Part shown: one piece after another, positions 1-64,000 of the stretch | Layout: each line of letters begins with the position of its first letter | How positions within the stretch are numbered: position 1 is the stretch's first letter | From: a virus | Reading direction: 5' to 3' (one strand) | IMG/VR virus record: IMGVR_UViG_3300032241_002567 | Span: 79,837-143,836 of that record | Length of the DNA stretch: 64,000 bases | The notes under the pieces: model-generated | Told to the model about the DNA's origin: nothing | The model's input: the letters and a program-made list of their open reading frames with translations, nothing else | Databases searched by the model: none | Translations under genes and position numbers: made by a program

Positions 1-173
1 CTAACACAATTACATCTAATGATACATCAGTTATTGCATCTGATATAACTGGGAAAATATATACTTTTGATGATTATAATGATTTATATGAAGAATATTT
101 AAAAAAAGGTGGCAAACCACTCAAAGATGGATTTATAAAATCTAATTTGGAAATTATTTTAACTAAACTATAA
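1..173 (+). CDS. 3' end of a hypothetical protein (truncated by window edge)
   Basis: Frame 3 open from window start (NTITSNDTSVIASD...EIILTKL) to TAA at 171-173, followed by a terminator. Confidence 0.6.
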   Translation, partial: NTITSNDTSVIASDITGKIYTFDDYNDLYEEYLKKGGKPLKDGFIKSNLEIILTKL

Positions 174-189
174 AACCATCAAAATAAAT

Positions 190-246
190 AAACATCAAAA
201 TAAAAAAAAGCTTCCAATTTGGAAGCTTTTTTTTATTTTGATGTTT
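190..246. terminator. Bidirectional intrinsic terminator, 28-bp perfect inverted repeat
   Basis: aaacatcaaaataaaaaaaagcttccaa-t-ttggaagcttttttttattttgatgttt between convergent genes. Confidence 0.85.
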
Positions 247-3200
247 TTATAGCGATTGAAATCCTCCCGCTTGAATTGCTCCTGTTTTAAGTACTGTAAT
301 ATTATTTACAATAACTGACATTCCCTTAATCGGTTCTATATATGTGTCTAATACACCTATTTGATTATCAATTAATGTAGTTGTATTATTCTCTGAATCA
401 CACTTGTTGAAGTAATTATATAAACCATTTTTATTAACAAATCCTGCACAAATAACATCAGCTCTTAATTTAATTTCAGCTCTAGTATCTTGTGTGTTAA
501 ATTGCCATTGATAATTTAATAACATATCAACTAAGGCATTTTCTAATTCAATAAGAACTTCTCTAACATGTAAAAAAGATAATGCTGATTTATAAAGTGT
601 TAATGCTGTATTTTCTGTATCAATTATCCAACCTCTATTCTTTTTATAAATAATTGGATTCATTTGAGCACCGTTTAAATTATTTATATCAGTTGGTGAA
701 AAATCCATTTCAACACCTGCAATTCCTTGTATTAATCCATTTTGCACGCCAGCCGCAATAGTCCAAGGAACAATTGAAGTTACATTTGTAGTAAATTTCC
801 TCATATAAGTTGAAGCTACAAACATTGCTGGCGGAACACTTATCGGATTACCATTATCATTTACAGTTAAATATGGAGTAAAATAACCTACACAAGTTGT
901 ACCTGCACCTTCACCAAAAGAATATAAGAAAGCTGGATTGTTATTTATATCTCCACCTTGTGCTATTAATGCTGTATCTAAAACCTTAGTTCCATTTGAT
1001 AGTGTGTTTGTAAAACTTGGTGAAGATGAATTTTTAAATTGTTTTAATGAAGGCATATTAATGAAACCTAAACAATTTAATCTACCACCACATATATCAA
1101 CTAATTGTTGTTTTGAAAATTCTGTTAAACCAAGACCAAAAGAATCAACTAAATATCTAAAATCAATTGCATCTTTATTGATAAGAGCATTATATAAAGG
1201 TGTTCCTTTAGCAACTAAATTTAAAATATTATTTTGTGTTGCTTCTGTACCATCTGGAAGAGAAGCTTGACGAATTCTAAATCCTTGAAGTGGTATAGCT
1301 TTATAAGTAGTCACATAATTATCAAGAGATGAATATCTCATTGTTTGATAAGTAGTTGATGTAGGGCTTCCAACTGGGAATTTAAATATTGCCGCATCAC
1401 ATGTTATTAAGGATAATGTTGTATCTGCGCTATAAACTTTTTTAGAAATAATTCTTGTTAAATTTTTAGCTTGTTGTCCTACTTGTAAATCAGCAGAAGA
1501 ATTATCTTGAAGTAAGAAATCTCCTACAGCTAAATTAGAATATCTACTAGAATTTATAAGTATTTGATTAGAAACTTGTGTATAACCACTAGGTACAACT
1601 ATCTCAATTGTTTCTTGATAATTAGATTCATACGAATTAATATTAAATGTCCCATTAATTCCCCAATTATTAAATAATGAAGTATGATTACCTTGATAAG
1701 TATAAAGATCATTTCCAGTTATTTTAATTGTTAAATTATTATTTGAATTTATATTCATTGCTAAATAATATTTAGTATCAGTGCTCCATATTCTATTAAT
1801 ATTATATAAAGTTTCAGATGTAACCGAATCAGAAACTAAATAAGTATAAGTATTTGATGTTGTAATACCTAAAATAGTAGTATAATTATACCCTATAGGA
1901 TGTGAACCATATGGATCTGTTTCAATTGTTAAGACTCCATTATTTAATACTGAATCTGGAACCATTAGATTGAAATATGATACTCCTAAATTATTATTAA
2001 ATGGATTACCACTTTGTGCACCCTGTATTGAGATAAAGTTTAAACCATTATAAACAGCTGATGAACCAGTCAATCCAGATGTATTTATAAAATGTATTGT
2101 TGAGGCTGTATATGTTGCTGTTCCATTTGTTGAAAGAACATTTGCATAAAAATAATCACCTGTATTAATTTCACCATTATAATAATCTTGATAAATAGTT
2201 GAATATTGTCCTGCTACACCATATGCACTTGCTCCAATTAGTGAATTGCTTGCTGGTAATGAACTAGTAATAATTTCATTATCAGAAAGTATTAATTCAT
2301 TATCACTTGCATAAATTAAAAATCCATTAGCACTATTAAATGTAGGTAAAACATAATTATAAAATTGGGTACTTGTAAAGCCCATATTCGAAATAGTTAT
2401 TGATTTGTTTAATGTATTATCAGTAACTGCACTTATAGACATATTAGCCATACTAAACTTTTGATAAACACCTGTACTGTCAATAACAGTCATAATTGCT
2501 GCCTTTTCGATTTCAACGGATTCTAATAAAGTTCTTAAAGCATTGAATCTTTTAATTCTTCTATATTGTGTATAGTTTGATGTATCCGGAAATGCTGCTG
2601 AATTAGTAAAAGTTAATGTAATAGAATTTAATCCACTTGATGTAATAACATAATCTGTATTATATTGCAAATCATTATAAGCAAAACTACCATTACTAGC
2701 TGAATTTGTACCAATTGTAATATTACTGTAACTTAGACCGACTATATTTCCACTATTTAAATTTAATTGCATATAACCTAAAACTATATCAGTAGTGGCT
2801 ACTGTAGGATTTACACCAGGTGTTGTTGAAGTCACATTGGTAATTGCGCCGGTTGTATCTAATTTAATAGTGCTTATATAGGAATAAGTTCCTGAAGCTG
2901 ATGCAAAATTTGTTGCTGGAACAGAAAACGTATAAACACCGCTATAAATATTCACTAAATTACCACCAATAATTGCGTATGCTGATTGATTATTATAAAC
3001 GTTATTTCCAGAGGCAACTGTGTAACTTACAGCAGCTGTAAGTGAACTAAAAGTTGAAGTATTAAAATAAACACCACTAACTCTTTCTTCTGCAAAAGTA
3101 TTAGTTCTAATAGAACCACCATATCCATTATAAAAATCATAACTTGGTCCAGGATCTATTGAATAAACATTACCTACTGTATCTAAATAAGTATTAGTAT

Positions 3201-4227
3201 AACTATTTATAGTTACTAACTGTTGATTATAAGATAAAAAATCTATTGATTGCTGGTTTGAATCTAATAAACTATCGCTATTTATTAAGTTATTACCAAG
3301 TAAATCAATTGCTCCTGTTGGAAAATCTTGTTCTAATAAATCAGAATTAAAAGCGCAGAATAAACCAGTAACTTGTGTGTCTTGATTTATAACATTTTCA
3401 ATAAAAATATTTTGATTATTTTGATCTCTAAAATATGGAATAAAACTTAAACCTTGATAATATTTAAGTAAAGTAACATTTCTATCATTAATAAAATTTT
3501 GAACTTGTCCTTTTAATAAACCAGTTGAATCAAAATATTTAGACCAATTAGTATCAACTGATAGAGATTGATAATTTGACCAATCACCTGCTACTACTAC
3601 TACATCTACCATGTAATCTGATACATAATCAGTTGGATAAACATATGACGGGATATTTGTAACTGAACCATACCATTGAGTCATAGTAACATCAAATCCA
3701 GTTGCGGTTGTTTTGAAAACAAATGCTGTTATATAAGATCCAGATACATTAGTAAAATTAAGAAGTCTTTTAGAATAATTTTCATTATTTGAAACTAATG
3801 ATAAGAAAGAATCTGTGCTTAATTTCCAAAAACCAGTTGTGTCATAAAAAGCACTTAATGATCCAGTTTTAATAACATCATTAGAATTGTTAGTAGATGT
3901 TGATAAAGGTTCATATTGTATTTGATCTAAAATAGGATCTGTTTCTAGAAGGTTTAAAGCATATACTGGTGAAGATTGAATCATCTGAGCAATTGTTCTT
4001 TGAAAAAAAGAACCTTTTCTTTCTAATGTTCTATCAATACCACCGAAATAGTTTGTTAAATCTTGTGTTGTTTGAATAAGCACAGGAGTATTTATAGGAC
4101 CAGTCTTAGAAACACCTATAACTAAATTTGTAATACCTTGAACTGTGTTACTAGATAATACGCTATTGTCATATTCGTTTATAAAAATTCCTGGTCTTTT
4201 ATAATTACTTATTATTACTGCTGGCAT
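247..4227 (-). CDS. Contractile tail sheath protein (T4 gp18-like) with large internal insertions
   Basis: N-terminal RPGIFINEYD and GPINTP motifs; C-terminal VPPAMFVA, WTIAAG, MNPII, LHVREVL, CDSENNT and IEPIKGM sheath motifs; 1326 aa. Confidence 0.9.
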   Translation of the reverse strand: MPAVIISNYKRPGIFINEYDNSVLSSNTVQGITNLVIGVSKTGPINTPVLIQTTQDLTNYFGGIDRTLERKGSFFQRTIAQMIQSSPVYALNLLETDPILDQIQYEPLSTSTNNSNDVIKTGSLSAFYDTTGFWKLSTDSFLSLVSNNENYSKRLLNFTNVSGSYITAFVFKTTATGFDVTMTQWYGSVTNIPSYVYPTDYVSDYMVDVVVVAGDWSNYQSLSVDTNWSKYFDSTGLLKGQVQNFINDRNVTLLKYYQGLSFIPYFRDQNNQNIFIENVINQDTQVTGLFCAFNSDLLEQDFPTGAIDLLGNNLINSDSLLDSNQQSIDFLSYNQQLVTINSYTNTYLDTVGNVYSIDPGPSYDFYNGYGGSIRTNTFAEERVSGVYFNTSTFSSLTAAVSYTVASGNNVYNNQSAYAIIGGNLVNIYSGVYTFSVPATNFASASGTYSYISTIKLDTTGAITNVTSTTPGVNPTVATTDIVLGYMQLNLNSGNIVGLSYSNITIGTNSASNGSFAYNDLQYNTDYVITSSGLNSITLTFTNSAAFPDTSNYTQYRRIKRFNALRTLLESVEIEKAAIMTVIDSTGVYQKFSMANMSISAVTDNTLNKSITISNMGFTSTQFYNYVLPTFNSANGFLIYASDNELILSDNEIITSSLPASNSLIGASAYGVAGQYSTIYQDYYNGEINTGDYFYANVLSTNGTATYTASTIHFINTSGLTGSSAVYNGLNFISIQGAQSGNPFNNNLGVSYFNLMVPDSVLNNGVLTIETDPYGSHPIGYNYTTILGITTSNTYTYLVSDSVTSETLYNINRIWSTDTKYYLAMNINSNNNLTIKITGNDLYTYQGNHTSLFNNWGINGTFNINSYESNYQETIEIVVPSGYTQVSNQILINSSRYSNLAVGDFLLQDNSSADLQVGQQAKNLTRIISKKVYSADTTLSLITCDAAIFKFPVGSPTSTTYQTMRYSSLDNYVTTYKAIPLQGFRIRQASLPDGTEATQNNILNLVAKGTPLYNALINKDAIDFRYLVDSFGLGLTEFSKQQLVDICGGRLNCLGFINMPSLKQFKNSSSPSFTNTLSNGTKVLDTALIAQGGDINNNPAFLYSFGEGAGTTCVGYFTPYLTVNDNGNPISVPPAMFVASTYMRKFTTNVTSIVPWTIAAGVQNGLIQGIAGVEMDFSPTDINNLNGAQMNPIIYKKNRGWIIDTENTALTLYKSALSFLHVREVLIELENALVDMLLNYQWQFNTQDTRAEIKLRADVICAGFVNKNGLYNYFNKCDSENNTTTLIDNQIGVLDTYIEPIKGMSVIVNNITVLKTGAIQAGGFQSL

Positions 4228-4254
4228 AATTGTATATTATTTTTATATTTATGT

Positions 4255-4263
4255 TATATATTA
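4255..4263 (-). promoter_or_regulatory. Putative late promoter TAATATATA (representative of about 20 exact copies)
   Basis: Same 9-mer lies just upstream of starts at 7548(-), 8472, 10046, 11378(-), 12016(-), 17522, 20288(-), 20702(-), 22743, 24114, 25209, 30949(-), 34246, 37420(-), 42076, 42541, 45074, 47778(-), 56022 and 58469(-); analogous to T4 TATAAATA; a gp55-like sigma is present. Confidence 0.75.
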
Positions 4264-4304
4264 ATATCTAAAATCATTTTTTGTCGATTTTAATTTCCAT
4301 TAGA

Positions 4305-4925
4305 TTATTGTTTTAGATTTTGAATCCTCTTCTTAGCCTCTTCTAATTCTTTTTTCTTTAAATCTAATTCTTTTTTAGCTTGTATCTTAAGATTAGCGGC
4401 ATTAGAATTTGCATCTTTCATTTTATTTTCTTGATCTTTTATATCATTTTGTGCTGTTTGAATATCATTTCTAGTAACTTGACTATCTCCTTGATTTTGT
4501 TGTAAATCTTTTTGTTTTTCTTCTAAATCTTTTTGTTTTTGTTGTAAAGTTTCCTCAGATTTTTTAACATTTCTTTCTTGTTCTAATTCTTCGGCATATT
4601 TAGCAAAAAGAGGATTAGATGGAGTATTAGGATCATCTTTTTGATCTGGATTTTTCCAAAGTATTTGTCCTTTAGTTTTAGAAGTTGGGTGTTTAAGAAA
4701 CTTTGCTGCTAATAATTTATTATATAAATCTTGTGCTATACCTGTTTCAGATGGTTTTTCATCATCGATATAAGTATCGTATATTTGTTTTAATTTAGCT
4801 TTATATTTATCAAATTGCTTTTTATTCATTTCAGATTGATTAAAAAGAGTCATGTCTGCCTTTATATCTAAAGGTACTTGCTCTTTATCTAAATCAAAAT
4901 TTTCGTATGTTTTTAAATATTTCAT
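4305..4925 (-). CDS. Coiled-coil protein with MKYLKTYENF leader (putative internal head protein)
   Basis: Shared N-terminal leader; K/E/Q-rich heptad C-terminal half. Confidence 0.7.
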   Translation of the reverse strand: MKYLKTYENFDLDKEQVPLDIKADMTLFNQSEMNKKQFDKYKAKLKQIYDTYIDDEKPSETGIAQDLYNKLLAAKFLKHPTSKTKGQILWKNPDQKDDPNTPSNPLFAKYAEELEQERNVKKSEETLQQKQKDLEEKQKDLQQNQGDSQVTRNDIQTAQNDIKDQENKMKDANSNAANLKIQAKKELDLKKKELEEAKKRIQNLKQ

Positions 4926-7525
4926 TTTCCTGCTAATAAATTATAATATGTTTCATATGAAATACCTTCAAAATCTTTTTTAAGTCTTGTAGGATCACTG
5001 AGTGTTTTACCAACAACAGATTCATCGCCAAATTCAGAACCTTTCATCAATTTAGCTAATGGTGCTCTAAGTTGTGTTTTTCTACCAATCCCTTTATCAG
5101 CACCAATAATAGTTGGCATAATGATTTCTTCTTCTATTTGGTCTGATAAATTTTTTTGATTCGTTGCTTTTTTTATACTTTTGAATTTAAATTTATTACC
5201 GTCTGATATAGGTTTTTCCATTTTAATTAATCCCATAAAGACATCACAATTAGCTTTGATTGGCTCATTGAAATAACTTTTTTCTAGTTGTGATCCACCA
5301 TAGTAAGCCCATATAAGACTTTCATTAAGCTTAGTGTATTTTACTAGTATATTGTTTTCTTGTTTTTCTATTACTTCACAAACTAATGTTGGATGTTTTG
5401 TTTTGATTATTTTTTTACCACTATTATCTTCTACTTCTTTTGAAGAAGTATATGTTATAGCAAAAAAGTTTCCTTTATCTAATTGATTATATGATAAACT
5501 TTTAGTTTCTTGCCAAAACAATTTATCACTAGTTTTAGTTTCATTTTCTAAATCTTTTTTATCATCAGAATATTTAGTTTCAATATCTTTCATATCTAGT
5601 CCAAAATATTTACTTATTAAAGTTGCTCTATTTTTTTCGTAAGATTTTAAAGTATTTTCATTAATCATATCTCTAATAAATTGCCCTAATGGATTGCCTG
5701 TAACAATTTTTTTACCCAATGTTGTTTTCATTTGCCCCCCACTTAATAACTTTTGATATCTAGGATTTTCTAATAAAGCAGAAATTTGATCAGTAAATTT
5801 ATCATATATTTTAATATTTACCCAAGGGCCATATCCAGGGCCAGCATTTTCACTAGGCACCGGCGCACTTTCTCTACTAGAACCAATATATTTATATTCA
5901 CTATAAGTTTGCATAGAAATTTTTCCATTAGGTCTATTTGAAGGTATAGTATTATGTTTATATAAACGATAGGCTTGACCAAATAAATTAGCAATAGAAA
6001 TTATACTTTCTCTTGCATCTTTATTTTGTTTCATTTCTTCTTTCATTTTATTGGTATTTGCTGGCATTTCAACACTATTTTCAACTTTTTCTGCAATTTC
6101 ATTTGCTTTTTTTAGTTCAACTTTCCATTTATTTTCTTCACCTTCAGAAAAATATTTTTCCCAAATTGTTTTAACGTTTTTTTCTTCACTTTCTTCGGTT
6201 TCATTTTCTTCTATCGATTCAACTTCTTCTTTTGATATATTTTCTTCTTCTGGTGATGGGGGAAGTGTAGCAATTTCCTCAAAAATTAAAGATTCTTTTT
6301 TAAGTGAGGAAATATTATATTCTTTTAACATAGATTCATATAAATTTATTATATTATCTATGTTAAGATATTTTTTATCTTTTAATGAATAAAATATTTG
6401 TAACATTGAAGCTATATCTTTTGAAATTTTATCAATATTTAAAGATTCGGTTACTGAAAAGCCTTTTATTTCATTAAAATTTTCTATAATAGAATAACCT
6501 AATTTTTTCAACTCATCTGAATTCTGATTATTTACCAATGTTCTTATTTCATTTAAATTTGATTTTAAATTTAAGTTAAAGACTCTTAATAGATTTTCAT
6601 ATGTTTTATCAGTTTGAATATGTACTGGTAAATTACTTTCTTTTATAAAATTAAAATATTTTAATTGTAAAAAATTTTCTTGTAATAAGCCATTTTTAAC
6701 AATTAAAACTTTTTTTGTCTTTGGATCAGTATAATCAATATTTATAACTGGTTCTAATTTTACATTTTTTGGATCAATAGTAAATATTGTTTTTGGGTAT
6801 GTTATATATTGCAATTTTAAACCATTTGTATCTATATCTAAAATTTTAACAAATCCAATTTTATTGTCCTTTGATGTATATTTATAAATTTTTCCCTTTT
6901 CAAATTTAGATTCTTCTTGTTTTTTTGGTTCATTTTGTATTTCATTGCCAAATATTAATAATTCTTTCAAAAATGATAAAACAGAATCATCAAAATTATC
7001 TTCTATTTGTTCTTCTTGTTTTGGAATTTTCATTTTTTCAAGTTCTTCTTTGAATTTTTCTAATTTATCAATTAAATCTTGTTTATTTCCTCCTTCGAAA
7101 CTATCATCAGGAAGTTTATTTATGAAATCTATGCAACCTGATATTAAACCATTTTCACCATTTTCTTTATCTAAAAGAAATTTAATTTTTTCTTCATCTG
7201 TTCGCTCACCAGCTACTATATTATAAATTTCTCTTAAAATTTCTTTGACTAATAAATCATTAGCAGCATTTTTTTCATCTGAAAAAGCAACTGCTATATT
7301 TTCTAATTCTTTTTCAATTGATTTAACTACTCCATCAATTTTAGTTAAATTATACCCAATTTTTAATTTTCTAATAGCTGAATTAATAAATCTACCTAAT
7401 AAAGATCCACCAAAAGTAATATTATTTGTTAATGAAGATTCATTTATTTTAAATTCTTCTTTTGTTTCAACTTTTATATCGTTAATTGTGGATAAAAATC
7501 CATTCCTATTGTATAAATATTTCAT
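4922..7525 (-). CDS. Large hypothetical protein, probable virion/internal protein
   Basis: 867-aa ORF with late motif at 7548; MKYL start, INE and internal LKYFNFIKES motifs; 4-bp overlap with downstream gene. Confidence 0.7.
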   Translation of the reverse strand: MKYLYNRNGFLSTINDIKVETKEEFKINESSLTNNITFGGSLLGRFINSAIRKLKIGYNLTKIDGVVKSIEKELENIAVAFSDEKNAANDLLVKEILREIYNIVAGERTDEEKIKFLLDKENGENGLISGCIDFINKLPDDSFEGGNKQDLIDKLEKFKEELEKMKIPKQEEQIEDNFDDSVLSFLKELLIFGNEIQNEPKKQEESKFEKGKIYKYTSKDNKIGFVKILDIDTNGLKLQYITYPKTIFTIDPKNVKLEPVINIDYTDPKTKKVLIVKNGLLQENFLQLKYFNFIKESNLPVHIQTDKTYENLLRVFNLNLKSNLNEIRTLVNNQNSDELKKLGYSIIENFNEIKGFSVTESLNIDKISKDIASMLQIFYSLKDKKYLNIDNIINLYESMLKEYNISSLKKESLIFEEIATLPPSPEEENISKEEVESIEENETEESEEKNVKTIWEKYFSEGEENKWKVELKKANEIAEKVENSVEMPANTNKMKEEMKQNKDARESIISIANLFGQAYRLYKHNTIPSNRPNGKISMQTYSEYKYIGSSRESAPVPSENAGPGYGPWVNIKIYDKFTDQISALLENPRYQKLLSGGQMKTTLGKKIVTGNPLGQFIRDMINENTLKSYEKNRATLISKYFGLDMKDIETKYSDDKKDLENETKTSDKLFWQETKSLSYNQLDKGNFFAITYTSSKEVEDNSGKKIIKTKHPTLVCEVIEKQENNILVKYTKLNESLIWAYYGGSQLEKSYFNEPIKANCDVFMGLIKMEKPISDGNKFKFKSIKKATNQKNLSDQIEEEIIMPTIIGADKGIGRKTQLRAPLAKLMKGSEFGDESVVGKTLSDPTRLKKDFEGISYETYYNLLAGK

Positions 7526-7660
7526 GAAAAAATATAATATTTTTAAGTATATATTAAACCTCTAAATCCTATTATAAAAAATTATAAAAAAACCTAATTT
7601 GAGGCATAAAATCTAATTTTTTTTGAAATATATAATGTATTAATTTAATAAATTAATTTT

Positions 7661-7945
7661 ATGAGATTCAAGGAATTAAAGGTAGGTGAAAAGATTTTAA
7701 CAAATTCTATGAATATAGAAGAAGAACTTACCAAACACAATATGCAGTGGTTAATTAACTCTGAAATAGAGAATGCTGTAGTGGAAATCAAAAACAATAC
7801 ATTAATCTGGAAAAATGGGACTTTTTTTGCTGGCAATTGGTATTATGGTATATGGCAAGATGGCAATTTTCACGGAACATGGGAAAATGGTATATGGGAA
7901 AATGGTCACTTTGACGGTAAATGGAAGTCTGGGATTAAAAACTAA
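7661..7945 (+). CDS. Hypothetical protein with [W/F]xxGx pentapeptide-like repeats
   Basis: WKNGT-FFAGN-WYYGI-WQDGN-FHGT-WENGI-WENGH-FDGK-WKSGI. Confidence 0.65.
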   Translation: MRFKELKVGEKILTNSMNIEEELTKHNMQWLINSEIENAVVEIKNNTLIWKNGTFFAGNWYYGIWQDGNFHGTWENGIWENGHFDGKWKSGIKN

Positions 7946-7979
7946 TCCAGAAATGGATATAAAAAATAAATTTTCTTTT

Positions 7980-8438
7980 ATGAAAAAGAAAAGGGTTTTA
8001 ACGAAAGTAAAAGAAATAACTGAAGTTATTTATGCATCAAGTAGAGTTAGAGTAAGTAAAGAATTAAACGGCGAATTATTTTTTGAAATTGAAAATGAAA
8101 TTACATCAGATTTATCAGAGGCAATAGCAATAGCATTACATAAGGGAATTATAGATAAAGAATTTTGGAAAATAACATTTAATATTGATATAAATAATAT
8201 ATCTCCTGATAAAGCTTTATACTGGCTTTCAGGCGGTGACATAGAATGGATTTCTAAAAACCATTATAACTTTAATTGGTCAGAAGTTTATTTAGCTTAC
8301 CAGGAAGAATTTGGACTAAGTATCATAGATATTATATCTAATTCATATAATTTTGAAGAAATTAAAAAAGAATTTTTAAATAAATTAAATCTTTCTATCT
8401 TATATGAATTCGCACTTGAAAATAATTTTGTTAAATAA
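7980..8438 (+). CDS. Hypothetical protein
   Basis: Track ORF 7815..8438; start moved to the ATG at 7980 (7953 also possible) to avoid overlap; followed by terminator. Confidence 0.6.
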   Translation: MKKKRVLTKVKEITEVIYASSRVRVSKELNGELFFEIENEITSDLSEAIAIALHKGIIDKEFWKITFNIDINNISPDKALYWLSGGDIEWISKNHYNFNWSEVYLAYQEEFGLSIIDIISNSYNFEEIKKEFLNKLNLSILYEFALENNFVK

Positions 8439-8475
8439 TTAAAAAGGAAGGCATATTAATGCCTTCCTTTTTAAT
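8438..8475 (+). terminator. Intrinsic terminator, 17-bp stem
   Basis: attaaaaaggaaggcat-atta-atgccttcctttttaat. Confidence 0.8.
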
Positions 8476-8484
8476 ATATACACT

Positions 8485-8754
8485 ATGGAAAATAAATCAA
8501 TTTGCTCAAATCCATGGTGTAAAGCACCTTATTCATATGAAGGAGATATTGCTCCTGGTCAATGTCCTAAATGTATAAGTTTTGATAAAGACTTATCAGG
8601 TGGAGTTACTTGGGTTACGAAAAATTATACAGAACCAAGAGACGATGGTAGAGTACACGAAATTATGATAAATATGGATGGAATGAGTAAATCAAATTAT
8701 AGTGGAAATGGAAGACCTTTATTGGGTTTAATTAAAAAATTTTTAGGAAAATGA
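8485..8754 (+). CDS. Small zinc-ribbon protein
   Basis: CSNPWC...CPKC; late motif at 8472. Confidence 0.7.
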   Translation: MENKSICSNPWCKAPYSYEGDIAPGQCPKCISFDKDLSGGVTWVTKNYTEPRDDGRVHEIMINMDGMSKSNYSGNGRPLLGLIKKFLGK

Positions 8755-9593
8755 TAGGACACATTTTTGATATTGATACATTAATTAGTGTTGATTCACA
8801 TCCTTGGATTGTTGATAAAAATAATCCAAATAATCCGTTAATGAAAATTTCTAAAACAGATTATAATTTATTTAAAAATGGAGTTTATAAAAAGCAAGGA
8901 AATAAAATCGAATATAATGGAAAAACATATTGGCTTCCAAGTGATGTGTTTGAAAAATTAAAAGTTATTGCTAAAAAAAATAAAATTGGATTGAATGACT
9001 TTGCTATATCTTTAAAAGAATTTTTAAATGAAGATATGGCTGATGAATTAAATTTTGAAATAAATTGGGAATCTATTAAACATTTAAAAAATAAAAACGA
9101 AGATATTTATATAGTTTGCTCTAATAATACTGAAAAATATTATGGAAAAATTTTAAAGAAATTAATGGAAAAATTAAAATGGGAAGGAATAGATGTTAAG
9201 AAATTTTATTATATTAATGAAACATTTTACAATATTAATACCGATGAAATAATTTTTAAAAAGGCATTAATTAATTTACAACATTTAATAGGATATGAAA
9301 TTCAAAAAGAAAAGTTTATAGATAAAGAAGTTACAAAATATTCAAAATTAAATTTTTATGATAATGACTTTGACACATTAAAAATGATAGATGAAATTAA
9401 TTCATATTTAAGGTTTATATTATCTAAATCAGATGTTGGAATCAAACAAGTTGTAAAAGAAGGAATTGACTATGATAAACCAGAATTTGTAGTAAATAAA
9501 ATAACAGGAAATAAATATAATAATATTATAACAAAATCAGTTAAAATTAATAATTCTTATCTAATGAAATTTGAAAATTTTAAATGGAAATAA
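8751..9593 (+). CDS. Hypothetical protein, possible HAD-like fold
   Basis: N-terminal IFDIDTL and late FYDND motifs; C-terminal YLMKFENF resembles the shared leader. Confidence 0.6.
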   Translation: MIGHIFDIDTLISVDSHPWIVDKNNPNNPLMKISKTDYNLFKNGVYKKQGNKIEYNGKTYWLPSDVFEKLKVIAKKNKIGLNDFAISLKEFLNEDMADELNFEINWESIKHLKNKNEDIYIVCSNNTEKYYGKILKKLMEKLKWEGIDVKKFYYINETFYNINTDEIIFKKALINLQHLIGYEIQKEKFIDKEVTKYSKLNFYDNDFDTLKMIDEINSYLRFILSKSDVGIKQVVKEGIDYDKPEFVVNKITGNKYNNIITKSVKINNSYLMKFENFKWK

Positions 9594-9625
9594 AAAAAGC
9601 GGTTTTAAACCGCTTTTTTTATTTC
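9587..9625. terminator. Bidirectional terminator, 19-bp arms
   Basis: gaaataaaaaaagcggttt-t-aaaccgctttttttatttc, covers both stop codons. Confidence 0.85.
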
Positions 9626-9984
9626 TTTTTCTTCCTTGCTTTAGCTTTTTTTGCCTGTGCCCATAATTTAGCATCCGCCTTTCTTGCTCCGCCAGCACCA
9701 GTTATAAACGAATTGACTCTTCCGGTTGCCCAAGCTTCCTGAGGTGTACCAGGACGATGTCCGGAATTCCAAGCGGCTCTTCCTTTTTTATATACTTTTT
9801 TTAGAATAGAAGAAGGTATACCACTTGCCTTTGATTTATTTGCTATCATTTTTGCGGCTTTTGAATTTGGATTATCAACCGAACCTGATTCTGAGCCTTC
9901 TAAAATAATATCTTCTATTAAATAGAAATAATCTTTAAAATCAATATCTTCGCAAAAATTTTCAAAAGTTTTAATATTTACCAT
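9619..9984 (-). CDS. Basic DUF5824-like viral protein with leader MVNIKTFENF
   Basis: SGIPSSILKKVYKKGRAAWNSGHRPG...WATGRVNSF motif. Confidence 0.65.
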   Translation of the reverse strand: MVNIKTFENFCEDIDFKDYFYLIEDIILEGSESGSVDNPNSKAAKMIANKSKASGIPSSILKKVYKKGRAAWNSGHRPGTPQEAWATGRVNSFITGAGGARKADAKLWAQAKKAKARKKKK

Positions 9985-10058
9985 AAATAAGTTATTTACT
10001 TATATATTTTGAATAAAATCATAACACCAGGAACGTGCCCACTATTAATATATAATAT

Positions 10059-11102
10059 ATGAAACATAAACATCATATTATACCAAAACACATGGGAGGT
10101 TCGAATGAAAACGAAAATTTAATTGAATTGACGATTGAAGAACATGCTGAGGCGCATAAAATTTTATATGAAAAATATGGCAAATTAGAAGACTTTTTAG
10201 CTTGGCGAGGTCTATTAGGTCAGATAAGTAAAGAAGAAATAATTTCAGAAATTTCAAAACAGAATGGCAAAATTAATGGTAAATTTTGTTTTGAAAATAA
10301 ATTAGGTATATTTTCTTTAACAGACAAAGAGAAAAAACTAAAAAATTATAAAGGCGGAAAAATAAGTGGTCTAAAAAATGCCAAATCAGGGCATTGTGCT
10401 AAAATTGCCAATTTGGGTGGTAAAGCATCTTCTGGTATGAAATTTTGGTTTAATCCAAAAACTAATAAAGAAACCAGGTCTTTTGAATGTCCGGGAAAAG
10501 AATGGATACCTGGTATTAAAATGGAACGAATAAATATAGAAAATTTAAAAAAACACTCTAATAATGTTAAAGGAAAATTTTGGATTCACAATCCAGATAC
10601 AAATGAGTCTAAAATGATATCATCAATAGATGAAATGCCTGAAGAGTTTATTTATGGTAGAAAAATTGAAATTAAAAATACCATTGAATTAATAAATGTT
10701 GGTTTTAATTTTAAATCAGAATTACCAAAAATAAAGTCAGAATTTAAAGATATTAGATTTGATAATTCATACAAAAGATGGATATTTGAATTTGAATTAA
10801 ATAATAAAAAACATAAAATTACACACATAGATTATTATGGACTTTTATGGAGTAGAGATTGTATTATTAATTATTATAAATTAGATAAGATAAAATCAAA
10901 AAAAATAGAAGATTCATTATCTAAAGAAGAAATTTCAGAATTGCTTAAAGATTTTAAAGAATATTTAAAAATTAAAAATATTTTGGCAAAAAAACTAAAA
11001 AAATCAAAAAAAGATGCATATTTTAAAAAATTATTAGAATATGAAAAAAATTATGATATTGTATTAGAAAAAATTCAAATTTATGATAAAAAAGAGGATT
11101 AA
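10059..11102 (+). CDS. HNH homing endonuclease
   Basis: HHIIPKHMGGSNENENLIELTIEEHAEAH nuclease core; two KFW-x-NP NUMOD-like DNA-binding repeats. Confidence 0.85.
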   Translation: MKHKHHIIPKHMGGSNENENLIELTIEEHAEAHKILYEKYGKLEDFLAWRGLLGQISKEEIISEISKQNGKINGKFCFENKLGIFSLTDKEKKLKNYKGGKISGLKNAKSGHCAKIANLGGKASSGMKFWFNPKTNKETRSFECPGKEWIPGIKMERINIENLKKHSNNVKGKFWIHNPDTNESKMISSIDEMPEEFIYGRKIEIKNTIELINVGFNFKSELPKIKSEFKDIRFDNSYKRWIFEFELNNKKHKITHIDYYGLLWSRDCIINYYKLDKIKSKKIEDSLSKEEISELLKDFKEYLKIKNILAKKLKKSKKDAYFKKLLEYEKNYDIVLEKIQIYDKKED

Positions 11103-11122
11103 ATTAATCCTCTTTTTTATCA
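11084..11122. terminator. 19-bp perfect palindrome spanning two convergent stop codons
   Basis: tgataaaaaagaggattaa-a-ttaatcctcttttttatca; both proteins end DKKED*. Confidence 0.85.
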
Positions 11123-11373
11123 AACATTCTTTGATAAGCTTTGGTTGCTGCGGATTTTTTAGTTTTTACTCTTTTGCCTTTACCACCTTTTCCAGAAGTA
11201 TAATCAGCATCCCAGTCTTTTTTATATTCTTTTTTACCACGAAATCTATCAATTTCTTTTTTCATAGCACCAGGATTTTTTGTCAAATATTTACCTGGTA
11301 TTTTATGACCTTTATAATATTCAGATTTCTTTTTTTCAAGTAAAAATTCTTCAAAAGTAAAAATATTTTCCAT
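11104..11373 (-). CDS. Small basic protein with leader MENIFTFEEFLLE
   Basis: Late motif at 11378; lysine-rich; leader ends in LLE, a candidate protease site. Confidence 0.7.
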   Translation of the reverse strand: MENIFTFEEFLLEKKKSEYYKGHKIPGKYLTKNPGAMKKEIDRFRGKKEYKKDWDADYTSGKGGKGKRVKTKKSAATKAYQRMFDKKED

Positions 11374-11383
11374 TAACTATATA

Positions 11384-11995
11384 TTATGGTTTATTTTTCA
11401 AATATTTTGATATTGCATCATTAAGATTTCTAGAATCCATTACTATATTATCTTTTGTTTCTTCGTCTTCAAATTCTTCTTCAACCATTTGATTTTGAAC
11501 TTCATTTAATCCAAAATCTTTTCTCATTTCTTTCCAGAATTTTTCTAAATCTGTTTTAACTGATGTATTAAATTTAATATTATCTCTCATCTGTGCCATA
11601 GTTTGATTTACAACTTCATGCATCCTTGCATTATTTTCACCATTATCAACTTGTCTTAATTGTGATATTAATGTTTTTCTTGTCATCTTAATTAAGAATA
11701 AAGTTTCGGCATAGTTTTGAGCGTCTTCTTCTATTTTATTTTTGATATACTGGTGTTCTTTCATCTTGGGCGCATCACCTAAATAAAGATCTAATAAGGA
11801 ATTTAATACATTATCTGCACGATTTTTTGACTCTGATAAATCATTTTCGTAATTATAAATTTCAATCTCACCTAATTCTGGCAAATCATCTAATTTAGCG
11901 AGATACATATTAACATCTAAATCTTTATTTTCTTCTTGAATTTTGTTAAATTCTTCTTGAAGATTATTTATTTTTTCATTTTTCTTATCCGCCAT
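11384..11995 (-). CDS. terS: Putative terminase small subunit
   Basis: Helical; ARMHEVVNQ resembles the PRxYEV motif of T4-like gp16; divergent from terL. Confidence 0.55.
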   Translation of the reverse strand: MADKKNEKINNLQEEFNKIQEENKDLDVNMYLAKLDDLPELGEIEIYNYENDLSESKNRADNVLNSLLDLYLGDAPKMKEHQYIKNKIEEDAQNYAETLFLIKMTRKTLISQLRQVDNGENNARMHEVVNQTMAQMRDNIKFNTSVKTDLEKFWKEMRKDFGLNEVQNQMVEEEFEDEETKDNIVMDSRNLNDAISKYLKNKP

Positions 11996-12040
11996 AGGAA
12001 TTCAATTTTTTATTATATATATTAAAAAATTACATTTCTT

Positions 12041-15000
12041 ATGACAATAGCCAAAAAGCAACAACAACAAGAAGAAAACAAGAAATTTATATTTACAACC
12101 AAAAATGTATCAGAAATTTCTGAACAAATGAGCGATGGTGTTATTATTAAAAGATACATGAATCCATGGTTTAAAGGTGAAGTTGGAGTTCGAAGATCTG
12201 GTATATCTTTTGGTATAACTCAAGATGAAGTGCAAGAATATATTAGATGTATGGATGACGTACAATATTTTGCAGAAAAATATTGTCAAATCAAAAGAGA
12301 AGATGGTTCTATTGGACCAATTAAATTAAGAGATTATCAAAAAGGTATATTAGATCTTTATAAAAATCCAAGAGTTATATTATGCGCCAGTCGTCAAAGT
12401 GGTAAGGCATTACGTGACAATTCCTATGTGTGGACCATTTATGGTAAGAAATTTATTTCTGATTTAAAAGTGGGAGAAAAAATATTTGGGGATGATGGTA
12501 AATTAACTACAGTCACCGGAGTATTTCCACAGGGCAAAAAACAGCTTTATAAAATAACATTCTCGGATAATACATCAGTTGAATGTTGTGGTGAACATCT
12601 TTGGGGATTATATAACCATGAAAGAATTTATAAAGTTATGCAATTAAATGATTTTAAAGATAACTATTTAACTAAAAGAGGGGATAGTAAATTTTACACA
12701 AAAGTAGCACCTTGTGTTGAATATGAAACGAAAGAGTTGAAAATAGATCCTTATTTTTTAGGGTTATTAATTGGTGATGGTGGTATTTCAAATAAAGGAA
12801 ATTATATAACATCAATAGATGAATCAATTATAAATTATTGTAGAGAAGAGGTAAAAAATTATAATTGTGAATTAGTTTTATCAGATAGATGTACATATAG
12901 AATAACCACTTTAACTAAAGGTAAAAACAATATATTAACTGGGTTATTAGATGAATTTAATTTAAAAGTTAAATCATACGAAAAACATATTCCAAATATT
13001 TATTTAACTTCGGATAAATCACAAAGAATTCAATTATTACAAGGTTTAATGGATACTGATGGTTGCGTTGATTCAAAAAAAGGTGGTGTTGAATTTTGCA
13101 CCACTTCCAAACAATTATCTATTGATTTTGTTGAATTATGCAATTCTCTTGGTATAAAAACATCAGCAACTACAAGACAAACTTCATTTACCTATAAAGG
13201 TGAAAAAAAATTAGGTAGATTGTCATATCTTATAAAAATGTATGTTAATAACACCGATTTTAATATCTTTAAATTAGAGAGAAAAAATGTCAATGTTAGA
13301 AAAGATAAAAAATTTAATTTGGCAACATATAGAGGTATTGAAAAAATTGAAAAAATTGAAATTGATAATTGTACATGCATTTCAGTGGACAATAAAAGTA
13401 AATTATTTTTAACAAATAATTTTATACCAACACATAATACAATCAATGCGGCAATCTCAATTTTGCATTTTATTACTTTTAATAATGATAAAAATGTCAT
13501 GATTGTGGCAAATCTTCGTGATACTACTATCGAAATTGTAGATAAGATAAAATCTATTTATGTTAATTTACCTTTCTTTTTAAAAGTAGGTATTAAAAAC
13601 TGGAATCAAAAATCTATGGTTTGCGAAAATGGATGTAAAATTAGAACAGCTGCGAGAAGTAAAGCTCCTGCGATTGGTTTTACAATTGACTTCCTTTATT
13701 TGGACGAATTTGCGCATATTCCATCGAATATTATTGAGCCTTATTATACAGCAGTTTATCCTATCGTATCAGCGGTTAATAATTCTAAGATAGTTATAAC
13801 ATCAACCCCAAAGGGTATGAATTTATTTTATAAATTATTAATAGATTCAGAAAGAGATGAATTAGATCCTTTAAAAACTAATTTTAAATCAAAAAGAATA
13901 TATTGGTATGAAGTAGAAGGAAGATTTGTCACATATTTTCGTTTATTTGATAATAAATTATTTGAATATGGTTTAACAAAAGAAGATGTTTTTGAACAGG
14001 TTAAAGCAGCATTTCCACAAACTAAAGTTGAAATGAAATGGATAGCTGATTTAGAAAAACATGTAATTCATATTTATAATAAACATGAAGGTATCATTAC
14101 ACCGTCAGAAGATGTCAAAAAATTCATGGTTGAAAAAGACGATAAACAAATATTTATTCAACAACTTGCATATGTAACTACTTGGCAAGAAGAAACAATA
14201 AAAGAAATTGGTGGCGAAGATGCCTTTAACCAAGAATATGGATTGAGATTTGTTGATGGCTCGCGTTCGTTGTTGAGCGAGGCATTAATCGATGATTTAT
14301 TAAAAAATAAAAAACCTTATATACATTATCCTTCTTATGAATTTGATAGAAAATTGAAGTTTAATTATGAAGATTTAAAGTTTGTTGATGATACTTCAAT
14401 ATTTTCTCCACTTGATAGGAAAAAAATGAAAATTATTTTATCAGTAGATATATCAGAAGGATTAGGACAAGATTATTCAGTAATTAATATGTTTAGAATT
14501 ACACCAAAACCAATCGAAACAATTGAAAATTATAAAAGGGAATATAAATATTTATCTGACTTTTTTCATTTACAACAATTTGGTATATATAGATCAAACC
14601 TTGTATCTGTAAGACAATTGGCGGAATTGTTTTATGTATTATCTTTTGAGTATTTTGATCCAGAAAATGTTAAAGCAGTAGTAGAATATAATACTTATGG
14701 AGGACAATTTTTAGCGGAAATGCCACATCTATTTGATGGTAATAATAATTACGGTTCTGGAATATTTTTCCGTTATAAACATAGAATAGACTCAGAAGAA
14801 GAAAAAATAGGTTTAAGAATTACTAGTAATAAAGAATTTTTAGTTAAGGATTATCAGGAACATATGAATAAAAGAAATTTTGAAATTAATAATGCAACAA
14901 ATATAAATGAAATAACCACATTTATAAAACATGTATTGCCTTCTGGAAATATAAGATATGCGGCTGATACTGGTAATGATGATACAGTAATGACTATTGT

Positions 15001-15235
15001 AAATGCATCAAGTGTTTTTTCAAAATTTATATTTAGAGAAATGGTAGAATCCGCAGCAGTCGAATTAGTTGATGCTAATACAATTAAATATTTTAATGAT
15101 ATTTTAAAAAATCAAGAGTATCCTGATTATGATAAGGCGGATTATTCTGCTCTAAATAATATAACTAGACAAAGAAAATTTGTAAATCAATACGGTAATA
15201 AAAATACTTATGGTGGACAAAATAATTGGTTTTAA
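12041..15235 (+). CDS. terL: Terminase large subunit (T4 gp17-like) containing an intein
   Basis: YFAEKY, LRDYQ, Walker A SRQSGK/T, Walker B LYLDEFAH, ITSTPKG, FNQEY; nuclease SVDISEGLGQDYS, VVEYN and GNDDTVM. Confidence 0.95.
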   Translation: MTIAKKQQQQEENKKFIFTTKNVSEISEQMSDGVIIKRYMNPWFKGEVGVRRSGISFGITQDEVQEYIRCMDDVQYFAEKYCQIKREDGSIGPIKLRDYQKGILDLYKNPRVILCASRQSGKALRDNSYVWTIYGKKFISDLKVGEKIFGDDGKLTTVTGVFPQGKKQLYKITFSDNTSVECCGEHLWGLYNHERIYKVMQLNDFKDNYLTKRGDSKFYTKVAPCVEYETKELKIDPYFLGLLIGDGGISNKGNYITSIDESIINYCREEVKNYNCELVLSDRCTYRITTLTKGKNNILTGLLDEFNLKVKSYEKHIPNIYLTSDKSQRIQLLQGLMDTDGCVDSKKGGVEFCTTSKQLSIDFVELCNSLGIKTSATTRQTSFTYKGEKKLGRLSYLIKMYVNNTDFNIFKLERKNVNVRKDKKFNLATYRGIEKIEKIEIDNCTCISVDNKSKLFLTNNFIPTHNTINAAISILHFITFNNDKNVMIVANLRDTTIEIVDKIKSIYVNLPFFLKVGIKNWNQKSMVCENGCKIRTAARSKAPAIGFTIDFLYLDEFAHIPSNIIEPYYTAVYPIVSAVNNSKIVITSTPKGMNLFYKLLIDSERDELDPLKTNFKSKRIYWYEVEGRFVTYFRLFDNKLFEYGLTKEDVFEQVKAAFPQTKVEMKWIADLEKHVIHIYNKHEGIITPSEDVKKFMVEKDDKQIFIQQLAYVTTWQEETIKEIGGEDAFNQEYGLRFVDGSRSLLSEALIDDLLKNKKPYIHYPSYEFDRKLKFNYEDLKFVDDTSIFSPLDRKKMKIILSVDISEGLGQDYSVINMFRITPKPIETIENYKREYKYLSDFFHLQQFGIYRSNLVSVRQLAELFYVLSFEYFDPENVKAVVEYNTYGGQFLAEMPHLFDGNNNYGSGIFFRYKHRIDSEEEKIGLRITSNKEFLVKDYQEHMNKRNFEINNATNINEITTFIKHVLPSGNIRYAADTGNDDTVMTIVNASSVFSKFIFREMVESAAVELVDANTIKYFNDILKNQEYPDYDKADYSALNNITRQRKFVNQYGNKNTYGGQNNWF
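12407..13438 (+). mobile_element. 344-aa intein with LAGLIDADG endonuclease, Ala1 class-3 type
   Basis: Inserted in Walker A (GK|ALRD...PTHN|T); block B EHLW, block F CTCISVD, block G THN; motifs LGLLIGDG and LQGLMDTDG. Confidence 0.92.
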
Positions 15236-15514
15236 TTATAATTCTTCTAAAGTCGTAGTTAAACCACAAGCGGATAATTTTTCATTTATTACATACATTT
15301 TATCTTTTGAGCCTCTTTTAACATCACATTTACCTTTAAAGTGTATTAAAAAAGTGCATTGTTCCGCTTGCTGTAATTCATGTCCAGCGTATTTCATAAG
15401 ACAATCTATTACATAGTCAAAACTATGCACGTCATCATTCCAAACAATGACGGCGTAAACACCACCTATTATTTCATCTAATTCTGAGGTTTCTAATTCT
15501 TTAGTTTGAGGCAT
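15236..15514 (-). CDS. clpS: ATP-dependent Clp protease adaptor ClpS
   Basis: VIVWNDDVHSFDYVIDCL...QAEQCTFLIHFKGKC ClpS signature. Confidence 0.9.
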   Translation of the reverse strand: MPQTKELETSELDEIIGGVYAVIVWNDDVHSFDYVIDCLMKYAGHELQQAEQCTFLIHFKGKCDVKRGSKDKMYVINEKLSACGLTTTLEEL

Positions 15515-15926
15515 TTTCTAATTTTTTAATTTCTTCGTTTAATAAATTAGCAAGTTCGTAATTTTCTTTATTAATAGCATTTTGCATTTCTTTTTCTAAA
15601 TCTTTTTTGGATTTATTTTTATTTTTGATTTTATGTTCATTTTTTATATTTAATAAAATAAAATCACGAAATATTTCAGATTCGTAAGATTTTACAAAAC
15701 TAATTTGATTACCTTCAACATTTTGATAAAACCATATTTTTTTAGATATAGGGTCATTATTAAAAATTGTAATGGTTATTACTTGATCTTTATATTTTTC
15801 TCCTCCTATACTAGTATAGAATCCATTAGGTGTATAAATATTAATTTTATCACCACTATAAAGTTTTTTCAAATTTTTAGTCTTTCTTATTTCTTTCAAA
15901 GAAAAAATTTTTTTTAAAAATTTCAT
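15501..15926 (-). CDS. Protein with C-terminal UVR (UvrB/C) coiled-coil motif
   Basis: LEKEMQNAINKENYELANLLNEEIKKL. Confidence 0.7.
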   Translation of the reverse strand: MKFLKKIFSLKEIRKTKNLKKLYSGDKINIYTPNGFYTSIGGEKYKDQVITITIFNNDPISKKIWFYQNVEGNQISFVKSYESEIFRDFILLNIKNEHKIKNKNKSKKDLEKEMQNAINKENYELANLLNEEIKKLENASN

Positions 15927-15927
15927 A

Positions 15928-16455
15928 TTAGTAAATTTGAATTTTATTAATTACATCAATAATTGAAATCTTTGTATTTATATTTTTTTCAACTAAGGAT
16001 GCCCATTCTGTAAATTTAACCAAATGTTCTTGTCTATCATCGTAAATGATTAAATCTGTGGCATTTAAATTTTTACGAATAATTTGTTCAAATAATCTAG
16101 TTTTGAACTTGAATGTTTCACCACCCCAGTTACAAAAAACATCATGGAATCTTAAATCATGAAAATCCAAAATTGCTTGCACTTCTTTTTTCAATTTATC
16201 CATACGTCCAGTGGCGATAAATACATAGTTTTCTTCATCAGAAATTGCTTCTAAATATTTATTGTATGTCCATATATTAATGGCAGGGTAAAAAATGCTA
16301 GTATCAAGTGATTCTTTTTTAGACCACCATCCAGTTGGATGTGGAAAGATTTCACCTTTTTCTTTTAGCCATATCTTTCTGCCTTCTTCTGGCTCCATTG
16401 TATGAATTAATGTTTTATCAAAATCAAAACATATTAATTTTTTATATACTGACAT
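15928..16455 (-). CDS. HAD-family phosphatase (Swiss-Army-Knife RNA-repair type)
   Basis: FDFDKTL motif I, ATGR motif II, FK, YDDR motif IV; TAATTTTG at 16472-16479 (-). Confidence 0.8.
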   Translation of the reverse strand: MSVYKKLICFDFDKTLIHTMEPEEGRKIWLKEKGEIFPHPTGWWSKKESLDTSIFYPAINIWTYNKYLEAISDEENYVFIATGRMDKLKKEVQAILDFHDLRFHDVFCNWGGETFKFKTRLFEQIIRKNLNATDLIIYDDRQEHLVKFTEWASLVEKNINTKISIIDVINKIQIY

Positions 16456-16548
16456 TTTAAGATTATTTTTACAAAATTACAAAAAAATAAGTAAATAAAA
16501 AAATATTTTTACAAAGAAATCATTTTAGAATATATAAAAATAAAAATT

Positions 16549-16968
16549 ATGGCAATAAAAATTAAATTAATATTAATTACAATATTACTTTGTTTAAGTG
16601 GTTATTTAATTATGAATTATATCTCCGCGGAGAAAAATAGGCAAAATTTTTTAATCGAAAATAAACAATTAAATAATAGAATTGATTCTTTTCAGAAGGA
16701 AAATTTTCAATTAGCAACAAAAATTAATGATTTACAAATTAGATATAATCTATTAGAAAAAAAATCTATTACAGATTCATTAATTGCAGATAGTTTATCT
16801 GGTGAATATAATAATCTTTCTATAATAGCTGAAAATTCAAATAAAAAAGCTAATTATTATATGCGTAAATTTATTAATATAGAAAATAAAATTAATTTGT
16901 TGGAAACCAATAAAGTCTACAAAAAAAATGATAGCCTTTTAATATCATTATCAAAAAAAATAAATTAA
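16549..16968 (+). CDS. Membrane-anchored coiled-coil protein (possible spanin-like lysis component)
   Basis: N-terminal hydrophobic helix followed by heptad repeats. Confidence 0.5.
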   Translation: MAIKIKLILITILLCLSGYLIMNYISAEKNRQNFLIENKQLNNRIDSFQKENFQLATKINDLQIRYNLLEKKSITDSLIADSLSGEYNNLSIIAENSNKKANYYMRKFINIENKINLLETNKVYKKNDSLLISLSKKIN

Positions 16969-16970
16969 AT

Positions 16971-17501
16971 ATGAAAAAAATAATAATAACACTATTACTA
17001 TCCATTTTATCTTTGGTAGCGTTTTCGCAAAACTTGTCCACATATTCAATAGATTCTAGTTCGTTAATACCTAAATATTTATTGTCCGGTAAAGATACAG
17101 TAGGTATTGTTATAACTATGAAACAGGCTCAAAAAATCGATATTGATTATGACCTTCTATATTTATATAGAAGTATAAATACTGATTGTGATTCAACTAT
17201 AGCCACTTTAAATCAGAGTATTATAGATTATAGAAATCTAGATAGCATTTCAAATCTTAGATTTAAAGATTATGATACTTTGATAAATATTAAGGATCAA
17301 CAAATATCAGATTTAACAAATCAAATTAATCTTAAAAATTCACAATTGATAATTAAGGATAGTATTATTTCTGAAAAAGATAATTTAATTAATTTAAATA
17401 AAAATGAGGTTAATAAATTTAAAAAACAAAGGAATAGGGCAATTGGTATTTTATGCGGAATAAGTGCCATACTTTTATCTATTTTAGCAGGACACATTTG
17501 A
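16971..17501 (+). CDS. Exported coiled-coil protein with C-terminal hydrophobic segment
   Basis: Signal peptide ending VAFS; coiled coil; C-terminal AIGILCGISAILLSILAG. Confidence 0.55.
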   Translation: MKKIIITLLLSILSLVAFSQNLSTYSIDSSSLIPKYLLSGKDTVGIVITMKQAQKIDIDYDLLYLYRSINTDCDSTIATLNQSIIDYRNLDSISNLRFKDYDTLINIKDQQISDLTNQINLKNSQLIIKDSIISEKDNLINLNKNEVNKFKKQRNRAIGILCGISAILLSILAGHI

Positions 17502-17553
17502 TAAAATCCGCTTTTAATTTATAATATATAATATACAAAAATATATTCTTATA

Positions 17554-18069
17554 ATGAAACATATTAGAAAATTTGAAGGTTTTAGAAACAATAAACCAGA
17601 AGCTCAAGAAACAGTAAATGAAACTGTATTCCAGGTTGAAAATACTTATAGAGTAAATATAATTGCTGACGTAGAAGCAAAACTTTTATCCGCTTATGCA
17701 AAAAAAGTTAAGCAAAACATGAATAAAGAAATTACCGATTTAATGGGCAATGCTATGTTAGCAGAAGAACTTGTTAAATGGGTTTTAATAAACGGTTTAG
17801 ATGTGGAAAAAATACCAGCTTCAGCAATTATAGGCGGAGCACAGGGTCAAGGTCAGTCACAAGGTCAGTCACAAGGTCAGTCACAAGGTCAAGCACAAGT
17901 TCAGTCTCAATCACAAGATCAAGCACAAAGTCAACCCCAAGCTCAAGTTCAATCTCAACCTCAAGTTCAAGTTCAATCTCAACCTCAGGGTCAAGTGCAA
18001 ACACAGAGTCAATCACAAGATATGGAAGAAGTACAATCTCAAAAAGGTAACGAAGAATTACCAGTTTAA
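17554..18069 (+). CDS. Protein with leader MKHIRKFEGF and Gln-rich tail
   Basis: Shared leader, TVNE site, QSQG/QSQP repeats; late motif at 17522. Confidence 0.75.
   Translation: MKHIRKFEGFRNNKPEAQETVNETVFQVENTYRVNIIADVEAKLLSAYAKKVKQNMNKEITDLMGNAMLAEELVKWVLINGLDVEKIPASAIIGGAQGQGQSQGQSQGQSQGQAQVQSQSQDQAQSQPQAQVQSQPQVQVQSQPQGQVQTQSQSQDMEEVQSQKGNEELPV
17842..18018 (+). repeat. Coding tandem repeats (caaggtcagtca x3, then degenerate QSQP/QVQ units)
   Basis: Directly visible in sequence. Confidence 0.85.
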
Positions 18070-18142
18070 TATTTGAATTTTAAATAAAAAAGTCGCTTAA
18101 TTGAGCGACTTTTTTATTTAAAATTCAAATATTAAACTGGTA
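18059..18142. terminator. 39-bp perfect inverted repeat / bidirectional terminator
   Basis: taccagtttaatatttgaattttaaataaaaaagtcgct-taattg-reverse complement; both convergent proteins end PV*. Confidence 0.9.
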
Positions 18143-19259
18143 CATTTACTGGTACTAAAATAGTTTGTATAATTCTATCAATAATTTCATATGGATCACC
18201 ATTAGAAGCAGGACGTCTATCTTCTAAATAACCTGGTGTTATAACATCTTCAATTGAAGAAGGTATTCTAATAGACGCAGTTCTATCACCTATACCATAT
18301 CTATATTCATTAATAGAACAAGTTTCATTAGCACCAGTTAAACGATGTTCATTATTTATGCCATAAACTGCGATATGTTCGGTGATTTTAGTTCCTAATT
18401 TTTCACAAGCTTCTATAACTAACGACTTTTTATTTTTTAAATCGGTTCTCATAGTTTTAGTTGAGAAATTGACATGCATACCTGAACCATTCCAATCATT
18501 TCCTTTAATAGGCTTTGGATCTAACACTATATAATAGTTATACTTTTCAGATAATCTTTCTAATATATATCTCGAAACCCATAACTGGTCAGCACCTTCT
18601 TTAGCTGGCACTGGTCCAATTTGGTATTCCCATTGACCCAAAGCTACTTCAGCATTTATACCAGAAATTTTTAATTCAGCATATTCACATAATTCAGCAT
18701 GTTCTTCAACAAATGCTCTACCTGCAACATTTCTGCCACCAACTGCACAATAATATGGTCCTTGTGGTCTTGCTGGTGTGGTAATTTTTTCACTGTATGG
18801 ATTGTTTACTGGCCATCCTAATGGTTTATTTGTATTACAATCATAAATAAAATATTCCTGTTCCAATCCATACATAGTTTCATCATCATATTTATCTAAT
18901 GTTTCAACCATTTTTGCTCTTTTATTTGTTGAGTGAGGTGTCATGTCGGTATTATATACTTCCGACATAACGATGAAGCCATTTTCTTTAAATGGATTTT
19001 TGAATATATTAACTGGTTTAAGTAATAATTCTGATTTAGAAGTTTCTGCTTGATCTGTTGAAGAGCCATCAAAGTTCCATAAAGGAAGTGTTTCTGGATT
19101 TTTTTTCCAATCTTGAAATAATGATTTTAATGAAATTGCATCTATTTTTAGTGTATTAATATCCAATTTTTTTTCGATAATTTTTGTTTTTGAACGGATT
19201 TGTTGTGGATATGAACCATCAAGCCAAATATATTCTAAATAAATGTTTTTGTTTACCAT
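18132..19259 (-). CDS. glnA: Glutamine synthetase (type II-like)
   Basis: EYIWLDG, WNFDGSST, GLEQEY, PQGPYYC, GINAEV-GQWEYQIGP, DWNGSGMH, RLTG-ET, IRIP, GYLEDRRPASN-DPY. Confidence 0.93.
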   Translation of the reverse strand: MVNKNIYLEYIWLDGSYPQQIRSKTKIIEKKLDINTLKIDAISLKSLFQDWKKNPETLPLWNFDGSSTDQAETSKSELLLKPVNIFKNPFKENGFIVMSEVYNTDMTPHSTNKRAKMVETLDKYDDETMYGLEQEYFIYDCNTNKPLGWPVNNPYSEKITTPARPQGPYYCAVGGRNVAGRAFVEEHAELCEYAELKISGINAEVALGQWEYQIGPVPAKEGADQLWVSRYILERLSEKYNYYIVLDPKPIKGNDWNGSGMHVNFSTKTMRTDLKNKKSLVIEACEKLGTKITEHIAVYGINNEHRLTGANETCSINEYRYGIGDRTASIRIPSSIEDVITPGYLEDRRPASNGDPYEIIDRIIQTILVPVNVPV

Positions 19260-19375
19260 AATGTAATTTTTTTATTTTTATTTTATATATCCAAAATAAA
19301 AAATGTTGTTTTGATGTAAAATAATTACACAACAAATGTAATTATTTTACATATAAAATAAAAATAAATAGAAAT

Positions 19376-19660
19376 ATGAAAACAATAAATATAAGTGATG
19401 AATTACATACAAGATTAAAAGATGCTGCTGAATTTTGCGGTGTATCTATACAAACTTTAGTGACAGAAATGTTAGAAAGAGATTTTAAAAATGCAATAAC
19501 AGTTAAAGAAATTACCATTGATGATACTGGTGATTTAAAATCATATCATGATCAAATACAAAGCTATCTTAAAATTAAAAATTTAAATGAAGGAGATTTT
19601 AAACTAACATTAACTAGTGAATTATTTAAAAAACCTAAAATAAAAATATATCATAGATAA
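19376..19660 (+). CDS. Ribbon-helix-helix DNA-binding protein
   Basis: MKTINISDELHTRLKDAAEFCGVSIQTLVTEML. Confidence 0.7.
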   Translation: MKTINISDELHTRLKDAAEFCGVSIQTLVTEMLERDFKNAITVKEITIDDTGDLKSYHDQIQSYLKIKNLNEGDFKLTLTSELFKKPKIKIYHR

Positions 19661-19693
19661 AAAAAATTGCCCTATTTTATAGGGCAATTTTTT
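19661..19693. terminator. Bidirectional terminator
   Basis: aaaaaattgccctat-ttt-atagggcaatttttt. Confidence 0.75.
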
Positions 19694-20283
19694 GCTGAAT
19701 AAATAAACTTTTCATTTTTTAATATTTTTAATCCAAGTGCTTTAGCTGTTGTCATGACATCTAATATACATTCATTTTCTGCTCCACCAACTATTACAAT
19801 TTCTTCTCCTTTTATAGATTTAAATAAATCATATAATTTAATAGGAGAATGAAACCATTTATGATTATTGCCTATATAAACTATTATAGTTCCTTCAGTT
19901 GTTTTAAAATATTCGCCTCTTTGTATATTAGAACCTTTAGATTTTATTTCGTTATAAGTTTTTTCGGATAAGATATTTTTATAAAAATCGACATCAACAT
20001 CATAATTATATCTTTTTTCGATTAAATCAACTTGATTTTTAAACCTATATAAATCATTTTTATTTTCTATGTCCGGTTGTTCATCATACAAAAAATCTTT
20101 ATCAGGATTTTTTCCTTCGTGGTGATTATCAAATATTTGATAAACTTTATCAAAATCGTTACAATATTCATTAAGTTGTGCCAAATAATTATCATTAAAA
20201 TATTTTTTAAATGACTTTTGCACATCAACAATAATTAAAATTCTATCTTTAGAAAAATTCTCAAATAATTTAATATATTTCAT
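19672..20283 (-). CDS. Isochorismatase/cysteine-hydrolase-like protein with leader MKYIKLFENF
   Basis: LIIVDVQ and VGGAENECI motifs. Confidence 0.7.
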   Translation of the reverse strand: MKYIKLFENFSKDRILIIVDVQKSFKKYFNDNYLAQLNEYCNDFDKVYQIFDNHHEGKNPDKDFLYDEQPDIENKNDLYRFKNQVDLIEKRYNYDVDVDFYKNILSEKTYNEIKSKGSNIQRGEYFKTTEGTIIVYIGNNHKWFHSPIKLYDLFKSIKGEEIVIVGGAENECILDVMTTAKALGLKILKNEKFIYSAKNCPIK

Positions 20284-20313
20284 TATTTATATATTAAATA
20301 AAAATCCATTACT

Positions 20314-20697
20314 TTAAGTAATGGATTTTCCAAATTGAGCATATACCTCATAATCACTCAGTTTGAAATAAATAAACATCATATCATAAAAATTAACATT
20401 ATCTTGTGTGAAAACTACATTTAGTGTATAATTCATATTACTTAATTCTGGTATATATAATCCTATCTGGTTATTAAGTTGCGTCTCAACATACGAAGAA
20501 GAAACTGCTGTCTGATTTACTAACAATTCCAAATCTCCCCCAAAAGAAGGATCAGCCATTACATCTCCCTTATTAGTAAATAATATCATTTTATATTTTT
20601 GTAAAATAACTCTAATAACGTCATCTTCGATGACCTGATTGGCAGTATATGAAGGATCAGTTTGGTCTATTATATAGAAATCTGTGAAATTAAACAT
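20314..20697 (-). CDS. Baseplate wedge protein gp25-like
   Basis: ILFTNKGDVMADPSFGGDL gp25 motif; late promoter. Confidence 0.75.
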   Translation of the reverse strand: MFNFTDFYIIDQTDPSYTANQVIEDDVIRVILQKYKMILFTNKGDVMADPSFGGDLELLVNQTAVSSSYVETQLNNQIGLYIPELSNMNYTLNVVFTQDNVNFYDMMFIYFKLSDYEVYAQFGKSIT

Positions 20698-20857
20698 AGA
20701 TTATATATTAAATAAAAACTTCTGCTTTATAAATTAATAATTTATTATTACATAACTGGAACAAACCTATTTTGTAGTTTGCTTAAGACAAACAATTTTA
20801 ATTTTTTCACAGGTTATAATTTCCATAATTTATATTATATTAAATATATAAACTCTA

Positions 20858-21835
20858 CTACATAAAAACTTCTCTTATTCTCGATAATATCGTTATACCT
20901 AATATAATTGGATCTGTATTTGTTTCTAATAATCTAGTGTGATCGGTTATGATAGCACTAATTTTAAAAAGTTTTTCAATTAAATTAGGTTGATTTTCAA
21001 TTATGTAATCTATAAAAGGTCTGCCCAATAAAACAATCATTTCATCAACTCCTTCCGCTGTAAATGTTTCTATTATGTAATGATAAATTTCATCAAAAGT
21101 CTTATTATTACCTAACGCTATTTTATATAATTCTTCTTTTTTCTTAATATCTATATTTGGTGATGTTAAAATTTCTCCATTTCTTCTAAAATGATCTAAC
21201 GCAATAAGAGTTTGTCTGAAATCTGGAAAATTTTTATTTATGATTTTTGCCAGATCTTCTTTTGAAATTTGAAACTCTTCTGCTGGTGCAATAACTTCTT
21301 GTATTCTTATATAAAACAAAGTCTTTAATAATTTTTCTTCTATATTATCTTGGCAATCAAAATTAACTAATGAAAATCTTGATAAAATTCCTTTAGAAAC
21401 TTTATTTATATGATTTGTTACTAGAATGAATCTTACATTTTTAGCAGAATATTCTTCAATATAAGCCTTTAAAGCATCTTGATATTGTTTAGAAGTTCTT
21501 TCAAATTCGTCTAAAAAAACATATTTAATTGTGTCAGATTTAATATCAATAGACATATCTAACCCCATATATACCTTAGAACAAAAGTCGTCAATTTTAG
21601 TTCTAAGATCATCTATTGATGTATAGAATGATGAATTTAATTCTAATTTTGGTGAATTTTTTGTATATTTACCAATAAGTATTCTTGCTAATGTTGTTTT
21701 GCCTGTGCCAAAATGTCCATATAAAATAACATTATCATTTAATCCTTTTTCAAATATTTTTTTTATTCTTGGCAAAAGAACCATATCTTCTATTGTTTTA
21801 GGTCTCCATTTTTCAGATAGTAGTAGTTGTTTCAT
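20858..21835 (-). CDS. Clamp loader AAA+ subunit (T4 gp44/RFC-like)
   Basis: EKWRPKT, GHFGTGKTT, LDEFE, ILSRF, FPDFR. Confidence 0.9.
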   Translation of the reverse strand: MKQLLLSEKWRPKTIEDMVLLPRIKKIFEKGLNDNVILYGHFGTGKTTLARILIGKYTKNSPKLELNSSFYTSIDDLRTKIDDFCSKVYMGLDMSIDIKSDTIKYVFLDEFERTSKQYQDALKAYIEEYSAKNVRFILVTNHINKVSKGILSRFSLVNFDCQDNIEEKLLKTLFYIRIQEVIAPAEEFQISKEDLAKIINKNFPDFRQTLIALDHFRRNGEILTSPNIDIKKKEELYKIALGNNKTFDEIYHYIIETFTAEGVDEMIVLLGRPFIDYIIENQPNLIEKLFKISAIITDHTRLLETNTDPIILGITILSRIREVFM

Positions 21836-21890
21836 AGAAAATTTATATTTAAATCAGAAGAAGTTTAAAAAATATTATATATAATAGTAT

Positions 21891-22712
21891 ATGATTGGTG
21901 ATAAAAAAAATTATGACGATGTATTTTTAAGAAACTTAACAATAGCAGTTTTAGATACATTAGAAGGAGAAGTTTATTGGTATTATGAATTTTCAAGCGG
22001 TACGAAACAAGTTACAGTTCCATTTTATTATTCACTTACTGGTGATGAAAAATTTGTAATTGATACATTTGTTGATGATGTTGTTTCTGATAATAGACTA
22101 ACCGAATTAAATACAGATAAAATACCGAGAGGTGTTTTGACAATGACAGGCTTTGATATATTAACTGATCAAATGGATAATCCAAATGTTTGGATTAATA
22201 CTAAATTTGAAGACACAGACGAAATAAAAACTATACAAGCAAGAATACGACCTTTTCCAATTTCTGCTAAGTATGAATTAGTTATTTTTTTAAATAGCGA
22301 AAATGATTATTTTAAATGTGCTGCTTCTTTAATGGATACTATAGGTATATATCGATATATGACATTTGAATTTAATGAGTTTATAATAAATGCTGTAATA
22401 CAATTACCCGAAACTAATCAATTTGAAAATACAAGAGATAAAAGTTTCACCACAAAGAATGAAATCAAATTAACATGTACATTTGATGTTTATACATTTT
22501 ATCCAGCTTATAGGCAACCACAAAGAACAGGTATAAGAGCAATTGAAACACAAAATACTTGGTCAAACGCATATACATATGATAAATTTATAGATAATAC
22601 ACAAAATATTATTTCTCCAAAAAGGACAAAATGGTATTCAAATATTGATAGATCATCGGGAAACCCTGGTACAAGCACTAGTATAGATAGCACAAACCCA
22701 AATAGTTTATAA
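21891..22712 (+). CDS. Tail terminator / sheath stabilizer gp15-like
   Basis: VTVPFYYS, IPRG and RPFP-YEL pattern typical of T4-like gp15/gp3-family proteins; late motif. Confidence 0.55.
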   Translation: MIGDKKNYDDVFLRNLTIAVLDTLEGEVYWYYEFSSGTKQVTVPFYYSLTGDEKFVIDTFVDDVVSDNRLTELNTDKIPRGVLTMTGFDILTDQMDNPNVWINTKFEDTDEIKTIQARIRPFPISAKYELVIFLNSENDYFKCAASLMDTIGIYRYMTFEFNEFIINAVIQLPETNQFENTRDKSFTTKNEIKLTCTFDVYTFYPAYRQPQRTGIRAIETQNTWSNAYTYDKFIDNTQNIISPKRTKWYSNIDRSSGNPGTSTSIDSTNPNSL

Positions 22713-22779
22713 AAAAAACTGCAAAAACAGACTTTTGAAACGTAATATATACTTTAAACTATAAAAAATATTTTTAATT

Positions 22780-24060
22780 ATGAAGGATCTCAAATTAGAG
22801 CTTTTTAACTTTAAGAAAAACTTATCATATGATCAGAATGATGTTTTTAACATTGTGGAAAGTCACTTAAATGCTTGCAATGTGGCTTCCGAGAAGCAAA
22901 TAATTTTATCTTTGAATGAAAAGCTTAAAACATATACTTATGATTCTGATGTTAAAGGACTTTTAGAATCATTAAATAATGATATGGAGCAATATCAATT
23001 ATTATATGAATTGAAAAATTTATATAATGTTTTAAATTCTAAAAATCAAGGAGAAATGTATAGACAACCTATTAATGTTGTTTTACAAACTATAAATTTA
23101 GATTCTGATCAAGATAGAATGTCAAAAGTTCTTAATGAGCTAGCAATTTATGATTGGGTTCCTGAAATAAAATTATTTGTTCATAATTTAACTAAATCAC
23201 CAGAGCAAAAAACAAACTTATTATCTGGTGGTAAATCTGAATCAGTTTATACTCTAGTTGATAGAGTTGAAGAAGGTTATATTTGTTTAGTTAAAGACTC
23301 ATGGTTTTTACTTTCTGAAAACAATATAGAAAAAACATTATTAGAAACTCATGTTACTGATAATGATCATTTAAAGGTTTTAAGAAATTTACAAGCAGCT
23401 ATGAATTATGCAAGAGTTTGTGAAGATAGAATTAATTTTAGAATTTCTGAAAATTTAACAATAGGTTTATCAGTTGCTAAAAAAGGTGTTATATACATAA
23501 ATGATGATGAAATGAAAGAGACTACATTAGAATCTCTATTCTCATCTCCAATTATACCAATAGTAAATAAGAATTTTTATACACTTTTAGTTGAAACAGC
23601 TAATAATTTAAATAAATTTGTTGAATTAGATGTTGTTAAAAGAGTAAATAATTTAATTAATCCTTATTTAGAATGTTTTGCTTTTAATTATAAAAATGCT
23701 ACATATTTATATAGATGTGATGAAAGATATGGTAATTCATTTTTTAAATATGAATCGGCTCTTGAATTAGTAAATGAAGTAAAAAATGAATTAAATTATG
23801 ATTTAACTTTCTTTTATGAAAATAAATTAGATAAGGAAATGATTGTTAAAAGGAAACTGGAAGATAAAGAAAGAGAAATTTCTATTAAATTAGAAGATAT
23901 AGATTTTAATATTTCTAAATTAGAAGCTTCAATAAAATATATTGGCGAATCAGAAGTTTTATCAACAGCTATGAATAATTTAACTGCAAGAAAAGAAGTA
24001 TTGAATAGTGAACTTCTAGCAATTAAGGAACTACAATATAAAGAAAGAATAAAACTATAA
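22780..24060 (+). CDS. Probable structural (head-associated) coiled-coil protein
   Basis: 426 aa, late motif at 22743, own terminator, several [LV]NE/LLE sites. Confidence 0.6.
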   Translation: MKDLKLELFNFKKNLSYDQNDVFNIVESHLNACNVASEKQIILSLNEKLKTYTYDSDVKGLLESLNNDMEQYQLLYELKNLYNVLNSKNQGEMYRQPINVVLQTINLDSDQDRMSKVLNELAIYDWVPEIKLFVHNLTKSPEQKTNLLSGGKSESVYTLVDRVEEGYICLVKDSWFLLSENNIEKTLLETHVTDNDHLKVLRNLQAAMNYARVCEDRINFRISENLTIGLSVAKKGVIYINDDEMKETTLESLFSSPIIPIVNKNFYTLLVETANNLNKFVELDVVKRVNNLINPYLECFAFNYKNATYLYRCDERYGNSFFKYESALELVNEVKNELNYDLTFFYENKLDKEMIVKRKLEDKEREISIKLEDIDFNISKLEASIKYIGESEVLSTAMNNLTARKEVLNSELLAIKELQYKERIKL

Positions 24061-24078
24061 ATTTAGTTTGATAATATT

Positions 24079-24113
24079 AAAATAAAAGCTCCATATTTTG
24101 GGGCTTTTATTTT
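24079..24113 (+). terminator. Intrinsic terminator
   Basis: aaaataaaagctcca-tattt-tggggcttttatttt. Confidence 0.7.
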
Positions 24114-24134
24114 TAATATATAAAATAAAAAATT

Positions 24135-24731
24135 ATGATACATCTTAAAGATTTTAATTCTTATGAAAATATAAGTGAAAATCTAAAATATCATATAGAT
24201 AATGATTTATCTATTCTGGAAAATGTTTTTAGACCTGGTTCTGATTCATTTTTTTCTTTACTAAAAGAAGCAAGAGATTTATATGAAAATGGTTATGTTT
24301 CTTTTTCTGATTTAGATAAAGAATTATTTGAAACAACAGATATTGGTAAATTTGCTGAATTTGAAGGCAAATTAGTAGCGCTTGATTTCCCTTTCGAAAA
24401 TGATGCCATTAAGGAAGAAGTTGAAGGAATTAATGAAAAGGCTAAATCTAAAAAAAGTCATCCACAATTAAATCACCCAACTAGAAGTTCAGGTCCAAAA
24501 AAATACCAAGTCTATGTTAAAAATCCTAAAACTGGTAATATTAAGAAAATTAATTTTGGTGATTTAAAGGGTGGATTAACAACTAAAATTAATAATCCTG
24601 CTGCAAGAAAATCATTTGTAGCTAGACATAAATGTAGCACTAAAAAGGATAAAATGACGGCGGGGTTTTGGAGCTGTAGGATCCCGCGGTATAAAAATTT
24701 ATATTCAGGCTCTTACAGCGGGTTTTGGTAG
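24135..24731 (+). CDS. Conserved-type phage protein with leader and basic His/Cys C-terminal domain
   Basis: MIHLKDFNSYE leader; KKYQVYVKNPKTGNIKKINFGD...RKSFVARHKC...GFWSC. Confidence 0.7.
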   Translation: MIHLKDFNSYENISENLKYHIDNDLSILENVFRPGSDSFFSLLKEARDLYENGYVSFSDLDKELFETTDIGKFAEFEGKLVALDFPFENDAIKEEVEGINEKAKSKKSHPQLNHPTRSSGPKKYQVYVKNPKTGNIKKINFGDLKGGLTTKINNPAARKSFVARHKCSTKKDKMTAGFWSCRIPRYKNLYSGSYSGFW

Positions 24732-24754
24732 AGAAGGGAGGGTAAAACATTTAA

Positions 24755-25204
24755 TATTTTGAGATAATAAAAGATTATACATTTCAAAAAGTATATAAAT
24801 TTGAGTTAGATGATATTGATTATATCAGTATATTTGAGGGCAAAGATGATATTTGGTTTTTTGAATATAAATTATATAACGGCTCATATATGGAAGTAAA
24901 TAAAAATCCATATAAAATATTATCTTCTGTAGTAAATATTGTTAAAGACTTTATTAATAAAAACAATCCTAATGTTATTATAATGAAACCTAAACTGGCA
25001 TCAGGTGAAATTTTTATTGAAGGTGAATTAAATAAAAGAGGTAGAACATTTCTACAACTTTATAAACATTTTACAGATTTAAAATATTGCATTTTACAAA
25101 GTTCGGAATTACGACAAACCGTATTGTTTTTATATAAAAGCGATTTTAATATAAATGATTTAATAAAGTCGAATTTCGAATCCTTTTCGAGATTAAAATA
25201 TTAA
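24755..25204 (+). pseudogene. Hypothetical gene with damaged 5' end
   Basis: Frame open from 24755 without a start codon (first ATG 24890); upstream aaa cat tta ata ttt t gag looks like a frameshifted KHLIFE leader. Confidence 0.4.
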
Positions 25205-25236
25205 AATTTAATATATACTAAAAATAATTTATAAAA

Positions 25237-25626
25237 ATGAAATTAAAAAATTTTTTACAATTTAACGAAAACATGGATATGGATCATGAGATGCATCGTA
25301 ATGACGAAAATACTCATTACATGTTTTTTGAAAATCTCAGAACTATCAAAAGATTAGTTGATGAGCTATTAACCTTAGACGAAACAGAAGTAGATGAAAT
25401 ATTAGAAAGCGGACATGACTGGGCTGCTGATCATATTGCAGTTGCTAAGGTAGATATAGAACAAGTTTTTGACTTCTTAGTAAATAACACAGAAGAAGAC
25501 ATGGATTTTGAACATGAAGAAGATATGGATAATATGATGCATGAAACACCAGAAGAAACTGATATGGAAGACATGGAGGATTATTCATCAGATGGAGAAG
25601 AATACGGAGAAGATGAAGAAGAATAA
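25237..25626 (+). CDS. Acidic protein with leader MKLKNFLQFNE
   Basis: Late motif at 25209; HDWAADHI core; D/E/M-rich tail. Confidence 0.7.
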   Translation: MKLKNFLQFNENMDMDHEMHRNDENTHYMFFENLRTIKRLVDELLTLDETEVDEILESGHDWAADHIAVAKVDIEQVFDFLVNNTEEDMDFEHEEDMDNMMHETPEETDMEDMEDYSSDGEEYGEDEEE

Positions 25627-25891
25627 TTATAAATTTCCATTTGAAGAAAAAATTGAAGAAGGATTTTATATTCGCAAATTTGATTCCGAAACTGATAAAG
25701 AAAATTTTGTATGGCATCGTGATAAAGAAGATAGAATTATAAAATGCACACATGAAACTAATTGGATGTTTCAAATAGATAATGAACTACCAATAAAATT
25801 TGATAAAACTATTTTTATAGAAAAAATGGTTTGGCATCGAGTGATCAAGGGAGATGGAGATTTACAACTTAAAATAAAAAAGCTAATTTAA
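25613..25891 (+). CDS. Small cupin-like protein
   Basis: WHRDKEDR...WMFQIDNELP...WHRVIKG; ATG at 25613 overlaps upstream gene end. Confidence 0.65.
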   Translation: MKKNNYKFPFEEKIEEGFYIRKFDSETDKENFVWHRDKEDRIIKCTHETNWMFQIDNELPIKFDKTIFIEKMVWHRVIKGDGDLQLKIKKLI

Positions 25892-25910
25892 TAAATTGGC
25901 TTTTTTATTT
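25872..25910 (+). terminator. Intrinsic terminator
   Basis: aaataaaaaagctaattta-a-taaattggcttttttattt. Confidence 0.7.
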
Positions 25911-25959
25911 AAACCTCAATATAATAATTTTATATAAACCAAAAAATAATTTAGTAATA

Positions 25960-26331
25960 ATGAATTATCTCCACAACAAAGACTTATATATTGAAATTGT
26001 AGTAAGCAAAGCACAAGGAAAACTTACAAAAAATGCTAAATTAATGTTAGAGTTATTAGCCAAAAAAACTATTAAAAAAATGCGTTATTGGTCTAATGAC
26101 GACAAAATGGATTGTTATCAAGGCGGACTTTTAGATATGTTTGCTAATTGGTATAACTTCAATGAAGAAAAATCCGATGGCAACGCATTCGCATATTTCA
26201 CAGAAATATTCAAGAGAGGTCTTGCTAAATCTTTCAATGAATTATACAAAAAGAAAGGTGACCCAACACACTCAGTTAAATTGATTAGTTTAGAAGGGTC
26301 CAATGACGGACAAGGATTACACTCAATATAA
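25960..26331 (+). CDS. Late-transcription sigma factor (T4 gp55-like)
   Basis: YLHNKDL start; NFNEEKSDGNAFAYFTEI matches the gp55 NFDxxKSxNxFAYFTQI motif. Confidence 0.8.
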   Translation: MNYLHNKDLYIEIVVSKAQGKLTKNAKLMLELLAKKTIKKMRYWSNDDKMDCYQGGLLDMFANWYNFNEEKSDGNAFAYFTEIFKRGLAKSFNELYKKKGDPTHSVKLISLEGSNDGQGLHSI

Positions 26332-26380
26332 GATTAATTTTATTGCTAAAACTCTTTTTAATTTTTTCTATATATAGTAT

Positions 26381-28234
26381 ATGATAAAAGAATTAGAAGT
26401 AGTTATTAATGGACATAGGACTAATTATGACTATTATAAAAAATTGGGGTATGACATCAATTATAGAAAGCCCTGTTTAATTAAGGTAAAAGATTTATTA
26501 CCTGGAAGTGTAATAAAAATTACATGCATTTGTGATAACTGCGGCGCAGAAAACAAAAATGTTTTCAAAGATTATTATCTTTATACTGAAGGATTAACAA
26601 AAGAATATCTTTGTAATAAATGTAATAAACAAAAGGCAAAAGAAACATGTATAAAAAAATATGGTGTTGAAAATCCTATGAAATCGACTTTAATTAAAGA
26701 TAAATTGAAACAATCTTTAATTGATAAATATGGAGTAGATCATTATTCGAAAACCGAAGAATATAAATTAAAATTTAAAGAAACAAATTTAAAGAAATTT
26801 GGAACTGAAACTCCTTTACAAAATTCAGAAATAAAAGAAAAAATAAAGCAAACTAATTTAGATAGATATGGAGTGGAATATCCACAACAATCAGAAGAGA
26901 TAAGAAAAAAATCTGATGAAACTAATTTAGAAAAGTGGGGATTCAAAAAATATTCTCAAACACAGGAGTGTAAAAATAAAATTATCAAAAATCAATTTCA
27001 AAAATGGGGCACTTACTATTCCAATACTGATGAATACAAACAAAAACTCAAACAAACAAACTTAGAAAAATGGGGATTTGAATATTATTCACAAACTTCG
27101 GAATATAAGGAAAAAAATAAAAAAACTAGCTTAGAAAGGTGGGGAGTTGAGCATTACTCAAAAACCGATGAATTTAAAGATTTTGTTAAAATTAAAAGAG
27201 AATCTTTAACTAAATTAAGATATGAAAATTTGATTGGTAATGAATATAGTATAATCTCTTATGAGAATAGATTATTTTCACTTTTTCATAAAAAGTGCGA
27301 AAGAGAATCTCAAATAAACCGCGATGCTTTATATGCAAGATTAAATTTAGAAATTTGTCTATGCACGGAGTGTTATCCTATTGATATTCAACAATCTTTT
27401 ATGGAAATTGAAATGCAAGACTTTTTAAATAATTTAAATTTAACTTATGAAGTTAAAAATAAAAAAATTTTAAATGGTTTGGAATTAGATATTTATTTTC
27501 CTGAATATAATTTGGCCATTGAAATGAATGGAACCTATTGGCATTCGGAAATTTATGTTGATTCAGAGTATCATTTAAATAAAACTTTGCTTTGCAAAGA
27601 GAAGGGAATACAACTTTTGCATATCTGGGAAGATGATTGGAAATATAAAAGAAGCATAATCAAATCAATCATATTAAATAAATTAGGTTTAATTAAATCC
27701 AAAATTTTCGCAAGAAAATGCCAAATTAAACTTGTCGAATCTAAACAAGCAAGAGAGTTTTTAGACATTAACCATATTCAAGGATTTTCACCCTCACAAA
27801 TAAAATTAGGTTTATTCTATGAGAATAAACTGGTAAGTTTAATGACATTTGGTTGGCGATATACTAATGGTAAAAAAGAATATGAGTTAATAAGATTTTG
27901 TAATAAATTAAATTTAAATGTTATTGGTGCTGCTTCTAAATTATTTTCGTATTTTCTGAAGAATAATCAAATAAATGAAATTATATCTTATGCCGATATT
28001 TCATTATTTAATGGTGCTATATATAAAAAGTTAGGTTTTGAAAAGATACACTTATCAGAACCGAATTATTTTTGGGTAATAAGTGGTGTTAGAAAACACA
28101 GATTTAACTATAATAAGAAAAGATTAATAAAAGAAGGTTTTGATTCAAATAAAACTGAAGTTGAGATAATGCATGAGCGTGGTTATTATCGTGTTTTTTC
28201 TTGTGGTCAAGAAAAATGGATATATAAAATCTAA
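26381..28234 (+). CDS. Hef-like homing endonuclease: Zn ribbon, YG/WG repeats, PD-(D/E)xK nuclease, C-terminal GNAT/Mom-like domain
   Basis: CDNC..CNKC; about 8 xx(Y/W/F)GVxxxS/Q repeats; ELDIYFPEYNLAIEMNGTYWH; ARKC..HIQG..ELIRFC..GAASKL..SYAD. Confidence 0.8.
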   Translation: MIKELEVVINGHRTNYDYYKKLGYDINYRKPCLIKVKDLLPGSVIKITCICDNCGAENKNVFKDYYLYTEGLTKEYLCNKCNKQKAKETCIKKYGVENPMKSTLIKDKLKQSLIDKYGVDHYSKTEEYKLKFKETNLKKFGTETPLQNSEIKEKIKQTNLDRYGVEYPQQSEEIRKKSDETNLEKWGFKKYSQTQECKNKIIKNQFQKWGTYYSNTDEYKQKLKQTNLEKWGFEYYSQTSEYKEKNKKTSLERWGVEHYSKTDEFKDFVKIKRESLTKLRYENLIGNEYSIISYENRLFSLFHKKCERESQINRDALYARLNLEICLCTECYPIDIQQSFMEIEMQDFLNNLNLTYEVKNKKILNGLELDIYFPEYNLAIEMNGTYWHSEIYVDSEYHLNKTLLCKEKGIQLLHIWEDDWKYKRSIIKSIILNKLGLIKSKIFARKCQIKLVESKQAREFLDINHIQGFSPSQIKLGLFYENKLVSLMTFGWRYTNGKKEYELIRFCNKLNLNVIGAASKLFSYFLKNNQINEIISYADISLFNGAIYKKLGFEKIHLSEPNYFWVISGVRKHRFNYNKKRLIKEGFDSNKTEVEIMHERGYYRVFSCGQEKWIYKI

Positions 28235-28245
28235 ATATAGTAAAT

Positions 28246-28704
28246 ATGAAAACTTGGGAATTGATAAGAGATTTTGATATTAAAGACTTCAAATATGAGA
28301 AATCTGATGATAAAATTTTAATTTATCCTGGTGAAAAATATATTGAATTAATTAATAAATTTAATAATGAAGAAAATTTAAATATATCTATTGATTTTTT
28401 TACTATTTTTGTAAAGGATAATATTTTATGTGATTTTGAAAAAGGAATACATTTTATATTAAAACGATTCTTAACATATAAGTTATATAAATTGGTTATA
28501 GAAAATGAAAAATATTTGATTATAAATCAAAATATTTTTTCTTATCCTACTATGCGGGAATTACATTCTCATTATGAATGCTCTGAAAGCGAAGATATTA
28601 AAAGCATTTATACTCAAAATTTTGTATTATATTACATAGATTTAGGTGATAATCAAATAGAAATTCTTAAAAATCAATTAAATTTATTGGAAATTAATAT
28701 ATAA
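28246..28704 (+). CDS. Hypothetical protein, diverged paralog of the next gene
   Basis: Shares DFExGI...YKLYKLV with 28709..29383. Confidence 0.55.
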   Translation: MKTWELIRDFDIKDFKYEKSDDKILIYPGEKYIELINKFNNEENLNISIDFFTIFVKDNILCDFEKGIHFILKRFLTYKLYKLVIENEKYLIINQNIFSYPTMRELHSHYECSESEDIKSIYTQNFVLYYIDLGDNQIEILKNQLNLLEINI

Positions 28705-28708
28705 TTAT

Positions 28709-29383
28709 ATGAGATTTTTAAAATTATTTGAAGAATTCGCTATTAAAGAATTGCATACACTTATAGATAATAATCTATCATATATTAAAATACCTGATGC
28801 TAATAAACCAATTTCAACTTCGAATAAAAAATATAATGAAATAATTAATTTAATCAAAAATTATAATATATCTAATTTTGATTACTATAAACATGAATTT
28901 GAAGATATTGAAATAACTCCTGATAATAATTTTAAAAAATTATTATCTAATTTAAATAAATATTTATCAACGGAGGATATAATTGATGTTAATCAGAAAT
29001 TTCAATGTAGCATTACTAGTATTTTTAATAATCAATTTGACTTTGAATATGGAATTCCAAAACCTATAAGGAAATTAGGTTTAGGATACAAGTTATATAA
29101 ATTAGTATTATTTCATGAAAAATGGATTTTATCAGACTTTCGGGTAAGTAAACCTGCAAAAAAAATTTGGTATCATCTTATGCTAGATAAAGATTTATTG
29201 TGTTTTACATCAAATTATTACTCAGGTGTCATACTTAAAACTATTGATAATTCGTTAATAAAATCTATTTTAGATAAACTTAAACCTAAATATCAGGATC
29301 ATAATATAGAATATATTTTTGATGATTATTTGAAAGATAAAATCATGGAAATATATGGTGATTTATATTTTTATAAAAGATAA
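28709..29383 (+). CDS. GNAT-like protein with leader MRFLKLFEEF
   Basis: IPKPIRKLGLGYKLY acetyl-CoA-binding-like motif; S..AKKIW. Confidence 0.55.
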   Translation: MRFLKLFEEFAIKELHTLIDNNLSYIKIPDANKPISTSNKKYNEIINLIKNYNISNFDYYKHEFEDIEITPDNNFKKLLSNLNKYLSTEDIIDVNQKFQCSITSIFNNQFDFEYGIPKPIRKLGLGYKLYKLVLFHEKWILSDFRVSKPAKKIWYHLMLDKDLLCFTSNYYSGVILKTIDNSLIKSILDKLKPKYQDHNIEYIFDDYLKDKIMEIYGDLYFYKR

Positions 29384-29558
29384 ATTCTAACTTTTTTAAT
29401 AATTCCTGATTTTTTGCTATAAGTTTTAATCTTTTAACTTGATTAGAACGGTTAGTTTTATAAGGTTTAGATTTTCTTGCTTTTGCCATATTAATTTTAT
29501 ATATTTTTTAAAAATTTGTTAATTTTAAAATTTCTTCTTATTTTTATGAAAAAAATTT

Positions 29559-29852
29559 ATGAAAAAAGTTTTTTTACAATATTGGGAAGAGTCCGAAAGA
29601 GGATGGGGTGTTAGACCTGACGGATGTTCTATACATCTATCTTTAGAAGAACATAAAAAATATGTAAATTCTATTTATAATGAAAGGAAAACACACACGC
29701 AGGTTCCATATGAATATGATAGACCAGTTGGTGAGCCATTATTAATTATGATAAAGGATGACTTATATGAAAATATAAAAAATGGTTCACTAAGATTGAT
29801 GGAATACGAAATGAATAATTTAATAAAATTAGAAGAAATAATTATATTATGA
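29559..29852 (+). CDS. Conserved-type phage hypothetical protein
   Basis: WEESERGWGVRPDGCSIH; variant host-type promoter at 29515-29546. Confidence 0.65.
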   Translation: MKKVFLQYWEESERGWGVRPDGCSIHLSLEEHKKYVNSIYNERKTHTQVPYEYDRPVGEPLLIMIKDDLYENIKNGSLRLMEYEMNNLIKLEEIIIL

Positions 29853-30154
29853 GATTTTTAGCACCACTTTTTATATGGATGAAATATTACCATATAACAA
29901 AAAATAGAGATATTTATAAAGGAGATATTTTCAATTTACCAAAATTATCTACTTTATTTTATATTACCAGATTATTATATCCTATTTGGTTAATAATTGG
30001 TTTATTCACAGGAAAAATAATATTTATTTTATTAGCTATATTAGGTTTAATAAAATATTTTATTTATCCTGTGATAAAAGGTAAACCATATAGAATATAT
30101 GAATTAATAGAATCGGTTATTTGTTGCACTTTATATATAATATTATTATTTTAA
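29849..30154 (+). CDS. Small membrane protein
   Basis: Several hydrophobic segments; ATGA overlap. Confidence 0.6.
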   Translation: MRFLAPLFIWMKYYHITKNRDIYKGDIFNLPKLSTLFYITRLLYPIWLIIGLFTGKIIFILLAILGLIKYFIYPVIKGKPYRIYELIESVICCTLYIILLF

Positions 30155-30155
30155 T

Positions 30156-30410
30156 ATGTCTTTACCAAATTATAGTAAATGCTGTCAAAAGGTACAAGTT
30201 GTTTGCATAAATAACGATAATAAACCTTCCATTTTAACTGTTGGTAAAATATATGATGCAATTGATATGGAAACACAAACACATGTTACTAAATCAAAGG
30301 AATATAATTTAACTTCAGATGACGGATTCAGAGATAATCATTCAAAACATTTGTTTATAACATTATCTGAATTTAGAGAAGAAAGAATAAATAAAATTTT
30401 AGAAGATTAA
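30156..30410 (+). CDS. Hypothetical protein with C-terminal FREERINKILED motif
   Basis: ORF track; tail shared with 49742..50215. Confidence 0.6.
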   Translation: MSLPNYSKCCQKVQVVCINNDNKPSILTVGKIYDAIDMETQTHVTKSKEYNLTSDDGFRDNHSKHLFITLSEFREERINKILED

Positions 30411-30928
30411 CTTTTCTTCTTCCCAGGATTTAAATATCTATCAGTTATTATGGTAAATTCAAATCCTTTCTTTTTACACCATTCAATGCAATATTTCCAC
30501 TTATCTAAATTTTTCGAATATTCTTTTAGAGAATATTCGAAATTTTTTAATTGTTTTGCAGTTGGATTTGCTTGTAATTTTGGTGGTTGAGTTTCATGTT
30601 CTGGTTTTATTTCAGCTACAACTTTTGCGATTGAGCCATCAGCTTTTTTTATTTCATAATAAAAATCCGGAAAGTAAGTATGCTCTGTTAAAGTCATTTC
30701 TAATAACTTATTATTCCAAGCATTTTTAGTATATGGTATTTTTATAAGTTCAGTATTCCAATAAATAATATTTTCATTATTATCTAAATAAATCATAAAT
30801 TTTTGTTCAAGACTTGAACGATAAAATAATCCACCCTGATTATTTAATTTAATACATTTATTTTTATTTTTAGGAATAAATAACCCTTGCTTATATTTAC
30901 TAGATTTGTTTGGGGCTGAATTTAACAT
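30407..30928 (-). CDS. Head completion nuclease (T4 gp4-like, TnsA-type fold)
   Basis: YKQG-F-PKN, YRSSLE, YFPDF, EIKP, KW-C-KKGFEF. Confidence 0.85.
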   Translation of the reverse strand: MLNSAPNKSSKYKQGLFIPKNKNKCIKLNNQGGLFYRSSLEQKFMIYLDNNENIIYWNTELIKIPYTKNAWNNKLLEMTLTEHTYFPDFYYEIKKADGSIAKVVAEIKPEHETQPPKLQANPTAKQLKNFEYSLKEYSKNLDKWKYCIEWCKKKGFEFTIITDRYLNPGKKKS

Positions 30929-30970
30929 ATTATAAAATTAATTTCCGATATATATTAAATATATAATACT

Positions 30971-31651
30971 ATGGGAGATTTAATCAAAATAGTTAAGCAT
31001 GAATATCCTAATTTAGCAGAGAGCTATAAAGAAAATACTATGTTTTTTTATGATGCTTATCAAAAAAATTCTGCAGATGTAACTAATATAAATGTTGGTA
31101 AAATGCAATTAGGAGCATTTTATTTCCTTCAATATCAAGATGATTCAAATTGGATGCAATACTCACCAATTTTTACAGTAGATTTTAGAAAATTTGGTGA
31201 TATGATTATAATTCTCGCTGTCAATTTAAATTTTATACCTTTACAAGTCAGAGTTACAATTTTTGATAAATATATCACCGAAAAAGATTTAGAATCTAAT
31301 ACTTTATTTGATACGAATTATGAAAGTGTTTATAAATCATTTTTACAATATGGTTACGAATATGCAATAGTTGAATATAATATGAAACAAATTAAATTCG
31401 TACATAAAATTAAAAATTCTTTAATTCCAAAATTTTTATATTCTGGATTTCCAAAGAACAAATATGACCCAATAAAACTATATAGCATTTGGAAAACAAA
31501 ACTCAAAACCAGAGATAAAAGACATCAAGAAATGATGAACGCAGATATAAAAGATTTTTATGATACAGAGAATGAAATATTAAACGATTATAAAGCGCTG
31601 GAAAGCCATATTGATAGAATAAGAAAAAGTTATGGAAAATATGGAAAATAA
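30971..31651 (+). CDS. DNA end protector-like protein (T4 gp2-like)
   Basis: G-FYF-Y, SPIF, AVNLNFIP-R pattern; divergent from gp4. Confidence 0.55.
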   Translation: MGDLIKIVKHEYPNLAESYKENTMFFYDAYQKNSADVTNINVGKMQLGAFYFLQYQDDSNWMQYSPIFTVDFRKFGDMIIILAVNLNFIPLQVRVTIFDKYITEKDLESNTLFDTNYESVYKSFLQYGYEYAIVEYNMKQIKFVHKIKNSLIPKFLYSGFPKNKYDPIKLYSIWKTKLKTRDKRHQEMMNADIKDFYDTENEILNDYKALESHIDRIRKSYGKYGK

Positions 31652-32582
31652 TATTTTTGGATTAAATACTAATTTAGATGATTCAGAATTAGTTTTAATA
31701 TCAGTGCCTTGGGAAACAACAGTTTCTTACAGAAAAGGCACATCTAATGGGCCTAAATTTATTCTACAAGCTTCACCACAAGTAGACATGTTTGATCCAG
31801 ATTTTCACAATTCTAATAATAGTTTTTATATGCTTCCTATAAATGAAGATATGAGATTATTTTCGTTGGAATTACAAAATTTTACAGAGACAAATAAAAA
31901 TATAGTAAATGAAGGTTGTCAAAAAATGGTTAATTGGGTGTATGAAGAAACAAAAAAATATTTACCACTAAAAAAAATTGGATTAATAGGTGGTGAACAC
32001 AGTATATCTTTGGGTTATATAAAGGCTCTGTCAGAATTACATAATTTTGGCATATTACAGATAGATTCTCATTGTGATTTAAGAAATTCTTATAATGGTT
32101 TAATATACTCTCACGCTTCTATTATGCATAATGTTTTAAAAATTAAAGAGGTTACTAAATTAGTTCAAGTTGGTATAAGAGATTATTCTAAATCTGAATT
32201 TGAAACGATTCAAAATTCCGATGGAAGAATTATTACTTTTTTTGATAATGATATAAAAGATACTATTTATAAAGGGGCAAATTGGCATTCAATATGTCAA
32301 GAAATAATAGATTGCCTTCCTTATAAAGTTTATATAAGTTTTGATATAGATGGTTTAGATCCAAAATTATGCCCTGATACCGGAACACCAGTTCCTGGTG
32401 GATTTGACATGTATCAAATTTTTTATTTATTAAAATTATTAAAAGAATCGGGTAAAAGAATTATTGGATTTGATTTAAATGAAGTTAGCAATGGAAATTA
32501 TTCGGATGATACGATCAATTCAATAACTGGTGCTCGTGTTTTATATAAATTATGCAATTTATTATGCAATTCAGACAAATAA
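31632..32582 (+). CDS. speB: Agmatinase (ureohydrolase family)
   Basis: GTSNGP, GGEHS, DSHCD, SHAS, GIRD, SFDIDGLDP-TGTPVPGG, GFDLNEV metal-binding motifs. Confidence 0.85.
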   Translation: MENMENNIFGLNTNLDDSELVLISVPWETTVSYRKGTSNGPKFILQASPQVDMFDPDFHNSNNSFYMLPINEDMRLFSLELQNFTETNKNIVNEGCQKMVNWVYEETKKYLPLKKIGLIGGEHSISLGYIKALSELHNFGILQIDSHCDLRNSYNGLIYSHASIMHNVLKIKEVTKLVQVGIRDYSKSEFETIQNSDGRIITFFDNDIKDTIYKGANWHSICQEIIDCLPYKVYISFDIDGLDPKLCPDTGTPVPGGFDMYQIFYLLKLLKESGKRIIGFDLNEVSNGNYSDDTINSITGARVLYKLCNLLCNSDK

Positions 32583-32974
32583 AATTAGAAGATATAGATT
32601 ATATAATTGAAATTTTTAAACAAAAATCTTTACTTTGTGCAGATGGAAAATATGTTAGTAAAGATTGGATAGAATGTTTTATTAACAACGGATTTGCATT
32701 TTGTTTAGAAGAACAAAATGAGATAAAATCTGCTCTAATTGCAGAAACTATTTTAATGAATGGTGTTTTATTATGGATGATTGCTGTTAAAGAAGAATTG
32801 AAGGGACAAGGTTATGGGCAAAAACTTTTAACTTTTTTTGAATGTCAAATGAAAGAATCAGGAAAAAAATGGATTTTTCTTAATTCTACTCCTGATTCTA
32901 AATCATTTTACAGAAAAAATGGCTTCTCCACTACTGATTTTAGTTTAGTATTTGAACATATTAAAGAATTGTAG
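32552..32974 (+). CDS. GNAT N-acetyltransferase
   Basis: IAV-EELKGQGYGQKLL, FYRKNGF. Confidence 0.85.
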   Translation: MQFIMQFRQIKLEDIDYIIEIFKQKSLLCADGKYVSKDWIECFINNGFAFCLEEQNEIKSALIAETILMNGVLLWMIAVKEELKGQGYGQKLLTFFECQMKESGKKWIFLNSTPDSKSFYRKNGFSTTDFSLVFEHIKEL

Positions 32975-34229
32975 TTTTACTTATCGGTCTTTCGAAAGAT
33001 TTTACACTTATACCATTTTTGATTGCAGTTAAAATTCCAGCAGCTTCAAAATAATTATTGGCTCTAAAAAAATGTCCAAATTTCCAAGGAAGTTTGTCTA
33101 AATCATTTTTCATCATATTTCTATTGTCATTGATAGCAATAACAATTATATCCTGTTCTAACGCCGCTAAAAGCGGTAATCCTATGCATCTATCCGGAGT
33201 AATTAAAACATGTATATCTCTATTAGTAAATATTCCAGGTTCTATAATATAATCAACTATTTTTGGAGCTTTATGCATACCTTTTATAGTGCAAAATAAT
33301 TCAGTTTTAGACATTACTTCCGGAGATTTAACCGGGTCTACAACTTTATTACCTTGAAATTGAAATATATCATTATTATCAAATAACATAGGTGAGTGTG
33401 CTACATTTACTTTTAATAATTTGGAAAGTGAGTGTGTAATTATACTTTCAATTCCACCCCAAGGATTTACATCTATTTTATTTTCAAAATAAGCAACTGT
33501 TATATCATATTCACCATCTATTTTTGTATGTAAAATAAAAGAATCGTATTCTTTAATATATTTCTTCATAACATTAATTAAACGTTCAAAATATTCAATA
33601 GAACCTACTGCTATGCTATTATCATTATAAAATGATTTATATTCTGGTATATCTTCTAATCTCAAAACATCAATCTCACAACCTAATGTAACTCTTGCAG
33701 ATGATGCTGCATTTACTGCTAATGCTTCCACCTCTTTATCATTTTTATCATATAGCATTAAAATTCTATTAGATAAAACAGGTTGTAATCCTATATTTCC
33801 TAATATAAAATCATTTAAAACACTACCTTCTAAATAATAAGTATTAGATGTCATTTCATTTATATCAGCAGCATTTACAACATTAGGATGTGTAAATAAA
33901 TTATCAACTACATTTCCTATTAATCTTGCAGCAACATTTCCATCCCCAGAATCTCCACCAATTTCTGAACCTATCCCAGTAGGAATTATCATCATTGCGT
34001 TAAAATTTAAATTATTTGTTGTTTTTCTTGGATTAAATTTGAATATATTATTAGGAACGATATTGTCTATATTTTGTATCTCGGCATATTCACATTCTAT
34101 ATTTGAATAGTTATTTACTATAGCAAATCTTGTAACGAATTTATTTTCATATAATTCTTTAAGTTTTTGGATATTACCTCTTTTTTGCAGAGTAAAATCA
34201 AAAATTGATTGGTTTTGGATAATGTTCAT
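32961..34229 (-). CDS. DUF3326-family protein
   Basis: IIPTGIGSEIGGDSGDG, THPNVVNAADI, EGS-L, VNPWGGIESIITH, AHSP, G-HKAP, NYFEAAG. Confidence 0.8.
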   Translation of the reverse strand: MNIIQNQSIFDFTLQKRGNIQKLKELYENKFVTRFAIVNNYSNIECEYAEIQNIDNIVPNNIFKFNPRKTTNNLNFNAMMIIPTGIGSEIGGDSGDGNVAARLIGNVVDNLFTHPNVVNAADINEMTSNTYYLEGSVLNDFILGNIGLQPVLSNRILMLYDKNDKEVEALAVNAASSARVTLGCEIDVLRLEDIPEYKSFYNDNSIAVGSIEYFERLINVMKKYIKEYDSFILHTKIDGEYDITVAYFENKIDVNPWGGIESIITHSLSKLLKVNVAHSPMLFDNNDIFQFQGNKVVDPVKSPEVMSKTELFCTIKGMHKAPKIVDYIIEPGIFTNRDIHVLITPDRCIGLPLLAALEQDIIVIAINDNRNMMKNDLDKLPWKFGHFFRANNYFEAAGILTAIKNGISVKSFERPISKTTIL

Positions 34230-34270
34230 TTGTTACGAATTTTTTTAATATATATAAAAAAATTGTTATT

Positions 34271-35131
34271 ATGTTGTTAAATTACGAAGACCATAAAAAT
34301 CTTAAAGATATTGAAAAATTACTCAAAAAACCAGTTAATGGCGGAAAAGATAATGAAAGAAGTATTTTAAATAAATTAAAATCTTTAAGATATAAAGAGT
34401 TAGATAATAAAATAATTACTAAAATATTAAATCATTTTGTCGAATCTGACGAAGATTTTATAAATGATCCAAAATGGGGTCTCAATGCTGAATATACATT
34501 TGATGCAAGTAAATTTTTAATTAATTTAAAAAAATCTAAATTATCTTTTATGGATTTTTTTACAAGGAAATTAAATCAAAAATTGCATATTCAAATCGGT
34601 GAAAATGCTAAAAAATGTAATATGATTATACCTAATGAGTGCTATATAGAATCAATAGGTAATTTTAATAAGGAAGGCAGACCTGAAAATAAAATTTTAA
34701 GATTAAAAAAATCTTCTGGTAAATACGCCACAGAAGATTTGAAAAAACTTAATATTGATGTAGAAGGTTATAATTATATAAATATGAAACTTTTAGTTAC
34801 ATTTTATCATAGAATTCATTGTCCAATATCTGGTAAAATAACTCAAATGATTCCTATTGAAGGTAAAGATGATTTTTTTGGTAAAAATACACTATGGATT
34901 ATTAAATTTGAAACTGAAAAGAGTCCAGTTTATTTAATGCTTGTTGGAGAATCTACTATACAGGATTTTGATTTTCTAAAGGAAAAAGAAGATAATGTAA
35001 ATATTTATGATTATTTAGGATATTTTAATTGGGGTTCACAAACGGTTATATTATATAATCCGAAAGATTTTTCTGAGTTAGAAATAGAAGCTAAGAAAAA
35101 ATACTTTGTGGGAGATTGTATATTTAAATAG
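34271..35131 (+). CDS. Divergent phosphatidylserine-decarboxylase-like (pyruvoyl) enzyme
   Basis: SFMDFFTRKL, YHRIHCPISG, LVGE, GYFNWGSQTVIL (G-S autocleavage site). Confidence 0.7.
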   Translation: MLLNYEDHKNLKDIEKLLKKPVNGGKDNERSILNKLKSLRYKELDNKIITKILNHFVESDEDFINDPKWGLNAEYTFDASKFLINLKKSKLSFMDFFTRKLNQKLHIQIGENAKKCNMIIPNECYIESIGNFNKEGRPENKILRLKKSSGKYATEDLKKLNIDVEGYNYINMKLLVTFYHRIHCPISGKITQMIPIEGKDDFFGKNTLWIIKFETEKSPVYLMLVGESTIQDFDFLKEKEDNVNIYDYLGYFNWGSQTVILYNPKDFSELEIEAKKKYFVGDCIFK

Positions 35132-35185
35132 GAAGATTATAACTTTAGATATATAATTAAAAATAATTAAAAATAATTAAAATTT

Positions 35186-36970
35186 ATGGCTAGTTATAAT
35201 CCAATAAATCAAGGTCAAGGCAATGTTAATATTGCATCTATGGCTGGTGAAAATAAAGGTATATTTAATAGATTACTTAGAAACTTGTCTAACTTTGGAA
35301 TGAAGTATGATGATATGATAATAAGAAACACAGTGGGTATATCAATGAACGAGGACCCATTATCACAGAAAAATAATTCTATGTATGATTTTTTTAGTCA
35401 GAGAGCAATTGCACAAGTTTTAAACAAAAAAGCAATACCATACTTAGATAAATCTTATTCAGATAAAAGAAGAATTCTTAGAGAATATTCTATTAAGGAT
35501 GAAATTAGAGATTATATCTCAATAATATCTGATGAAGCAATCATTTTTAACGGACAAGACTTTTGTTCCCCAGTTCCTCTATCAAATAGTTATTCTAGTG
35601 AAATAAGAAATAAATATCAAGAATTTTTTGAAAAAATCTATAATAGGTATAGTTTTTCTGATACAATTACAGCATGGAATTTAATGAAAGATTTTTTAAT
35701 TGATGGTTTTATAGCTTTCGAAATTGTATGGGACGATAAAAAACAAAATATTATTTCTTTTAACAGATTAAGACCTGATACATTGGTTCCTTCTTATGAG
35801 CCAACTATTGGAAATTTATGGATACAATATCCAGAAGATCCGCAATTAAGAAGAATATTCTTAGATTCTCAATTAATTTTAATTTCTTACACAACACAGA
35901 ATGATTTTTCCGAAACTTCCTATGTCGAAGGTTTAATTAAACCTTATAATCAATTAAAGATAATTGAGCAAACTAGAATAATGTATAATATTATTAATGC
36001 AACAGTTTATCAAAAATTTACAATACCAACTAAAGGTTTATCGAGACAAAAAGCTGAAGAGCAAATTGGACAATTAATAGCTAATTATTCTGAACATGTT
36101 GAATGGGACGATTCATTAGGCACATTATTAATAAATGGTAGTAAACATTTACCTTACAATAAACAACTTTGGTTTCCTGATGGCGATCAAGGAACTCCAC
36201 AATTTGAGTTGGTTTCTCCTACCGGTAATGATTTAAATGAAGAAGGTGTTTTAAAATATTTTGCTAATAATTTAAAAAGAGCCTCAAAGATTCCTATGCC
36301 ACGATTTGATTTTGCAGCAGGTGGTGGAAATATTTTTACTTTAGATGCAGCTGACGTAAATGTAGAAGAAAATAAATTTGCTAATTTTATTAATAGGTTA
36401 AGAGCTAATTTTAAAGAATTAATTACAAAACCTTTAAAATTACAAATGTGTATGGAATTTCCTGAATTAAAAGATGATGAAGTATTTTTAAACAATATAG
36501 ATATAGCTTTTAGTTCAAATCAAACTATAGAAGAATGGAAAAGAATTAAAACTTATACAAAAAAAATAGAAGCAGCAACGAATGTTCAGAATCTTAAAAA
36601 AGAAGATGGAACTTCCTATTTTCATATTGATTTTATTGTTAATAATATTTTAAAATTAACACAACAAGAAATAGAAGAAAATCAAGCTTATTGGATTAAA
36701 TCTAAAAGCACTGGTGTAGCAGTTCCTGGAACACAAGGAGCAGCCCCCGGTAGCGAATTAGGTGGAATTCCTGGTGGTGAATTAGGTGGATCTCCTGGTG
36801 GTGAATTAGGTGGATCTCCTGGTGGCGAATTAGGTGGGACAACTCCGCAAGGTGGACAATCTGGTGCAGAAACCACACCATCTGAAGGTGGCCAATCAGG
36901 AGCACAAACTAAACCACCAGCACAAGGCGGTGCACAAGCGGGAGGAGGAACCCCAGAATTTGAATTCTAA
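35186..36970 (+). CDS. Portal protein (T4 gp20-like)
   Basis: FLIDG, SYVEGLIKPYNQLKIIE, YFANNLKRASKIPMPRF, ENKFANFINRLR. Confidence 0.88.
   Translation: MASYNPINQGQGNVNIASMAGENKGIFNRLLRNLSNFGMKYDDMIIRNTVGISMNEDPLSQKNNSMYDFFSQRAIAQVLNKKAIPYLDKSYSDKRRILREYSIKDEIRDYISIISDEAIIFNGQDFCSPVPLSNSYSSEIRNKYQEFFEKIYNRYSFSDTITAWNLMKDFLIDGFIAFEIVWDDKKQNIISFNRLRPDTLVPSYEPTIGNLWIQYPEDPQLRRIFLDSQLILISYTTQNDFSETSYVEGLIKPYNQLKIIEQTRIMYNIINATVYQKFTIPTKGLSRQKAEEQIGQLIANYSEHVEWDDSLGTLLINGSKHLPYNKQLWFPDGDQGTPQFELVSPTGNDLNEEGVLKYFANNLKRASKIPMPRFDFAAGGGNIFTLDAADVNVEENKFANFINRLRANFKELITKPLKLQMCMEFPELKDDEVFLNNIDIAFSSNQTIEEWKRIKTYTKKIEAATNVQNLKKEDGTSYFHIDFIVNNILKLTQQEIEENQAYWIKSKSTGVAVPGTQGAAPGSELGGIPGGELGGSPGGELGGSPGGELGGTTPQGGQSGAETTPSEGGQSGAQTKPPAQGGAQAGGGTPEFEF
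36746..36838 (+). repeat. Four 24-nt coding repeats (PGGELGG[S/I]) in portal C-terminal tail
   Basis: cctggtggtgaattaggtggatct units. Confidence 0.9.
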
Positions 36971-37033
36971 AAGATTGAATAAATTAAAAAACCTTAACTA
37001 AATGTTAAGGTTTTTTAATTTATTCAATCTTTT
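36969..37033. terminator. 30-bp perfect stem, bidirectional terminator
   Basis: aaaagattgaataaattaaaaaaccttaac-taaat-gttaaggttttttaatttattcaatctttt. Confidence 0.88.
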
Positions 37034-37403
37034 TCTTTTTCGGATTATCTACACCATATTTTTCAATTAAAGTATTTTGTATTTTATCTTTAATTTCTTG
37101 ATTTTGTATAGGGTAATCAACACCATAATTTTTATTTAATGATCTTCTTCTTTTGTGTTCTGAGCATTTCCTGCAATTATATTCTCCCCAATTATTATCA
37201 TATTTTATATAATTTTTATACATTACTTCTTTTTCTTTACCACAAAAATCACATTTACACAAAATTTTATAATGACTTCCAGTAGATAATAAACCTGGTG
37301 GTATAACTATTGTATCACCTATACTAACACTATATCCACATTCTTCATAATGTTCATAATTAGATTCACTTATTTTTACAGTGACTTCTTTTGTAAGTAT
37401 CAT
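37020..37403 (-). CDS. Zn-ribbon/YG-repeat protein matching the N-terminal part of the Hef-like endonuclease, no nuclease domain
   Basis: CKCDFCG..CRKC..NYGVDYPIQ..KYGVDNP parallels 26381..28234. Confidence 0.7.
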   Translation of the reverse strand: MILTKEVTVKISESNYEHYEECGYSVSIGDTIVIPPGLLSTGSHYKILCKCDFCGKEKEVMYKNYIKYDNNWGEYNCRKCSEHKRRRSLNKNYGVDYPIQNQEIKDKIQNTLIEKYGVDNPKKKKIE

Positions 37404-37425
37404 TTTAAATATTTATTTTTATATA

Positions 37426-37770
37426 TTATAATACCACACCTCGACTTATATTATTTATAGGATAAATATTTAAACCTAAATTATTTCCATCAATAAAAAA
37501 TTCTTTTAGATAGGAACTATTCTCACCTAAACTATTTATTATACTTTTCATATGATTACCTATTTTTGTATCAACAAACTCAATTATTGCCCACATTTCT
37601 TCATTAATAATGATTAATTCTTTTACTTTATGAGATACATCATTTAAACGATTAAATCTGTAGTTATGAATTTCATCTTGACAACCAGTTAATTTATCAT
37701 CTTTTATTTTTTCTAAAAAATATTTGAGATGTTCATCTTCTATTATTGGAAAAATTTTAATTTTATACAT
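37426..37770 (-). CDS. Truncated prohead-protease (gp21)-like paralog
   Basis: RLNDVSHKVKEL...EFVDTKIG...ISRG resembles gp21 LDRVSH...LDTPxG...SSRG. Confidence 0.5.
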   Translation of the reverse strand: MYKIKIFPIIEDEHLKYFLEKIKDDKLTGCQDEIHNYRFNRLNDVSHKVKELIIINEEMWAIIEFVDTKIGNHMKSIINSLGENSSYLKEFFIDGNNLGLNIYPINNISRGVVL

Positions 37771-37927
37771 ATAAATTTTATATTGAATATTTAAATAAGT
37801 TTATAAAAAATCCACATAATTTCATTATTTATTGATATTTGCAATAATGGCGACTATAAACAATCCGTCGTTTTTAAATTAGATATAAACCAAGTGATAT
37901 ATATACTATAAAAATAAATTATAACAA

Positions 37928-40069
37928 ATGAAACCAGTAATGATTATTGAAAACAATAATAATCCATTAAGTTTAAACGAAGATGTTTTTAATTCTGGTG
38001 GTAAAAAGTCTTATTTACTTGGTGGTATATTCACGGAATTCGATATTAAAAATCGCAATGAAAGAGTTTATACTGCTCCTAAATTTTTACCATGTCTAGA
38101 AGAATTAAATAATAGAATCTCTAATATGGGTGTATATGGAGAATTTGACCATCCAGATGTATTTGATACTTCTTTACAAAGAGCTTCACATATAGTTAAA
38201 GAAGCTACTTTTAATAGAGAGGCGAATAGAGTTGAAGGTAAAATTCAACTGTTATCGACATTCTGGGGAAAGGAAGCAAGAGCATTGGTAGAAGATCAAT
38301 GCCCTATTTTCGTTTCTTCAAGAGCCGCTGGTGTAACCGAAAATGATGGAACTGTTACACTTAAAAAATTATTCACTTATGATATAGTCGCTGATCCTGG
38401 ATTTGGCTCAGCTAAAATGAATTCTATAAATGAATCTTTAAAATTACCAACAAATACTAACTATAGGATATACGAAATGTCCGATGAGTCAAAAATTAAC
38501 GATATATTCAATATGAACAACAATGATTTTGTTACAAGAGAACAACTATCAAGCTATTCAGATTTCTTAATCAAAGAGATTAATAAAACTAAGAAATCAG
38601 TAAATGAAGCTTTAAAGAAAGGTAATATAGAACCTAAAAAATTAGAACAACTTATGGAATACCAAGAAGTTTTAAATCAAACTAATGCTCAAATGGTTAA
38701 GTACTTAGATTATTTAGCTGAAACAGTTCAAGTAGTAGTTAATGAAAATAAAAGTTTAAAAGAAACTGCGGATAAACTTATCGCACATAATGATTATTTA
38801 ACTGAAAATCTTGAAAAAAATATAAACTATGTTGAATATTTAGCTGAGAATGTTGATAAATCAATTGGATATCAAGAATATTTAGCTGAGAATTTAGACA
38901 AAGCTATTGGATATCAAGAATATTTAGCTGAAAATTTGGATAAATCAATTGGTTATCAAGAGTATATTGCTGAAAATTTGGATAAAGCAATTGCTTATGG
39001 TGAATATATTGCTGAAAATTTAGACAAATCTATTGCTTATGGCGAATATATTGCTGAAAATGTTGATAATGCTATTGCGTATTCTGAATATTTAGCGGAA
39101 CATGTTGAAGGAAATATTGCATATTCTGAATATATAGCAGAACATTTAGATGATAATATCGCATATGGTGAATATATTGCTGAGAATCTTGATAAAGCTA
39201 TTTCATATTCAGGTATGATTTCTGAAAAATTAAATGGTAATAAAGTTAATGAATCTACAACAATTATACCAACTCTTGAGGAATGGGGATTTGAAAATGA
39301 AATCACAGAAGAAGAACCTATTGCAGCCGAAATTGAAGAAGTAATAGAAGAAATACCATCAGAAGAAACATCATCAGAAGAAATTACTTCGGATGAAATT
39401 GAAACTAATATAGTTTCAGAAGTTCCTAGTGAAGAAATTATTACTGAAATACCTTCAGAAGAAGATACTGTAGTTTTTGAAATTCCATCTTCTGAATTTA
39501 CAAGTGAAATTCCAAGTGAAATATCAATAGAAACTCCTACATTTACTGGCGAATCTGATACTGAATTATCTTTGCAGATAGATAATTTAATTGCTGAAGC
39601 TAAGAAAAGAAAAGTAGTTGAATCAAATGATTTACATTTCTTGAAATTTTTAAATAAAGCGCAAATTGATAGTTATTACAGTTTAACTAATGAGGAACAA
39701 GAAGTTGTTAAATTACACATTAACGGTAAATCTTATTTTAATAATACCGATGTTTTAAAATTAGTACAAGAAGCTTTATCTGTAAAAGCAGAGACTATGG
39801 AAGAAAAAATTGTAAGATTAATTCCAGAATCATTAAAAAATTCTTGGGAAACTTTGAATGAAAGTGCAAAGAAATCTATTTTATCACAAGCTAAATTAGG
39901 TTATGATTTAACTACGGAATCATCAATTGAACACTTCTGGTATACTAGAAATTTAAAGAAAAATGAATCTACCAAGACATTGGTAAATCATGATTCTTTA
40001 ATTCAAGAAGATAAACTTTCTGAGAAAGATGTAAATGCAATTTTAGAAAGAATTAAAAGTTTGAAATAA
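37928..40069 (+). CDS. Prohead protease (gp21-like) fused to repeat/scaffold domain
   Basis: NRNERVY, GEFDHP, ASH, VSSRAAG, YDIVADPG; then coiled coil, 14-aa repeats, acidic linker; directly upstream of capsid. Confidence 0.9.
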   Translation: MKPVMIIENNNNPLSLNEDVFNSGGKKSYLLGGIFTEFDIKNRNERVYTAPKFLPCLEELNNRISNMGVYGEFDHPDVFDTSLQRASHIVKEATFNREANRVEGKIQLLSTFWGKEARALVEDQCPIFVSSRAAGVTENDGTVTLKKLFTYDIVADPGFGSAKMNSINESLKLPTNTNYRIYEMSDESKINDIFNMNNNDFVTREQLSSYSDFLIKEINKTKKSVNEALKKGNIEPKKLEQLMEYQEVLNQTNAQMVKYLDYLAETVQVVVNENKSLKETADKLIAHNDYLTENLEKNINYVEYLAENVDKSIGYQEYLAENLDKAIGYQEYLAENLDKSIGYQEYIAENLDKAIAYGEYIAENLDKSIAYGEYIAENVDNAIAYSEYLAEHVEGNIAYSEYIAEHLDDNIAYGEYIAENLDKAISYSGMISEKLNGNKVNESTTIIPTLEEWGFENEITEEEPIAAEIEEVIEEIPSEETSSEEITSDEIETNIVSEVPSEEIITEIPSEEDTVVFEIPSSEFTSEIPSEISIETPTFTGESDTELSLQIDNLIAEAKKRKVVESNDLHFLKFLNKAQIDSYYSLTNEEQEVVKLHINGKSYFNNTDVLKLVQEALSVKAETMEEKIVRLIPESLKNSWETLNESAKKSILSQAKLGYDLTTESSIEHFWYTRNLKKNESTKTLVNHDSLIQEDKLSEKDVNAILERIKSLK
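38786..39235 (+). repeat. About 10.5 tandem 42-nt (14-aa) repeats YxEY[LI]AENLDK[SA]I[GA]
   Basis: Directly visible in DNA and protein. Confidence 0.92.
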
Positions 40070-40086
40070 TTAATAATTAAATCTAT

Positions 40087-40119
40087 AAATAATCCTCCCT
40101 TTTTAAGGGAGGATTATTT
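40087..40119 (+). terminator. Stem-loop between protease and capsid genes
   Basis: aaataatcctccctt-ttt-aagggaggattattt. Confidence 0.7.
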
Positions 40120-40245
40120 GTTTTATATATATTATTAACACAGCAATGTGTATATAATAAAGTAAAAACGATAAAAAATCCAACCTTGAAAAAATAAGGG
40201 TTTTGAGAGTTATATATACTTTATAAAAAAAAAAATAAAAATATT

Positions 40246-42018
40246 ATGAATCACATTCGTATAGACAAACAAAAAGCTATTAACAAATGGGCTCCTGTAT
40301 TGGAGAACATGGGTGTTAAAGATGCTGATAGAATTGATTGGATGGCGGAATATGCTGAGTATCATGCTATAAACGAAAATGCGTATGCAAACGTTTCTAA
40401 CGTAGCTGGTTTAGGTACTATCACTGCACCACAAGCATCATTATTACCAGGTACTACAATCGGTACTAACTGGTCAGCAAATAGCGGTACAAATGGTTCT
40501 GGTGATTTAGGTCAAAACTTATTACCAGTTGCTATGAAAATTGCTGCTCAAACAATAGGTTTAGATCTAGTTGCTGTAAAACCAACTCCAGGTCCTAAAA
40601 TGGATTTACTTTATATTGATTTTCAATATGATGATACAAATACAGGTAATTCTGATGAAAGACCAACTGTATTTAAATTAGATTTCTCTATTTCAGGAGC
40701 TGCTGGTTTATCTACTTTACAAGGTACTATTTCAACTGACTTAACAGCTACATCAATAATTCAATCTGTTGGTGGATTAACTAAAACTGATGGTACACCA
40801 GCTAGAATCTTTACCAAGATTAATAATAATCCTGGCACATTCTCTAATGGTTTATTTTACACTACAACAGACCCTAATACTGCTGGTGCAAATCTTTCTG
40901 GTATAGTTGAATTTTTAGGATATTCAAGAATTGATGGATATCCAATGTTCAGAGCATTTAAACAATCAAACACTGCTCAAACATTATCATATCCTTATGT
41001 TAATACTAACACATCTGCTGGTACAGTATGGGGCTTCGATCCAACAAGAAATACTTTTGGACCAACAAACTCTATGATTTCACAAATTTCACAAGTATTT
41101 GGAGTATCTGGTATGACATTTGGTATATCTCTAATCTCAGCATTAGAAGATCATATTCCAGGTTATGTATCTAACTTTAATGCTGGTGGTAGATATCCAA
41201 TGGATCGTGCACAAGAAGAAAACATCTACGCTGGTCAAATCGGTCCAAAGATTTCTTCCAAATCAATCGCTGTTGGTACAATTGAAGTTTCTTCTGCTTT
41301 AAGAAGAACAGAAATTGAAGATATTAAAGCTAATACAGGCATGGATATCGTCCAAAAAATGGAATCAATACTTGTTAATGAATTATCTCAAACAATTTCT
41401 AAACAAATCGTAGGTAAAATATTTGAAATGGGTGGTATTAATAGACAATCAGCTCCTCTTTATGCTGGTAATACTTCTTATAACTCAATTTCAGGTGCTA
41501 CAATATTTGACTTAGATACAGCATATGTTCAAGCTGGTCCAGGTGGTGAAACTACTCACGCTGTTCAGCGTAAATTAATCACTAAAATGGTTCACGCTTC
41601 TAACTATATCGCAACAGAAGGACGTGTTGGTCCTGCTCAATTTGCAGTAACAAATGGTGCTCTTGCAGCTTCTTTAATGGATATTGCTGGTTATACAATC
41701 AATCCTCTTAAATCTAAATTAAATAGCTCAGGACAACTTTACCCAGTAGGACAAATCGGTGATATTCAAGTATATGTTGATCCATATATGAAATACAATG
41801 ATAACAGAATTGTTATTGGTAGAAAGAATAATCCAGATCAACCAGGTATTATATTTGTTCCTTACTTAATGGCACAATCAATTAGCATCATCTCTGAAGC
41901 AACATTTGCTCCAAGAATGCTTTTAAGAAGCCGTTATGCAGTAGCAGAAGTGGGTTGGTATCCACAAAAACAATTTATGACTATAATAGTTAATGATGCT
42001 TCACAATATCTTAACTAA
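40246..42018 (+). CDS. Major capsid protein (T4 gp23-like)
   Basis: KWAPVLE, IGLDLVAVKP, EIEDIKA-GMD-ESILVNELSQTI, G-I-VYVDPY, GIIFVPY, TFAPRMLLRSRYA. Confidence 0.93.
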   Translation: MNHIRIDKQKAINKWAPVLENMGVKDADRIDWMAEYAEYHAINENAYANVSNVAGLGTITAPQASLLPGTTIGTNWSANSGTNGSGDLGQNLLPVAMKIAAQTIGLDLVAVKPTPGPKMDLLYIDFQYDDTNTGNSDERPTVFKLDFSISGAAGLSTLQGTISTDLTATSIIQSVGGLTKTDGTPARIFTKINNNPGTFSNGLFYTTTDPNTAGANLSGIVEFLGYSRIDGYPMFRAFKQSNTAQTLSYPYVNTNTSAGTVWGFDPTRNTFGPTNSMISQISQVFGVSGMTFGISLISALEDHIPGYVSNFNAGGRYPMDRAQEENIYAGQIGPKISSKSIAVGTIEVSSALRRTEIEDIKANTGMDIVQKMESILVNELSQTISKQIVGKIFEMGGINRQSAPLYAGNTSYNSISGATIFDLDTAYVQAGPGGETTHAVQRKLITKMVHASNYIATEGRVGPAQFAVTNGALAASLMDIAGYTINPLKSKLNSSGQLYPVGQIGDIQVYVDPYMKYNDNRIVIGRKNNPDQPGIIFVPYLMAQSISIISEATFAPRMLLRSRYAVAEVGWYPQKQFMTIIVNDASQYLN

Positions 42019-42030
42019 TAACCATAATTT

Positions 42031-42066
42031 AATAAAAAAAGTCCTCTTTAGAGGACTTTTTTTATT
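42031..42066 (+). terminator. Intrinsic terminator after capsid gene
   Basis: aataaaaaaagtcctct-tt-agaggactttttttatt. Confidence 0.85.
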
Positions 42067-42101
42067 TCTTTATTTTAATATATAAAATAAACTATTTTAT
42101 T

Positions 42102-42515
42102 ATGTCAATACCTCTTTATTTGATAAATTCAATGACGTATTCAGGCGGAACAGTTTCTATAAATGCAAACTGGTCTAATTTTCTTGTTGGTGTAACTACA
42201 AGTAATGTACCTTTAATAAGTATAAGTGGATTTTGGACTGGTGCAACATTATCATATACAAGCTCATTTGGATTAAATATGACTTATTCGTTTTCTCTAA
42301 GTTTATCAGCCTCTACTACTTATAATTTAACATTTTCGTATCTAAAATCTCCTTATTTGAATTATCCATTAGATAATCCACAATATATAGCCGTAACAGG
42401 TGGTTCAATAAACAATGGTGGAATTCCTTATAATACTGGAATATATAATCCAGGTGGTTTGCAAACACTTTATCAAGTTAATAGGGTTATATCAAATTAC
42501 AGATTAAATACTTAA
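42102..42515 (+). CDS. Probable virion surface (decoration-like) beta protein
   Basis: S/T/N/G/Y-rich, nearly uncharged; late motif; follows capsid. Confidence 0.55.
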   Translation: MSIPLYLINSMTYSGGTVSINANWSNFLVGVTTSNVPLISISGFWTGATLSYTSSFGLNMTYSFSLSLSASTTYNLTFSYLKSPYLNYPLDNPQYIAVTGGSINNGGIPYNTGIYNPGGLQTLYQVNRVISNYRLNT

Positions 42516-42573
42516 ATAATAAAAAATGATTTTTAGAATATAATATATAATATAACAAAATAACAAAATAACT

Positions 42574-43272
42574 ATGTCAAGACCATATTTTAATATTGAT
42601 AATTTAACCTACGCTGGACCTACATTAAGTCTATCATTAACTTATTTTAAGTTAAGAAACTCTGCTGTTGCTGGTGCAACATTTTCAATAGATGGATTTT
42701 CCAATTCTATTGTTGTAACAATTACAAATAGTAACGCTTATCAAGGATTATATGATTCAAATGGAGTGTTACATGCAGATTCTGCACCTTTTGATACTTT
42801 CAATTTAACAGTAGGTTCATTAGGCACTTCTTCAACCACATCTTATACACAACCTACATTAATCTATAATTATAGTGGAACAGTTTCAGCAACAACTAAT
42901 TTTACAGTTCAATTACAAGGTGTGACAGTCATAAATGCAACTTCATCAGCATCTTTAGCACCAACTGCATCAAATTTTCTAGCTGCAATAATTGGAAGTA
43001 GTAGTGCCACTAATTTTACAGGAGCAGCCGCTAATTTTACAGTAGCAGCAAATGGTAATTCTCTTATATTTACAGCTCCTTTAAATACTGGAAATATTTA
43101 TAATGGTTTAACTATAAGCAACAATATTACACAAGGTGGATCTTCATTCGCAACCGCATCAGCAAATGGTATAACATTTTCAGGTGGTTTCAATAACTAT
43201 AAAGTTGTTTTGAATTATTTACCTCTTGGACCAATTAATGGTTCTAACGAAACTTATTCATTTAGTAATTAA
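42574..43272 (+). CDS. Probable virion surface (decoration-like) beta protein
   Basis: S/T/N/G/A-rich; FTAP and TFSGG motifs; late motif at 42541. Confidence 0.55.
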   Translation: MSRPYFNIDNLTYAGPTLSLSLTYFKLRNSAVAGATFSIDGFSNSIVVTITNSNAYQGLYDSNGVLHADSAPFDTFNLTVGSLGTSSTTSYTQPTLIYNYSGTVSATTNFTVQLQGVTVINATSSASLAPTASNFLAAIIGSSSATNFTGAAANFTVAANGNSLIFTAPLNTGNIYNGLTISNNITQGGSSFATASANGITFSGGFNNYKVVLNYLPLGPINGSNETYSFSN

Positions 43273-43282
43273 TTTAAAAATA

Positions 43283-43325
43283 ATAATAAAAAATGGAAGC
43301 AGTTATTGCTTCCATTTTTTATTAT
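43283..43325. terminator. Bidirectional terminator, 19-bp arms
   Basis: ataataaaaaatggaagca-gttat-tgcttccattttttattat; overlaps the glycosylase C-terminus. Confidence 0.8.
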
Positions 43326-44070
43326 ACCAAAATGTTCTGTTATTCGAATCTTTTAATGATTCTCCTTTTTGATAAAAAACCCAATCTTCAAATTCTTTTG
43401 AGTCAGTAATGAATGGATTTTTCCAATCTTTTAATTGACCGCCATTTAAATTATAAGCTTTTAATGGTATTTCTTTACATAAATCTAAAATATCTGGACT
43501 TTGGTTTATAACAGTTTTAGCATCTAAAAAAGGATTTTCATCAAGATAATAAAGTATTGTTGAACGTAAATAATTACCAATCCCATTAAAATATTCTTGC
43601 TCTAACAAAGCTTCATAGATAGGTTTTTTAAAAATTGCTTTATCTAAATTATTTAAAATATTTTGTTTAAATAATTCATGTTCTTTTACAACATCTGGGC
43701 CTCTTTTTATCCCTTTAAATGGTTTACCAACAGAATATTTTGGTCCTAAAAATCCACCATATAAAGATAGTGACATACCAGTATTATCATCAAATTTCAA
43801 TCTTGTAAATTTTACATCATTCCATTTATTAGTTTGAATATATTTTAAACTACCACTCATACCCATAAAAATATGTATGGGTATTTTATCATCTAATTTT
43901 ATTATAAGTTCCTTACCGTTTGTATCAGCATTAATAGTAAAATTAGAATAATTTGTATCTAATTGTGGTTTATTTCCTTTTTCAACATGGAAAAGTTTTT
44001 CAAAAATTTTTTCTTGTGAATTAGCATTGATATAATCAGCACTAATTTTAACTTCGGCCCATTCTGGCAT
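43303..44070 (-). CDS. nei: Fpg/Nei DNA glycosylase, zincless-finger type
   Basis: MPE catalytic N-terminus, GKEL, GMSG, H2TH LLEQEYFNGIGNYLR, C-terminal RTFWY without cysteines. Confidence 0.88.
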   Translation of the reverse strand: MPEWAEVKISADYINANSQEKIFEKLFHVEKGNKPQLDTNYSNFTINADTNGKELIIKLDDKIPIHIFMGMSGSLKYIQTNKWNDVKFTRLKFDDNTGMSLSLYGGFLGPKYSVGKPFKGIKRGPDVVKEHELFKQNILNNLDKAIFKKPIYEALLEQEYFNGIGNYLRSTILYYLDENPFLDAKTVINQSPDILDLCKEIPLKAYNLNGGQLKDWKNPFITDSKEFEDWVFYQKGESLKDSNNRTFWYNKKWKQ

Positions 44071-44071
44071 A

Positions 44072-44377
44072 TTATTTTAATATTTCTTTTATTTTTAAAT
44101 CACGAATAAATGTTTTAGCAATAACCGATAAAATCTCGTGCATTTCTTTTGTATCTGTATAAAATATTATATTATTATTAGTATTAAAAAGATAAACTTG
44201 CTGTCTACCAGTGCCCATTAGTCTATCATTATGGAAATACTTATCATAGATTTTTTCATATGAATAATAACGAATTACATATTTGAAACGAGGTTTGAGA
44301 CTTTCAAATTCAATCTTTTTAATTTTTCTAACAATTATTTTACCGTTATTTTCTATTATATTAATCTTTAATATCAT
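44072..44377 (-). CDS. Hypothetical protein with C-terminal IRDLKIKEILK motif
   Basis: ORF track; operonic with neighbours. Confidence 0.6.
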   Translation of the reverse strand: MILKINIIENNGKIIVRKIKKIEFESLKPRFKYVIRYYSYEKIYDKYFHNDRLMGTGRQQVYLFNTNNNIIFYTDTKEMHEILSVIAKTFIRDLKIKEILK

Positions 44378-45000
44378 TTTGTAATTTTATTTTTGACATC
44401 GGTATAATGTCCTTCTTTATAGAAGACTTTTTTACCATTAAATTCAAATTCATCAGGTGATGTAAAATAATTTACTTTAATATCATTATATTTGATAATA
44501 TCATGCTCTTCTAATGGTTTTCTTGATTCGGAACTTAATAAGTTAAAAGTTTTAATTATTTTAAAGATATATTCTGAATGATTTAAATTTAAATCATTCA
44601 GATATCCAATAGTTAAATGAAATCCAAAATATGGTTCTTTACTTAATCCCATTTCTTCTCTTATGCTTTCAGCTTGTGGACTATGCACTCTTAACCACCA
44701 ATGTTTAATGTTGGTTCTTGGTTCTATTTCGTAGAAAAAAGTTATTTCTTTACCATTATATTTACGAGCAATTTTATCAAATTTTTCTTGACTAATTTTA
44801 TCAGAAATTATAGTCACATGAGTTCCCCTTAGAGTTTTCACAAACTTTAAATTAAATCTTTGAGAAAGAAACCATGCATAATACTTATCTAAGTCACAGT
44901 TAAGCATAATCATAGCAACTTTTTTCCAATTTTGTTTTTCATGTTTTTTTGTTTTATTTTCTGGCTGAAAAACTAATTTACCTTTACACTCTATGACCAT
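44374..45000 (-). CDS. 2H phosphoesterase-family protein
   Basis: Two HxT motifs, GTHVTII and FHLTIG, about 65 aa apart. Confidence 0.7.
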   Translation of the reverse strand: MVIECKGKLVFQPENKTKKHEKQNWKKVAMIMLNCDLDKYYAWFLSQRFNLKFVKTLRGTHVTIISDKISQEKFDKIARKYNGKEITFFYEIEPRTNIKHWWLRVHSPQAESIREEMGLSKEPYFGFHLTIGYLNDLNLNHSEYIFKIIKTFNLLSSESRKPLEEHDIIKYNDIKVNYFTSPDEFEFNGKKVFYKEGHYTDVKNKITK

Positions 45001-45022
45001 TTTGGATACAATTTTCGTTAAA

Positions 45023-45054
45023 CAAAGTTAAACAAAGTTAATCAGAAAAACAAA
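45023..45054 (-). promoter_or_regulatory. Bacteroidota sigmaA-type promoter (TTTG-N20-TAACTTTG)
   Basis: Matches the -33/-7 consensus; -7 element tandemly duplicated (aacaaagtta x2). Confidence 0.7.
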
Positions 45055-45100
45055 AAAATCAAATATATAAAAATAATATATAAGAAAAATAAGTTATTTT

Positions 45101-45289
45101 ATGGGAAACGAATTTTTAATCAAAAATACTAATAACCTTTCAAAAGATGATTTGACTATGTTAAGAGAGAAATTTATCTCTGAATATTCAAGAAAGAAAG
45201 GATGGGATAAAAACCATTTGACACCAGAGCAATTATTAGAAATCGTGCAACAAAAAGCATACTCAAATCCTGGAATTATTAAAAGTTAA
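45101..45289 (+). CDS. Small hypothetical protein
   Basis: Late motif at 45074; terminator hairpin at about 45292-45316. Confidence 0.65.
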   Translation: MGNEFLIKNTNNLSKDDLTMLREKFISEYSRKKGWDKNHLTPEQLLEIVQQKAYSNPGIIKS

Positions 45290-45358
45290 ATAAAACCCAT
45301 CATAAGGTGGGTTTTTTAAAACCTTTTAATTTTTATTAATATAAAAAATAAAAATTAA

Positions 45359-46126
45359 ATGGAATTACAAAATATACCAAAAATTACTTATGTAATTGCT
45401 TATCAACATAAACCAGATAGGCTTATGAATCTTCGTAGAGTTTTAGAATGGTTGGCTCCTTTTGGTGGAATGAATGTTATTATAGTTGAGCAAGATAAAA
45501 AATCTAAAATTTCTGATCTTAATTTAAGGGCAAAACATATTTTTATTAAATCAGATCTACCTTTTAACAAAGCATGGGCATTTAATGTTTCTTTAAAGTA
45601 TTGTACTACACCAATTATTATTTATGGTGATTCAGATTTAATTATGAATCCACAGTCATTCCTACAAGCTGTGCAAACATTAGAAAATTATGATTTTGTA
45701 AATCCTTATAATTCGGTAATTGACCTATCACCACAAGAATCTATGATGGATTTAAATTCTATCTTACAAATAAACAGAATAGGACGAGGTGAAGCAGAAG
45801 ATGATATACAAAAAGTTCCTATCTGTGGTGGTATAATTATGTTTAAAAAGGATAAGTTATATGAAATTGGTGGATGGAACGAAAGTTTTTATGGATGGGG
45901 AGCAGAGGACGACTTTGAATCTTTAAAGGTTAAAACTTTTTTAAAATGGATTACATTGCCAAATAAATGCTATCACTTTTATCACGAAAAGTCAAAAATA
46001 GATATGAAATTATATCAAAGAAATTTAGAAATTTTAAACCATTTTAATAAATGCACAAAAGAACAAATGCAGAATCATATTAACATGACAATTAATAAAA
46101 TCGGGCAAGTTAATCTACATAGTTAA
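45359..46126 (+). CDS. Glycosyltransferase (GT-A, family 7-like C-terminus)
   Basis: VEQD, FNKAWAFN, DSD, GGWNESFYGWGAEDD, HFYH. Confidence 0.85.
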   Translation: MELQNIPKITYVIAYQHKPDRLMNLRRVLEWLAPFGGMNVIIVEQDKKSKISDLNLRAKHIFIKSDLPFNKAWAFNVSLKYCTTPIIIYGDSDLIMNPQSFLQAVQTLENYDFVNPYNSVIDLSPQESMMDLNSILQINRIGRGEAEDDIQKVPICGGIIMFKKDKLYEIGGWNESFYGWGAEDDFESLKVKTFLKWITLPNKCYHFYHEKSKIDMKLYQRNLEILNHFNKCTKEQMQNHINMTINKIGQVNLHS

Positions 46127-46376
46127 TTCCTTATTTAACAAAATATCGATTTCTTTTATTTTAAAATATGGTATCCTTATTAAACGAATATTGTTTTTTT
46201 GACAATATTCGTTTTTTATTTTATCGTTATTTTGTCTATATTCAAAGCCAATAATTCCACCAAAATATTCAACTGGTTCAAAGTGTTGAATGCCATCAAA
46301 TTCAATAATGGTGTTTATATCCTCTATATAAAAATCGAATGGTAATTTTTCTTTATTTCTACAATCATCAAATGTA
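46115..46376 (-). pseudogene. C-terminal remnant of a PD-(D/E)xK endonuclease
   Basis: TFDDCRNKEKLPFDFYIEDINTIIEFDGIQHF...NDKIKNEYC...LIRIPY; no start codon. Confidence 0.75.
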
Positions 46377-46731
46377 TCAGCTTTAAAAAATTCTAAATTA
46401 GTAATTTCTTCAACTCCAAATGGTGAAGGTAATTTATTTCATAAATTATATTTAGATTCTAAAAGAGAAGAAGGTGATAAAGAAAAAAAATTCATTTAAA
46501 TTAATTGAAACACCATATTCAGTTATACCAAATAGAGATGAAAAATGGATTGAAGAAATTATAAAAAGTTGGGGTGGTAATAGAGATATATTTGAGCAGG
46601 AATATAATTTGAAATTTTTAACTAAAAATAATTTAGAAAAAGATATAGAAAAAGTAAAAATTGATAATAATAAAATTATGACTAAATTAAACGATATAGA
46701 AAAATTATTATTACAAATACTCAATAAATAA
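46371..46731 (+). pseudogene. Fragment of a second terminase-large-subunit-like ATPase, frameshifted
   Basis: NVSALKNSKLVISSTPNGEGNLFHKLYLDS, +1 shift in A8 run at 46483-46490, then NSFK..VIPNRDEKWIEEIIKSWGG..FEQEY; parallels terL IVSAVNNSKIVITSTPKGMNLFYKL...FNQEY. Confidence 0.75.
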
Positions 46732-46754
46732 AAAAGCACCTTAAAGGTGCTTTT

Positions 46755-47204
46755 TTAATCAATTTTAAATTTTAAATCATATAAATATTTTAATAAACCA
46801 TCAAAATCTTCACATAAATTTGAACGGCTACTATTCATAACATAAAGTGTTGCCCCCCATTTACCATCATTAAAAGAGAATATATCTAGATAATTATTTA
46901 CTAAAACTCTTCCTTCATCAATAACTTTATAAATCTCAACTTTGATATAATCCGCATAAGTTTCGGGTTCTTCAATTAATTTTTTTTCGTTATGATCTAA
47001 CCTATATTGCTTGCTCTGTGTCATTATTTTTTGAATAGAAGATTCTTTATTATTGTTGATAAAAATATTTCTTAATAAGAGTATCTTATCTTCTGTTGGA
47101 TTAATTACATCCTTTTCAGTATATTCATAACTACCCATTATACGATAAGGTAAAATAGGCATATTATAATCATTTAATCCATAATTCTTATTGACAAATT
47201 GCAT
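46755..47204 (-). CDS. Hypothetical protein
   Basis: ORF track; terminator hairpin at about 46731-46755. Confidence 0.6.
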   Translation of the reverse strand: MQFVNKNYGLNDYNMPILPYRIMGSYEYTEKDVINPTEDKILLLRNIFINNNKESSIQKIMTQSKQYRLDHNEKKLIEEPETYADYIKVEIYKVIDEGRVLVNNYLDIFSFNDGKWGATLYVMNSSRSNLCEDFDGLLKYLYDLKFKID

Positions 47205-47773
47205 TAGTAATTAACTCTTAATTTTTCATATTTCATTAATAATTTATACATTTTTTCATATTCAGAATCTAAATCAGTAATTATTCTTTGACTCCACATA
47301 TTATTATTGAAATATTCAACAACCATTCCTTCTTTTAAATGTTCCTTTTTCTTTGGAAAATAGTATCTTTTTTGTTCAGTTAAAGTAAATGTTATTCCTT
47401 CATGTATGAAGACTCTTTTATCCATACTATTATCATAGTATTTAACTTCCATAGGAAATTTTTCTCCATTCCATAACATTCTTGTTAGGATTTTATCTCC
47501 TTTATATTTTAAAATAATTTCATTAAAACGAAATTGATTAATTAATAAATTAGCTTCTTTTTCTAAGACTTGATTATTTTCTGGTGTAAAAGCTATATAA
47601 TATTTCTCATAAACCGCATTTTGCAATCCCCATATAGGCACAATTGTATAATTCATAGAATATAATAGATTTAAAAACATATTATTTCTATGACTATTTT
47701 CCTTTTCGGATAGTCCATCAATTTCAGGTGTGGCAATTATATATGATAAATTAGAATCATTTAAATTAATCAT
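47204..47773 (-). CDS. Hypothetical protein (DUF3293-like N-terminal half)
   Basis: LSEKENSHRN..L..L...WG....EK pattern; late motif at 47778. Confidence 0.5.
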   Translation of the reverse strand: MINLNDSNLSYIIATPEIDGLSEKENSHRNNMFLNLLYSMNYTIVPIWGLQNAVYEKYYIAFTPENNQVLEKEANLLINQFRFNEIILKYKGDKILTRMLWNGEKFPMEVKYYDNSMDKRVFIHEGITFTLTEQKRYYFPKKKEHLKEGMVVEYFNNNMWSQRIITDLDSEYEKMYKLLMKYEKLRVNY

Positions 47774-47801
47774 ATACTATATATTAAAAATAATTATTTA
47801 A

Positions 47802-49010
47802 CTAAAAATTATATTCTCTATCTATAAAATTAAATTCCTCCAAAAGCATAGAATCCATAAGATATTGCACTTGTTGTTTATATTGGTCTTGAACTATGAT
47901 ACTATCATGAATTGTTACAATATTAATATCTGGATTGATTAACAAAATAGTTTTAATTACTTTATTAAAGATAAAATTTGATTCTAGATTTTGTAATTTA
48001 TGTGAAATTATACGGTAATCATCATATATTTTTTTATATTCAACAATAAAATTATATATTTTTGGGAATAATTTTGCGAATGGATTTTCTTTTTTACTAT
48101 TATTTCTACCAAATAATGTAATATAAACTAATTCTTTACATTCTTTTTTATTTTTAATATTTGAATTATCCATTAAAAATTGATAAAATTTGCCATGTAT
48201 AACTAAATAACTAAACACTTTAAATTCGTGTGTTTTCTGTATATTTATACCCTCTTCATTTATAATTTTTGTTAAAAACAACGGTTGTGAATTAGAAATA
48301 TCTATTTCACATGTTGGTTTATTTTTTATAAGAAGGCAATTTTTGCGAATAAATGATTTCAAAATAGTAAAATTTGTATGCACTCTTCCAAAAGAGTCAA
48401 AATGATAAAAGATATGTTTATCATAGATTGATTCAACTGAATATTTATTTTTATTATAAGAATCTTTATCTTGAATTGTATTATTTAAATAAAATAAAGC
48501 TTTATCTATTTCTATCGAAGCTGTAAATAAATCAGATACTATTTTTTGTTTAATTTCTGGTCTAATAGAATTTATTAAAATGTCGTTATTATCAATAGCA
48601 CTTACTGCATTTTTATATTTTTTTAATAATGTTATATTTGAATTTTTATAGCGTAAAATATCATCAGTTATAATTGATTCATCTAATTTATAAATTCTAG
48701 TATTTTTACCTTGTTTATATTCTTTGATAATATGTAATATTTTTTCACTAACAAGATATTCCATGTGAAAATTATATAAATAACCATATTTCTCTTTAAG
48801 AATTACGGCTGATAAATGAAATATATTTTCTTTACGAAAATAATACCTTAAAAGTAGGTTATGTATTATATCAATAATATATTCCGGTTTTAGTTTTTTT
48901 CCTCTATACAAGATATATTTTTGTTCCGCTATATCCTTTATAGATTTTGGTAAAAATTGTAATGAGTATTTTTTGGTTTGTAATTTAGATTTTATTGTAG
49001 TTTGCAGCAT
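47802..49010 (-). CDS. Minimal family-A/T7-RNAP-like polymerase (TV-Pol-like)
   Basis: DSFGRVH (DxxGR), motif A EIDISNSQP, motif B K..Y..LFG, LQNLES, motif C TIHDSII; no exonuclease domains. Confidence 0.7.
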   Translation of the reverse strand: MLQTTIKSKLQTKKYSLQFLPKSIKDIAEQKYILYRGKKLKPEYIIDIIHNLLLRYYFRKENIFHLSAVILKEKYGYLYNFHMEYLVSEKILHIIKEYKQGKNTRIYKLDESIITDDILRYKNSNITLLKKYKNAVSAIDNNDILINSIRPEIKQKIVSDLFTASIEIDKALFYLNNTIQDKDSYNKNKYSVESIYDKHIFYHFDSFGRVHTNFTILKSFIRKNCLLIKNKPTCEIDISNSQPLFLTKIINEEGINIQKTHEFKVFSYLVIHGKFYQFLMDNSNIKNKKECKELVYITLFGRNNSKKENPFAKLFPKIYNFIVEYKKIYDDYRIISHKLQNLESNFIFNKVIKTILLINPDINIVTIHDSIIVQDQYKQQVQYLMDSMLLEEFNFIDREYNF

Positions 49011-49120
49011 TAAAAAATCTGTATTTTAATATTAAATATATATTTATACAAAAGTTTAATTCTAAATGTATATTCTTTTTATAAAATATTATTTTTAATA
49101 TATTTTTTTTAAATAATATT

Positions 49121-49393
49121 AAATTTGATAGAGAAAAAACTTTTAATGATTGTAAAAACGAAAGACTATTGCCGTTTGATTTTTATATTGAAAATTATAA
49201 TTTAATTATTGAATTTGACGGAAAACAACATTTTGAACCAATAAGTAGATTTGGAGGAGAAGAAGGCTTTAATAAAATAAAAATAAATGATGCCATCAAA
49301 AATAATTATTGTAAATTACATAAAATAAATTTGATCAGGATAAATTATCGACAAAATATATCTAATATATTAGATAATTTTTTTAATATATAA
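49121..49393 (+). pseudogene. C-terminal remnant of a PD-(D/E)xK endonuclease
   Basis: REKTFNDCKNERLLPFDFYIENYNLIIEFDGKQHF...NDAIKNNYC; N-terminal half absent. Confidence 0.7.
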
Positions 49394-49396
49394 ATT

Positions 49397-49753
49397 ATGG
49401 AAAAATTTTCTAATTTAAATAATTATAAGATTAATATAGGTTGTCATAAATTAAATAGTGAAATTTTGTATATAACCGAAAATAATAAACAAGTCGGTAG
49501 TTTAATCCTTTGTTTTTCACCAGATGGCAAAGCATCTGTTTTTTCTGTTTCTATTTTAGAAAAATGGAGAGGTAAAGGTTATAGTAAAAAACTTATGAAA
49601 TCTGCAATAGATAGGTCAAGACAAAAAGGTTGTAAAATACTGGAATTAAACACCGAAACTACAAATACTGTTGCTAATAATTTATACAAAAGTTTAGGTT
49701 TTGAATTAAAAGGTTTATTAGATGATTATAATAATTATCAATTAGTCCTCTAA
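49397..49753 (+). CDS. GNAT N-acetyltransferase
   Basis: WRGKGYSKKLM, N-VANNLYKSLGF. Confidence 0.88.
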   Translation: MEKFSNLNNYKINIGCHKLNSEILYITENNKQVGSLILCFSPDGKASVFSVSILEKWRGKGYSKKLMKSAIDRSRQKGCKILELNTETTNTVANNLYKSLGFELKGLLDDYNNYQLVL

Positions 49754-50215
49754 TATTTGATTAATTCTATTTTCTCTGAATTTGGCCAATTCAACTAAAA
49801 CGCCAGAAGAAATCATATCATAAATAAACTGTTTATGAATTTCTTTATCAGTAGATATATACATTATATCATTTAATTTTATTTTAACTGGCTTTAATGT
49901 GAACCTATCGAAATAAACATCATAAACATCTCCTTGTATAAAATTTTCTTTTGTAGGACCAGTATAAAGATGTTTAATTATAATTGGTTTCCACTTTATT
50001 TCTGGGTTAATAATTAAATTAATTGTATCTTTATCTCTACAATAGACTTCAACTTTACCATAAGATTCAATTATAGAGTCCTTTTCTTCCATCAAAGAAT
50101 CTAAAAAATTCTCCACTTCATATTTGATATTACTTCTAACATAATCAGAATTTTGTTTTCCAATCCATTTATTAATAATAATTTTTATATCTTGTTGTAT
50201 TGTTTCTCTATCCAT
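49742..50215 (-). CDS. Hypothetical protein with C-terminal FRENRINQILED motif
   Basis: ORF track. Confidence 0.6.
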   Translation of the reverse strand: MDRETIQQDIKIIINKWIGKQNSDYVRSNIKYEVENFLDSLMEEKDSIIESYGKVEVYCRDKDTINLIINPEIKWKPIIIKHLYTGPTKENFIQGDVYDVYFDRFTLKPVKIKLNDIMYISTDKEIHKQFIYDMISSGVLVELAKFRENRINQILED

Positions 50216-50451
50216 TATAAATCCTTTAAGAATTCATCTAAATCAATATCTTCTATTTCAGATATAGTTTTGTTATTAGTTTCTAAATATTTCTTTTTGT
50301 ATTCTTCTCTTATTTCCGTAACGTGCGGGCAGTTATTACAATATTTGTTTGTTTTTTTAAACTCATCAATTGACTTTTTCTCACCACAACCTTCACAAAC
50401 TTTATATAAAGCATTTTCTCTGGCTTTTTCAAATAATTTTCCCTTAACCAT
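50215..50451 (-). CDS. Small zinc-finger protein
   Basis: CEGC..F....YCNNC. Confidence 0.65.
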   Translation of the reverse strand: MVKGKLFEKARENALYKVCEGCGEKKSIDEFKKTNKYCNNCPHVTEIREEYKKKYLETNNKTISEIEDIDLDEFLKDL

Positions 50452-50496
50452 ATAAATTTATTTTTAATTTATATGGTTTGCTCCATGATTTGTTTT

Positions 50497-51450
50497 TTAA
50501 CTTTTAATACTTGTTGAAGTTAAAATTTCAGCAGCATCTTGACCTCTTGAAGAATTATCAGCACTAATTAAATTTTTTCTATAAACCGTTTCTATTTTAT
50601 ATTTTTCTTTATTAAAAAAATCTTGAAATAAATCTAAATCATGATTACTATAAATTATATAGTCTAAATTATCTACATAAGTTAAAAGTTTTAACTGCTC
50701 TTCTTTTCCGAATGCATCTTTATTATAAGAATTCTCTTTTATATCTTTATTCATATATGGTGGATCAAAATAAAAAATAGATTCTTTAGATAAATGTTTA
50801 AAATTTTCAATAAATTCATCATAGGGTAAATTGTAAAAAGAAACATTTACCTCATTAAAAAATTTATTATATTCTTTAATAGTATTATATCTATTTTCTA
50901 AATTAATCTTTTTATTAGTCCAACCATAAGGTGAATTATTCATTCCTGATTTATTTTCTCTATATAATCCATTAAAAGCTCTATACATTATAAATAAAAA
51001 ATAAGCAGCTGAATTAACATCACCTATGTTATTTTTAACTCTATTAAATTGTTTGCGTATATCTAAATAATAATTATTAGCATTTAACATTAATGTTTTT
51101 AAGGCTTCTTTATCTTTTGTTTTGTTTAAAACAAATGACTCTTCTGGAATTAAAGAAGTATGTTTAATTTCTATTTCTGATAATTTTTGGAATAATTCTT
51201 CATGGTTTGTTTTAACCATTAAATAAACATTTATTAAACTCTTATTAATATCATTAAGAATTAATTTTTCAATTTTAAATTTTTTAAATGTTTCAATAGA
51301 GCCGATTACCGAACCTAAACTACCACAAAATGGTTCAATATAATATTTTATTTTATTATTATATTCTAAAATATTTTTAATTTCTGTATTTATTTTTGAT
51401 GAAAGCCATTTTTTGCCTCCTATCCAATCGAAAAGTTTTGTATCTATCAT
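50497..51450 (-). CDS. Dam-like (D12 class) DNA adenine methyltransferase
   Basis: WIGGK, EPFCGS, LNDIN, FNGLYREN-G-N-PYG, YFDPPY. Confidence 0.9.
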   Translation of the reverse strand: MIDTKLFDWIGGKKWLSSKINTEIKNILEYNNKIKYYIEPFCGSLGSVIGSIETFKKFKIEKLILNDINKSLINVYLMVKTNHEELFQKLSEIEIKHTSLIPEESFVLNKTKDKEALKTLMLNANNYYLDIRKQFNRVKNNIGDVNSAAYFLFIMYRAFNGLYRENKSGMNNSPYGWTNKKINLENRYNTIKEYNKFFNEVNVSFYNLPYDEFIENFKHLSKESIFYFDPPYMNKDIKENSYNKDAFGKEEQLKLLTYVDNLDYIIYSNHDLDLFQDFFNKEKYKIETVYRKNLISADNSSRGQDAAEILTSTSIKS

Positions 51451-52388
51451 TTATTTATAATATTTTGTAATGAAAATTTACCTCTTCCAAACTCATGAGT
51501 TAAAGTTTCTATTGTTGCTTTTTTTGTTTTATAAATTTTTATCAATTCTTCATATCTTGATTTTATATTTTCAATTTCCTTATCTGTTAGAGGCTTTCCT
51601 TGATTAAAATATGGATTTTGTGTATCCTTTTTTATTATATCATAACCAAAATTAATTTCATCTAATTTAGGTAGAAAATAATTATAAGATTCTTTGTTTA
51701 ATTCAAATCCTTTTACTTTTCTTCCTAATCTTAGAGCACAGTCGGCTGTCGTAAAATTACCCATAAAGAAGTCACATACAATATCACCTTCATTTGAAGA
51801 ATATTGTATCATTTTTTCTACTAATTTATTTGGCAACTTATTTACATTTTTAATTTCACCAGGTCTATATTCTTTGTTTATAACCCAAACATCTTCTAAA
51901 TCATTATAAAGAGCAGATTTTCCATCAATCTTGTCTAATTGAGTAAACCGACAATTAGTATTGAATACTCTTTTATTTGAGCTTTTACACAAATAAAAAA
52001 TATGATAATGTGATGAAACATATTTTTTAGTAGTATTTACGCCAAAATTATATTTCCAAATAATATGGTTTATTTCTATTAACTCTAATTTTTCTATTGC
52101 TTTATAAAAAGATAATAAATTAGTCCAACCAGAAATTATATACATAGAACCAGAGTCTTTTAATATTCTAGTAGCTTCAGTCATCCAATCTAAAGTAAAT
52201 TTATCATAGTCAGTTGGTGCTTCAACATATCCTTCTAAAATATTTGAATTATTTCGATTATAATGTTTATCAAACTTTTTTTCTTCGATTCCAAATGGAC
52301 TATCACATATTATAAGATCGATAGATTTATCTTTTATGTATTTTTTGGAACCTACAACACAATCTTCGTTCCATATTTCATAATTCAT
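51447..52388 (-). CDS. Beta-class N4/N6 DNA methyltransferase with variant motifs
   Basis: IDLIICDSPF (motif IV variant), HIIWKY, DVW, P-KLVE, DFFMGNFTT (motif I variant). Confidence 0.8.
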   Translation of the reverse strand: MNYEIWNEDCVVGSKKYIKDKSIDLIICDSPFGIEEKKFDKHYNRNNSNILEGYVEAPTDYDKFTLDWMTEATRILKDSGSMYIISGWTNLLSFYKAIEKLELIEINHIIWKYNFGVNTTKKYVSSHYHIFYLCKSSNKRVFNTNCRFTQLDKIDGKSALYNDLEDVWVINKEYRPGEIKNVNKLPNKLVEKMIQYSSNEGDIVCDFFMGNFTTADCALRLGRKVKGFELNKESYNYFLPKLDEINFGYDIIKKDTQNPYFNQGKPLTDKEIENIKSRYEELIKIYKTKKATIETLTHEFGRGKFSLQNIINK

Positions 52389-52462
52389 AAAATAGATTTT
52401 ATTTATTCTATATGTAATTATTAAAATGTTTCAACATATTAATTTATAAAAATATAAATTAA

Positions 52463-53815
52463 ATGACGGTAAATGATATTTTAAACAAAAGTTGTGTATT
52501 TAACGATAAAGATAAAGAATTAATTAAAAAAGAAGGCGTAGTTTTTACGAATAAAGAAATCTGTTTTCAAATTATAGAAAAATTAAAACCTACTATTGTT
52601 GATAAAATATGCGAACCAAGTGTTGGTAAAGGTATTTTTGTTTTTTGTTTGTTAGAATATTTTAGAAATAATGGAGAAACATTAGAAAATATTATTTGGT
52701 TTGTAGAAAATAATTTATGGTGTTATGATATAAATAAAGATTTTATTGAAGAATTTAAATTTTTATTAAATCAATATTTCTCTTTATTTGGTATAACTAA
52801 TTTAAATTTTAAAAATATTTATACAGAAGATTTCTTATTACAAAATAATAAATGGGATATAATTTTTGGAAATCCACCTTATGTTAGAATTCAAAATTTA
52901 GATAAAGAATATTTAAATGAGTTAAAAATAAATTTAGATTCTGTTAAACTTGGAAATATTGATTTATATTATGCGTTTATTGAAAAATCATTAAAATCCG
53001 CGGAAAAAGTTGGATTCATTATTCCTAATTCTTGGATAAAATCTAAATCAGGAGAATTTTTAAGAGAATTATTAAAAGACAAAATAATTTATTTACATGA
53101 TTTCGGTTTAGAAAAGATTTGGAAAACTATATCTACTTATACTTGCATTTTAATTTGTGGAAAAACTGATAATAACTATAATTTTAATAATACTAAAATA
53201 GATTTATCTAATTATATAAATTATTGCAGTGTTGGAATTGCTACGTTGAAAGATAATGTTTATAAAATAGATTCTTTTGACGATAATTTCTGTTTTAAGG
53301 GCGGTTTTAAGATAGAGAAGGAAATGTGTAAGAAAATAATTAAAGCCACCAAATCAAAAAGTATTGACGATTACACATACATAATTTATCCTTATGTTGG
53401 TAATAAAATTATGCAGGAAGAATTCATAAAATTAAATTATCCTAATGCTTATAAATATTTTTTATCCATAAAAGAAGAATTAAAAACTAGAGATGCTGGT
53501 AAAACGGATAAGTATGAAGACTGGTATGCTTATGGTAGAAAACAAGGCTTATTAAAAGAATCAAATGGTAAAAGAATTTTATTACCATTAACTTTTAGAA
53601 AATCAAATGGCATTCATTATATCGAATTAACTGATGATATATTAAATTTATCCGGAATTTTAGTAGATGTAAAAAAAGAAAAGTTTGATGAATTTATTAA
53701 GATAATAAAATCAAACCAATTTTTAGATTATTTGGAAAAAAATAATAAAGTTTTAACAGATAAAAAAGGATCTGATGATATGTTTTTAACTTTAACAAGT
53801 AAGAATTTTAAATAA
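52463..53815 (+). CDS. Gamma-class N6-adenine methyltransferase (Eco57I/TaqI-like)
   Basis: VVFT, EPSVGKGIF, DIIFGNPPYVR, DLYYAF, FIIPNSW, WYAYGR. Confidence 0.88.
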   Translation: MTVNDILNKSCVFNDKDKELIKKEGVVFTNKEICFQIIEKLKPTIVDKICEPSVGKGIFVFCLLEYFRNNGETLENIIWFVENNLWCYDINKDFIEEFKFLLNQYFSLFGITNLNFKNIYTEDFLLQNNKWDIIFGNPPYVRIQNLDKEYLNELKINLDSVKLGNIDLYYAFIEKSLKSAEKVGFIIPNSWIKSKSGEFLRELLKDKIIYLHDFGLEKIWKTISTYTCILICGKTDNNYNFNNTKIDLSNYINYCSVGIATLKDNVYKIDSFDDNFCFKGGFKIEKEMCKKIIKATKSKSIDDYTYIIYPYVGNKIMQEEFIKLNYPNAYKYFLSIKEELKTRDAGKTDKYEDWYAYGRKQGLLKESNGKRILLPLTFRKSNGIHYIELTDDILNLSGILVDVKKEKFDEFIKIIKSNQFLDYLEKNNKVLTDKKGSDDMFLTLTSKNFK

Positions 53816-53846
53816 AAAAGAGGAAGTTTAAACTTCCTCTTTTTTA
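53813..53846. terminator. Loopless 34-nt palindrome including both stop codons
   Basis: taaaaaagaggaagttt|aaacttcctctttttta. Confidence 0.85.
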
Positions 53847-54299
53847 ATAGATTTCTGATACTATTTCCCTTAATTTTTCAATTTGTGCTTTATCCAATTT
53901 AGATAAATTTGTATTTATACAATCTATCAATTGATTACTATTTAAAATATTTACTAATGGATTTACTACTTTAGTAATATTTTGTTGTATTACAACTTTA
54001 GGTTTTATATTTTGGTTATAATAATCTAATCCTTTTTGATTTAATTTCCATCTTTTATATTGTTGAGTTTCATCACAATCGAAAAAATCTTTTTTATTTG
54101 AAAAAACGGCAGTTAATTCCGCACTTAATTGGTGTTTTAATTCTGTATCTGTTTTTGTAATATTCTTCTTTATGTAAGAATCTTTTTTTCGTTTAACTTC
54201 ATGATTATGATTTTTGTATAATTCCTTTAATAGTGTTGGACCATCTACCCAATTTAACGACATTTCAATTACAAAATTAGTTTTATTAAATTTACTCAT
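53844..54299 (-). CDS. Hypothetical protein, possibly winged-helix
   Basis: Start adjusted to ATG 54299 (MSKFNK). Confidence 0.55.
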   Translation of the reverse strand: MSKFNKTNFVIEMSLNWVDGPTLLKELYKNHNHEVKRKKDSYIKKNITKTDTELKHQLSAELTAVFSNKKDFFDCDETQQYKRWKLNQKGLDYYNQNIKPKVVIQQNITKVVNPLVNILNSNQLIDCINTNLSKLDKAQIEKLREIVSEIY

Positions 54300-54361
54300 T
54301 TTTTTTTTATTTTTATAAAAAAAAAAATTAAAAAGTTTAAAAAACAAGTTGTTTTCCCTTA

Positions 54362-55147
54362 TTAAATAAATTCATATGATTTTTCTAATTTTTCTATTAA
54401 TTCTCCTTTGCCTATACTTCTTGGACCAGCTGTGTTATTATGCTCCCATTCCAAATTTTTTATCATTTCTTTTATTTGATTATCAGATTTAATAAAATAA
54501 TGCGATTGTTCCGATTTATCTTCTATATCATCATATATTTTACCTGCATAAAATCCCACTCTTCTAAAAGCATAATCAGGACTTTCATTTTTTTTAACAA
54601 AAGAAAATAAATTTGTTGTTGTTTTTGATTTTTTTATTACTCTTTTTTCCAGTTTTCTTTCCCAGATTTGAAAAACACAAGGAACTATATAGGTTTTACC
54701 CAATAAAGTAAATGAATTATCTTCTAAATCAATCTCATTTTCTAAATGATAGAAAATAGGTATTTTTCTTTTAAAAGAATCTTTTTTGAAAGATTTAGGC
54801 AATATGAAAGCAATTGTGTTTATACCTAATTCATCACATTTTTTAATAAAATTAAAAGCAAGTGATCCTTGATTGCCAAATGGAGGATTACCTACGACTA
54901 GTATATTTTTATAATTTCCTTTTATTTTGAAATCAAACCAATTTTGTTTGATAATTACATCGCTTTCTGGCTCAATATCTATACCAATTTTATTTTGATG
55001 ATCAATAATATTGTAAAAAGAGCCATTACCAGCAGAAGGTTCAATTATATAATCATATTCGTCTAAATTTAGAGTTTCTAATAATTTTTTTGATACTTCT
55101 TGCTTTGTGTAAAATTTATCATTATCATGTTTTTTATTTTTTGCCAT
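54362..55147 (-). CDS. N6-adenine DNA methyltransferase
   Basis: DKFYT, EPSAGNGSF, DIEP, VGNPPFG, AFILP, VPCVFQIW. Confidence 0.88.
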   Translation of the reverse strand: MAKNKKHDNDKFYTKQEVSKKLLETLNLDEYDYIIEPSAGNGSFYNIIDHQNKIGIDIEPESDVIIKQNWFDFKIKGNYKNILVVGNPPFGNQGSLAFNFIKKCDELGINTIAFILPKSFKKDSFKRKIPIFYHLENEIDLEDNSFTLLGKTYIVPCVFQIWERKLEKRVIKKSKTTTNLFSFVKKNESPDYAFRRVGFYAGKIYDDIEDKSEQSHYFIKSDNQIKEMIKNLEWEHNNTAGPRSIGKGELIEKLEKSYEFI

Positions 55148-55156
55148 ATTTATTTT

Positions 55157-55690
55157 TTATTTTTCTAATAAAGAATTTTCTTTTAATATAACATTTAAGA
55201 AGTTTTTCTTTGTTATACCGCATTGAATTCTTTTTTGTTTTTTATGATCTCTTTTAAATCTTAAAGAAATAATAGATTCGCCATATAATTTTGAATATTT
55301 TTCTCTATATTCTTTCCACTTTTTATCATCTGACTTATCATTTGATATATCTTTCATTTCATTTAACATATCAACAATTATAGTTTTATCACCAAAATAC
55401 TTTTGCCAATTTTCTTTTTTAATCAAAACTTTATATTCTTCATTAATATTTTCTTTATTACCTTCCCAAAATCCTAAATATAGTATAAAATCAGTTTCGA
55501 CTTCTGTTTGTCGCCTAAAATCACCAAAATCAATACTACCTTTTTTTGATATACATTTTATAGATGTCGGTAAATTATATTCTTTGTTAAATCCATCCCA
55601 TTTGCCAGTATAATTTTCATTTTCTATCAATTTATTTTCATTTATTATTCTTTCTTGATATAAAAACCCGTGTTGTTGTCTTTCAGCCAT
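55157..55690 (-). CDS. Putative restriction-type endonuclease paired with the methyltransferase
   Basis: QQHGF-Y, KWD...SIK (PD-xK-like), IDFGD, RIQC; directly upstream of MTase. Confidence 0.55.
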   Translation of the reverse strand: MAERQQHGFLYQERIINENKLIENENYTGKWDGFNKEYNLPTSIKCISKKGSIDFGDFRRQTEVETDFILYLGFWEGNKENINEEYKVLIKKENWQKYFGDKTIIVDMLNEMKDISNDKSDDKKWKEYREKYSKLYGESIISLRFKRDHKKQKRIQCGITKKNFLNVILKENSLLEK

Positions 55691-55791
55691 AGTATATATG
55701 ATTATTTTTATGTATAATATACACTTATATTACATCAAAGATTAATTTTTACAAAAAAGACCTTATTTGCTTGAAGATACTTTATCAAACA

Positions 55792-55998
55792 TCATAAAAT
55801 TATATCATTTGTTTCTATACCATTTTTGGTTAAAAAATCTAAAAGTATTAATTCAATTAATCTGCTTTTATTGGTTGTTAATTTTTCAATTTTTTCTAAA
55901 ACTTGATTATTTATACATAATCCTATTTTCTTTTTCTTTTTTATAACCTTTAATTTATTTTCTACAGTATATATAAATAAAATTATGCTCCCTACCAT
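55792..55998 (-). CDS. Small RHH-like protein (start uncertain, possibly degraded)
   Basis: KKKIGLCINNQVLEKIE..NKSRLIELIL. Confidence 0.45.
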   Translation of the reverse strand: MVGSIILFIYTVENKLKVIKKKKKIGLCINNQVLEKIEKLTTNKSRLIELILLDFLTKNGIETNDIIL

Positions 55999-56036
55999 AA
56001 TTTTTCAACTTTTTTTTAAATTAATATATACTTTTT

Positions 56037-56324
56037 ATGAAAAATTTTTACTATTTAATCGAAAAGGACAAAACACCTTCAGATGAAACTGATTTTGATA
56101 TACTCATGTGTATAAAAGACGACACAAGCGCCAATCATTTCAAAATTGATGGAAAATTATATGAAAAATATGATTGCACTGGTAAAGTTACTTGGTCTCA
56201 TGATTATAATGAAATCATCATCTACTCGGAAAATAAACAGAACGGAATTATAGCAATTTTTAATAAAAAATGTGACTACGAAAAATTTACAATTTGGGAA
56301 AATGGGAAGAAAAAAACTAAATAA
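56037..56324 (+). CDS. Hypothetical protein
   Basis: ORF track; late motif at 56022. Confidence 0.55.
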   Translation: MKNFYYLIEKDKTPSDETDFDILMCIKDDTSANHFKIDGKLYEKYDCTGKVTWSHDYNEIIIYSENKQNGIIAIFNKKCDYEKFTIWENGKKKTK

Positions 56325-56478
56325 AGAGAATAAAAAACCTATATTAACGGTTAATATAAATGAAAATCTACTTACTAAAGTAGATAAACTTTTAGAAGAA
56401 AAAGGAGAATTGCGTTCAAGATTAGTTGAGCAGTTATTAGAAGAGTATATTGAAAAAAATAAAGATAAATTAATTTAA
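56302..56478 (+). CDS. RHH-like DNA-binding protein
   Basis: MGRKK..LTVNINENLL-KVD...RSRLVEQLL. Confidence 0.65.
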   Translation: MGRKKLNKENKKPILTVNINENLLTKVDKLLEEKGELRSRLVEQLLEEYIEKNKDKLI

Positions 56479-57143
56479 TTTAAATTATAAATATAATAAA
56501 TATTTCCAAAATTATCCTTTTCTATTGATTCTTTTATATTTTTAAAGGAATCTTTTATTATATTTCTATATAGGTTTATCTTTACTTTATTATCAGTTTC
56601 TCCTATAGAAAGTGTAAAAATTTTCATCCTATTACAAAAATCAGAAATAATAAATGATATTCTTTTCATCAATGGTAATAATTCTTCATAACCAGTTTCT
56701 TTCTCAATTATATTTTTCAACTGATCATAATTTCTGTTACCATTAGACAATTCTTTTTTATAATCTAAATATTGTTGTTTTGTAGTCATTACTACATTAT
56801 AAGTATCTATTCCATTAACTATATAAAATAAATATAACAAAACATAATCATGATTATTCAAATCAAAATATAATTCATAATCAAATTTATTATTATAAAA
56901 TATATTATTAATTCTCACTGCACGATATTTAGTATATTCCGGTGTTATTTTAATCTCATTAATAAATCCATATTTCTCAAAATATTCAAAAGGCATTATT
57001 TTAGAATAAGAATATTTCTTTTTCGGATGGTGCTTCAAATCTTCTCCAAAATAATTTAATATAAAATCAGTTGATTTTTTTTCTCTTATAAATTGTCTAA
57101 GTAAATCATTTTTTTCCTTAGTCCAAACTTCATTAAAATCCAT
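56475..57143 (-). CDS. Hypothetical protein
   Basis: ORF track; internal FEYF...FINE motif. Confidence 0.6.
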   Translation of the reverse strand: MDFNEVWTKEKNDLLRQFIREKKSTDFILNYFGEDLKHHPKKKYSYSKIMPFEYFEKYGFINEIKITPEYTKYRAVRINNIFYNNKFDYELYFDLNNHDYVLLYLFYIVNGIDTYNVVMTTKQQYLDYKKELSNGNRNYDQLKNIIEKETGYEELLPLMKRISFIISDFCNRMKIFTLSIGETDNKVKINLYRNIIKDSFKNIKESIEKDNFGNIYYIYNLN

Positions 57144-57150
57144 ATTAATA

Positions 57151-58437
57151 TTACTTTAATGGACCTTTTGACACAGGTTCTTTTTTCTTTTTCTTCTCTT
57201 CTCCACCTTTTCGAATCTCGTCTAGAATCGTCGGATAGACATTTCCTTCCCCATCTTTATCAATTTTAGTATCGAGGTCAAACCAATCACCAAAATTTAC
57301 TAAACCCTTTTTACCTAATTCAAATTCAGATTTTTTATTAAAATATGTATCAATATATAATCCTATGTCATCAATAAATTTATTAAATATATTTAATAAA
57401 TTACCTGTTATAATACCAATAGGTTCTTTTAATTTGTATTTAAAGGAAAAGAAAATGCATTTAAAAATATATTCGAACTTTGGTTCTAGTAAATGCTCTT
57501 TGGTTATTTTATTTAAAATTATTTCTTTATTAATTCTAAATTTATCTTTATTAAAAAATTCAGGAACTATAATATCCCAATTTAAAATATCTTTACCAAC
57601 TTCTGAAATATACATATTAAATAATCTACTTATTAAATAACTATATACGTCATCTCTTTTTTCACCTTTTAATTTGATTTCCTTTAAACTAACACTCTGG
57701 CAAAAATTTAAGAAATTTATTAATATAAGGCAATATTCATCTAAATAAGTTGTTAAATTTCTTTTACTTATTTTACTATAAAGAGGATTTAAAATAGCAA
57801 AATTTAATTGAGCATTTTCTGATCTTAATATAATTTTTTCAACATTATCATTAAATTCATTATCCATTAAAAAGGAATGAGATAATTGCGGATTTAATAA
57901 TTTATAAAAAAAGAAAGAAAATGATTTTTCACCAAATACATATTCCAAATCTTCTTCCGAAGTATTTAAAAAATACTTAATTGCTTCAATCATCCTATCA
58001 GTTAATTTACCTTTAAAGATAAAAGGTAATGGCTCTACATCAAAAAGTCTAGAATATTCTTCTATTTCTTCAACATTAAAATCTTCTTTACCTTTTTTAA
58101 TAATAGCAGAAAGTATTAAATTATGTTTTGGTTTTCTATTATAATCAACCAAATCAGTCGGAAAATATCTAAAGCAAAACCACCATTTCTTATTTATTAA
58201 AGACTTTATACGATTATCTAAATTAGTTAAATAAGAATAACATTTACCATAATAAGTTTCATTAGATTCATCAATAAAATTAATAGGATCAGCATTTAAA
58301 TCAGGCTTAATTATAAAATCTTCACCATCCCATTTTACATAAATAGAAGTTCCTTTAACATCTTCAAAGACTATTAATTCTTCTTTGAAAATATCATCCA
58401 ATATTTTATCATTATTTATATCATTTATAATTATCAT
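57151..58437 (-). CDS. RNA-ligase-fold protein with degenerate active site
   Basis: VFEDVKGT in place of EKxDG, LPFIFKG, VEKIILR; start moved to ATG 58437. Confidence 0.5.
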   Translation of the reverse strand: MIIINDINNDKILDDIFKEELIVFEDVKGTSIYVKWDGEDFIIKPDLNADPINFIDESNETYYGKCYSYLTNLDNRIKSLINKKWWFCFRYFPTDLVDYNRKPKHNLILSAIIKKGKEDFNVEEIEEYSRLFDVEPLPFIFKGKLTDRMIEAIKYFLNTSEEDLEYVFGEKSFSFFFYKLLNPQLSHSFLMDNEFNDNVEKIILRSENAQLNFAILNPLYSKISKRNLTTYLDEYCLILINFLNFCQSVSLKEIKLKGEKRDDVYSYLISRLFNMYISEVGKDILNWDIIVPEFFNKDKFRINKEIILNKITKEHLLEPKFEYIFKCIFFSFKYKLKEPIGIITGNLLNIFNKFIDDIGLYIDTYFNKKSEFELGKKGLVNFGDWFDLDTKIDKDGEGNVYPTILDEIRKGGEEKKKKKEPVSKGPLK

Positions 58438-58571
58438 CAAACCAAATAATTTTAACAAAAACTAATAGTATATATTAATATTATATATTAGTAGTATATA
58501 TTATATCATGATGTTGCCGATCTTTTAATTTTTTGCGTCAAGATATTTGATAAAAAAAAGTTACGAAAGAT

Positions 58572-58602
58572 TTTGATTTTAAATAATTTTTCTGTATTTT
58601 TG
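58572..58602 (+). promoter_or_regulatory. Bacteroidota sigmaA-type promoter (TTTG-N19-TATTTTTG)
   Basis: Consensus and spacing match. Confidence 0.65.
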
Positions 58603-58627
58603 TAAAAATGACAATTAATTAATTATA

Positions 58628-59992
58628 ATGAGTCGCAAAAGAAAAAATAAGAATAAAACAATTTTTACATATACTAATCGTTTAGAAGGCATTCTAATGG
58701 ATATTTCAGATAATATATCTTATGCTATACTTGGTTCTTATATGTGTGAAACTGATAGTGGTATAAAGCTAATAGATTTTGATTCAAAAGATCATTTTAA
58801 AATTTATAAAGATAGAACCAAATCTTCTGAAAAAATACATGTTAAAAAATTTCTAAATGAATTTTTTGGTGAAGGTAAATTTTCTGGATATGAAATTAGA
58901 TCATTTTTATTTGATTTTAACCAAAAAATTAAAACAGTAGATATAGATTATAAAGATGTCAATATGACACCTTTTGAAAATAAATTTGGTTATAATCCAA
59001 AAGATATTGCTTATACATTTAAATCACTTTGTTATCAAACATATCCTTTTGGAACTGAATCACAAATTTTAAAATTCATTGATTTACCATTACAACAAGA
59101 TGATTTTGGTAATTACTTTATTAAAATTGGGAAAAGTAATACAATGTTTACTTCACATTTTGATTCAGCATGTAAATCACAAGATAAGGTTAAAATTCTC
59201 ACCTTCCAAAAAGAAGATTATAATTTCTTTTGTAGCGATGGCTCGACAATTTTGAGTGCAGATGATAAGGCGGGTGTTACCATAATGCTTTACATGATAG
59301 CACATAATATACCTGGTTTATATTATTTCTTTATTGGTGAAGAAGTTGGCGGAATTGGTTCGGGATTATTATCTAAGAATTATGATAAATATGATTATCT
59401 AAAAGATATTAAAAAATGTATTTCTTTTGATAGGAGAAATTATCATTCAATTATAACACATCAAAGTTTGACTAGAACTTGCTCTGATGATTTTGCAGAA
59501 AGTTTATGTCAAGAATTAATTAAACAAGGTCTTCATTACGAATTAGATAATACTGGTGCTTTTACAGACTCTGCTAATTTTATTAATGTTATAAACGAAT
59601 GCACTAATGTATCTGTTGGTTATTTTAAAGAGCATACCACAGATGAATACGTTAATATAACGTTCTTGGAGCAATTGTGTAAAGCTTGTGTTAATATAGA
59701 TTGGAAAAATCTTACAATAAGTAGAAAGATTGGATATAATCATGAAATTATAGATCGAAATTATGATATGCTTACTGAATTTAAGTCTATGACTTTTTAT
59801 AATGATATTAAACTAAAATCTTTTAATGATAGAATTTTCATGCAATTAAAATCAGTTGAATCGCCTTTTATGGAAAATTATGAGGACATTTCAACTTTAA
59901 ATAATTTATTTAAAAAATTTAATATAAATCCTTATATTTATTTAACTGATGATTCTTCTGGAAATATATTAATGAATATAGAAATTGAATAA
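58628..59992 (+). CDS. M20/M28-family metallopeptidase
   Basis: SHFD, ADDKAG, GEEVGGIGS, SFDR, FTDS, EHT. Confidence 0.85.
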   Translation: MSRKRKNKNKTIFTYTNRLEGILMDISDNISYAILGSYMCETDSGIKLIDFDSKDHFKIYKDRTKSSEKIHVKKFLNEFFGEGKFSGYEIRSFLFDFNQKIKTVDIDYKDVNMTPFENKFGYNPKDIAYTFKSLCYQTYPFGTESQILKFIDLPLQQDDFGNYFIKIGKSNTMFTSHFDSACKSQDKVKILTFQKEDYNFFCSDGSTILSADDKAGVTIMLYMIAHNIPGLYYFFIGEEVGGIGSGLLSKNYDKYDYLKDIKKCISFDRRNYHSIITHQSLTRTCSDDFAESLCQELIKQGLHYELDNTGAFTDSANFINVINECTNVSVGYFKEHTTDEYVNITFLEQLCKACVNIDWKNLTISRKIGYNHEIIDRNYDMLTEFKSMTFYNDIKLKSFNDRIFMQLKSVESPFMENYEDISTLNNLFKKFNINPYIYLTDDSSGNILMNIEIE

Positions 59993-59993
59993 T

Positions 59994-60278
59994 ATGGAAT
60001 TACAAATACAAGAAATAGATGAATTAAAAGAAATTGCTAATTGGATTCGAAAAAATGAATCTGATAAAATATGTATTTTTGTTGATAAACAAAACCGAAT
60101 AGTAATTGAAAGAGAATTAGAAAAATGTGAAACTATGTTTTCAATTATGAACATAATGGAAGAATTGAAAAATATTCAATTAAATTATATGCCTGATTTT
60201 AGTTGCATATTTGAAATGTGGATGTTTAGACAAAAACCAAAAATTTACTGCACTTATGAAAGAAATAATATTAACTAA
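59994..60278 (+). CDS. Hypothetical protein
   Basis: ORF track, start adjusted to ATG 59994. Confidence 0.55.
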   Translation: MELQIQEIDELKEIANWIRKNESDKICIFVDKQNRIVIERELEKCETMFSIMNIMEELKNIQLNYMPDFSCIFEMWMFRQKPKIYCTYERNNIN

Positions 60279-60495
60279 ACCGAGGGCTAGACATACTATA
60301 TATTTTCGCCCTGATAAAGACGATGATTGGTTTATCTTTATATATCATACAGATAAAAATGGTAAATCAAGAAAAAGAATGATTATACAAAAAGATATGG
60401 ATATGTTTCTCAATGATTATATAAATGATGGTTGGATTATATCTTCCGGAGAAGAAACAATAAAAAACCCAGCAAAATCTAATAAAAAGAAGTAA
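60256..60495 (+). CDS. Hypothetical protein
   Basis: ORF track, start adjusted to ATG 60256. Confidence 0.55.
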   Translation: MKEIILTKPRARHTIYFRPDKDDDWFIFIYHTDKNGKSRKRMIIQKDMDMFLNDYINDGWIISSGEETIKNPAKSNKKK

Positions 60496-60528
60496 TTTCA
60501 ATATATAATATAAATATGTGAAGAAAAT

Positions 60529-60559
60529 TTTGTTATTTCAAAACTTCTTTGTATATTTG
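60529..60559 (+). promoter_or_regulatory. Bacteroidota sigmaA-type promoter for tmRNA (TTTG-N19-TATATTTG)
   Basis: Perfect consensus just upstream of ssrA. Confidence 0.75.
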
Positions 60560-60575
60560 TTATAAAATAACACTT

Positions 60576-60927
60576 GGGGCTGATTTGATTAGACTGATAG
60601 TTCTGAAGTAAGTTATGATGCAAGCATCGGTGGTTGTATCCGATTAATAAGAAGCAATAAACAATAAATGCAAACGAAATTGCAACTAGCGAAGATTTAT
60701 CTTTCGCTTTAACGAACAACTTGATCAACGAAGTGGCTTTCGCCTAACTGTGAAACAGGTGACTCTGTTTTAAAAAAGTCAAAGAGTGGTTACTTAATAA
60801 CTTGCTAATTTTCTGATTTTTAGCATAAAATAAATTGGATATTTTGACTATTTAGAAAAATATTCTAAGCTTGTGAAAGAATAGTTTAAGTCAGCTAGCA
60901 ACACCCGGTTCGAAACCGGCAGCTCCA
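60576..60927 (+). ncRNA. ssrA: tmRNA; tag ORF 60670-60747 ANEIATSEDLSFALTNNLINEVAFA*
   Basis: 5' GGGGCTG pairs with 3' CAGCTCC-A (G3:U70); T-arm ccggttcgaaaccgg; resume context ataaat-GCA-AAC-GAA; about 350 nt. Confidence 0.92.
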
Positions 60928-60928
60928 C

Positions 60929-60960
60929 AAAAAGACACTCAAAATTGAGTGTCTTTTTTT
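60929..60960 (+). terminator. Terminator after tmRNA
   Basis: aaaaagacactcaa-aa-ttgagtgtcttttttt. Confidence 0.85.
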
Positions 60961-60973
60961 TATATATACTATT

Positions 60974-61726
60974 ATGAGGTATATAAAATTTTTTGAAGAT
61001 TTTAATTATATTGTTGATGATGATTCAGAAGCAACTTTAAAGAGAGCTTTTGCTCGCCCAAAAGATGTCAATATAGATTTTGATTTAGAATATATTAAGT
61101 ATGCTAAAAGATTAGCAAAAGTAAAAAAATCTGATCCAAAATATACACTACAGGTTAAAGCAAAAGATGTAATGTCAGAAGGAATTATATCTATTCCAAA
61201 GGGAATATTTATAGTTTTAAATGATTTTAAATTTGGAAAATCTCTTTTTAAGAAAGATTCTATTATTGAATCAGATGGATTTGGTAATCTTACTATCACA
61301 AATACAGATGGAACTAGTGAAACAAAAAAAGCAAAAGGACCCAAGAGAGGATTTGAAAGATTTTATTTAAATTTTTATGCAAATACTAAAAGAAAAGAAG
61401 ATAAAATCAGTCCATTTACACGAAAAGAAAAAGATTTAATTAATTTTATTTATTCAAATAAAAATAAAGCTTCAAAAGAAGAAATAACAAATTTTTTACA
61501 GGGGTTCGCCACAACCGCAGAAACCGAATTAGAACCAAGAAAATTGAAAATATATCGTGATGCTTTTATTTATGAAATAAATAAAAAGTTTAGAGAATCT
61601 GGATTAGGAACAGATAATTTGATTTTATTACCAACAGGAATGAAAGGCACTTCAAAAGGACAGGCTAAAGAATTTGATTATAAAATAAATCCTGATTATC
61701 TTAATATTATTAAGACCTTAATATAA
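60974..61726 (+). CDS. Hypothetical protein with leader MRYIKFFEDF
   Basis: Shared leader; TATATA motif immediately upstream. Confidence 0.7.
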   Translation: MRYIKFFEDFNYIVDDDSEATLKRAFARPKDVNIDFDLEYIKYAKRLAKVKKSDPKYTLQVKAKDVMSEGIISIPKGIFIVLNDFKFGKSLFKKDSIIESDGFGNLTITNTDGTSETKKAKGPKRGFERFYLNFYANTKRKEDKISPFTRKEKDLINFIYSNKNKASKEEITNFLQGFATTAETELEPRKLKIYRDAFIYEINKKFRESGLGTDNLILLPTGMKGTSKGQAKEFDYKINPDYLNIIKTLI

Positions 61727-61736
61727 GATTAATTTG

Positions 61737-62261
61737 TTATAATATGTTATTTAAAATGAAATCAACTCTTTTATTTGTATCAATTTTTGGAACAATTATA
61801 GGATTATAACCATAATTGGTATAAGCCTTATGTAAGAATTCACCTACTATTTGGGCTTCTTCTGCGGTTTCGTGTCTTATATCATCATTTTTATAAATTT
61901 CTTTCCAGAATGGAAAAATGAAAACTGCGTCATAACGATAGTTTTTAGCTGCAAAATTTAATTCATTATTAATTTCAATATTATAACGATTTCTATAACC
62001 AATTTCATCTAAAATGGATCTATCAAAAAAACCAGTTTTATTATCAAACCAATCTTTAATAGTTATATTTTCTATAGCTTTTTGAAAGAGTAATCTATTT
62101 TCTTTTGATAATTTTGGATGTAAATGAGGAGAATTTTTTTGATAATCTTCTATTAAGGTTCTGGCTGGCTCAGGAATAATATTAAATCCCTTTTCAGCAA
62201 GAAGATTAATAACAGAAGTTTTTCCAGCACCAGGCCCGCCTGTTAAGACTATTCTTTTCAT
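61737..62261 (-). CDS. AAA_28 / NadR-like P-loop kinase-ATPase
   Basis: IVLTGGPGAGKTS, EPAR, FFDRS, Y-ND-R-E; host-type promoter at 62277-62307 (-). Confidence 0.85.
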   Translation of the reverse strand: MKRIVLTGGPGAGKTSVINLLAEKGFNIIPEPARTLIEDYQKNSPHLHPKLSKENRLLFQKAIENITIKDWFDNKTGFFDRSILDEIGYRNRYNIEINNELNFAAKNYRYDAVFIFPFWKEIYKNDDIRHETAEEAQIVGEFLHKAYTNYGYNPIIVPKIDTNKRVDFILNNIL

Positions 62262-62294
62262 TTGATTTATTTAAAGCAAATATACGATAAATTA

Positions 62295-62459
62295 TTAACT
62301 TTTCAAATTTTCAACAATAATATTTTCGATGAATTTTTTTATAGATAAATTATTTAATTTACAATAATCTTTTAATTTTTGATGTAATTCTTTATCAATT
62401 TGTATAAATGTATTATTCGAATTATATCTTTTTTTTGTTTCAGAATAATTTTTTTCCAT
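62295..62459 (-). CDS. 54-aa RHH-like protein (absent from ORF track)
   Basis: MEKNYSETKKRYNSNNTFIQIDKELHQKLKDYCKLNNLSIKKFIENIIVENLKS*. Confidence 0.6.
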   Translation of the reverse strand: MEKNYSETKKRYNSNNTFIQIDKELHQKLKDYCKLNNLSIKKFIENIIVENLKS

Positions 62460-62514
62460 AAGGAAGAGTTATTTTTTAATATATATTTTATATAAAAATA
62501 AAAATAAATGGTTT

Positions 62515-63042
62515 ATGATAATTAAACAAAAAACAAGAAGAGGAGATAATTAAAAGAAAAAATGGAGAAACTTTAGAAAATATAAAAATTCAATATAATA
62601 TTAAGAGCATAAAAACCATTTATGATGTTATAGAAAGAAATGGAAGAGAAAAAATAGTGCCGAATAAAAATATTTTGTTAATCAAGATTATTTTGAAGGA
62701 TGCTTAAATAATAAAACTTATAAAATAAAATTTCCCTCTTTAAAAGAGGATTTATTTAGACATTTTATTAGAGGCTATTTTGATGGTGATGGGTGTATTT
62801 ATATACATAAAAATAAAAATAAAGCAGAGTGTATTATTACGTCAAATTATCATTTCATAAATGATATTGTGAATTTTTTAAAATATGGTAAAATTATTAA
62901 AAATGGAAATGTTTATAACTTTACTATTTATAAAAAAACAGAAATTTTAAATTTTTATAATTTAATTTACTCTGATGCAAATATTTTCTTAGAAAGAAAA
63001 AAATTGATTTTTCAAAAACATTTAGATAATTTAATTATTTAA
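62515..63042 (+). pseudogene. Degraded LAGLIDADG homing endonuclease
   Basis: FPSLKEDLFRHFIRGYFDGDGCI...LERK intact; upstream frameshifts and stops; first LAGLIDADG motif missing between NQDYFE and GCLNNKT. Confidence 0.8.
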
Positions 63043-63061
63043 TTAAAAAACAATTTATATT

Positions 63062-64000
63062 ATGTCGATTCATAGTTATTTTGGTGGTAAGTCTAGCAAG
63101 GTTTTCCACGAATTAATAAATACAAAAATACCTAAAACTGGTATAAAAACATATGTTGAACCATTTTCTGGTTCGATGGGTACTTATATGGATGATATTT
63201 CGTTAAATTACGAAAACATCATTTATAATGATAAAAATAGACATCAAGTTAATTTATTTAAATGTTGTTCTGAACCTGAAAAATTTATTCCAATTTTGGA
63301 AAAATTTATGCAAACAAAATTGCATACTGATTTAATTGACCCTATAGAAAAATGGGAATTTTATAAAGCAATTTATAAGGAATATACTAAAAATGATTTT
63401 TTAGATAATATGAATTTTGAAATAGGTGACTTTAAAAGAGCTTCTATGTATGCATTTTTATTAACATCTGCACACAATGCCTGCTTTCCACGTGGGGCAG
63501 GTTTTAATGGTTATAAAAAGGATAAAGACAAATTAAAATTAGAAACTTTAATTTCTAAATTGAAGAAAAATACATATACAAACAAATTACAATCAATTAC
63601 AGGTTTTCATAATGACGATTTTGAAGAAATAATTAGAAAATACGATTCTTACGATTCATATTTTTATATCGATGCTCCATATTTTAGACCCGATGAAAAT
63701 GGCGAAGATGATGCTAAAAGACTATTTTGGTATGGCGCCGATAAAGAAGGTATGTTTGGACCTGCTTCACATAGAAGATTATTAGAATTAATAAAAAATA
63801 TAGAAGCAAGATGGTCTTTATCATATTATTATTTTCCTCTTTTAGAAGAATTACTTCCAAAAGATAAATATATGTGGTTCCAAAAAGAAGTTTTTAGAAG
63901 TTCGGCACATGGTGGAAATAATAGTTCCAACAAAGGCGAGCAAGCAAAAGGAGTTGAATTGTTAATTTTAAATTACAACCCAGAAACAGGAGAAAAATTA
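63062..64000 (+). CDS. Dam-like DNA adenine methyltransferase (runs off window)
   Basis: SYFGGKS, YVEPFSGS, YND-N, FYIDAPY, LSYY, ELLILNY. Confidence 0.85.
   Translation, partial: MSIHSYFGGKSSKVFHELINTKIPKTGIKTYVEPFSGSMGTYMDDISLNYENIIYNDKNRHQVNLFKCCSEPEKFIPILEKFMQTKLHTDLIDPIEKWEFYKAIYKEYTKNDFLDNMNFEIGDFKRASMYAFLLTSAHNACFPRGAGFNGYKKDKDKLKLETLISKLKKNTYTNKLQSITGFHNDDFEEIIRKYDSYDSYFYIDAPYFRPDENGEDDAKRLFWYGADKEGMFGPASHRRLLELIKNIEARWSLSYYYFPLLEELLPKDKYMWFQKEVFRSSAHGGNNSSNKGEQAKGVELLILNYNPETGEKL

What the first reader, a model, noticed from the sequence alone, without database searches (positions are those of the whole stretch)
4305..61726. Shared N-terminal leader on about 10 unrelated late proteins: a candidate capsid cargo-loading code
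Seen: otherwise unrelated ORFs begin with near-identical peptides: MKYLKTYENF (4925-), MVNIKTFENF (9984-), MENIFTFEEFLLE (11373-), MKHIRKFEGF (17554), MKYIKLFENF (20283-), MIHLKDFNSYE (24135), MKLKNFLQFNE (25237), MRFLKLFEEF (28709) and MRYIKFFEDF (60974). A copy also sits at the C-terminus of 8751..9593 (YLMKFENF). Most of these genes lie behind the late TATATA motif. [ILV]NE or LLE sites recur after several leaders and in the capsid (AINE) and protease-scaffold (LNE, INE, VNE). Established: T4 internal proteins use a 10-aa capsid-targeting sequence (MKTYQEFIAE) removed by gp21 after Glu. Inference: this phage uses a portable tag to package, and possibly inject, a diverse cargo that includes enzyme-like proteins (cysteine hydrolase 19672, GNAT-like 28709).
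Basis: partly seen in the sequence, partly recalled or inferred. Interest (0 to 1): 0.8.

Follow-up and report, generated by a model that had tools for sequence, protein, structure and literature searches.

The report
T4-like capsid address tag, huge phage
About one gene in ten of this uncultured huge phage starts with the same short peptide, which resembles both phage T4's "load into the head" tag and this phage's own scaffold repeats. The peptide most likely marks enzymes, including counter-defence ones, for packaging into the capsid, but no experiment has tested this.

Summary
Observation confirmed. All nine window ORFs start with M-[KR]-x-[IL]-K-x-[FY]-E-x-[FY] or a degenerate form of it. 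At least eight more lie elsewhere on the 144-kb contig. The protein bodies are unrelated. AT bias does not explain it: chance expects 0.09 window matches and 5 were seen. A strict pattern hit more than 117 viral loci but only 2 short contigs in 596 Gb of prokaryote genomes. AT-rich control phages have none. Synonymous codons vary freely, so selection acts on the peptide.

The phage has a T4-type head (gp20, gp23, gp21-like protease fused to a scaffold). The scaffold carries about 10 repeats, Y-[SQ]-E-Y-[IL]-A-E-N, close to T4's tag MKTYQEFIAE. Relatives carry long tags such as MKYIKLFEDFINE. A regex built from those tags picks only IPII and IPIII among T4 ORFs.

Tagged cargo includes ART, NUDIX and an isochorismatase-like hydrolase. 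In relatives it includes Tad3 and Acb1-like enzymes.

Two families carry the motif at the C-terminus.

The best reading is an expanded T4-type capsid-targeting tag (confidence about 0.6). Packaging, cleavage and injection are untested, and no cultured relative exists. This scan has noted the same or similar tags on other huge-phage DNA.

The parts
4305..4925 (-). Tagged ORF, 206 aa, unknown body. Tag MKYLKTYENF lies at 4896-4925.
   Evidence: no Pfam or PHROG hit
9619..9984 (-). Tagged ORF, 121 aa, with DUF5824 at aa 48-99. Tag MVNIKTFENF lies at 9955-9984.
   Evidence: the same domain carries MKYIKLFEDFINE or MQYVKLYEDFLNE in relatives
11104..11373 (-). Tagged ORF, 89 aa. Long-form tag MENIFTFEEFLLE lies at 11335-11373 and fits Ar-x-x-F-[ILV]-x-E.
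   Evidence: an orthologue carries MKYIKLFEDF
17554..18069 (+). Tagged ORF, 171 aa. Tag MKHIRKFEGF lies at 17554-17583. A conserved VNE|TV site lies at aa 21-25.
19672..20283 (-). Tagged isochorismatase-like cysteine hydrolase, 203 aa. Tag MKYIKLFENF lies at 20254-20283. The domain starts at aa 14.
   Evidence: 1075 homologues. The tag is kept in 36 of 36 aligned, with invariant D20/K90/C172. AF2 model pLDDT 85, tag region pLDDT 48. Foldseek top hits are nicotinamidase/isochorismatase, prob 0.95-1.0, E 6e-3.
24135..24731 (+). Tagged ORF, 198 aa (phrog_7595 at the C-terminus). Degenerate tag MIHLKDFNSYENISE lies at 24135-24179, with a conserved ISE|N site.
25237..25626 (+). Tagged acidic ORF, 129 aa. 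Degenerate tag MKLKNFLQFNE lies at 25237-25269.
28709..29383 (+). Tagged ORF, 224 aa, GNAT-like (a lead only). Tag MRFLKLFEEF lies at 28709-28738.
   Evidence: Atlas: viral clusters score 0.93-0.94, some with Acetyltransf_1; structural TM 0.35-0.46 to GNATs. No PDB sequence hit.
60974..61726 (+). Tagged ORF, 250 aa, unknown body. Tag MRYIKFFEDF lies at 60974-61003.
   Evidence: no family found
8751..9593 (+). HAD-like (DxDxT) ORF, 280 aa, with a C-terminal copy of the tag core, ..SYLMKFENFKWK*, at 9555-9590.
   Evidence: The C-terminal motif is conserved in orthologues at 31-46% identity: LIKAFESFKFGK*, LKKTFESFIYKRY*, DLFENFGRKGF*.
24890..25204 (+). ORF of 104 aa ending ..LIKSNFESFSRLKY* at 25160-25201. 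Possible second C-terminal tag.
   Evidence: orthologues not examined
37928..40069 (+). gp21-like prohead protease (aa 1-200) fused to a scaffold. About 10 tandem 14-aa repeats x-Y-[SQ]-E-Y-[IL]-A-E-N-[LV]-D-K-[AS]-I lie at about 38699-39226. A tag-like helix DLHFLKFLNK lies at 39632-39658.
   Evidence: phrog_207 E 1.5e-30. Peptidase_S77 20.5 bits, below the 27-bit cutoff. tblastn to annotated cyanophage gp21 E 7e-10. Repeats seen. C-terminal helix conserved in all 22 sequences aligned.
40246..42018 (+). gp23-type major capsid protein. Propeptide with a conserved I42-N-E|N45 site at 40369-40380.
   Evidence: Pfam Gp23 98 bits. The [ILM]-x-E-N site is conserved in most of the 20 relatives aligned. 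Where it has decayed (IFDN), a new [IL]NE|A follows.
35186..36970 (+). gp20-type portal protein.
   Evidence: Pfam Portal_T4 184 bits

Best explanation
The peptide M-K-[YH]-[IL]-K-[L/x]-[FY]-E-x-[FY] is a capsid-targeting tag of the same kind as T4's CTS. In relatives it is often extended by [ILV]-x-E.

Proposed mechanism:
1. Tagged proteins are made together with head proteins.
2. The tag is a short amphipathic helix on a flexible linker. It docks the protein to the scaffolding core, or to the inner capsid face, of the assembling prohead. It does this by mimicking the scaffold's own repeat (Y-S-E-Y-[IL]-A-E-N) or its conserved helix (HFLKFLNK).
3. The gp21-like protease then destroys the scaffold at its [IL]-A-E|N repeats.
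4. Where a site exists, the protease also trims the tag. The candidate sites are L-F-E|N inside the tag and [ILV]-x-E after it.
5. The cargo stays in the head and enters the next host with the DNA.

Shown here: the tag, its phage specificity, selection at the peptide level, the T4-type head module, the scaffold repeats and the cargo domain types.

Inferred: docking, cleavage, packaging and injection.
For: (1) Real and non-random: 5 window matches against 0.09 expected. About 320 matches in 50 viral records against 0 for the reversed control.

(2) Phage-specific: more than 117 viral loci carry the strict pattern. Only 2 short MAG contigs carry it in 596 Gb of prokaryote genomes. It is absent from Flavobacterium, Chryseobacterium, Bacteroides, Salicola, Lak and cyanophage control genomes.

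(3) Peptide-level selection: all synonymous codons are used at near-body frequencies. The tag is kept in 36 of 36 hydrolase orthologues over a variable, indel-rich linker. The core is also conserved at a C-terminus.

(4) T4-type head: Portal_T4 184 bits and Gp23 98 bits; gp21-like protease.

(5) Scaffold repeats Y-[SQ]-E-Y-[IL]-A-E-N occur in the window protein and in 21 of 21 homologues from tag-bearing records. T4 ipII and ipIII start MKTYQEFIAE|A, and gp22 starts MLKEQLIAE|A.

(6) The regex ^M.{1,6}[FY][EQDN][EDNKQ]F[ILV].E was built from relatives' tags. It hits only IPII and IPIII among 294 T4 ORFs. It hits 63 of 2252 ORFs around tag loci, including MIQHYEEFIAEKK. T4 IPI starts MKTFKEF, which fits M-K-x-h-K-x-F, and its cut site lies 19 aa in.

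(7) Orthologous cargo carries interchangeable long and short forms. The NUDIX has MKYLKLYENY here and MIKDYKDYIKE in L112. Nine Acb1-like enzymes each carry a variant.

(8) A consistent [ILV]-x-E|N rule: the protease N-terminus (IIE|N), the scaffold repeats, the MCP (INE|N) and the tag. The tag has L-x-E at positions 6-8 in 88% of 173 tags, and N is the commonest residue at position 9. [ILVM].EN is 9-fold enriched in the protease-scaffold.

(9) The cargo types are those known from injected proteins. ART-PolyVal 38 bits and NUDIX 43 bits. Tad3 E 4.8e-22, Acb1/2H and GNAT among 148 tagged proteins. ART and GNAT domains are described in injected polyvalent proteins (PMC7824862).

(10) No core replication or structural protein on the contig carries the tag.
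Against: There is no virion proteome, and no cultured relative was found.

In the window's own tags, position 6 is Leu in only about half, so a cut at E8 is not a consistent rule. The hydrolase family has no conserved site at all.

Tagged proteins are acidic on average, with a net charge of about -5. T4 IPs are basic.

TATATA also precedes 42% of untagged genes, so late timing is not established.

Five tag-rich records showed no detectable T4-type head or sheath genes; they are probably fragments, but this is unproven. LR756501 has the scaffold repeats but few tags.

A C-terminal tag has no T4 precedent.

The resemblance between the 10-aa tag and the scaffold motifs is short and could be shared amphipathic-helix character.
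Confidence: 0.6

Rival explanations
1. The tag is a short linear docking motif for some other phage or host partner. Candidates are a chaperone, a modifying enzyme, a membrane (as an amphipathic helix) or an undiscovered compartment. On this reading it has nothing to do with the capsid.
For: The motif works at either terminus. It is predicted as a detached, low-confidence helix. Five tag-rich records show no head genes. Earlier scan work found another phage N-terminal tag that is linked to a radical-SAM enzyme rather than to capsids (e1-127136).
Against: The contig has no radical-SAM gene. The tag contains Glu and is followed by acidic linkers, which suits membrane binding poorly. The specific match to the T4 CTS, to the scaffold repeats and to the protease-site logic would be left unexplained. 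No alternative partner that co-occurs with the tag was identified.
Confidence: 0.2
2. The tag is mainly a protease-recognition propeptide. The gp21-like or another protease removes it to activate, release or degrade the protein in the cytoplasm, and the protein is never packaged.
For: L-x-E at positions 6-8 in 88% of 173 tags, and a second site ending at position 13 in 16%. [ILV]xE sites are conserved after the tag in two families.
Against: Many tags lack a consensus site. T4-type proteases are active inside the prohead (established knowledge of gp21). The residues N-terminal to the site (M-K-x-h-K) are as conserved as the site itself, which fits docking better than cleavage alone.
Confidence: 0.1
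3. The conservation lies in the nucleic acid. It would be a translation-initiation enhancer on near-leaderless late mRNAs, or a recombination cassette that shuffles genes, like the T4 PeSLs.
For: TATATA lies 10-11 nt upstream of the ATG in 37 of 173 tagged genes, so the 5' UTRs may be very short. MK starts are generic. Some genomes hold many identical 30-mers.
Against: Every synonymous codon is used at each position, at near-body frequencies. Substitutions are conservative at the amino-acid level (I/L, F/Y, K/R). The same peptide core is conserved at a C-terminus. Upstream sequences differ between copies.
Confidence: 0.05
4. It is a chance product of AT-rich codon usage (F, L, I, N, K, Y, E) near start codons.
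For: The genome is 26% GC. All tag residues have AT-rich codons.
Against: Shuffles expect 0.09 against 5 observed. The reversed control gives 0 against about 320. AT-rich control phages give 0. There are 2 hits in 596 Gb of prokaryote genomes.
Confidence: 0.01

Closest known systems
Capsid targeting sequence (CTS) of phage T4 internal proteins IPI, IPII and IPIII, with processing by the gp21 prohead protease
   Same: A peptide of about 10 aa at the extreme N-terminus of otherwise unrelated proteins. The head is T4-type (gp20, gp21-like, gp23). The core Ar-x-x-F-[ILV]-x-E of long-form tags equals T4's YQEFIAE. M-K-x-h-K-x-F equals IPI's MKTFKEF. Cargo with counter-defence character parallels IPI* and Alt. 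The scaffold start also resembles the tag (gp22 MLKEQLIAE).
   Different: The scale differs: 7-10% of genes, and 9-30 strict-pattern copies in the large or complete relatives scanned, against three IPs in T4. The consensus is longer (MKYIKLFENF) and often has no cut site after it. Cargo is mostly enzymes, and acidic rather than basic. The motif also occurs C-terminally. The protease and scaffold are fused, with tandem CTS-like repeats. Nothing has been tested experimentally.
Ejection and inner-body proteins of phiKZ-like giant phages (SPN3US, 201phi2-1), processed by a gp21-like protease
   Same: Large capsids hold dozens of different internal proteins. Propeptides are removed after Glu by a gp21-family protease (PMC5694885 and PMC7411985, listed).
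   Different: From my own knowledge, the motif in those phages is a cleavage site (S/A/G-x-E) on long, diverse propeptides, not a shared N-terminal address. Their presence in virions is shown by mass spectrometry.
Polyvalent proteins injected by phages (Iyer et al. 2017; discussed in PMC7824862)
   Same: The same effector domain repertoire (ART, GNAT, NUDIX, nucleotide-signal-degrading 2H enzymes), proposed to enter the host with the DNA. The contig's ART is of the ART-PolyVal family.
   Different: There, the domains are fused into one giant protein. Here, each is a separate small protein with its own address tag.
Encapsulin cargo-loading peptides
   Same: A short terminal peptide on a flexible linker, usable at either end, that directs unrelated enzymes into an HK97-fold shell.
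   Different: Encapsulins have no portal, DNA, scaffold or maturation protease. Their sequence motif is different. The resemblance is by analogy only and was not tested.

Membership tests
T4-type capsid targeting sequence system | A short peptide at the extreme N-terminus, shared by otherwise unrelated proteins | tested here: met
   Nine window ORFs and at least eight more on the contig carry it. The bodies are unrelated.
T4-type capsid targeting sequence system | Sequence likeness to the T4 CTS (MKTYQEFIAE / MKTFKEF) | tested here: inconclusive
   Long-form tags in relatives, and 11104-11373 in the window, fit a regex that picks only IPII and IPIII in T4. Most window tags keep only M-K-x-h-K-x-F-E-x-F, which matches IPI's MKTFKEF over 7 aa. 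That is too short for statistics.
T4-type capsid targeting sequence system | A gp21-family prohead protease and a T4-type head (gp20, gp23) in the same genome | tested here: met
   Portal_T4 184 bits and Gp23 98 bits. Protease phrog_207 E 1.5e-30 and tblastn to annotated gp21 E 7e-10. Pfam S77 itself scores below its cutoff (20.5 against 27 bits).
T4-type capsid targeting sequence system | The tag is removed by cleavage after Glu in [LI]-x-E | not testable with these tools
   A motif is present: L-x-E at 6-8 in 88% of 173 tags, and a site ending at 13 in 16%. It is inconsistent within the window. Mass spectrometry is needed.
T4-type capsid targeting sequence system | Tagged proteins are present inside virions, and the tag is sufficient to package a foreign protein | not testable with these tools
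   No cultured relative was found.
T4-type capsid targeting sequence system | Expression together with head proteins (late) | tested here: inconclusive
   TATATA lies upstream of 13 of 18 tagged genes against 63 of 150 others. TAnnTTTG lies upstream of 0 of 18 against 18 of 150. The same motif precedes sheath, TerL, protease and MCP. There are no expression data.
Isochorismatase-like cysteine hydrolases (for 19672-20283) | A Rossmann-like fold with an Asp-Lys-Cys triad | tested here: inconclusive
   D20, K90 and C172 are invariant in 36 sequences. Foldseek top hits are nicotinamidase/isochorismatase, prob 0.95-1.0, but E 6e-3 and TM 0.4-0.5. There is no Pfam or PDB sequence hit.
Radical-SAM-linked N-terminal tags (an earlier scan finding) | A radical-SAM/SPASM enzyme encoded alongside the tagged genes | tested here: not met
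   No PF04055 match on the 144-kb contig; the controls matched in 14 of 14 genomes. The contig is only about 26% of the genome.

The most novel reading that the evidence does not exclude
In Mahaphage-type huge phages of Bacteroidota, a CTS-family address tag marks 5-10% of all genes as capsid cargo. The tag can be read directly from sequence and works at either terminus. This 'injectome' would be a set of separate small enzymes and counter-defence proteins (ART, NUDIX, nicotinamidase-like, GNAT, Tad3, Acb1-like). Each would be loaded by mimicking the scaffold's own repeat and delivered with the DNA before any phage gene is expressed.
Probability: 0.45. Interest if true: 0.8.

Novelty: new variant of a known kind. 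Interest (0 to 1): 0.7.

Why it matters
If the tag does load the capsid, the packaged and injected proteins of a whole clade of uncultured huge phages could be predicted from sequence alone.

It would show that known counter-defence enzymes (anti-Thoeris Tad3, anti-CBASS Acb1-like, ADP-ribosyltransferases, NAD-related hydrolases) can be delivered pre-made with the DNA. Until now they have been thought of as early-expressed.

It would extend the T4 CTS from a three-protein curiosity to a general, scalable sorting system. It would also link the origin of the tag to the scaffold's protease-site repeats.

Finally, it would provide a short tag for loading proteins into very large capsids.

Tried and rejected
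- Pfam, PHROGs and PDB sequence searches on the window's tagged proteins were mostly blank.
- I looked for a cultured phage with the tag, hoping to find virion proteomics. tblastn with two cargo proteins hit only uncultured huge phages. A 30-nt consensus blastn gave mostly noise. Pattern scans of the Flavobacterium immuto, Chryseobacterium MA9V-1, Salicola SCTP-2, Bacteroides DAC16, Lak-C1 and S-SSM7 genomes gave zero hits.
- Literature searches for the motif string, and for CTS-like tags in huge phages, found nothing beyond T4 work.
- I tried to link the tag strictly to the T4-type head. Only 26 of 50 records have Gp23, and five tag-rich records have no head or sheath hits. This stays unresolved. 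The likely reason is fragmentation, because CheckV completeness is unreliable here.
- A one-residue-shorter tag pattern in LR756501 found only 2 copies.
- A secretion signal was rejected. The contig has ordinary hydrophobic signal peptides (MKKIIITLLLSILSLVAFSQ) that look quite different.
- A PIP-box or clamp-binding motif was considered and rejected because the spacing does not fit (inference).
- Co-variation between tag variants and scaffold-repeat variants was looked at by eye and showed no clear signal.

Full report
CONTEXT

The window is bases 79837-143836 of a 143.8-kb, 26% GC IMG/VR virus record. CheckV rates it about 26% complete. Its nearest named relatives are the 634-735-kb uncultured phages LR745206, LR756502, LR756504 and LR756501. 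Nucleotide identity is 72% across the head genes, and the protease is 65-68% identical at the protein level. Al-Shayeb et al. place all their genomes over 634 kb in the Mahaphage clade and predict Bacteroidetes hosts (PMC7162821).

THE OBSERVATION

All nine quoted N-termini are present at the first ATG of the stated ORFs. The rest of the contig adds more:
- MKYLKLYEEF (G000 3708-3965-)
- MKYLKLYENY (18291-18707+)
- MKYLKYFEAK (34045+)
- MKYLKLFENF (67864-68688-)
- MKIKKFQQFLES (79743+)
- several degenerate forms

That is roughly 12 strong and 6 weak tags among 168 ORFs. After the first 14 residues the proteins are unrelated; the best pairwise E-value is 0.01. A degenerate DNA pattern for M-[KR]-x-[ILMFV]-K-x-[FY]-E-x-[FY] gives 5 window matches with up to 1 mismatch. 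Shuffles expect 0.09. The contig has 7 exact matches, all at ORF starts, and none for the reversed pattern.

NOT CODON BIAS, NOT NUCLEIC-ACID LEVEL

Almost every hit lies at the very start of an ORF. The same pattern hit only two short MAG contigs in 596 Gb of prokaryote genomes.
- In 50 of those viral records the looser pattern occurs about 320 times, against 0 for the reversed control, with up to 30 copies per genome.
- The published huge phages carry 9-17 copies each: LR756504, LR745206, LR756502 and LR756500.
- It is absent from AT-rich or large control phages: Flavobacterium immuto, Chryseobacterium MA9V-1, Bacteroides DAC16, Salicola SCTP-2, Lak-C1 and cyanophage S-SSM7.
- Across 173 non-redundant tags, every synonymous codon is used at near-body frequencies.
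- In 36 orthologues of the tagged hydrolase (62-85% identity) the tag is kept while the 2-4-residue linker behind it varies and has indels.
- The tag core is conserved at the C-terminus of the HAD-like protein 8751-9593 and its orthologues..LMKFENFKWK*..LIKAFESFKFGK*..LKKTFESFIYKRY*..DLFENFGRKGF*. A second possible case is 24890-25204.

The selected object is therefore a peptide, not a start-codon context or a DNA cassette.

THE HEAD MODULE AND THE SCAFFOLD

The window encodes a gp20-type portal (184 bits) and a gp23-type capsid protein (98 bits). It also encodes a 713-aa protein whose first 200 residues are a gp21-family prohead protease. The protease scores phrog_207 E 1.5e-30, and tblastn to annotated cyanophage gp21 gives E 7e-10. 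Pfam S77 scores 20.5 bits, below its cutoff.

The rest of that protein is a scaffold. It has about ten tandem 14-residue repeats, x-Y-[SQ]-E-Y-[IL]-A-E-N-[LV]-D-K-[AS]-I. All 21 protease-scaffold homologues recovered from tag-bearing records have 6-13 such repeats. T4's ipII and ipIII begin MKTYQEFIAE|A and gp22 begins MLKEQLIAE|A, read directly from NC_000866. The scaffold repeat is therefore almost the T4 CTS.

The capsid propeptide has a conserved [ST]-I-N-E|N-A-Y site. In two distant relatives that site has decayed (IFDN), and a new [IL]-N-E|A sits five residues on. The protease itself starts MKPVMIIE|N. Together these suggest a cut rule [ILM]-x-E|[NAS]. [ILVM].EN is nine-fold enriched in the protease-scaffold.

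Of 173 tags, 88% have L-[FY]-E at positions 6-8, with N the commonest residue at position 9. Another 16% have a second site ending at position 13, against about 2% background per position.

The scaffold's C-terminal domain opens with a conserved helix, [HNP]-F-[LF]-K-[FL]-[LI]. This resembles K-Y-L-K-L-F of the tag. That resemblance is only suggestive.

LINK TO THE T4 CTS

Relatives carry long forms such as MKYIKLFEDFINEA, MKHIKLFEEFVTEK and MKTVKLFEEFLAES, and short forms such as MIQHYEEFIAEKK and MNIHTYEEFINEA. A regex written from the long forms, ^M.{1,6}[FY][EQDN][EDNKQ]F[ILV].E, hits exactly IPII and IPIII among 294 ORFs in 120 kb of T4. It hits nothing else anywhere in those ORFs. It also hits 63 of 2252 ORFs around the tag loci.

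T4 IPI starts MKTFKEF, which fits M-K-x-h-K-x-F as in the tag. Its cut site ITE|A lies 19 residues in, which leaves the 76-residue IPI* reported in PMC3012670. In T4, then, the address and the cut site can be separate. That fits window tags that have no adjacent site.

Orthologous cargo swaps tag forms. The NUDIX protein has MKYLKLYENY here and MIKDYKDYIKE in L112. Nine Acb1-like enzymes in related phages each carry a different variant just before the domain start.

CARGO

On this contig:
- ART-PolyVal (38 bits) and NUDIX (43 bits)
- DUF5824
- an isochorismatase-like hydrolase: invariant D20/K90/C172; AF2 pLDDT 85, with the tag as a detached low-confidence helix; Foldseek top hits are nicotinamidases and isochorismatases at weak E-values
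- a GNAT-like lead
- a HAD-like protein with the C-terminal tag
- several proteins of unknown function

Among 148 tagged proteins from other contigs, most have no Pfam family. Those that do include Tad3 (E 4.8e-22), Acb1/2H, GNATs, P-loop kinases, ankyrin, SET and ATP-grasp. The Tad3 proteins start MKKIKLYEEFLNES and MKTVKLFEEFLAES. ART and GNAT domains are described in injected polyvalent proteins (PMC7824862). No replication or structural protein on the contig carries the tag.

WHAT REMAINS UNPROVEN, OR ARGUES AGAINST

- No cultured relative exists, so there is no virion proteome.
- Half of the window's tags lack Leu at position 6, and the hydrolase family has no conserved site. Cleavage is therefore not universal.
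- [ILV]xE sites just after the tag are near background in this genome. They are conserved only within two families (ISE|N for 24135; [IV][NK]E|[ST]V for 17554).
- Tagged proteins are acidic on average.
- TATATA lies upstream of 13 of 18 tagged genes, but also of 63 of 150 others, including non-structural ones. Late timing is plausible, not shown.
- Five tag-rich records lack detectable head or sheath genes. They are probably fragments: G025 and G026, both rated '100% complete', match two different parts of LR756504. This was not resolved.
- LR756501 has the repeats but few tags.

VERDICT

The best explanation is an expanded T4-type capsid-targeting tag, partly doubling as a prohead-protease site (confidence about 0.6). 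The main rival is a docking motif for some non-capsid partner (0.2). Protease-only processing (0.1), nucleic-acid-level explanations (0.05) and chance (0.01) are weaker.

This scan has noted the same tag on other DNA of this clade and similar tags elsewhere (e1-5340821, e1-5756284; e1-6005820, e1-5966943 and others). I found no description of it in the searchable literature.

Noticed in passing
window, e.g. 20284-20300 upstream of 19672-20283(-); 28690-28708; many others: TATATA ends only about 4-5 nt before the ATG in many genes. It starts at position -10/-11 in 37 of 173 tagged genes across phages, and a second class sits at -23 to -32. If it is a -10-like late promoter, these mRNAs would be leaderless or nearly so.
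   Followed up: partly
L185:3953-4411 (-) and L185:3592-3879 (-) (phage T4): T4 gene 57B (Acb1 family, annotated 'RNA ligase' in the record) starts MMEFKDF. This resembles the neighbouring ipI start MKTFKEF. Nine Acb1-like enzymes in related huge phages all carry CTS-like N-termini.
   Followed up: partly
G025 and G026 (IMG/VR records behind L050, L051): CheckV rates both records 100% complete. Their tag sites coincide with sites in two different parts of LR756504 (636 kb). They therefore look like two halves of one genome type, and completeness estimates for this clade are unreliable.
   Followed up: partly
window 12041-15235 (+): The large terminase is 1064 aa. PHROG hits to primase, DnaC-like loader and helicase families fall at residues 94-403. 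This may be an inserted element or a fused domain.
   Followed up: no
window 18132-19259 (-): A glutamine-synthetase-like gene (Gln-synt_C 58 bits). It lies between two tagged genes and behind a TATATA motif.
   Followed up: no
window 36650-36970 (portal C-terminus) and 39230-39560 (scaffold): The portal ends in a GGELGGSPGG low-complexity tail. The scaffold has an acidic EIPSEE repeat region after the Y-S-E-Y-I-A-E-N repeats.
   Followed up: no
window 4922-7525 (-): An 867-aa ORF next to the sheath gene starts MKYLYNRNGF, which is a partial tag. It holds five [ILVM].EN motifs. It is unclear whether it belongs to the tagged set.
   Followed up: no
L179:577-1170 (LR756501): The hydrolase orthologue in the 735-kb phage starts MKVIKFSDYLKE. 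This is a one-residue-shorter tag that still fits Ar-x-x-Ar-L-x-E. Only two such starts were found in that genome.
   Followed up: partly

What the first reader, a model, noticed from the sequence alone, without database searches (positions are those of the whole stretch)
31632..35131. Late-expressed agmatinase / GNAT / DUF3326 / pyruvoyl-decarboxylase cassette inside the head module
Seen: four enzyme-like genes sit between gp4/gp2 and portal. Agmatinase overlaps the gp2-like gene, GNAT overlaps agmatinase, and DUF3326 converges on GNAT. DUF3326 shares a 41-bp spacer containing TAATATATATA with the divergent PSD-like gene. The PSD-like protein keeps YHR-H and the G-S cleavage site but has altered neighbouring motifs (VGESTIQ, WGSQTV). 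Established: agmatinase makes putrescine, and polyamines neutralise packaged DNA or modify bases in some phages. DUF3326 has no function known to me and I know it mainly from cyanobacteria and plants. Inference: an undescribed amine pathway (decarboxylate, hydrolyse, acetylate) tied to virion assembly, which would also give a context clue for DUF3326.
Basis: partly seen in the sequence, partly recalled or inferred. Interest (0 to 1): 0.72.

Follow-up and report, generated by a model that had tools for sequence, protein, structure and literature searches.

The report
Phage polyamine-making cassette with DUF3326
A huge uncultured phage carries, between its head-completion and portal genes, four enzyme genes that most likely build and tune a spermidine-like polyamine, using an unstudied enzyme family (DUF3326) that sat next to a decarboxylase in 96 of the 111 loci surveyed here.

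Summary
Four intact enzyme genes lie between the gp4 and gp2-like genes and the T4-type portal gene: an agmatinase-family ureohydrolase, a GNAT, a DUF3326 protein and a PSD-fold pyruvoyl decarboxylase.

The core unit is DUF3326 plus the PSD-like decarboxylase. They are adjacent in the window and in ten other viral or metagenomic loci, and their DUF3326 proteins form one clade. In 85 further loci DUF3326 sits beside an AdoMetDC-like or an NspC-like decarboxylase.

All four families recur as one co-directional operon on a freshwater phage-like contig. A close relative of this phage carries a decayed copy. More distant relatives have other genes in the same slot.

The best reading is an accessory polyamine route that starts from agmatine. 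DUF3326 would build a carboxylated intermediate, the decarboxylase would trim it, the ureohydrolase would unmask the amine, and the GNAT would acetylate. The step order is inferred, not shown.

A TAATATATA-like motif shared with the portal and protease genes fits late expression. No link to virion assembly is shown.

This scan has found the DUF3326-decarboxylase pair many times on other DNA. New here are the PSD-fold partner and the ureohydrolase and GNAT additions.

The parts
30407..30928 (-). gp4-like head-closure gene, the left border of the slot
   Evidence: PHROG 218 'head closure' 1.8e-34; Pfam Tn7_TnsA-like_N. It is 84-88% identical in relatives L011, L012 and L116.
30971..31651 (+). 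gp2-like ORF (name by synteny only); its promoter-like motif probably also drives the agmatinase and GNAT genes
   Evidence: No Pfam or PHROG hit. It is conserved next to gp4 in L001, L002, L011, L012 and L116. An ATATATA motif begins 23 nt upstream of the start codon.
31632..32582 (+). Agmatinase-family Mn ureohydrolase (316 aa)
   Evidence: PF00491 170 bits. TIGR01230 agmatinase scores 163.2, just under its cut-off of 174.3. Metal motifs GGEHS, DSHCD and SFDIDGLDP are present. The nearest solved structures are agmatinases 3lhl and 3pzl. The nearest cellular homologues, at 53-59% identity, include the only named ones, 'agmatinase family protein' of Bacteroidota.
32552..32974 (+). Small GNAT N-acetyltransferase (140 aa)
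   Evidence: PF13508, PF13673 and PF00583; PHROG 1249 acetyltransferase. A 31%-identical GNAT sits in the L117 operon.
32961..34229 (-). DUF3326 protein (422 aa), the proposed condensing enzyme
   Evidence: PF11805 216.8 bits. The AF2 model has pLDDT 87, with only generic Rossmann-like fold matches. Sixty-two residues are invariant across 26 homologues, including the loop PTGIGxExGGDSGDG. It is sister to the L117 copy inside a clade made only of PSD-like-linked copies.
34230..34270 (.). 41-nt divergent spacer with one palindromic TAATATATATA promoter-like element
   Evidence: Sequence. ATATATA lies within 50 nt upstream of 39 of 70 genes, against 3% of random and 9% of intergenic 50-mers.
34271..35131 (+). 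PSD-fold, probably pyruvoyl-dependent decarboxylase (286 aa); predicted self-cleavage at G255/S256
   Evidence: PF02666 59 bits. YHRxH and G-S are invariant. Foldseek top hits are PsiD, A. oryzae arginine decarboxylase and E. coli PSD. Its subfamily has only 31 representatives at E<=1e-30 among 1.84 billion.
35186..36970 (+). T4-type portal gene, the right border of the slot
   Evidence: Portal_T4 6e-54; PHROG 213.

Best explanation
This is an accessory polyamine-biosynthesis cassette of a huge T4-related phage. The core is a two-enzyme unit. DUF3326 joins an amine to an amino-acid-derived chain and gives a carboxylated intermediate. Here the amine is most likely host agmatine, and the step parallels carboxyspermidine or carboxyaminopropylagmatine dehydrogenase. 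The PSD-fold pyruvoyl enzyme then removes the carboxyl group. The agmatinase-family ureohydrolase converts the guanidino end to an amine, which yields a spermidine-like triamine. The GNAT acetylates the product or an intermediate to tune its charge. PSD-like and DUF3326 are read from one shared TAATATATA-type element. The agmatinase and GNAT genes have no element of their own and overlap their upstream genes, so they are probably read from the gp2-like promoter. The same element precedes the portal and protease genes, so expression is probably late. Shown: gene content, conservation, co-occurrence and family or fold membership. Inferred: substrates, step order, product and timing.
For: (1) DUF3326 and PSD-like are adjacent in the window, in nine IMG/VR loci (L004-L012) and in L117. 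These DUF3326 proteins form one clade with SH-aLRT 99.
(2) Across 111 loci, the gene next to DUF3326 is AdoMetDC-family in 70, NspC-like in 14 and PSD-like in 11. NspC-like and AdoMetDC-like partners swap at least 5-8 times between close DUF3326 relatives, which implies equivalent roles.
(3) The NspC-like partner scores 296 bits on TIGR01047 carboxynorspermidine decarboxylase against 103 bits on lysA. Five genomes with this pair have no Sacchrp_dh_C (CASDH/HSS) match at all. DUF3326 therefore sits where CASDH normally sits.
(4) Genetic data on PavB (DUF3326) and PavA (NspC-like): the triamine bis(5-aminopentyl)amine needs both, although signals consistent with cadaverine were detected in extracts of every strain, including the one lacking pavA (bioRxiv 10.64898/2026.06.12.731819). 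So the decarboxylase is probably not just the diamine supplier.
(5) Other neighbours are polyamine enzymes: glutathionylspermidine synthase in 6 loci and a glutamine-synthetase-family ligase in 3 loci. The ligase passes the type III glutamine synthetase cut-off and has a weaker, below-cut-off match to gamma-glutamylputrescine synthetase.
(6) All four families form one operon in L117, in the order agmatinase, DUF3326, GNAT, PSD-like. That side of the contig was seen independently in other lake samples.
(7) There is a known three-step parallel from agmatine, CAPADH, CAPADC and a ureohydrolase (PMC10599626). Bacteroides fragilis uses the CAPADH/CAPADC steps (PMC13683441). The named nearest cellular kin of the phage ureohydrolase are from Bacteroidota.
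(8) A promoter-like motif is shared with structural genes.
Against: No biochemical data exist for any of these four proteins. DUF3326 has no recognisable cofactor motif and only generic fold matches, so a reductive condensation is a guess. The closest folds to the PSD-like protein include free amino-acid decarboxylases, among them an arginine decarboxylase. PSD-like genes also occur without DUF3326 on four small viral fragments. Both points fit a decarboxylase that acts first. The five genomes with the NspC-like pair also have SpeE or a DHS homologue, so the product need not be spermidine. The cassette is dispensable: it is absent from L001 and L002 and decayed in L116. The host phylum is inferred, not shown.
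Confidence: 0.45

Rival explanations
1. The pathway is the same kind but runs in the opposite order, like the SpeY or homospermidine-synthase routes. The PSD-like enzyme is an arginine (or ornithine or lysine) decarboxylase that makes agmatine. DUF3326 couples two amines. The ureohydrolase then removes the guanidino groups, or first makes putrescine, giving homospermidine or a similar triamine.
For: Foldseek ranks the soluble PSD-family amino-acid decarboxylases PsiD (3e-6) and A. oryzae arginine decarboxylase 9jer (5e-4) above E. coli PSD (PMC12904898). AdoMetDC-family proteins are known to have become arginine and ornithine decarboxylases (PMC10407285). An arginine decarboxylase, SpeY and a bis-guanidino-homospermidine ureohydrolase form a known three-gene logic (PMC13625781). 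PSD-like genes occur alone in some phage fragments. The PavAB product is a symmetric triamine, which is what amine-amine coupling would give.
Against: The NspC-like partners resemble carboxy-polyamine decarboxylases far more than ornithine or lysine decarboxylases. In the Pav system, cadaverine signals plus PavB without PavA gave no triamine. DUF3326 has no detectable relation to DHS/SpeY or HSS.
Confidence: 0.25
2. The DUF3326-decarboxylase product is a specialised conflict metabolite rather than bulk polyamine. Bacteria wire the pair into Septu anti-phage operons, and the phage copy counteracts, mimics or exploits that chemistry.
For: In 19 of 80 bacterial loci the pair directly follows genes that match PADLOC PtuA (1e-51) and PtuB (8e-53) on the same strand. 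Earlier notes of this scan report the same link. The cassette sits in a variable accessory slot and is lost in relatives.
Against: No Septu or other defence gene lies next to the phage cassette, and the four proteins have no PADLOC hit. No metabolite or phenotype is known. The added ureohydrolase and GNAT are ordinary polyamine-handling enzymes.
Confidence: 0.12
3. The genes are four independent insertions with unrelated roles. The PSD-like enzyme makes phosphatidylethanolamine from phosphatidylserine, the agmatinase simply makes putrescine, and the adjacency is an accident of a recombination hotspot.
For: The slot is a hotspot with different cargo in relatives. The window is mosaic: its PSD-like protein is 70-72% identical to those of L011 and L012, while its DUF3326 is only 52-53% identical to theirs and 69-70% to that of L117. 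Pfam and NCBIfam name the decarboxylase after PSD.
Against: All four families recur together in a different order and orientation in L117. The DUF3326 plus PSD-like pair is conserved over deep divergence, about 40% identity. The PSD-like subfamily is tiny and separate from canonical PSDs, with best NCBIfam PSD scores of 20-40 bits against cut-offs of 112-371. Its N-terminal 90 residues are charged, not hydrophobic.
Confidence: 0.05

Closest known systems
PavA/PavB of the pavettamine cluster (Burkholderia s.l.; bioRxiv 10.64898/2026.06.12.731819)
   Same: PavB is a DUF3326 protein that acts with a decarboxylase. Both are needed for a triamine, bis(5-aminopentyl)amine. It was the only DUF3326 protein with genetic data among the three papers that the full-text search for 'DUF3326' returned.
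   Different: The PavA decarboxylase is PLP-dependent, NspC-like and fused to a Rieske domain. The phage uses a PSD-fold pyruvoyl enzyme. The Pav cluster has no ureohydrolase or GNAT, it hydroxylates its product, and it is bacterial rather than phage-borne.
Carboxyaminopropylagmatine route to spermidine: CAPADH, CAPADC and aminopropylagmatine ureohydrolase (PMC10599626; PMC13683441)
   Same: It has the same three-part logic as proposed here: a condensing enzyme, a decarboxylase and an agmatinase-family ureohydrolase, starting from agmatine. Bacteroides fragilis uses the CAPADH and CAPADC steps.
   Different: CAPADH belongs to the saccharopine-dehydrogenase family and CAPADC is PLP-dependent. 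Neither is homologous to DUF3326 or to the PSD-like enzyme. The similarity is in how it would work, not in membership.
Arginine decarboxylase, SpeY and bis-guanidino-homospermidine ureohydrolase (PMC13625781)
   Same: It combines a decarboxylase, a coupling enzyme and an agmatinase homologue, with arginine decarboxylases drawn from several folds.
   Different: SpeY is a deoxyhypusine-synthase homologue and DUF3326 is not. In that pathway the decarboxylase acts first.
Soluble PSD-family amino-acid decarboxylases: A. oryzae Ao-ADC1 (PDB 9JER) and PsiD (PDB 8X4Q)
   Same: They share the PF02666 fold, the Gly-Ser self-cleavage that forms a pyruvoyl group, the conserved processing histidine and a helical N-terminal region. 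They are the top structural matches.
   Different: Sequence identity is only 12-15%. The phage motif is WGSQT rather than GGST. The phage protein is shorter (286 aa) and its substrate is unknown.
Phage- and virus-encoded polyamine enzymes (PMC9992855)
   Same: These are viral auxiliary genes for making or acetylating spermidine or homospermidine, including pyruvoyl decarboxylases and spermidine N-acetyltransferases.
   Different: That survey found only one agmatinase homologue in a phage genome. A term search of its main text for 'phosphatidylserine' found nothing, and it was not among the three papers returned for 'DUF3326'.

Membership tests
Phosphatidylserine decarboxylase family (PF02666), pyruvoyl enzymes | Match to the family HMM above the curated cut-off | tested here: met
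   59 bits against a cut-off of 22, covering profile positions 1-196 of 198.
Phosphatidylserine decarboxylase family (PF02666), pyruvoyl enzymes | Gly-Ser self-cleavage site and the processing histidine (YHRxH) | tested here: met
   G255-S256, H180 and H183 are invariant in 11 homologues. YHRIH aligns with YHRVH of E. coli PSD. Cleavage itself is not testable here.
Phosphatidylserine decarboxylase family (PF02666), pyruvoyl enzymes | Aspartate of the processing triad (the PADG motif of E. coli PSD) | tested here: inconclusive
   The aligned motif is IIPNEC, with Glu at the Asp position. It is conserved in at least 90% of homologues.
Phosphatidylserine decarboxylase family (PF02666), pyruvoyl enzymes | PSD fold | tested here: met
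   The AF2 model has pLDDT 78. Foldseek hits are PsiD at 3e-6, Ao-ADC1 at 5e-4 and E. coli PSD at TM 0.51-0.59.
Bona fide phosphatidylserine decarboxylase (lipid substrate) | Equivalog-level match to PSD | tested here: not met
   NCBIfam PSD models score 20-40 bits against cut-offs of 112-371. The subfamily has 31 representatives at E<=1e-30, apart from canonical PSDs.
Arginase/agmatinase ureohydrolases (PF00491) | HMM match and binuclear-Mn ligand motifs | tested here: met
   170 bits. GGEHS, DSHCD and SFDIDGLDP are read directly from the sequence.
Agmatinase proper (TIGR01230 equivalog) | Score above the equivalog cut-off | tested here: not met
   163.2 bits against 174.3, a narrow miss. Substrate choice among agmatine, aminopropylagmatine and bis-guanidino compounds is not testable here.
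DUF3326 (PF11805) | HMM match above the cut-off over the full domain | tested here: met
   216.8 bits, covering profile positions 2-336 of 337.
DUF3326-decarboxylase pair | An adjacent decarboxylase gene | tested here: met
   The PSD-like gene lies 41 nt away, divergent. In the ten other PSD-like-linked loci the two genes are co-directional and adjacent.
CASDH/CAPADH (saccharopine-dehydrogenase family) | Homology of the condensing enzyme to Sacchrp_dh | tested here: not met
   The Pfam scan returned only PF11805. The A1 profile search of PDB sequences gave nothing below E = 0.1. Saccharopine reductase 1e5l scores only Z 8.3, tied with many unrelated Rossmann folds.
GNAT acetyltransferases | HMM match | tested here: met
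   PF13508 at 40.7 bits, PF13673 and PF00583.
Spermidine N-acetyltransferase (SpeG/SSAT type) | Specific similarity to characterised polyamine acetyltransferases | tested here: inconclusive
   Only two generic GNAT structures appear, at E about 0.004-0.007. NCBIfam best hits are weak, to RimI and ArsN2.
T4-type late genes | A late-promoter element upstream | tested here: inconclusive
   A TAATATATA-like motif is enriched upstream of 39 of 70 genes, including portal and protease, and is present in the DUF3326/PSD-like spacer. No transcription data exist.

The most novel reading that the evidence does not exclude
DUF3326 founds a new class of polyamine-building enzyme that replaces carboxyspermidine or carboxyaminopropylagmatine dehydrogenase. 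Its carboxylated product can be trimmed by decarboxylases of three unrelated folds. This phage encodes a complete route from agmatine to a spermidine-like triamine that is not orthologous to the host route. It switches the route on late, perhaps to supply counter-ions for packaging a genome of about half a megabase.
Probability: 0.3. Interest if true: 0.8.

Novelty: new variant of a known kind. Interest (0 to 1): 0.6.

Why it matters
Polyamine biosynthesis is a textbook case of convergent evolution, and phage-encoded polyamine enzymes are a recent topic. This cassette points to a further, uncharacterised route built around DUF3326, a family spread over many bacterial phyla and phages.

The cassette adds two useful clues. 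A third decarboxylase fold (PSD-like) can partner DUF3326. A dedicated ureohydrolase points to agmatine or another guanidino-amine as the substrate.

The four small genes are an easy set to express and assay. A result would assign a function to a Pfam 'domain of unknown function'. It would also help to explain why the same pair is wired into Septu defence operons in bacteria.

Tried and rejected
The contigs of the closest DUF3326 homologues (P0001-P0007, 70-91% identity) could therefore not be read. P0002 (DUF3326, 76%) and P0426 (agmatinase, 59%) both list a JGI contig of 8,415 bp, which hints at a further co-occurrence, but this is unverified.
- tblastn of the DUF3326 and PSD-like proteins against GenBank phages found nothing.
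- Fold searches for DUF3326 gave only generic Rossmann-like matches: lumazine synthase, GT-B, OTCase and periplasmic binding proteins, with best Z 9.8 (Foldseek PDB and VIA wide). The PDB profile search found nothing. The ESM Atlas returned only DUF3326 clusters. No cofactor could be assigned.
- I considered DUF3326 as a spermidine-synthase analogue that uses decarboxylated AdoMet. I set this aside because NspC-like and PSD-like partners do not make that donor.
- L117 looked like an organelle genome carrying the cassette, with nad7, nad5, rps12 and six tRNAs on its left side. Laying contigs from independent runs showed that no contig of the four runs laid bridges 6586-6637. In two of them the cassette side continues leftwards into a different, shared sequence. 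I therefore read L117 as a chimeric assembly and rejected an organellar cassette.
- The neighbourhoods of the Bacteroidota agmatinase-family homologues were uninformative about substrate. They hold pyruvate kinase, PFK, radical SAM, GidA and MFS genes.
- The 144-kb record holds no AdoMet_dc and no Orn/Arg decarboxylase. CheckV rates it 26% complete, so this does not show absence from the phage.
- The slot ORFs of L001 and L002 have no Pfam family.
- No RNA evidence for the cassette: the one RNA run laid covered only the mitochondrial side of L117.

Full report
**What is there**

The window is AT-rich (about 25% G+C). It lies in a 143,836-bp IMG/VR virus record that CheckV rates 26% complete. 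Its nearest GenBank relatives are the 635-735-kb 'huge phage' assemblies LR745206 and LR756501-4.

Seven ORFs cover the region:

| ORF | Coordinates | Strand |
|---|---|---|
| gp4-like head closure | 30407-30928 | - |
| gp2-like (no HMM hit) | 30971-31651 | + |
| arginase/agmatinase-family | 31632-32582 | + |
| GNAT | 32552-32974 | + |
| DUF3326 | 32961-34229 | - |
| PSD-family | 34271-35131 | + |
| T4-type portal | 35186-36970 | + |

The family assignments are solid.

**The core is a conserved pair**

I aligned DUF3326 homologues (A1). With that alignment I fetched 32 viral loci and 80 loci from species-representative genomes, each with flanks. I then called ORFs and clustered the neighbours.

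In nine IMG/VR contigs (L004-L012) DUF3326 is followed directly, on the same strand, by a homologue of the window's PSD-like gene. Those homologues are 40-72% identical to it.

Elsewhere DUF3326 is preceded on the same strand by one of two other decarboxylases. A small AdoMet_dc-family protein is adjacent in 70 loci, including about 20 viral contigs. A PLP-dependent decarboxylase fills the place in 14 loci, and its best family is carboxynorspermidine decarboxylase NspC, at 296 bits against 103 for lysA.

So 96 of 111 loci have a decarboxylase of one of three unrelated folds within two genes of DUF3326. Several of the others are cut by a contig end.

On a DUF3326 tree the PSD-like-linked proteins form one clade (SH-aLRT 99). 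NspC-like and AdoMetDC-like partners alternate at least 5-8 times among close relatives. The partners therefore look functionally interchangeable.

**Do the four genes belong together?**

- **L117.** On this lake-metagenome contig the order is agmatinase homologue (45% identity), DUF3326 (69%), GNAT (31%) and PSD-like (48%). All are co-directional and tightly packed, and a GH16 gene follows.
- **A check on L117.** Its left 6.6 kb is mitochondrial-type DNA. I laid contigs from four independent runs. None of them bridges 6586-6637. In two of them the cassette side continues leftwards into a different, shared sequence that carries the ATATATA motif. I therefore read L117 as a chimeric assembly. 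Its cassette half is a real AT-rich, phage-like genome seen in several samples.
- **Closest relatives L011 and L012.** Their gp4 is 84-86% and their portal 80-86% identical to the window's. They have gp4, gp2-like, DUF3326, PSD-like and portal, with no agmatinase or GNAT.
- **L116.** Its portal is 86% identical. It has an intact agmatinase (79%). Only remnants of DUF3326 (residues 1-89 and 350-422, minus strand) and of PSD-like (residues 1-51) remain, and there is no GNAT.
- **L001 and L002.** In these more distant relatives the slot holds unrelated small ORFs.

The window is also mosaic. Its PSD-like protein is closest to those of L011 and L012 (70-72%). Its DUF3326 is sister to that of L117 (69-70%) and only 52-53% identical to those of L011 and L012.

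The cassette is thus a mobile, dispensable accessory module in a recombination-prone slot. It is not part of the head machinery.

**What the individual proteins tell**

- **Ureohydrolase.** It keeps the Mn-ligand motifs. It is nearest to solved agmatinases. It narrowly misses the agmatinase equivalog cut-off. Its nearest cellular homologues are 53-59% identical, and the few that carry a name are 'agmatinase family proteins' of Bacteroidota. This fits the Bacteroidota host suggested in earlier notes of this scan, though the host is not shown.
- **PSD-like protein.** It is a genuine PF02666 member, with the Gly-Ser site and the processing histidine invariant. Its model matches best the soluble amino-acid decarboxylases PsiD and A. 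oryzae arginine decarboxylase, then E. coli PSD. Its N-terminal 90 residues are charged rather than hydrophobic. Its subfamily is tiny, with 31 representatives at E<=1e-30 among 1.84 billion. A lipid substrate is therefore unlikely.
- **DUF3326.** It folds confidently (pLDDT 87). Only generic Rossmann-like similarities appear and no solved relative exists. Sixty-two residues are invariant across 26 homologues, including a glycine-rich loop after the first strand. It looks like an enzyme, but no cofactor can be named.

**Mechanism**

Four lines favour DUF3326 acting first to make a carboxylated amino-acid-like intermediate, which the partner then decarboxylates. This is the logic of CASDH/CASDC and of the carboxyaminopropylagmatine route.

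1. The PLP-dependent partners are NspC-like.
2. Five genomes with that pair have no Sacchrp_dh_C match at all, so the NspC-like gene is an 'orphan' with DUF3326 in the CASDH position.
3. The partners are interchangeable on the tree.
4. In the only genetic study, the triamine bis(5-aminopentyl)amine required both PavA (NspC-like) and PavB (DUF3326). Signals consistent with cadaverine were detected in extracts of every strain, including the one expressing pavBC only.

Neighbouring glutathionylspermidine synthase genes, and glutamine-synthetase-family ligases with a weaker gamma-glutamylputrescine-synthetase match, also point to a polyamine product.

A dedicated ureohydrolase in the cassette makes agmatine the natural starting amine. 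This mirrors the known CAPADH, CAPADC and ureohydrolase pathway (PMC10599626). Bacteroides fragilis uses the CAPADH and CAPADC steps (PMC13683441).

The main rival keeps the pathway type but reverses the order. There the PSD-like enzyme is an arginine decarboxylase and DUF3326 is a SpeY/HSS-like coupler (PMC13625781). Three points support it: the Ao-ADC1 fold match, the known AdoMetDC-to-ADC/ODC shifts (PMC10407285), and PSD-like genes that stand alone on four viral fragments. I rate the two orders about 0.45 and 0.25.

A third reading is that the product serves phage-host conflict. In 19 of 80 bacterial loci the pair follows Septu PtuA and PtuB, which I confirmed with PADLOC. Nothing in the window speaks for it directly.

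**Timing**

ATATATA, usually as TAATATATA, lies within 50 nt upstream of 39 of 70 genes in the window. The figure is 3% for random 50-mers and 9% for intergenic 50-mers. The motif precedes gp4, gp2-like, portal and the prohead protease.

One palindromic copy sits in the DUF3326/PSD-like spacer and could serve both genes. The agmatinase and GNAT genes have no copy and overlap their upstream genes, so they are probably co-transcribed from the gp2-like promoter.

This fits late expression, by analogy with T4's TATAAATA (from my own knowledge), but no transcript data exist. Any role in neutralising packaged DNA is speculation.

**Novelty**

In the paper library searched, 'DUF3326' appears in only three papers, and only the 2026 pavettamine preprint gives function data. 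The 2023 survey of viral polyamine enzymes found a single phage agmatinase, a term search of its main text for 'phosphatidylserine' found nothing, and it was not among the three DUF3326 papers.

Within this scan the DUF3326-decarboxylase pair has been noted many times on other DNA, including one unfollowed note of a DUF3326 plus PSD-like operon. The general idea is therefore not new to the scan.

This locus adds four things: the PSD-fold partner as a distinct viral clade, the ureohydrolase and GNAT extension, the comparative history of the slot, and a compact four-gene set suited to biochemical tests.

Noticed in passing
window-wide; for example 34241-34251, 35149-35155 and 37897-37903: A TAATATATA-like element lies within 50 nt upstream of 39 of 70 genes, against 3% of random and 9% of intergenic 50-mers. 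It is probably this phage's late-promoter analogue of T4 TATAAATA.
   Followed up: partly
L117:1-6600 versus 6637-11469: The JGI contig Ga0214166_1001183 joins a mitochondrial-type genome piece (nad7, nad5, rps12 and six tRNAs) to the phage-like cassette. No contig of the four runs laid bridges the junction, and in two of them the cassette side has a different left flank, so the contig looks like a chimeric assembly.
   Followed up: yes
L042, L046, L047, L049, L050, L076, L081, L086, L090, L094, L096, L098, L103, L108, L114, L115 and others: In 19 of 80 bacterial loci the decarboxylase-DUF3326 pair is the tail of a same-strand operon that starts with Septu PtuA and PtuB (PADLOC 1e-51 and 8e-53).
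   Followed up: partly
L104, L107, L109, L111, L112, L113: In alphaproteobacterial loci a glutathionylspermidine synthase gene (PF03738, 2e-128) sits directly upstream of the AdoMetDC-like and DUF3326 genes. In L071, L091 and L101 a glutamine-synthetase-family ligase follows DUF3326. It passes the type III glutamine synthetase cut-off, with a weaker match to gamma-glutamylputrescine synthetase.
   Followed up: partly
L116:7080-7679: A close relative of the phage keeps an intact agmatinase gene, but only fragments of DUF3326 (internal deletion of about residues 90-349) and of the PSD-like gene (first 51 codons). It has lost the GNAT. This is a snapshot of cassette decay.
   Followed up: yes
window 37020-37403 (-): A small ORF with DUF7487 and homing-endonuclease PHROG matches sits between the portal and prohead protease genes. 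L011 and L012 have a homologue at the same place.
   Followed up: no
L124:4961-6830 and L129:5767-8334: PSD-like genes without DUF3326 occur in small phage fragments. One lies between a Mu-F-like head gene and a virion-morphogenesis gene. Another lies next to PAPS-reductase/DUF3440 and ParB-like genes.
   Followed up: partly
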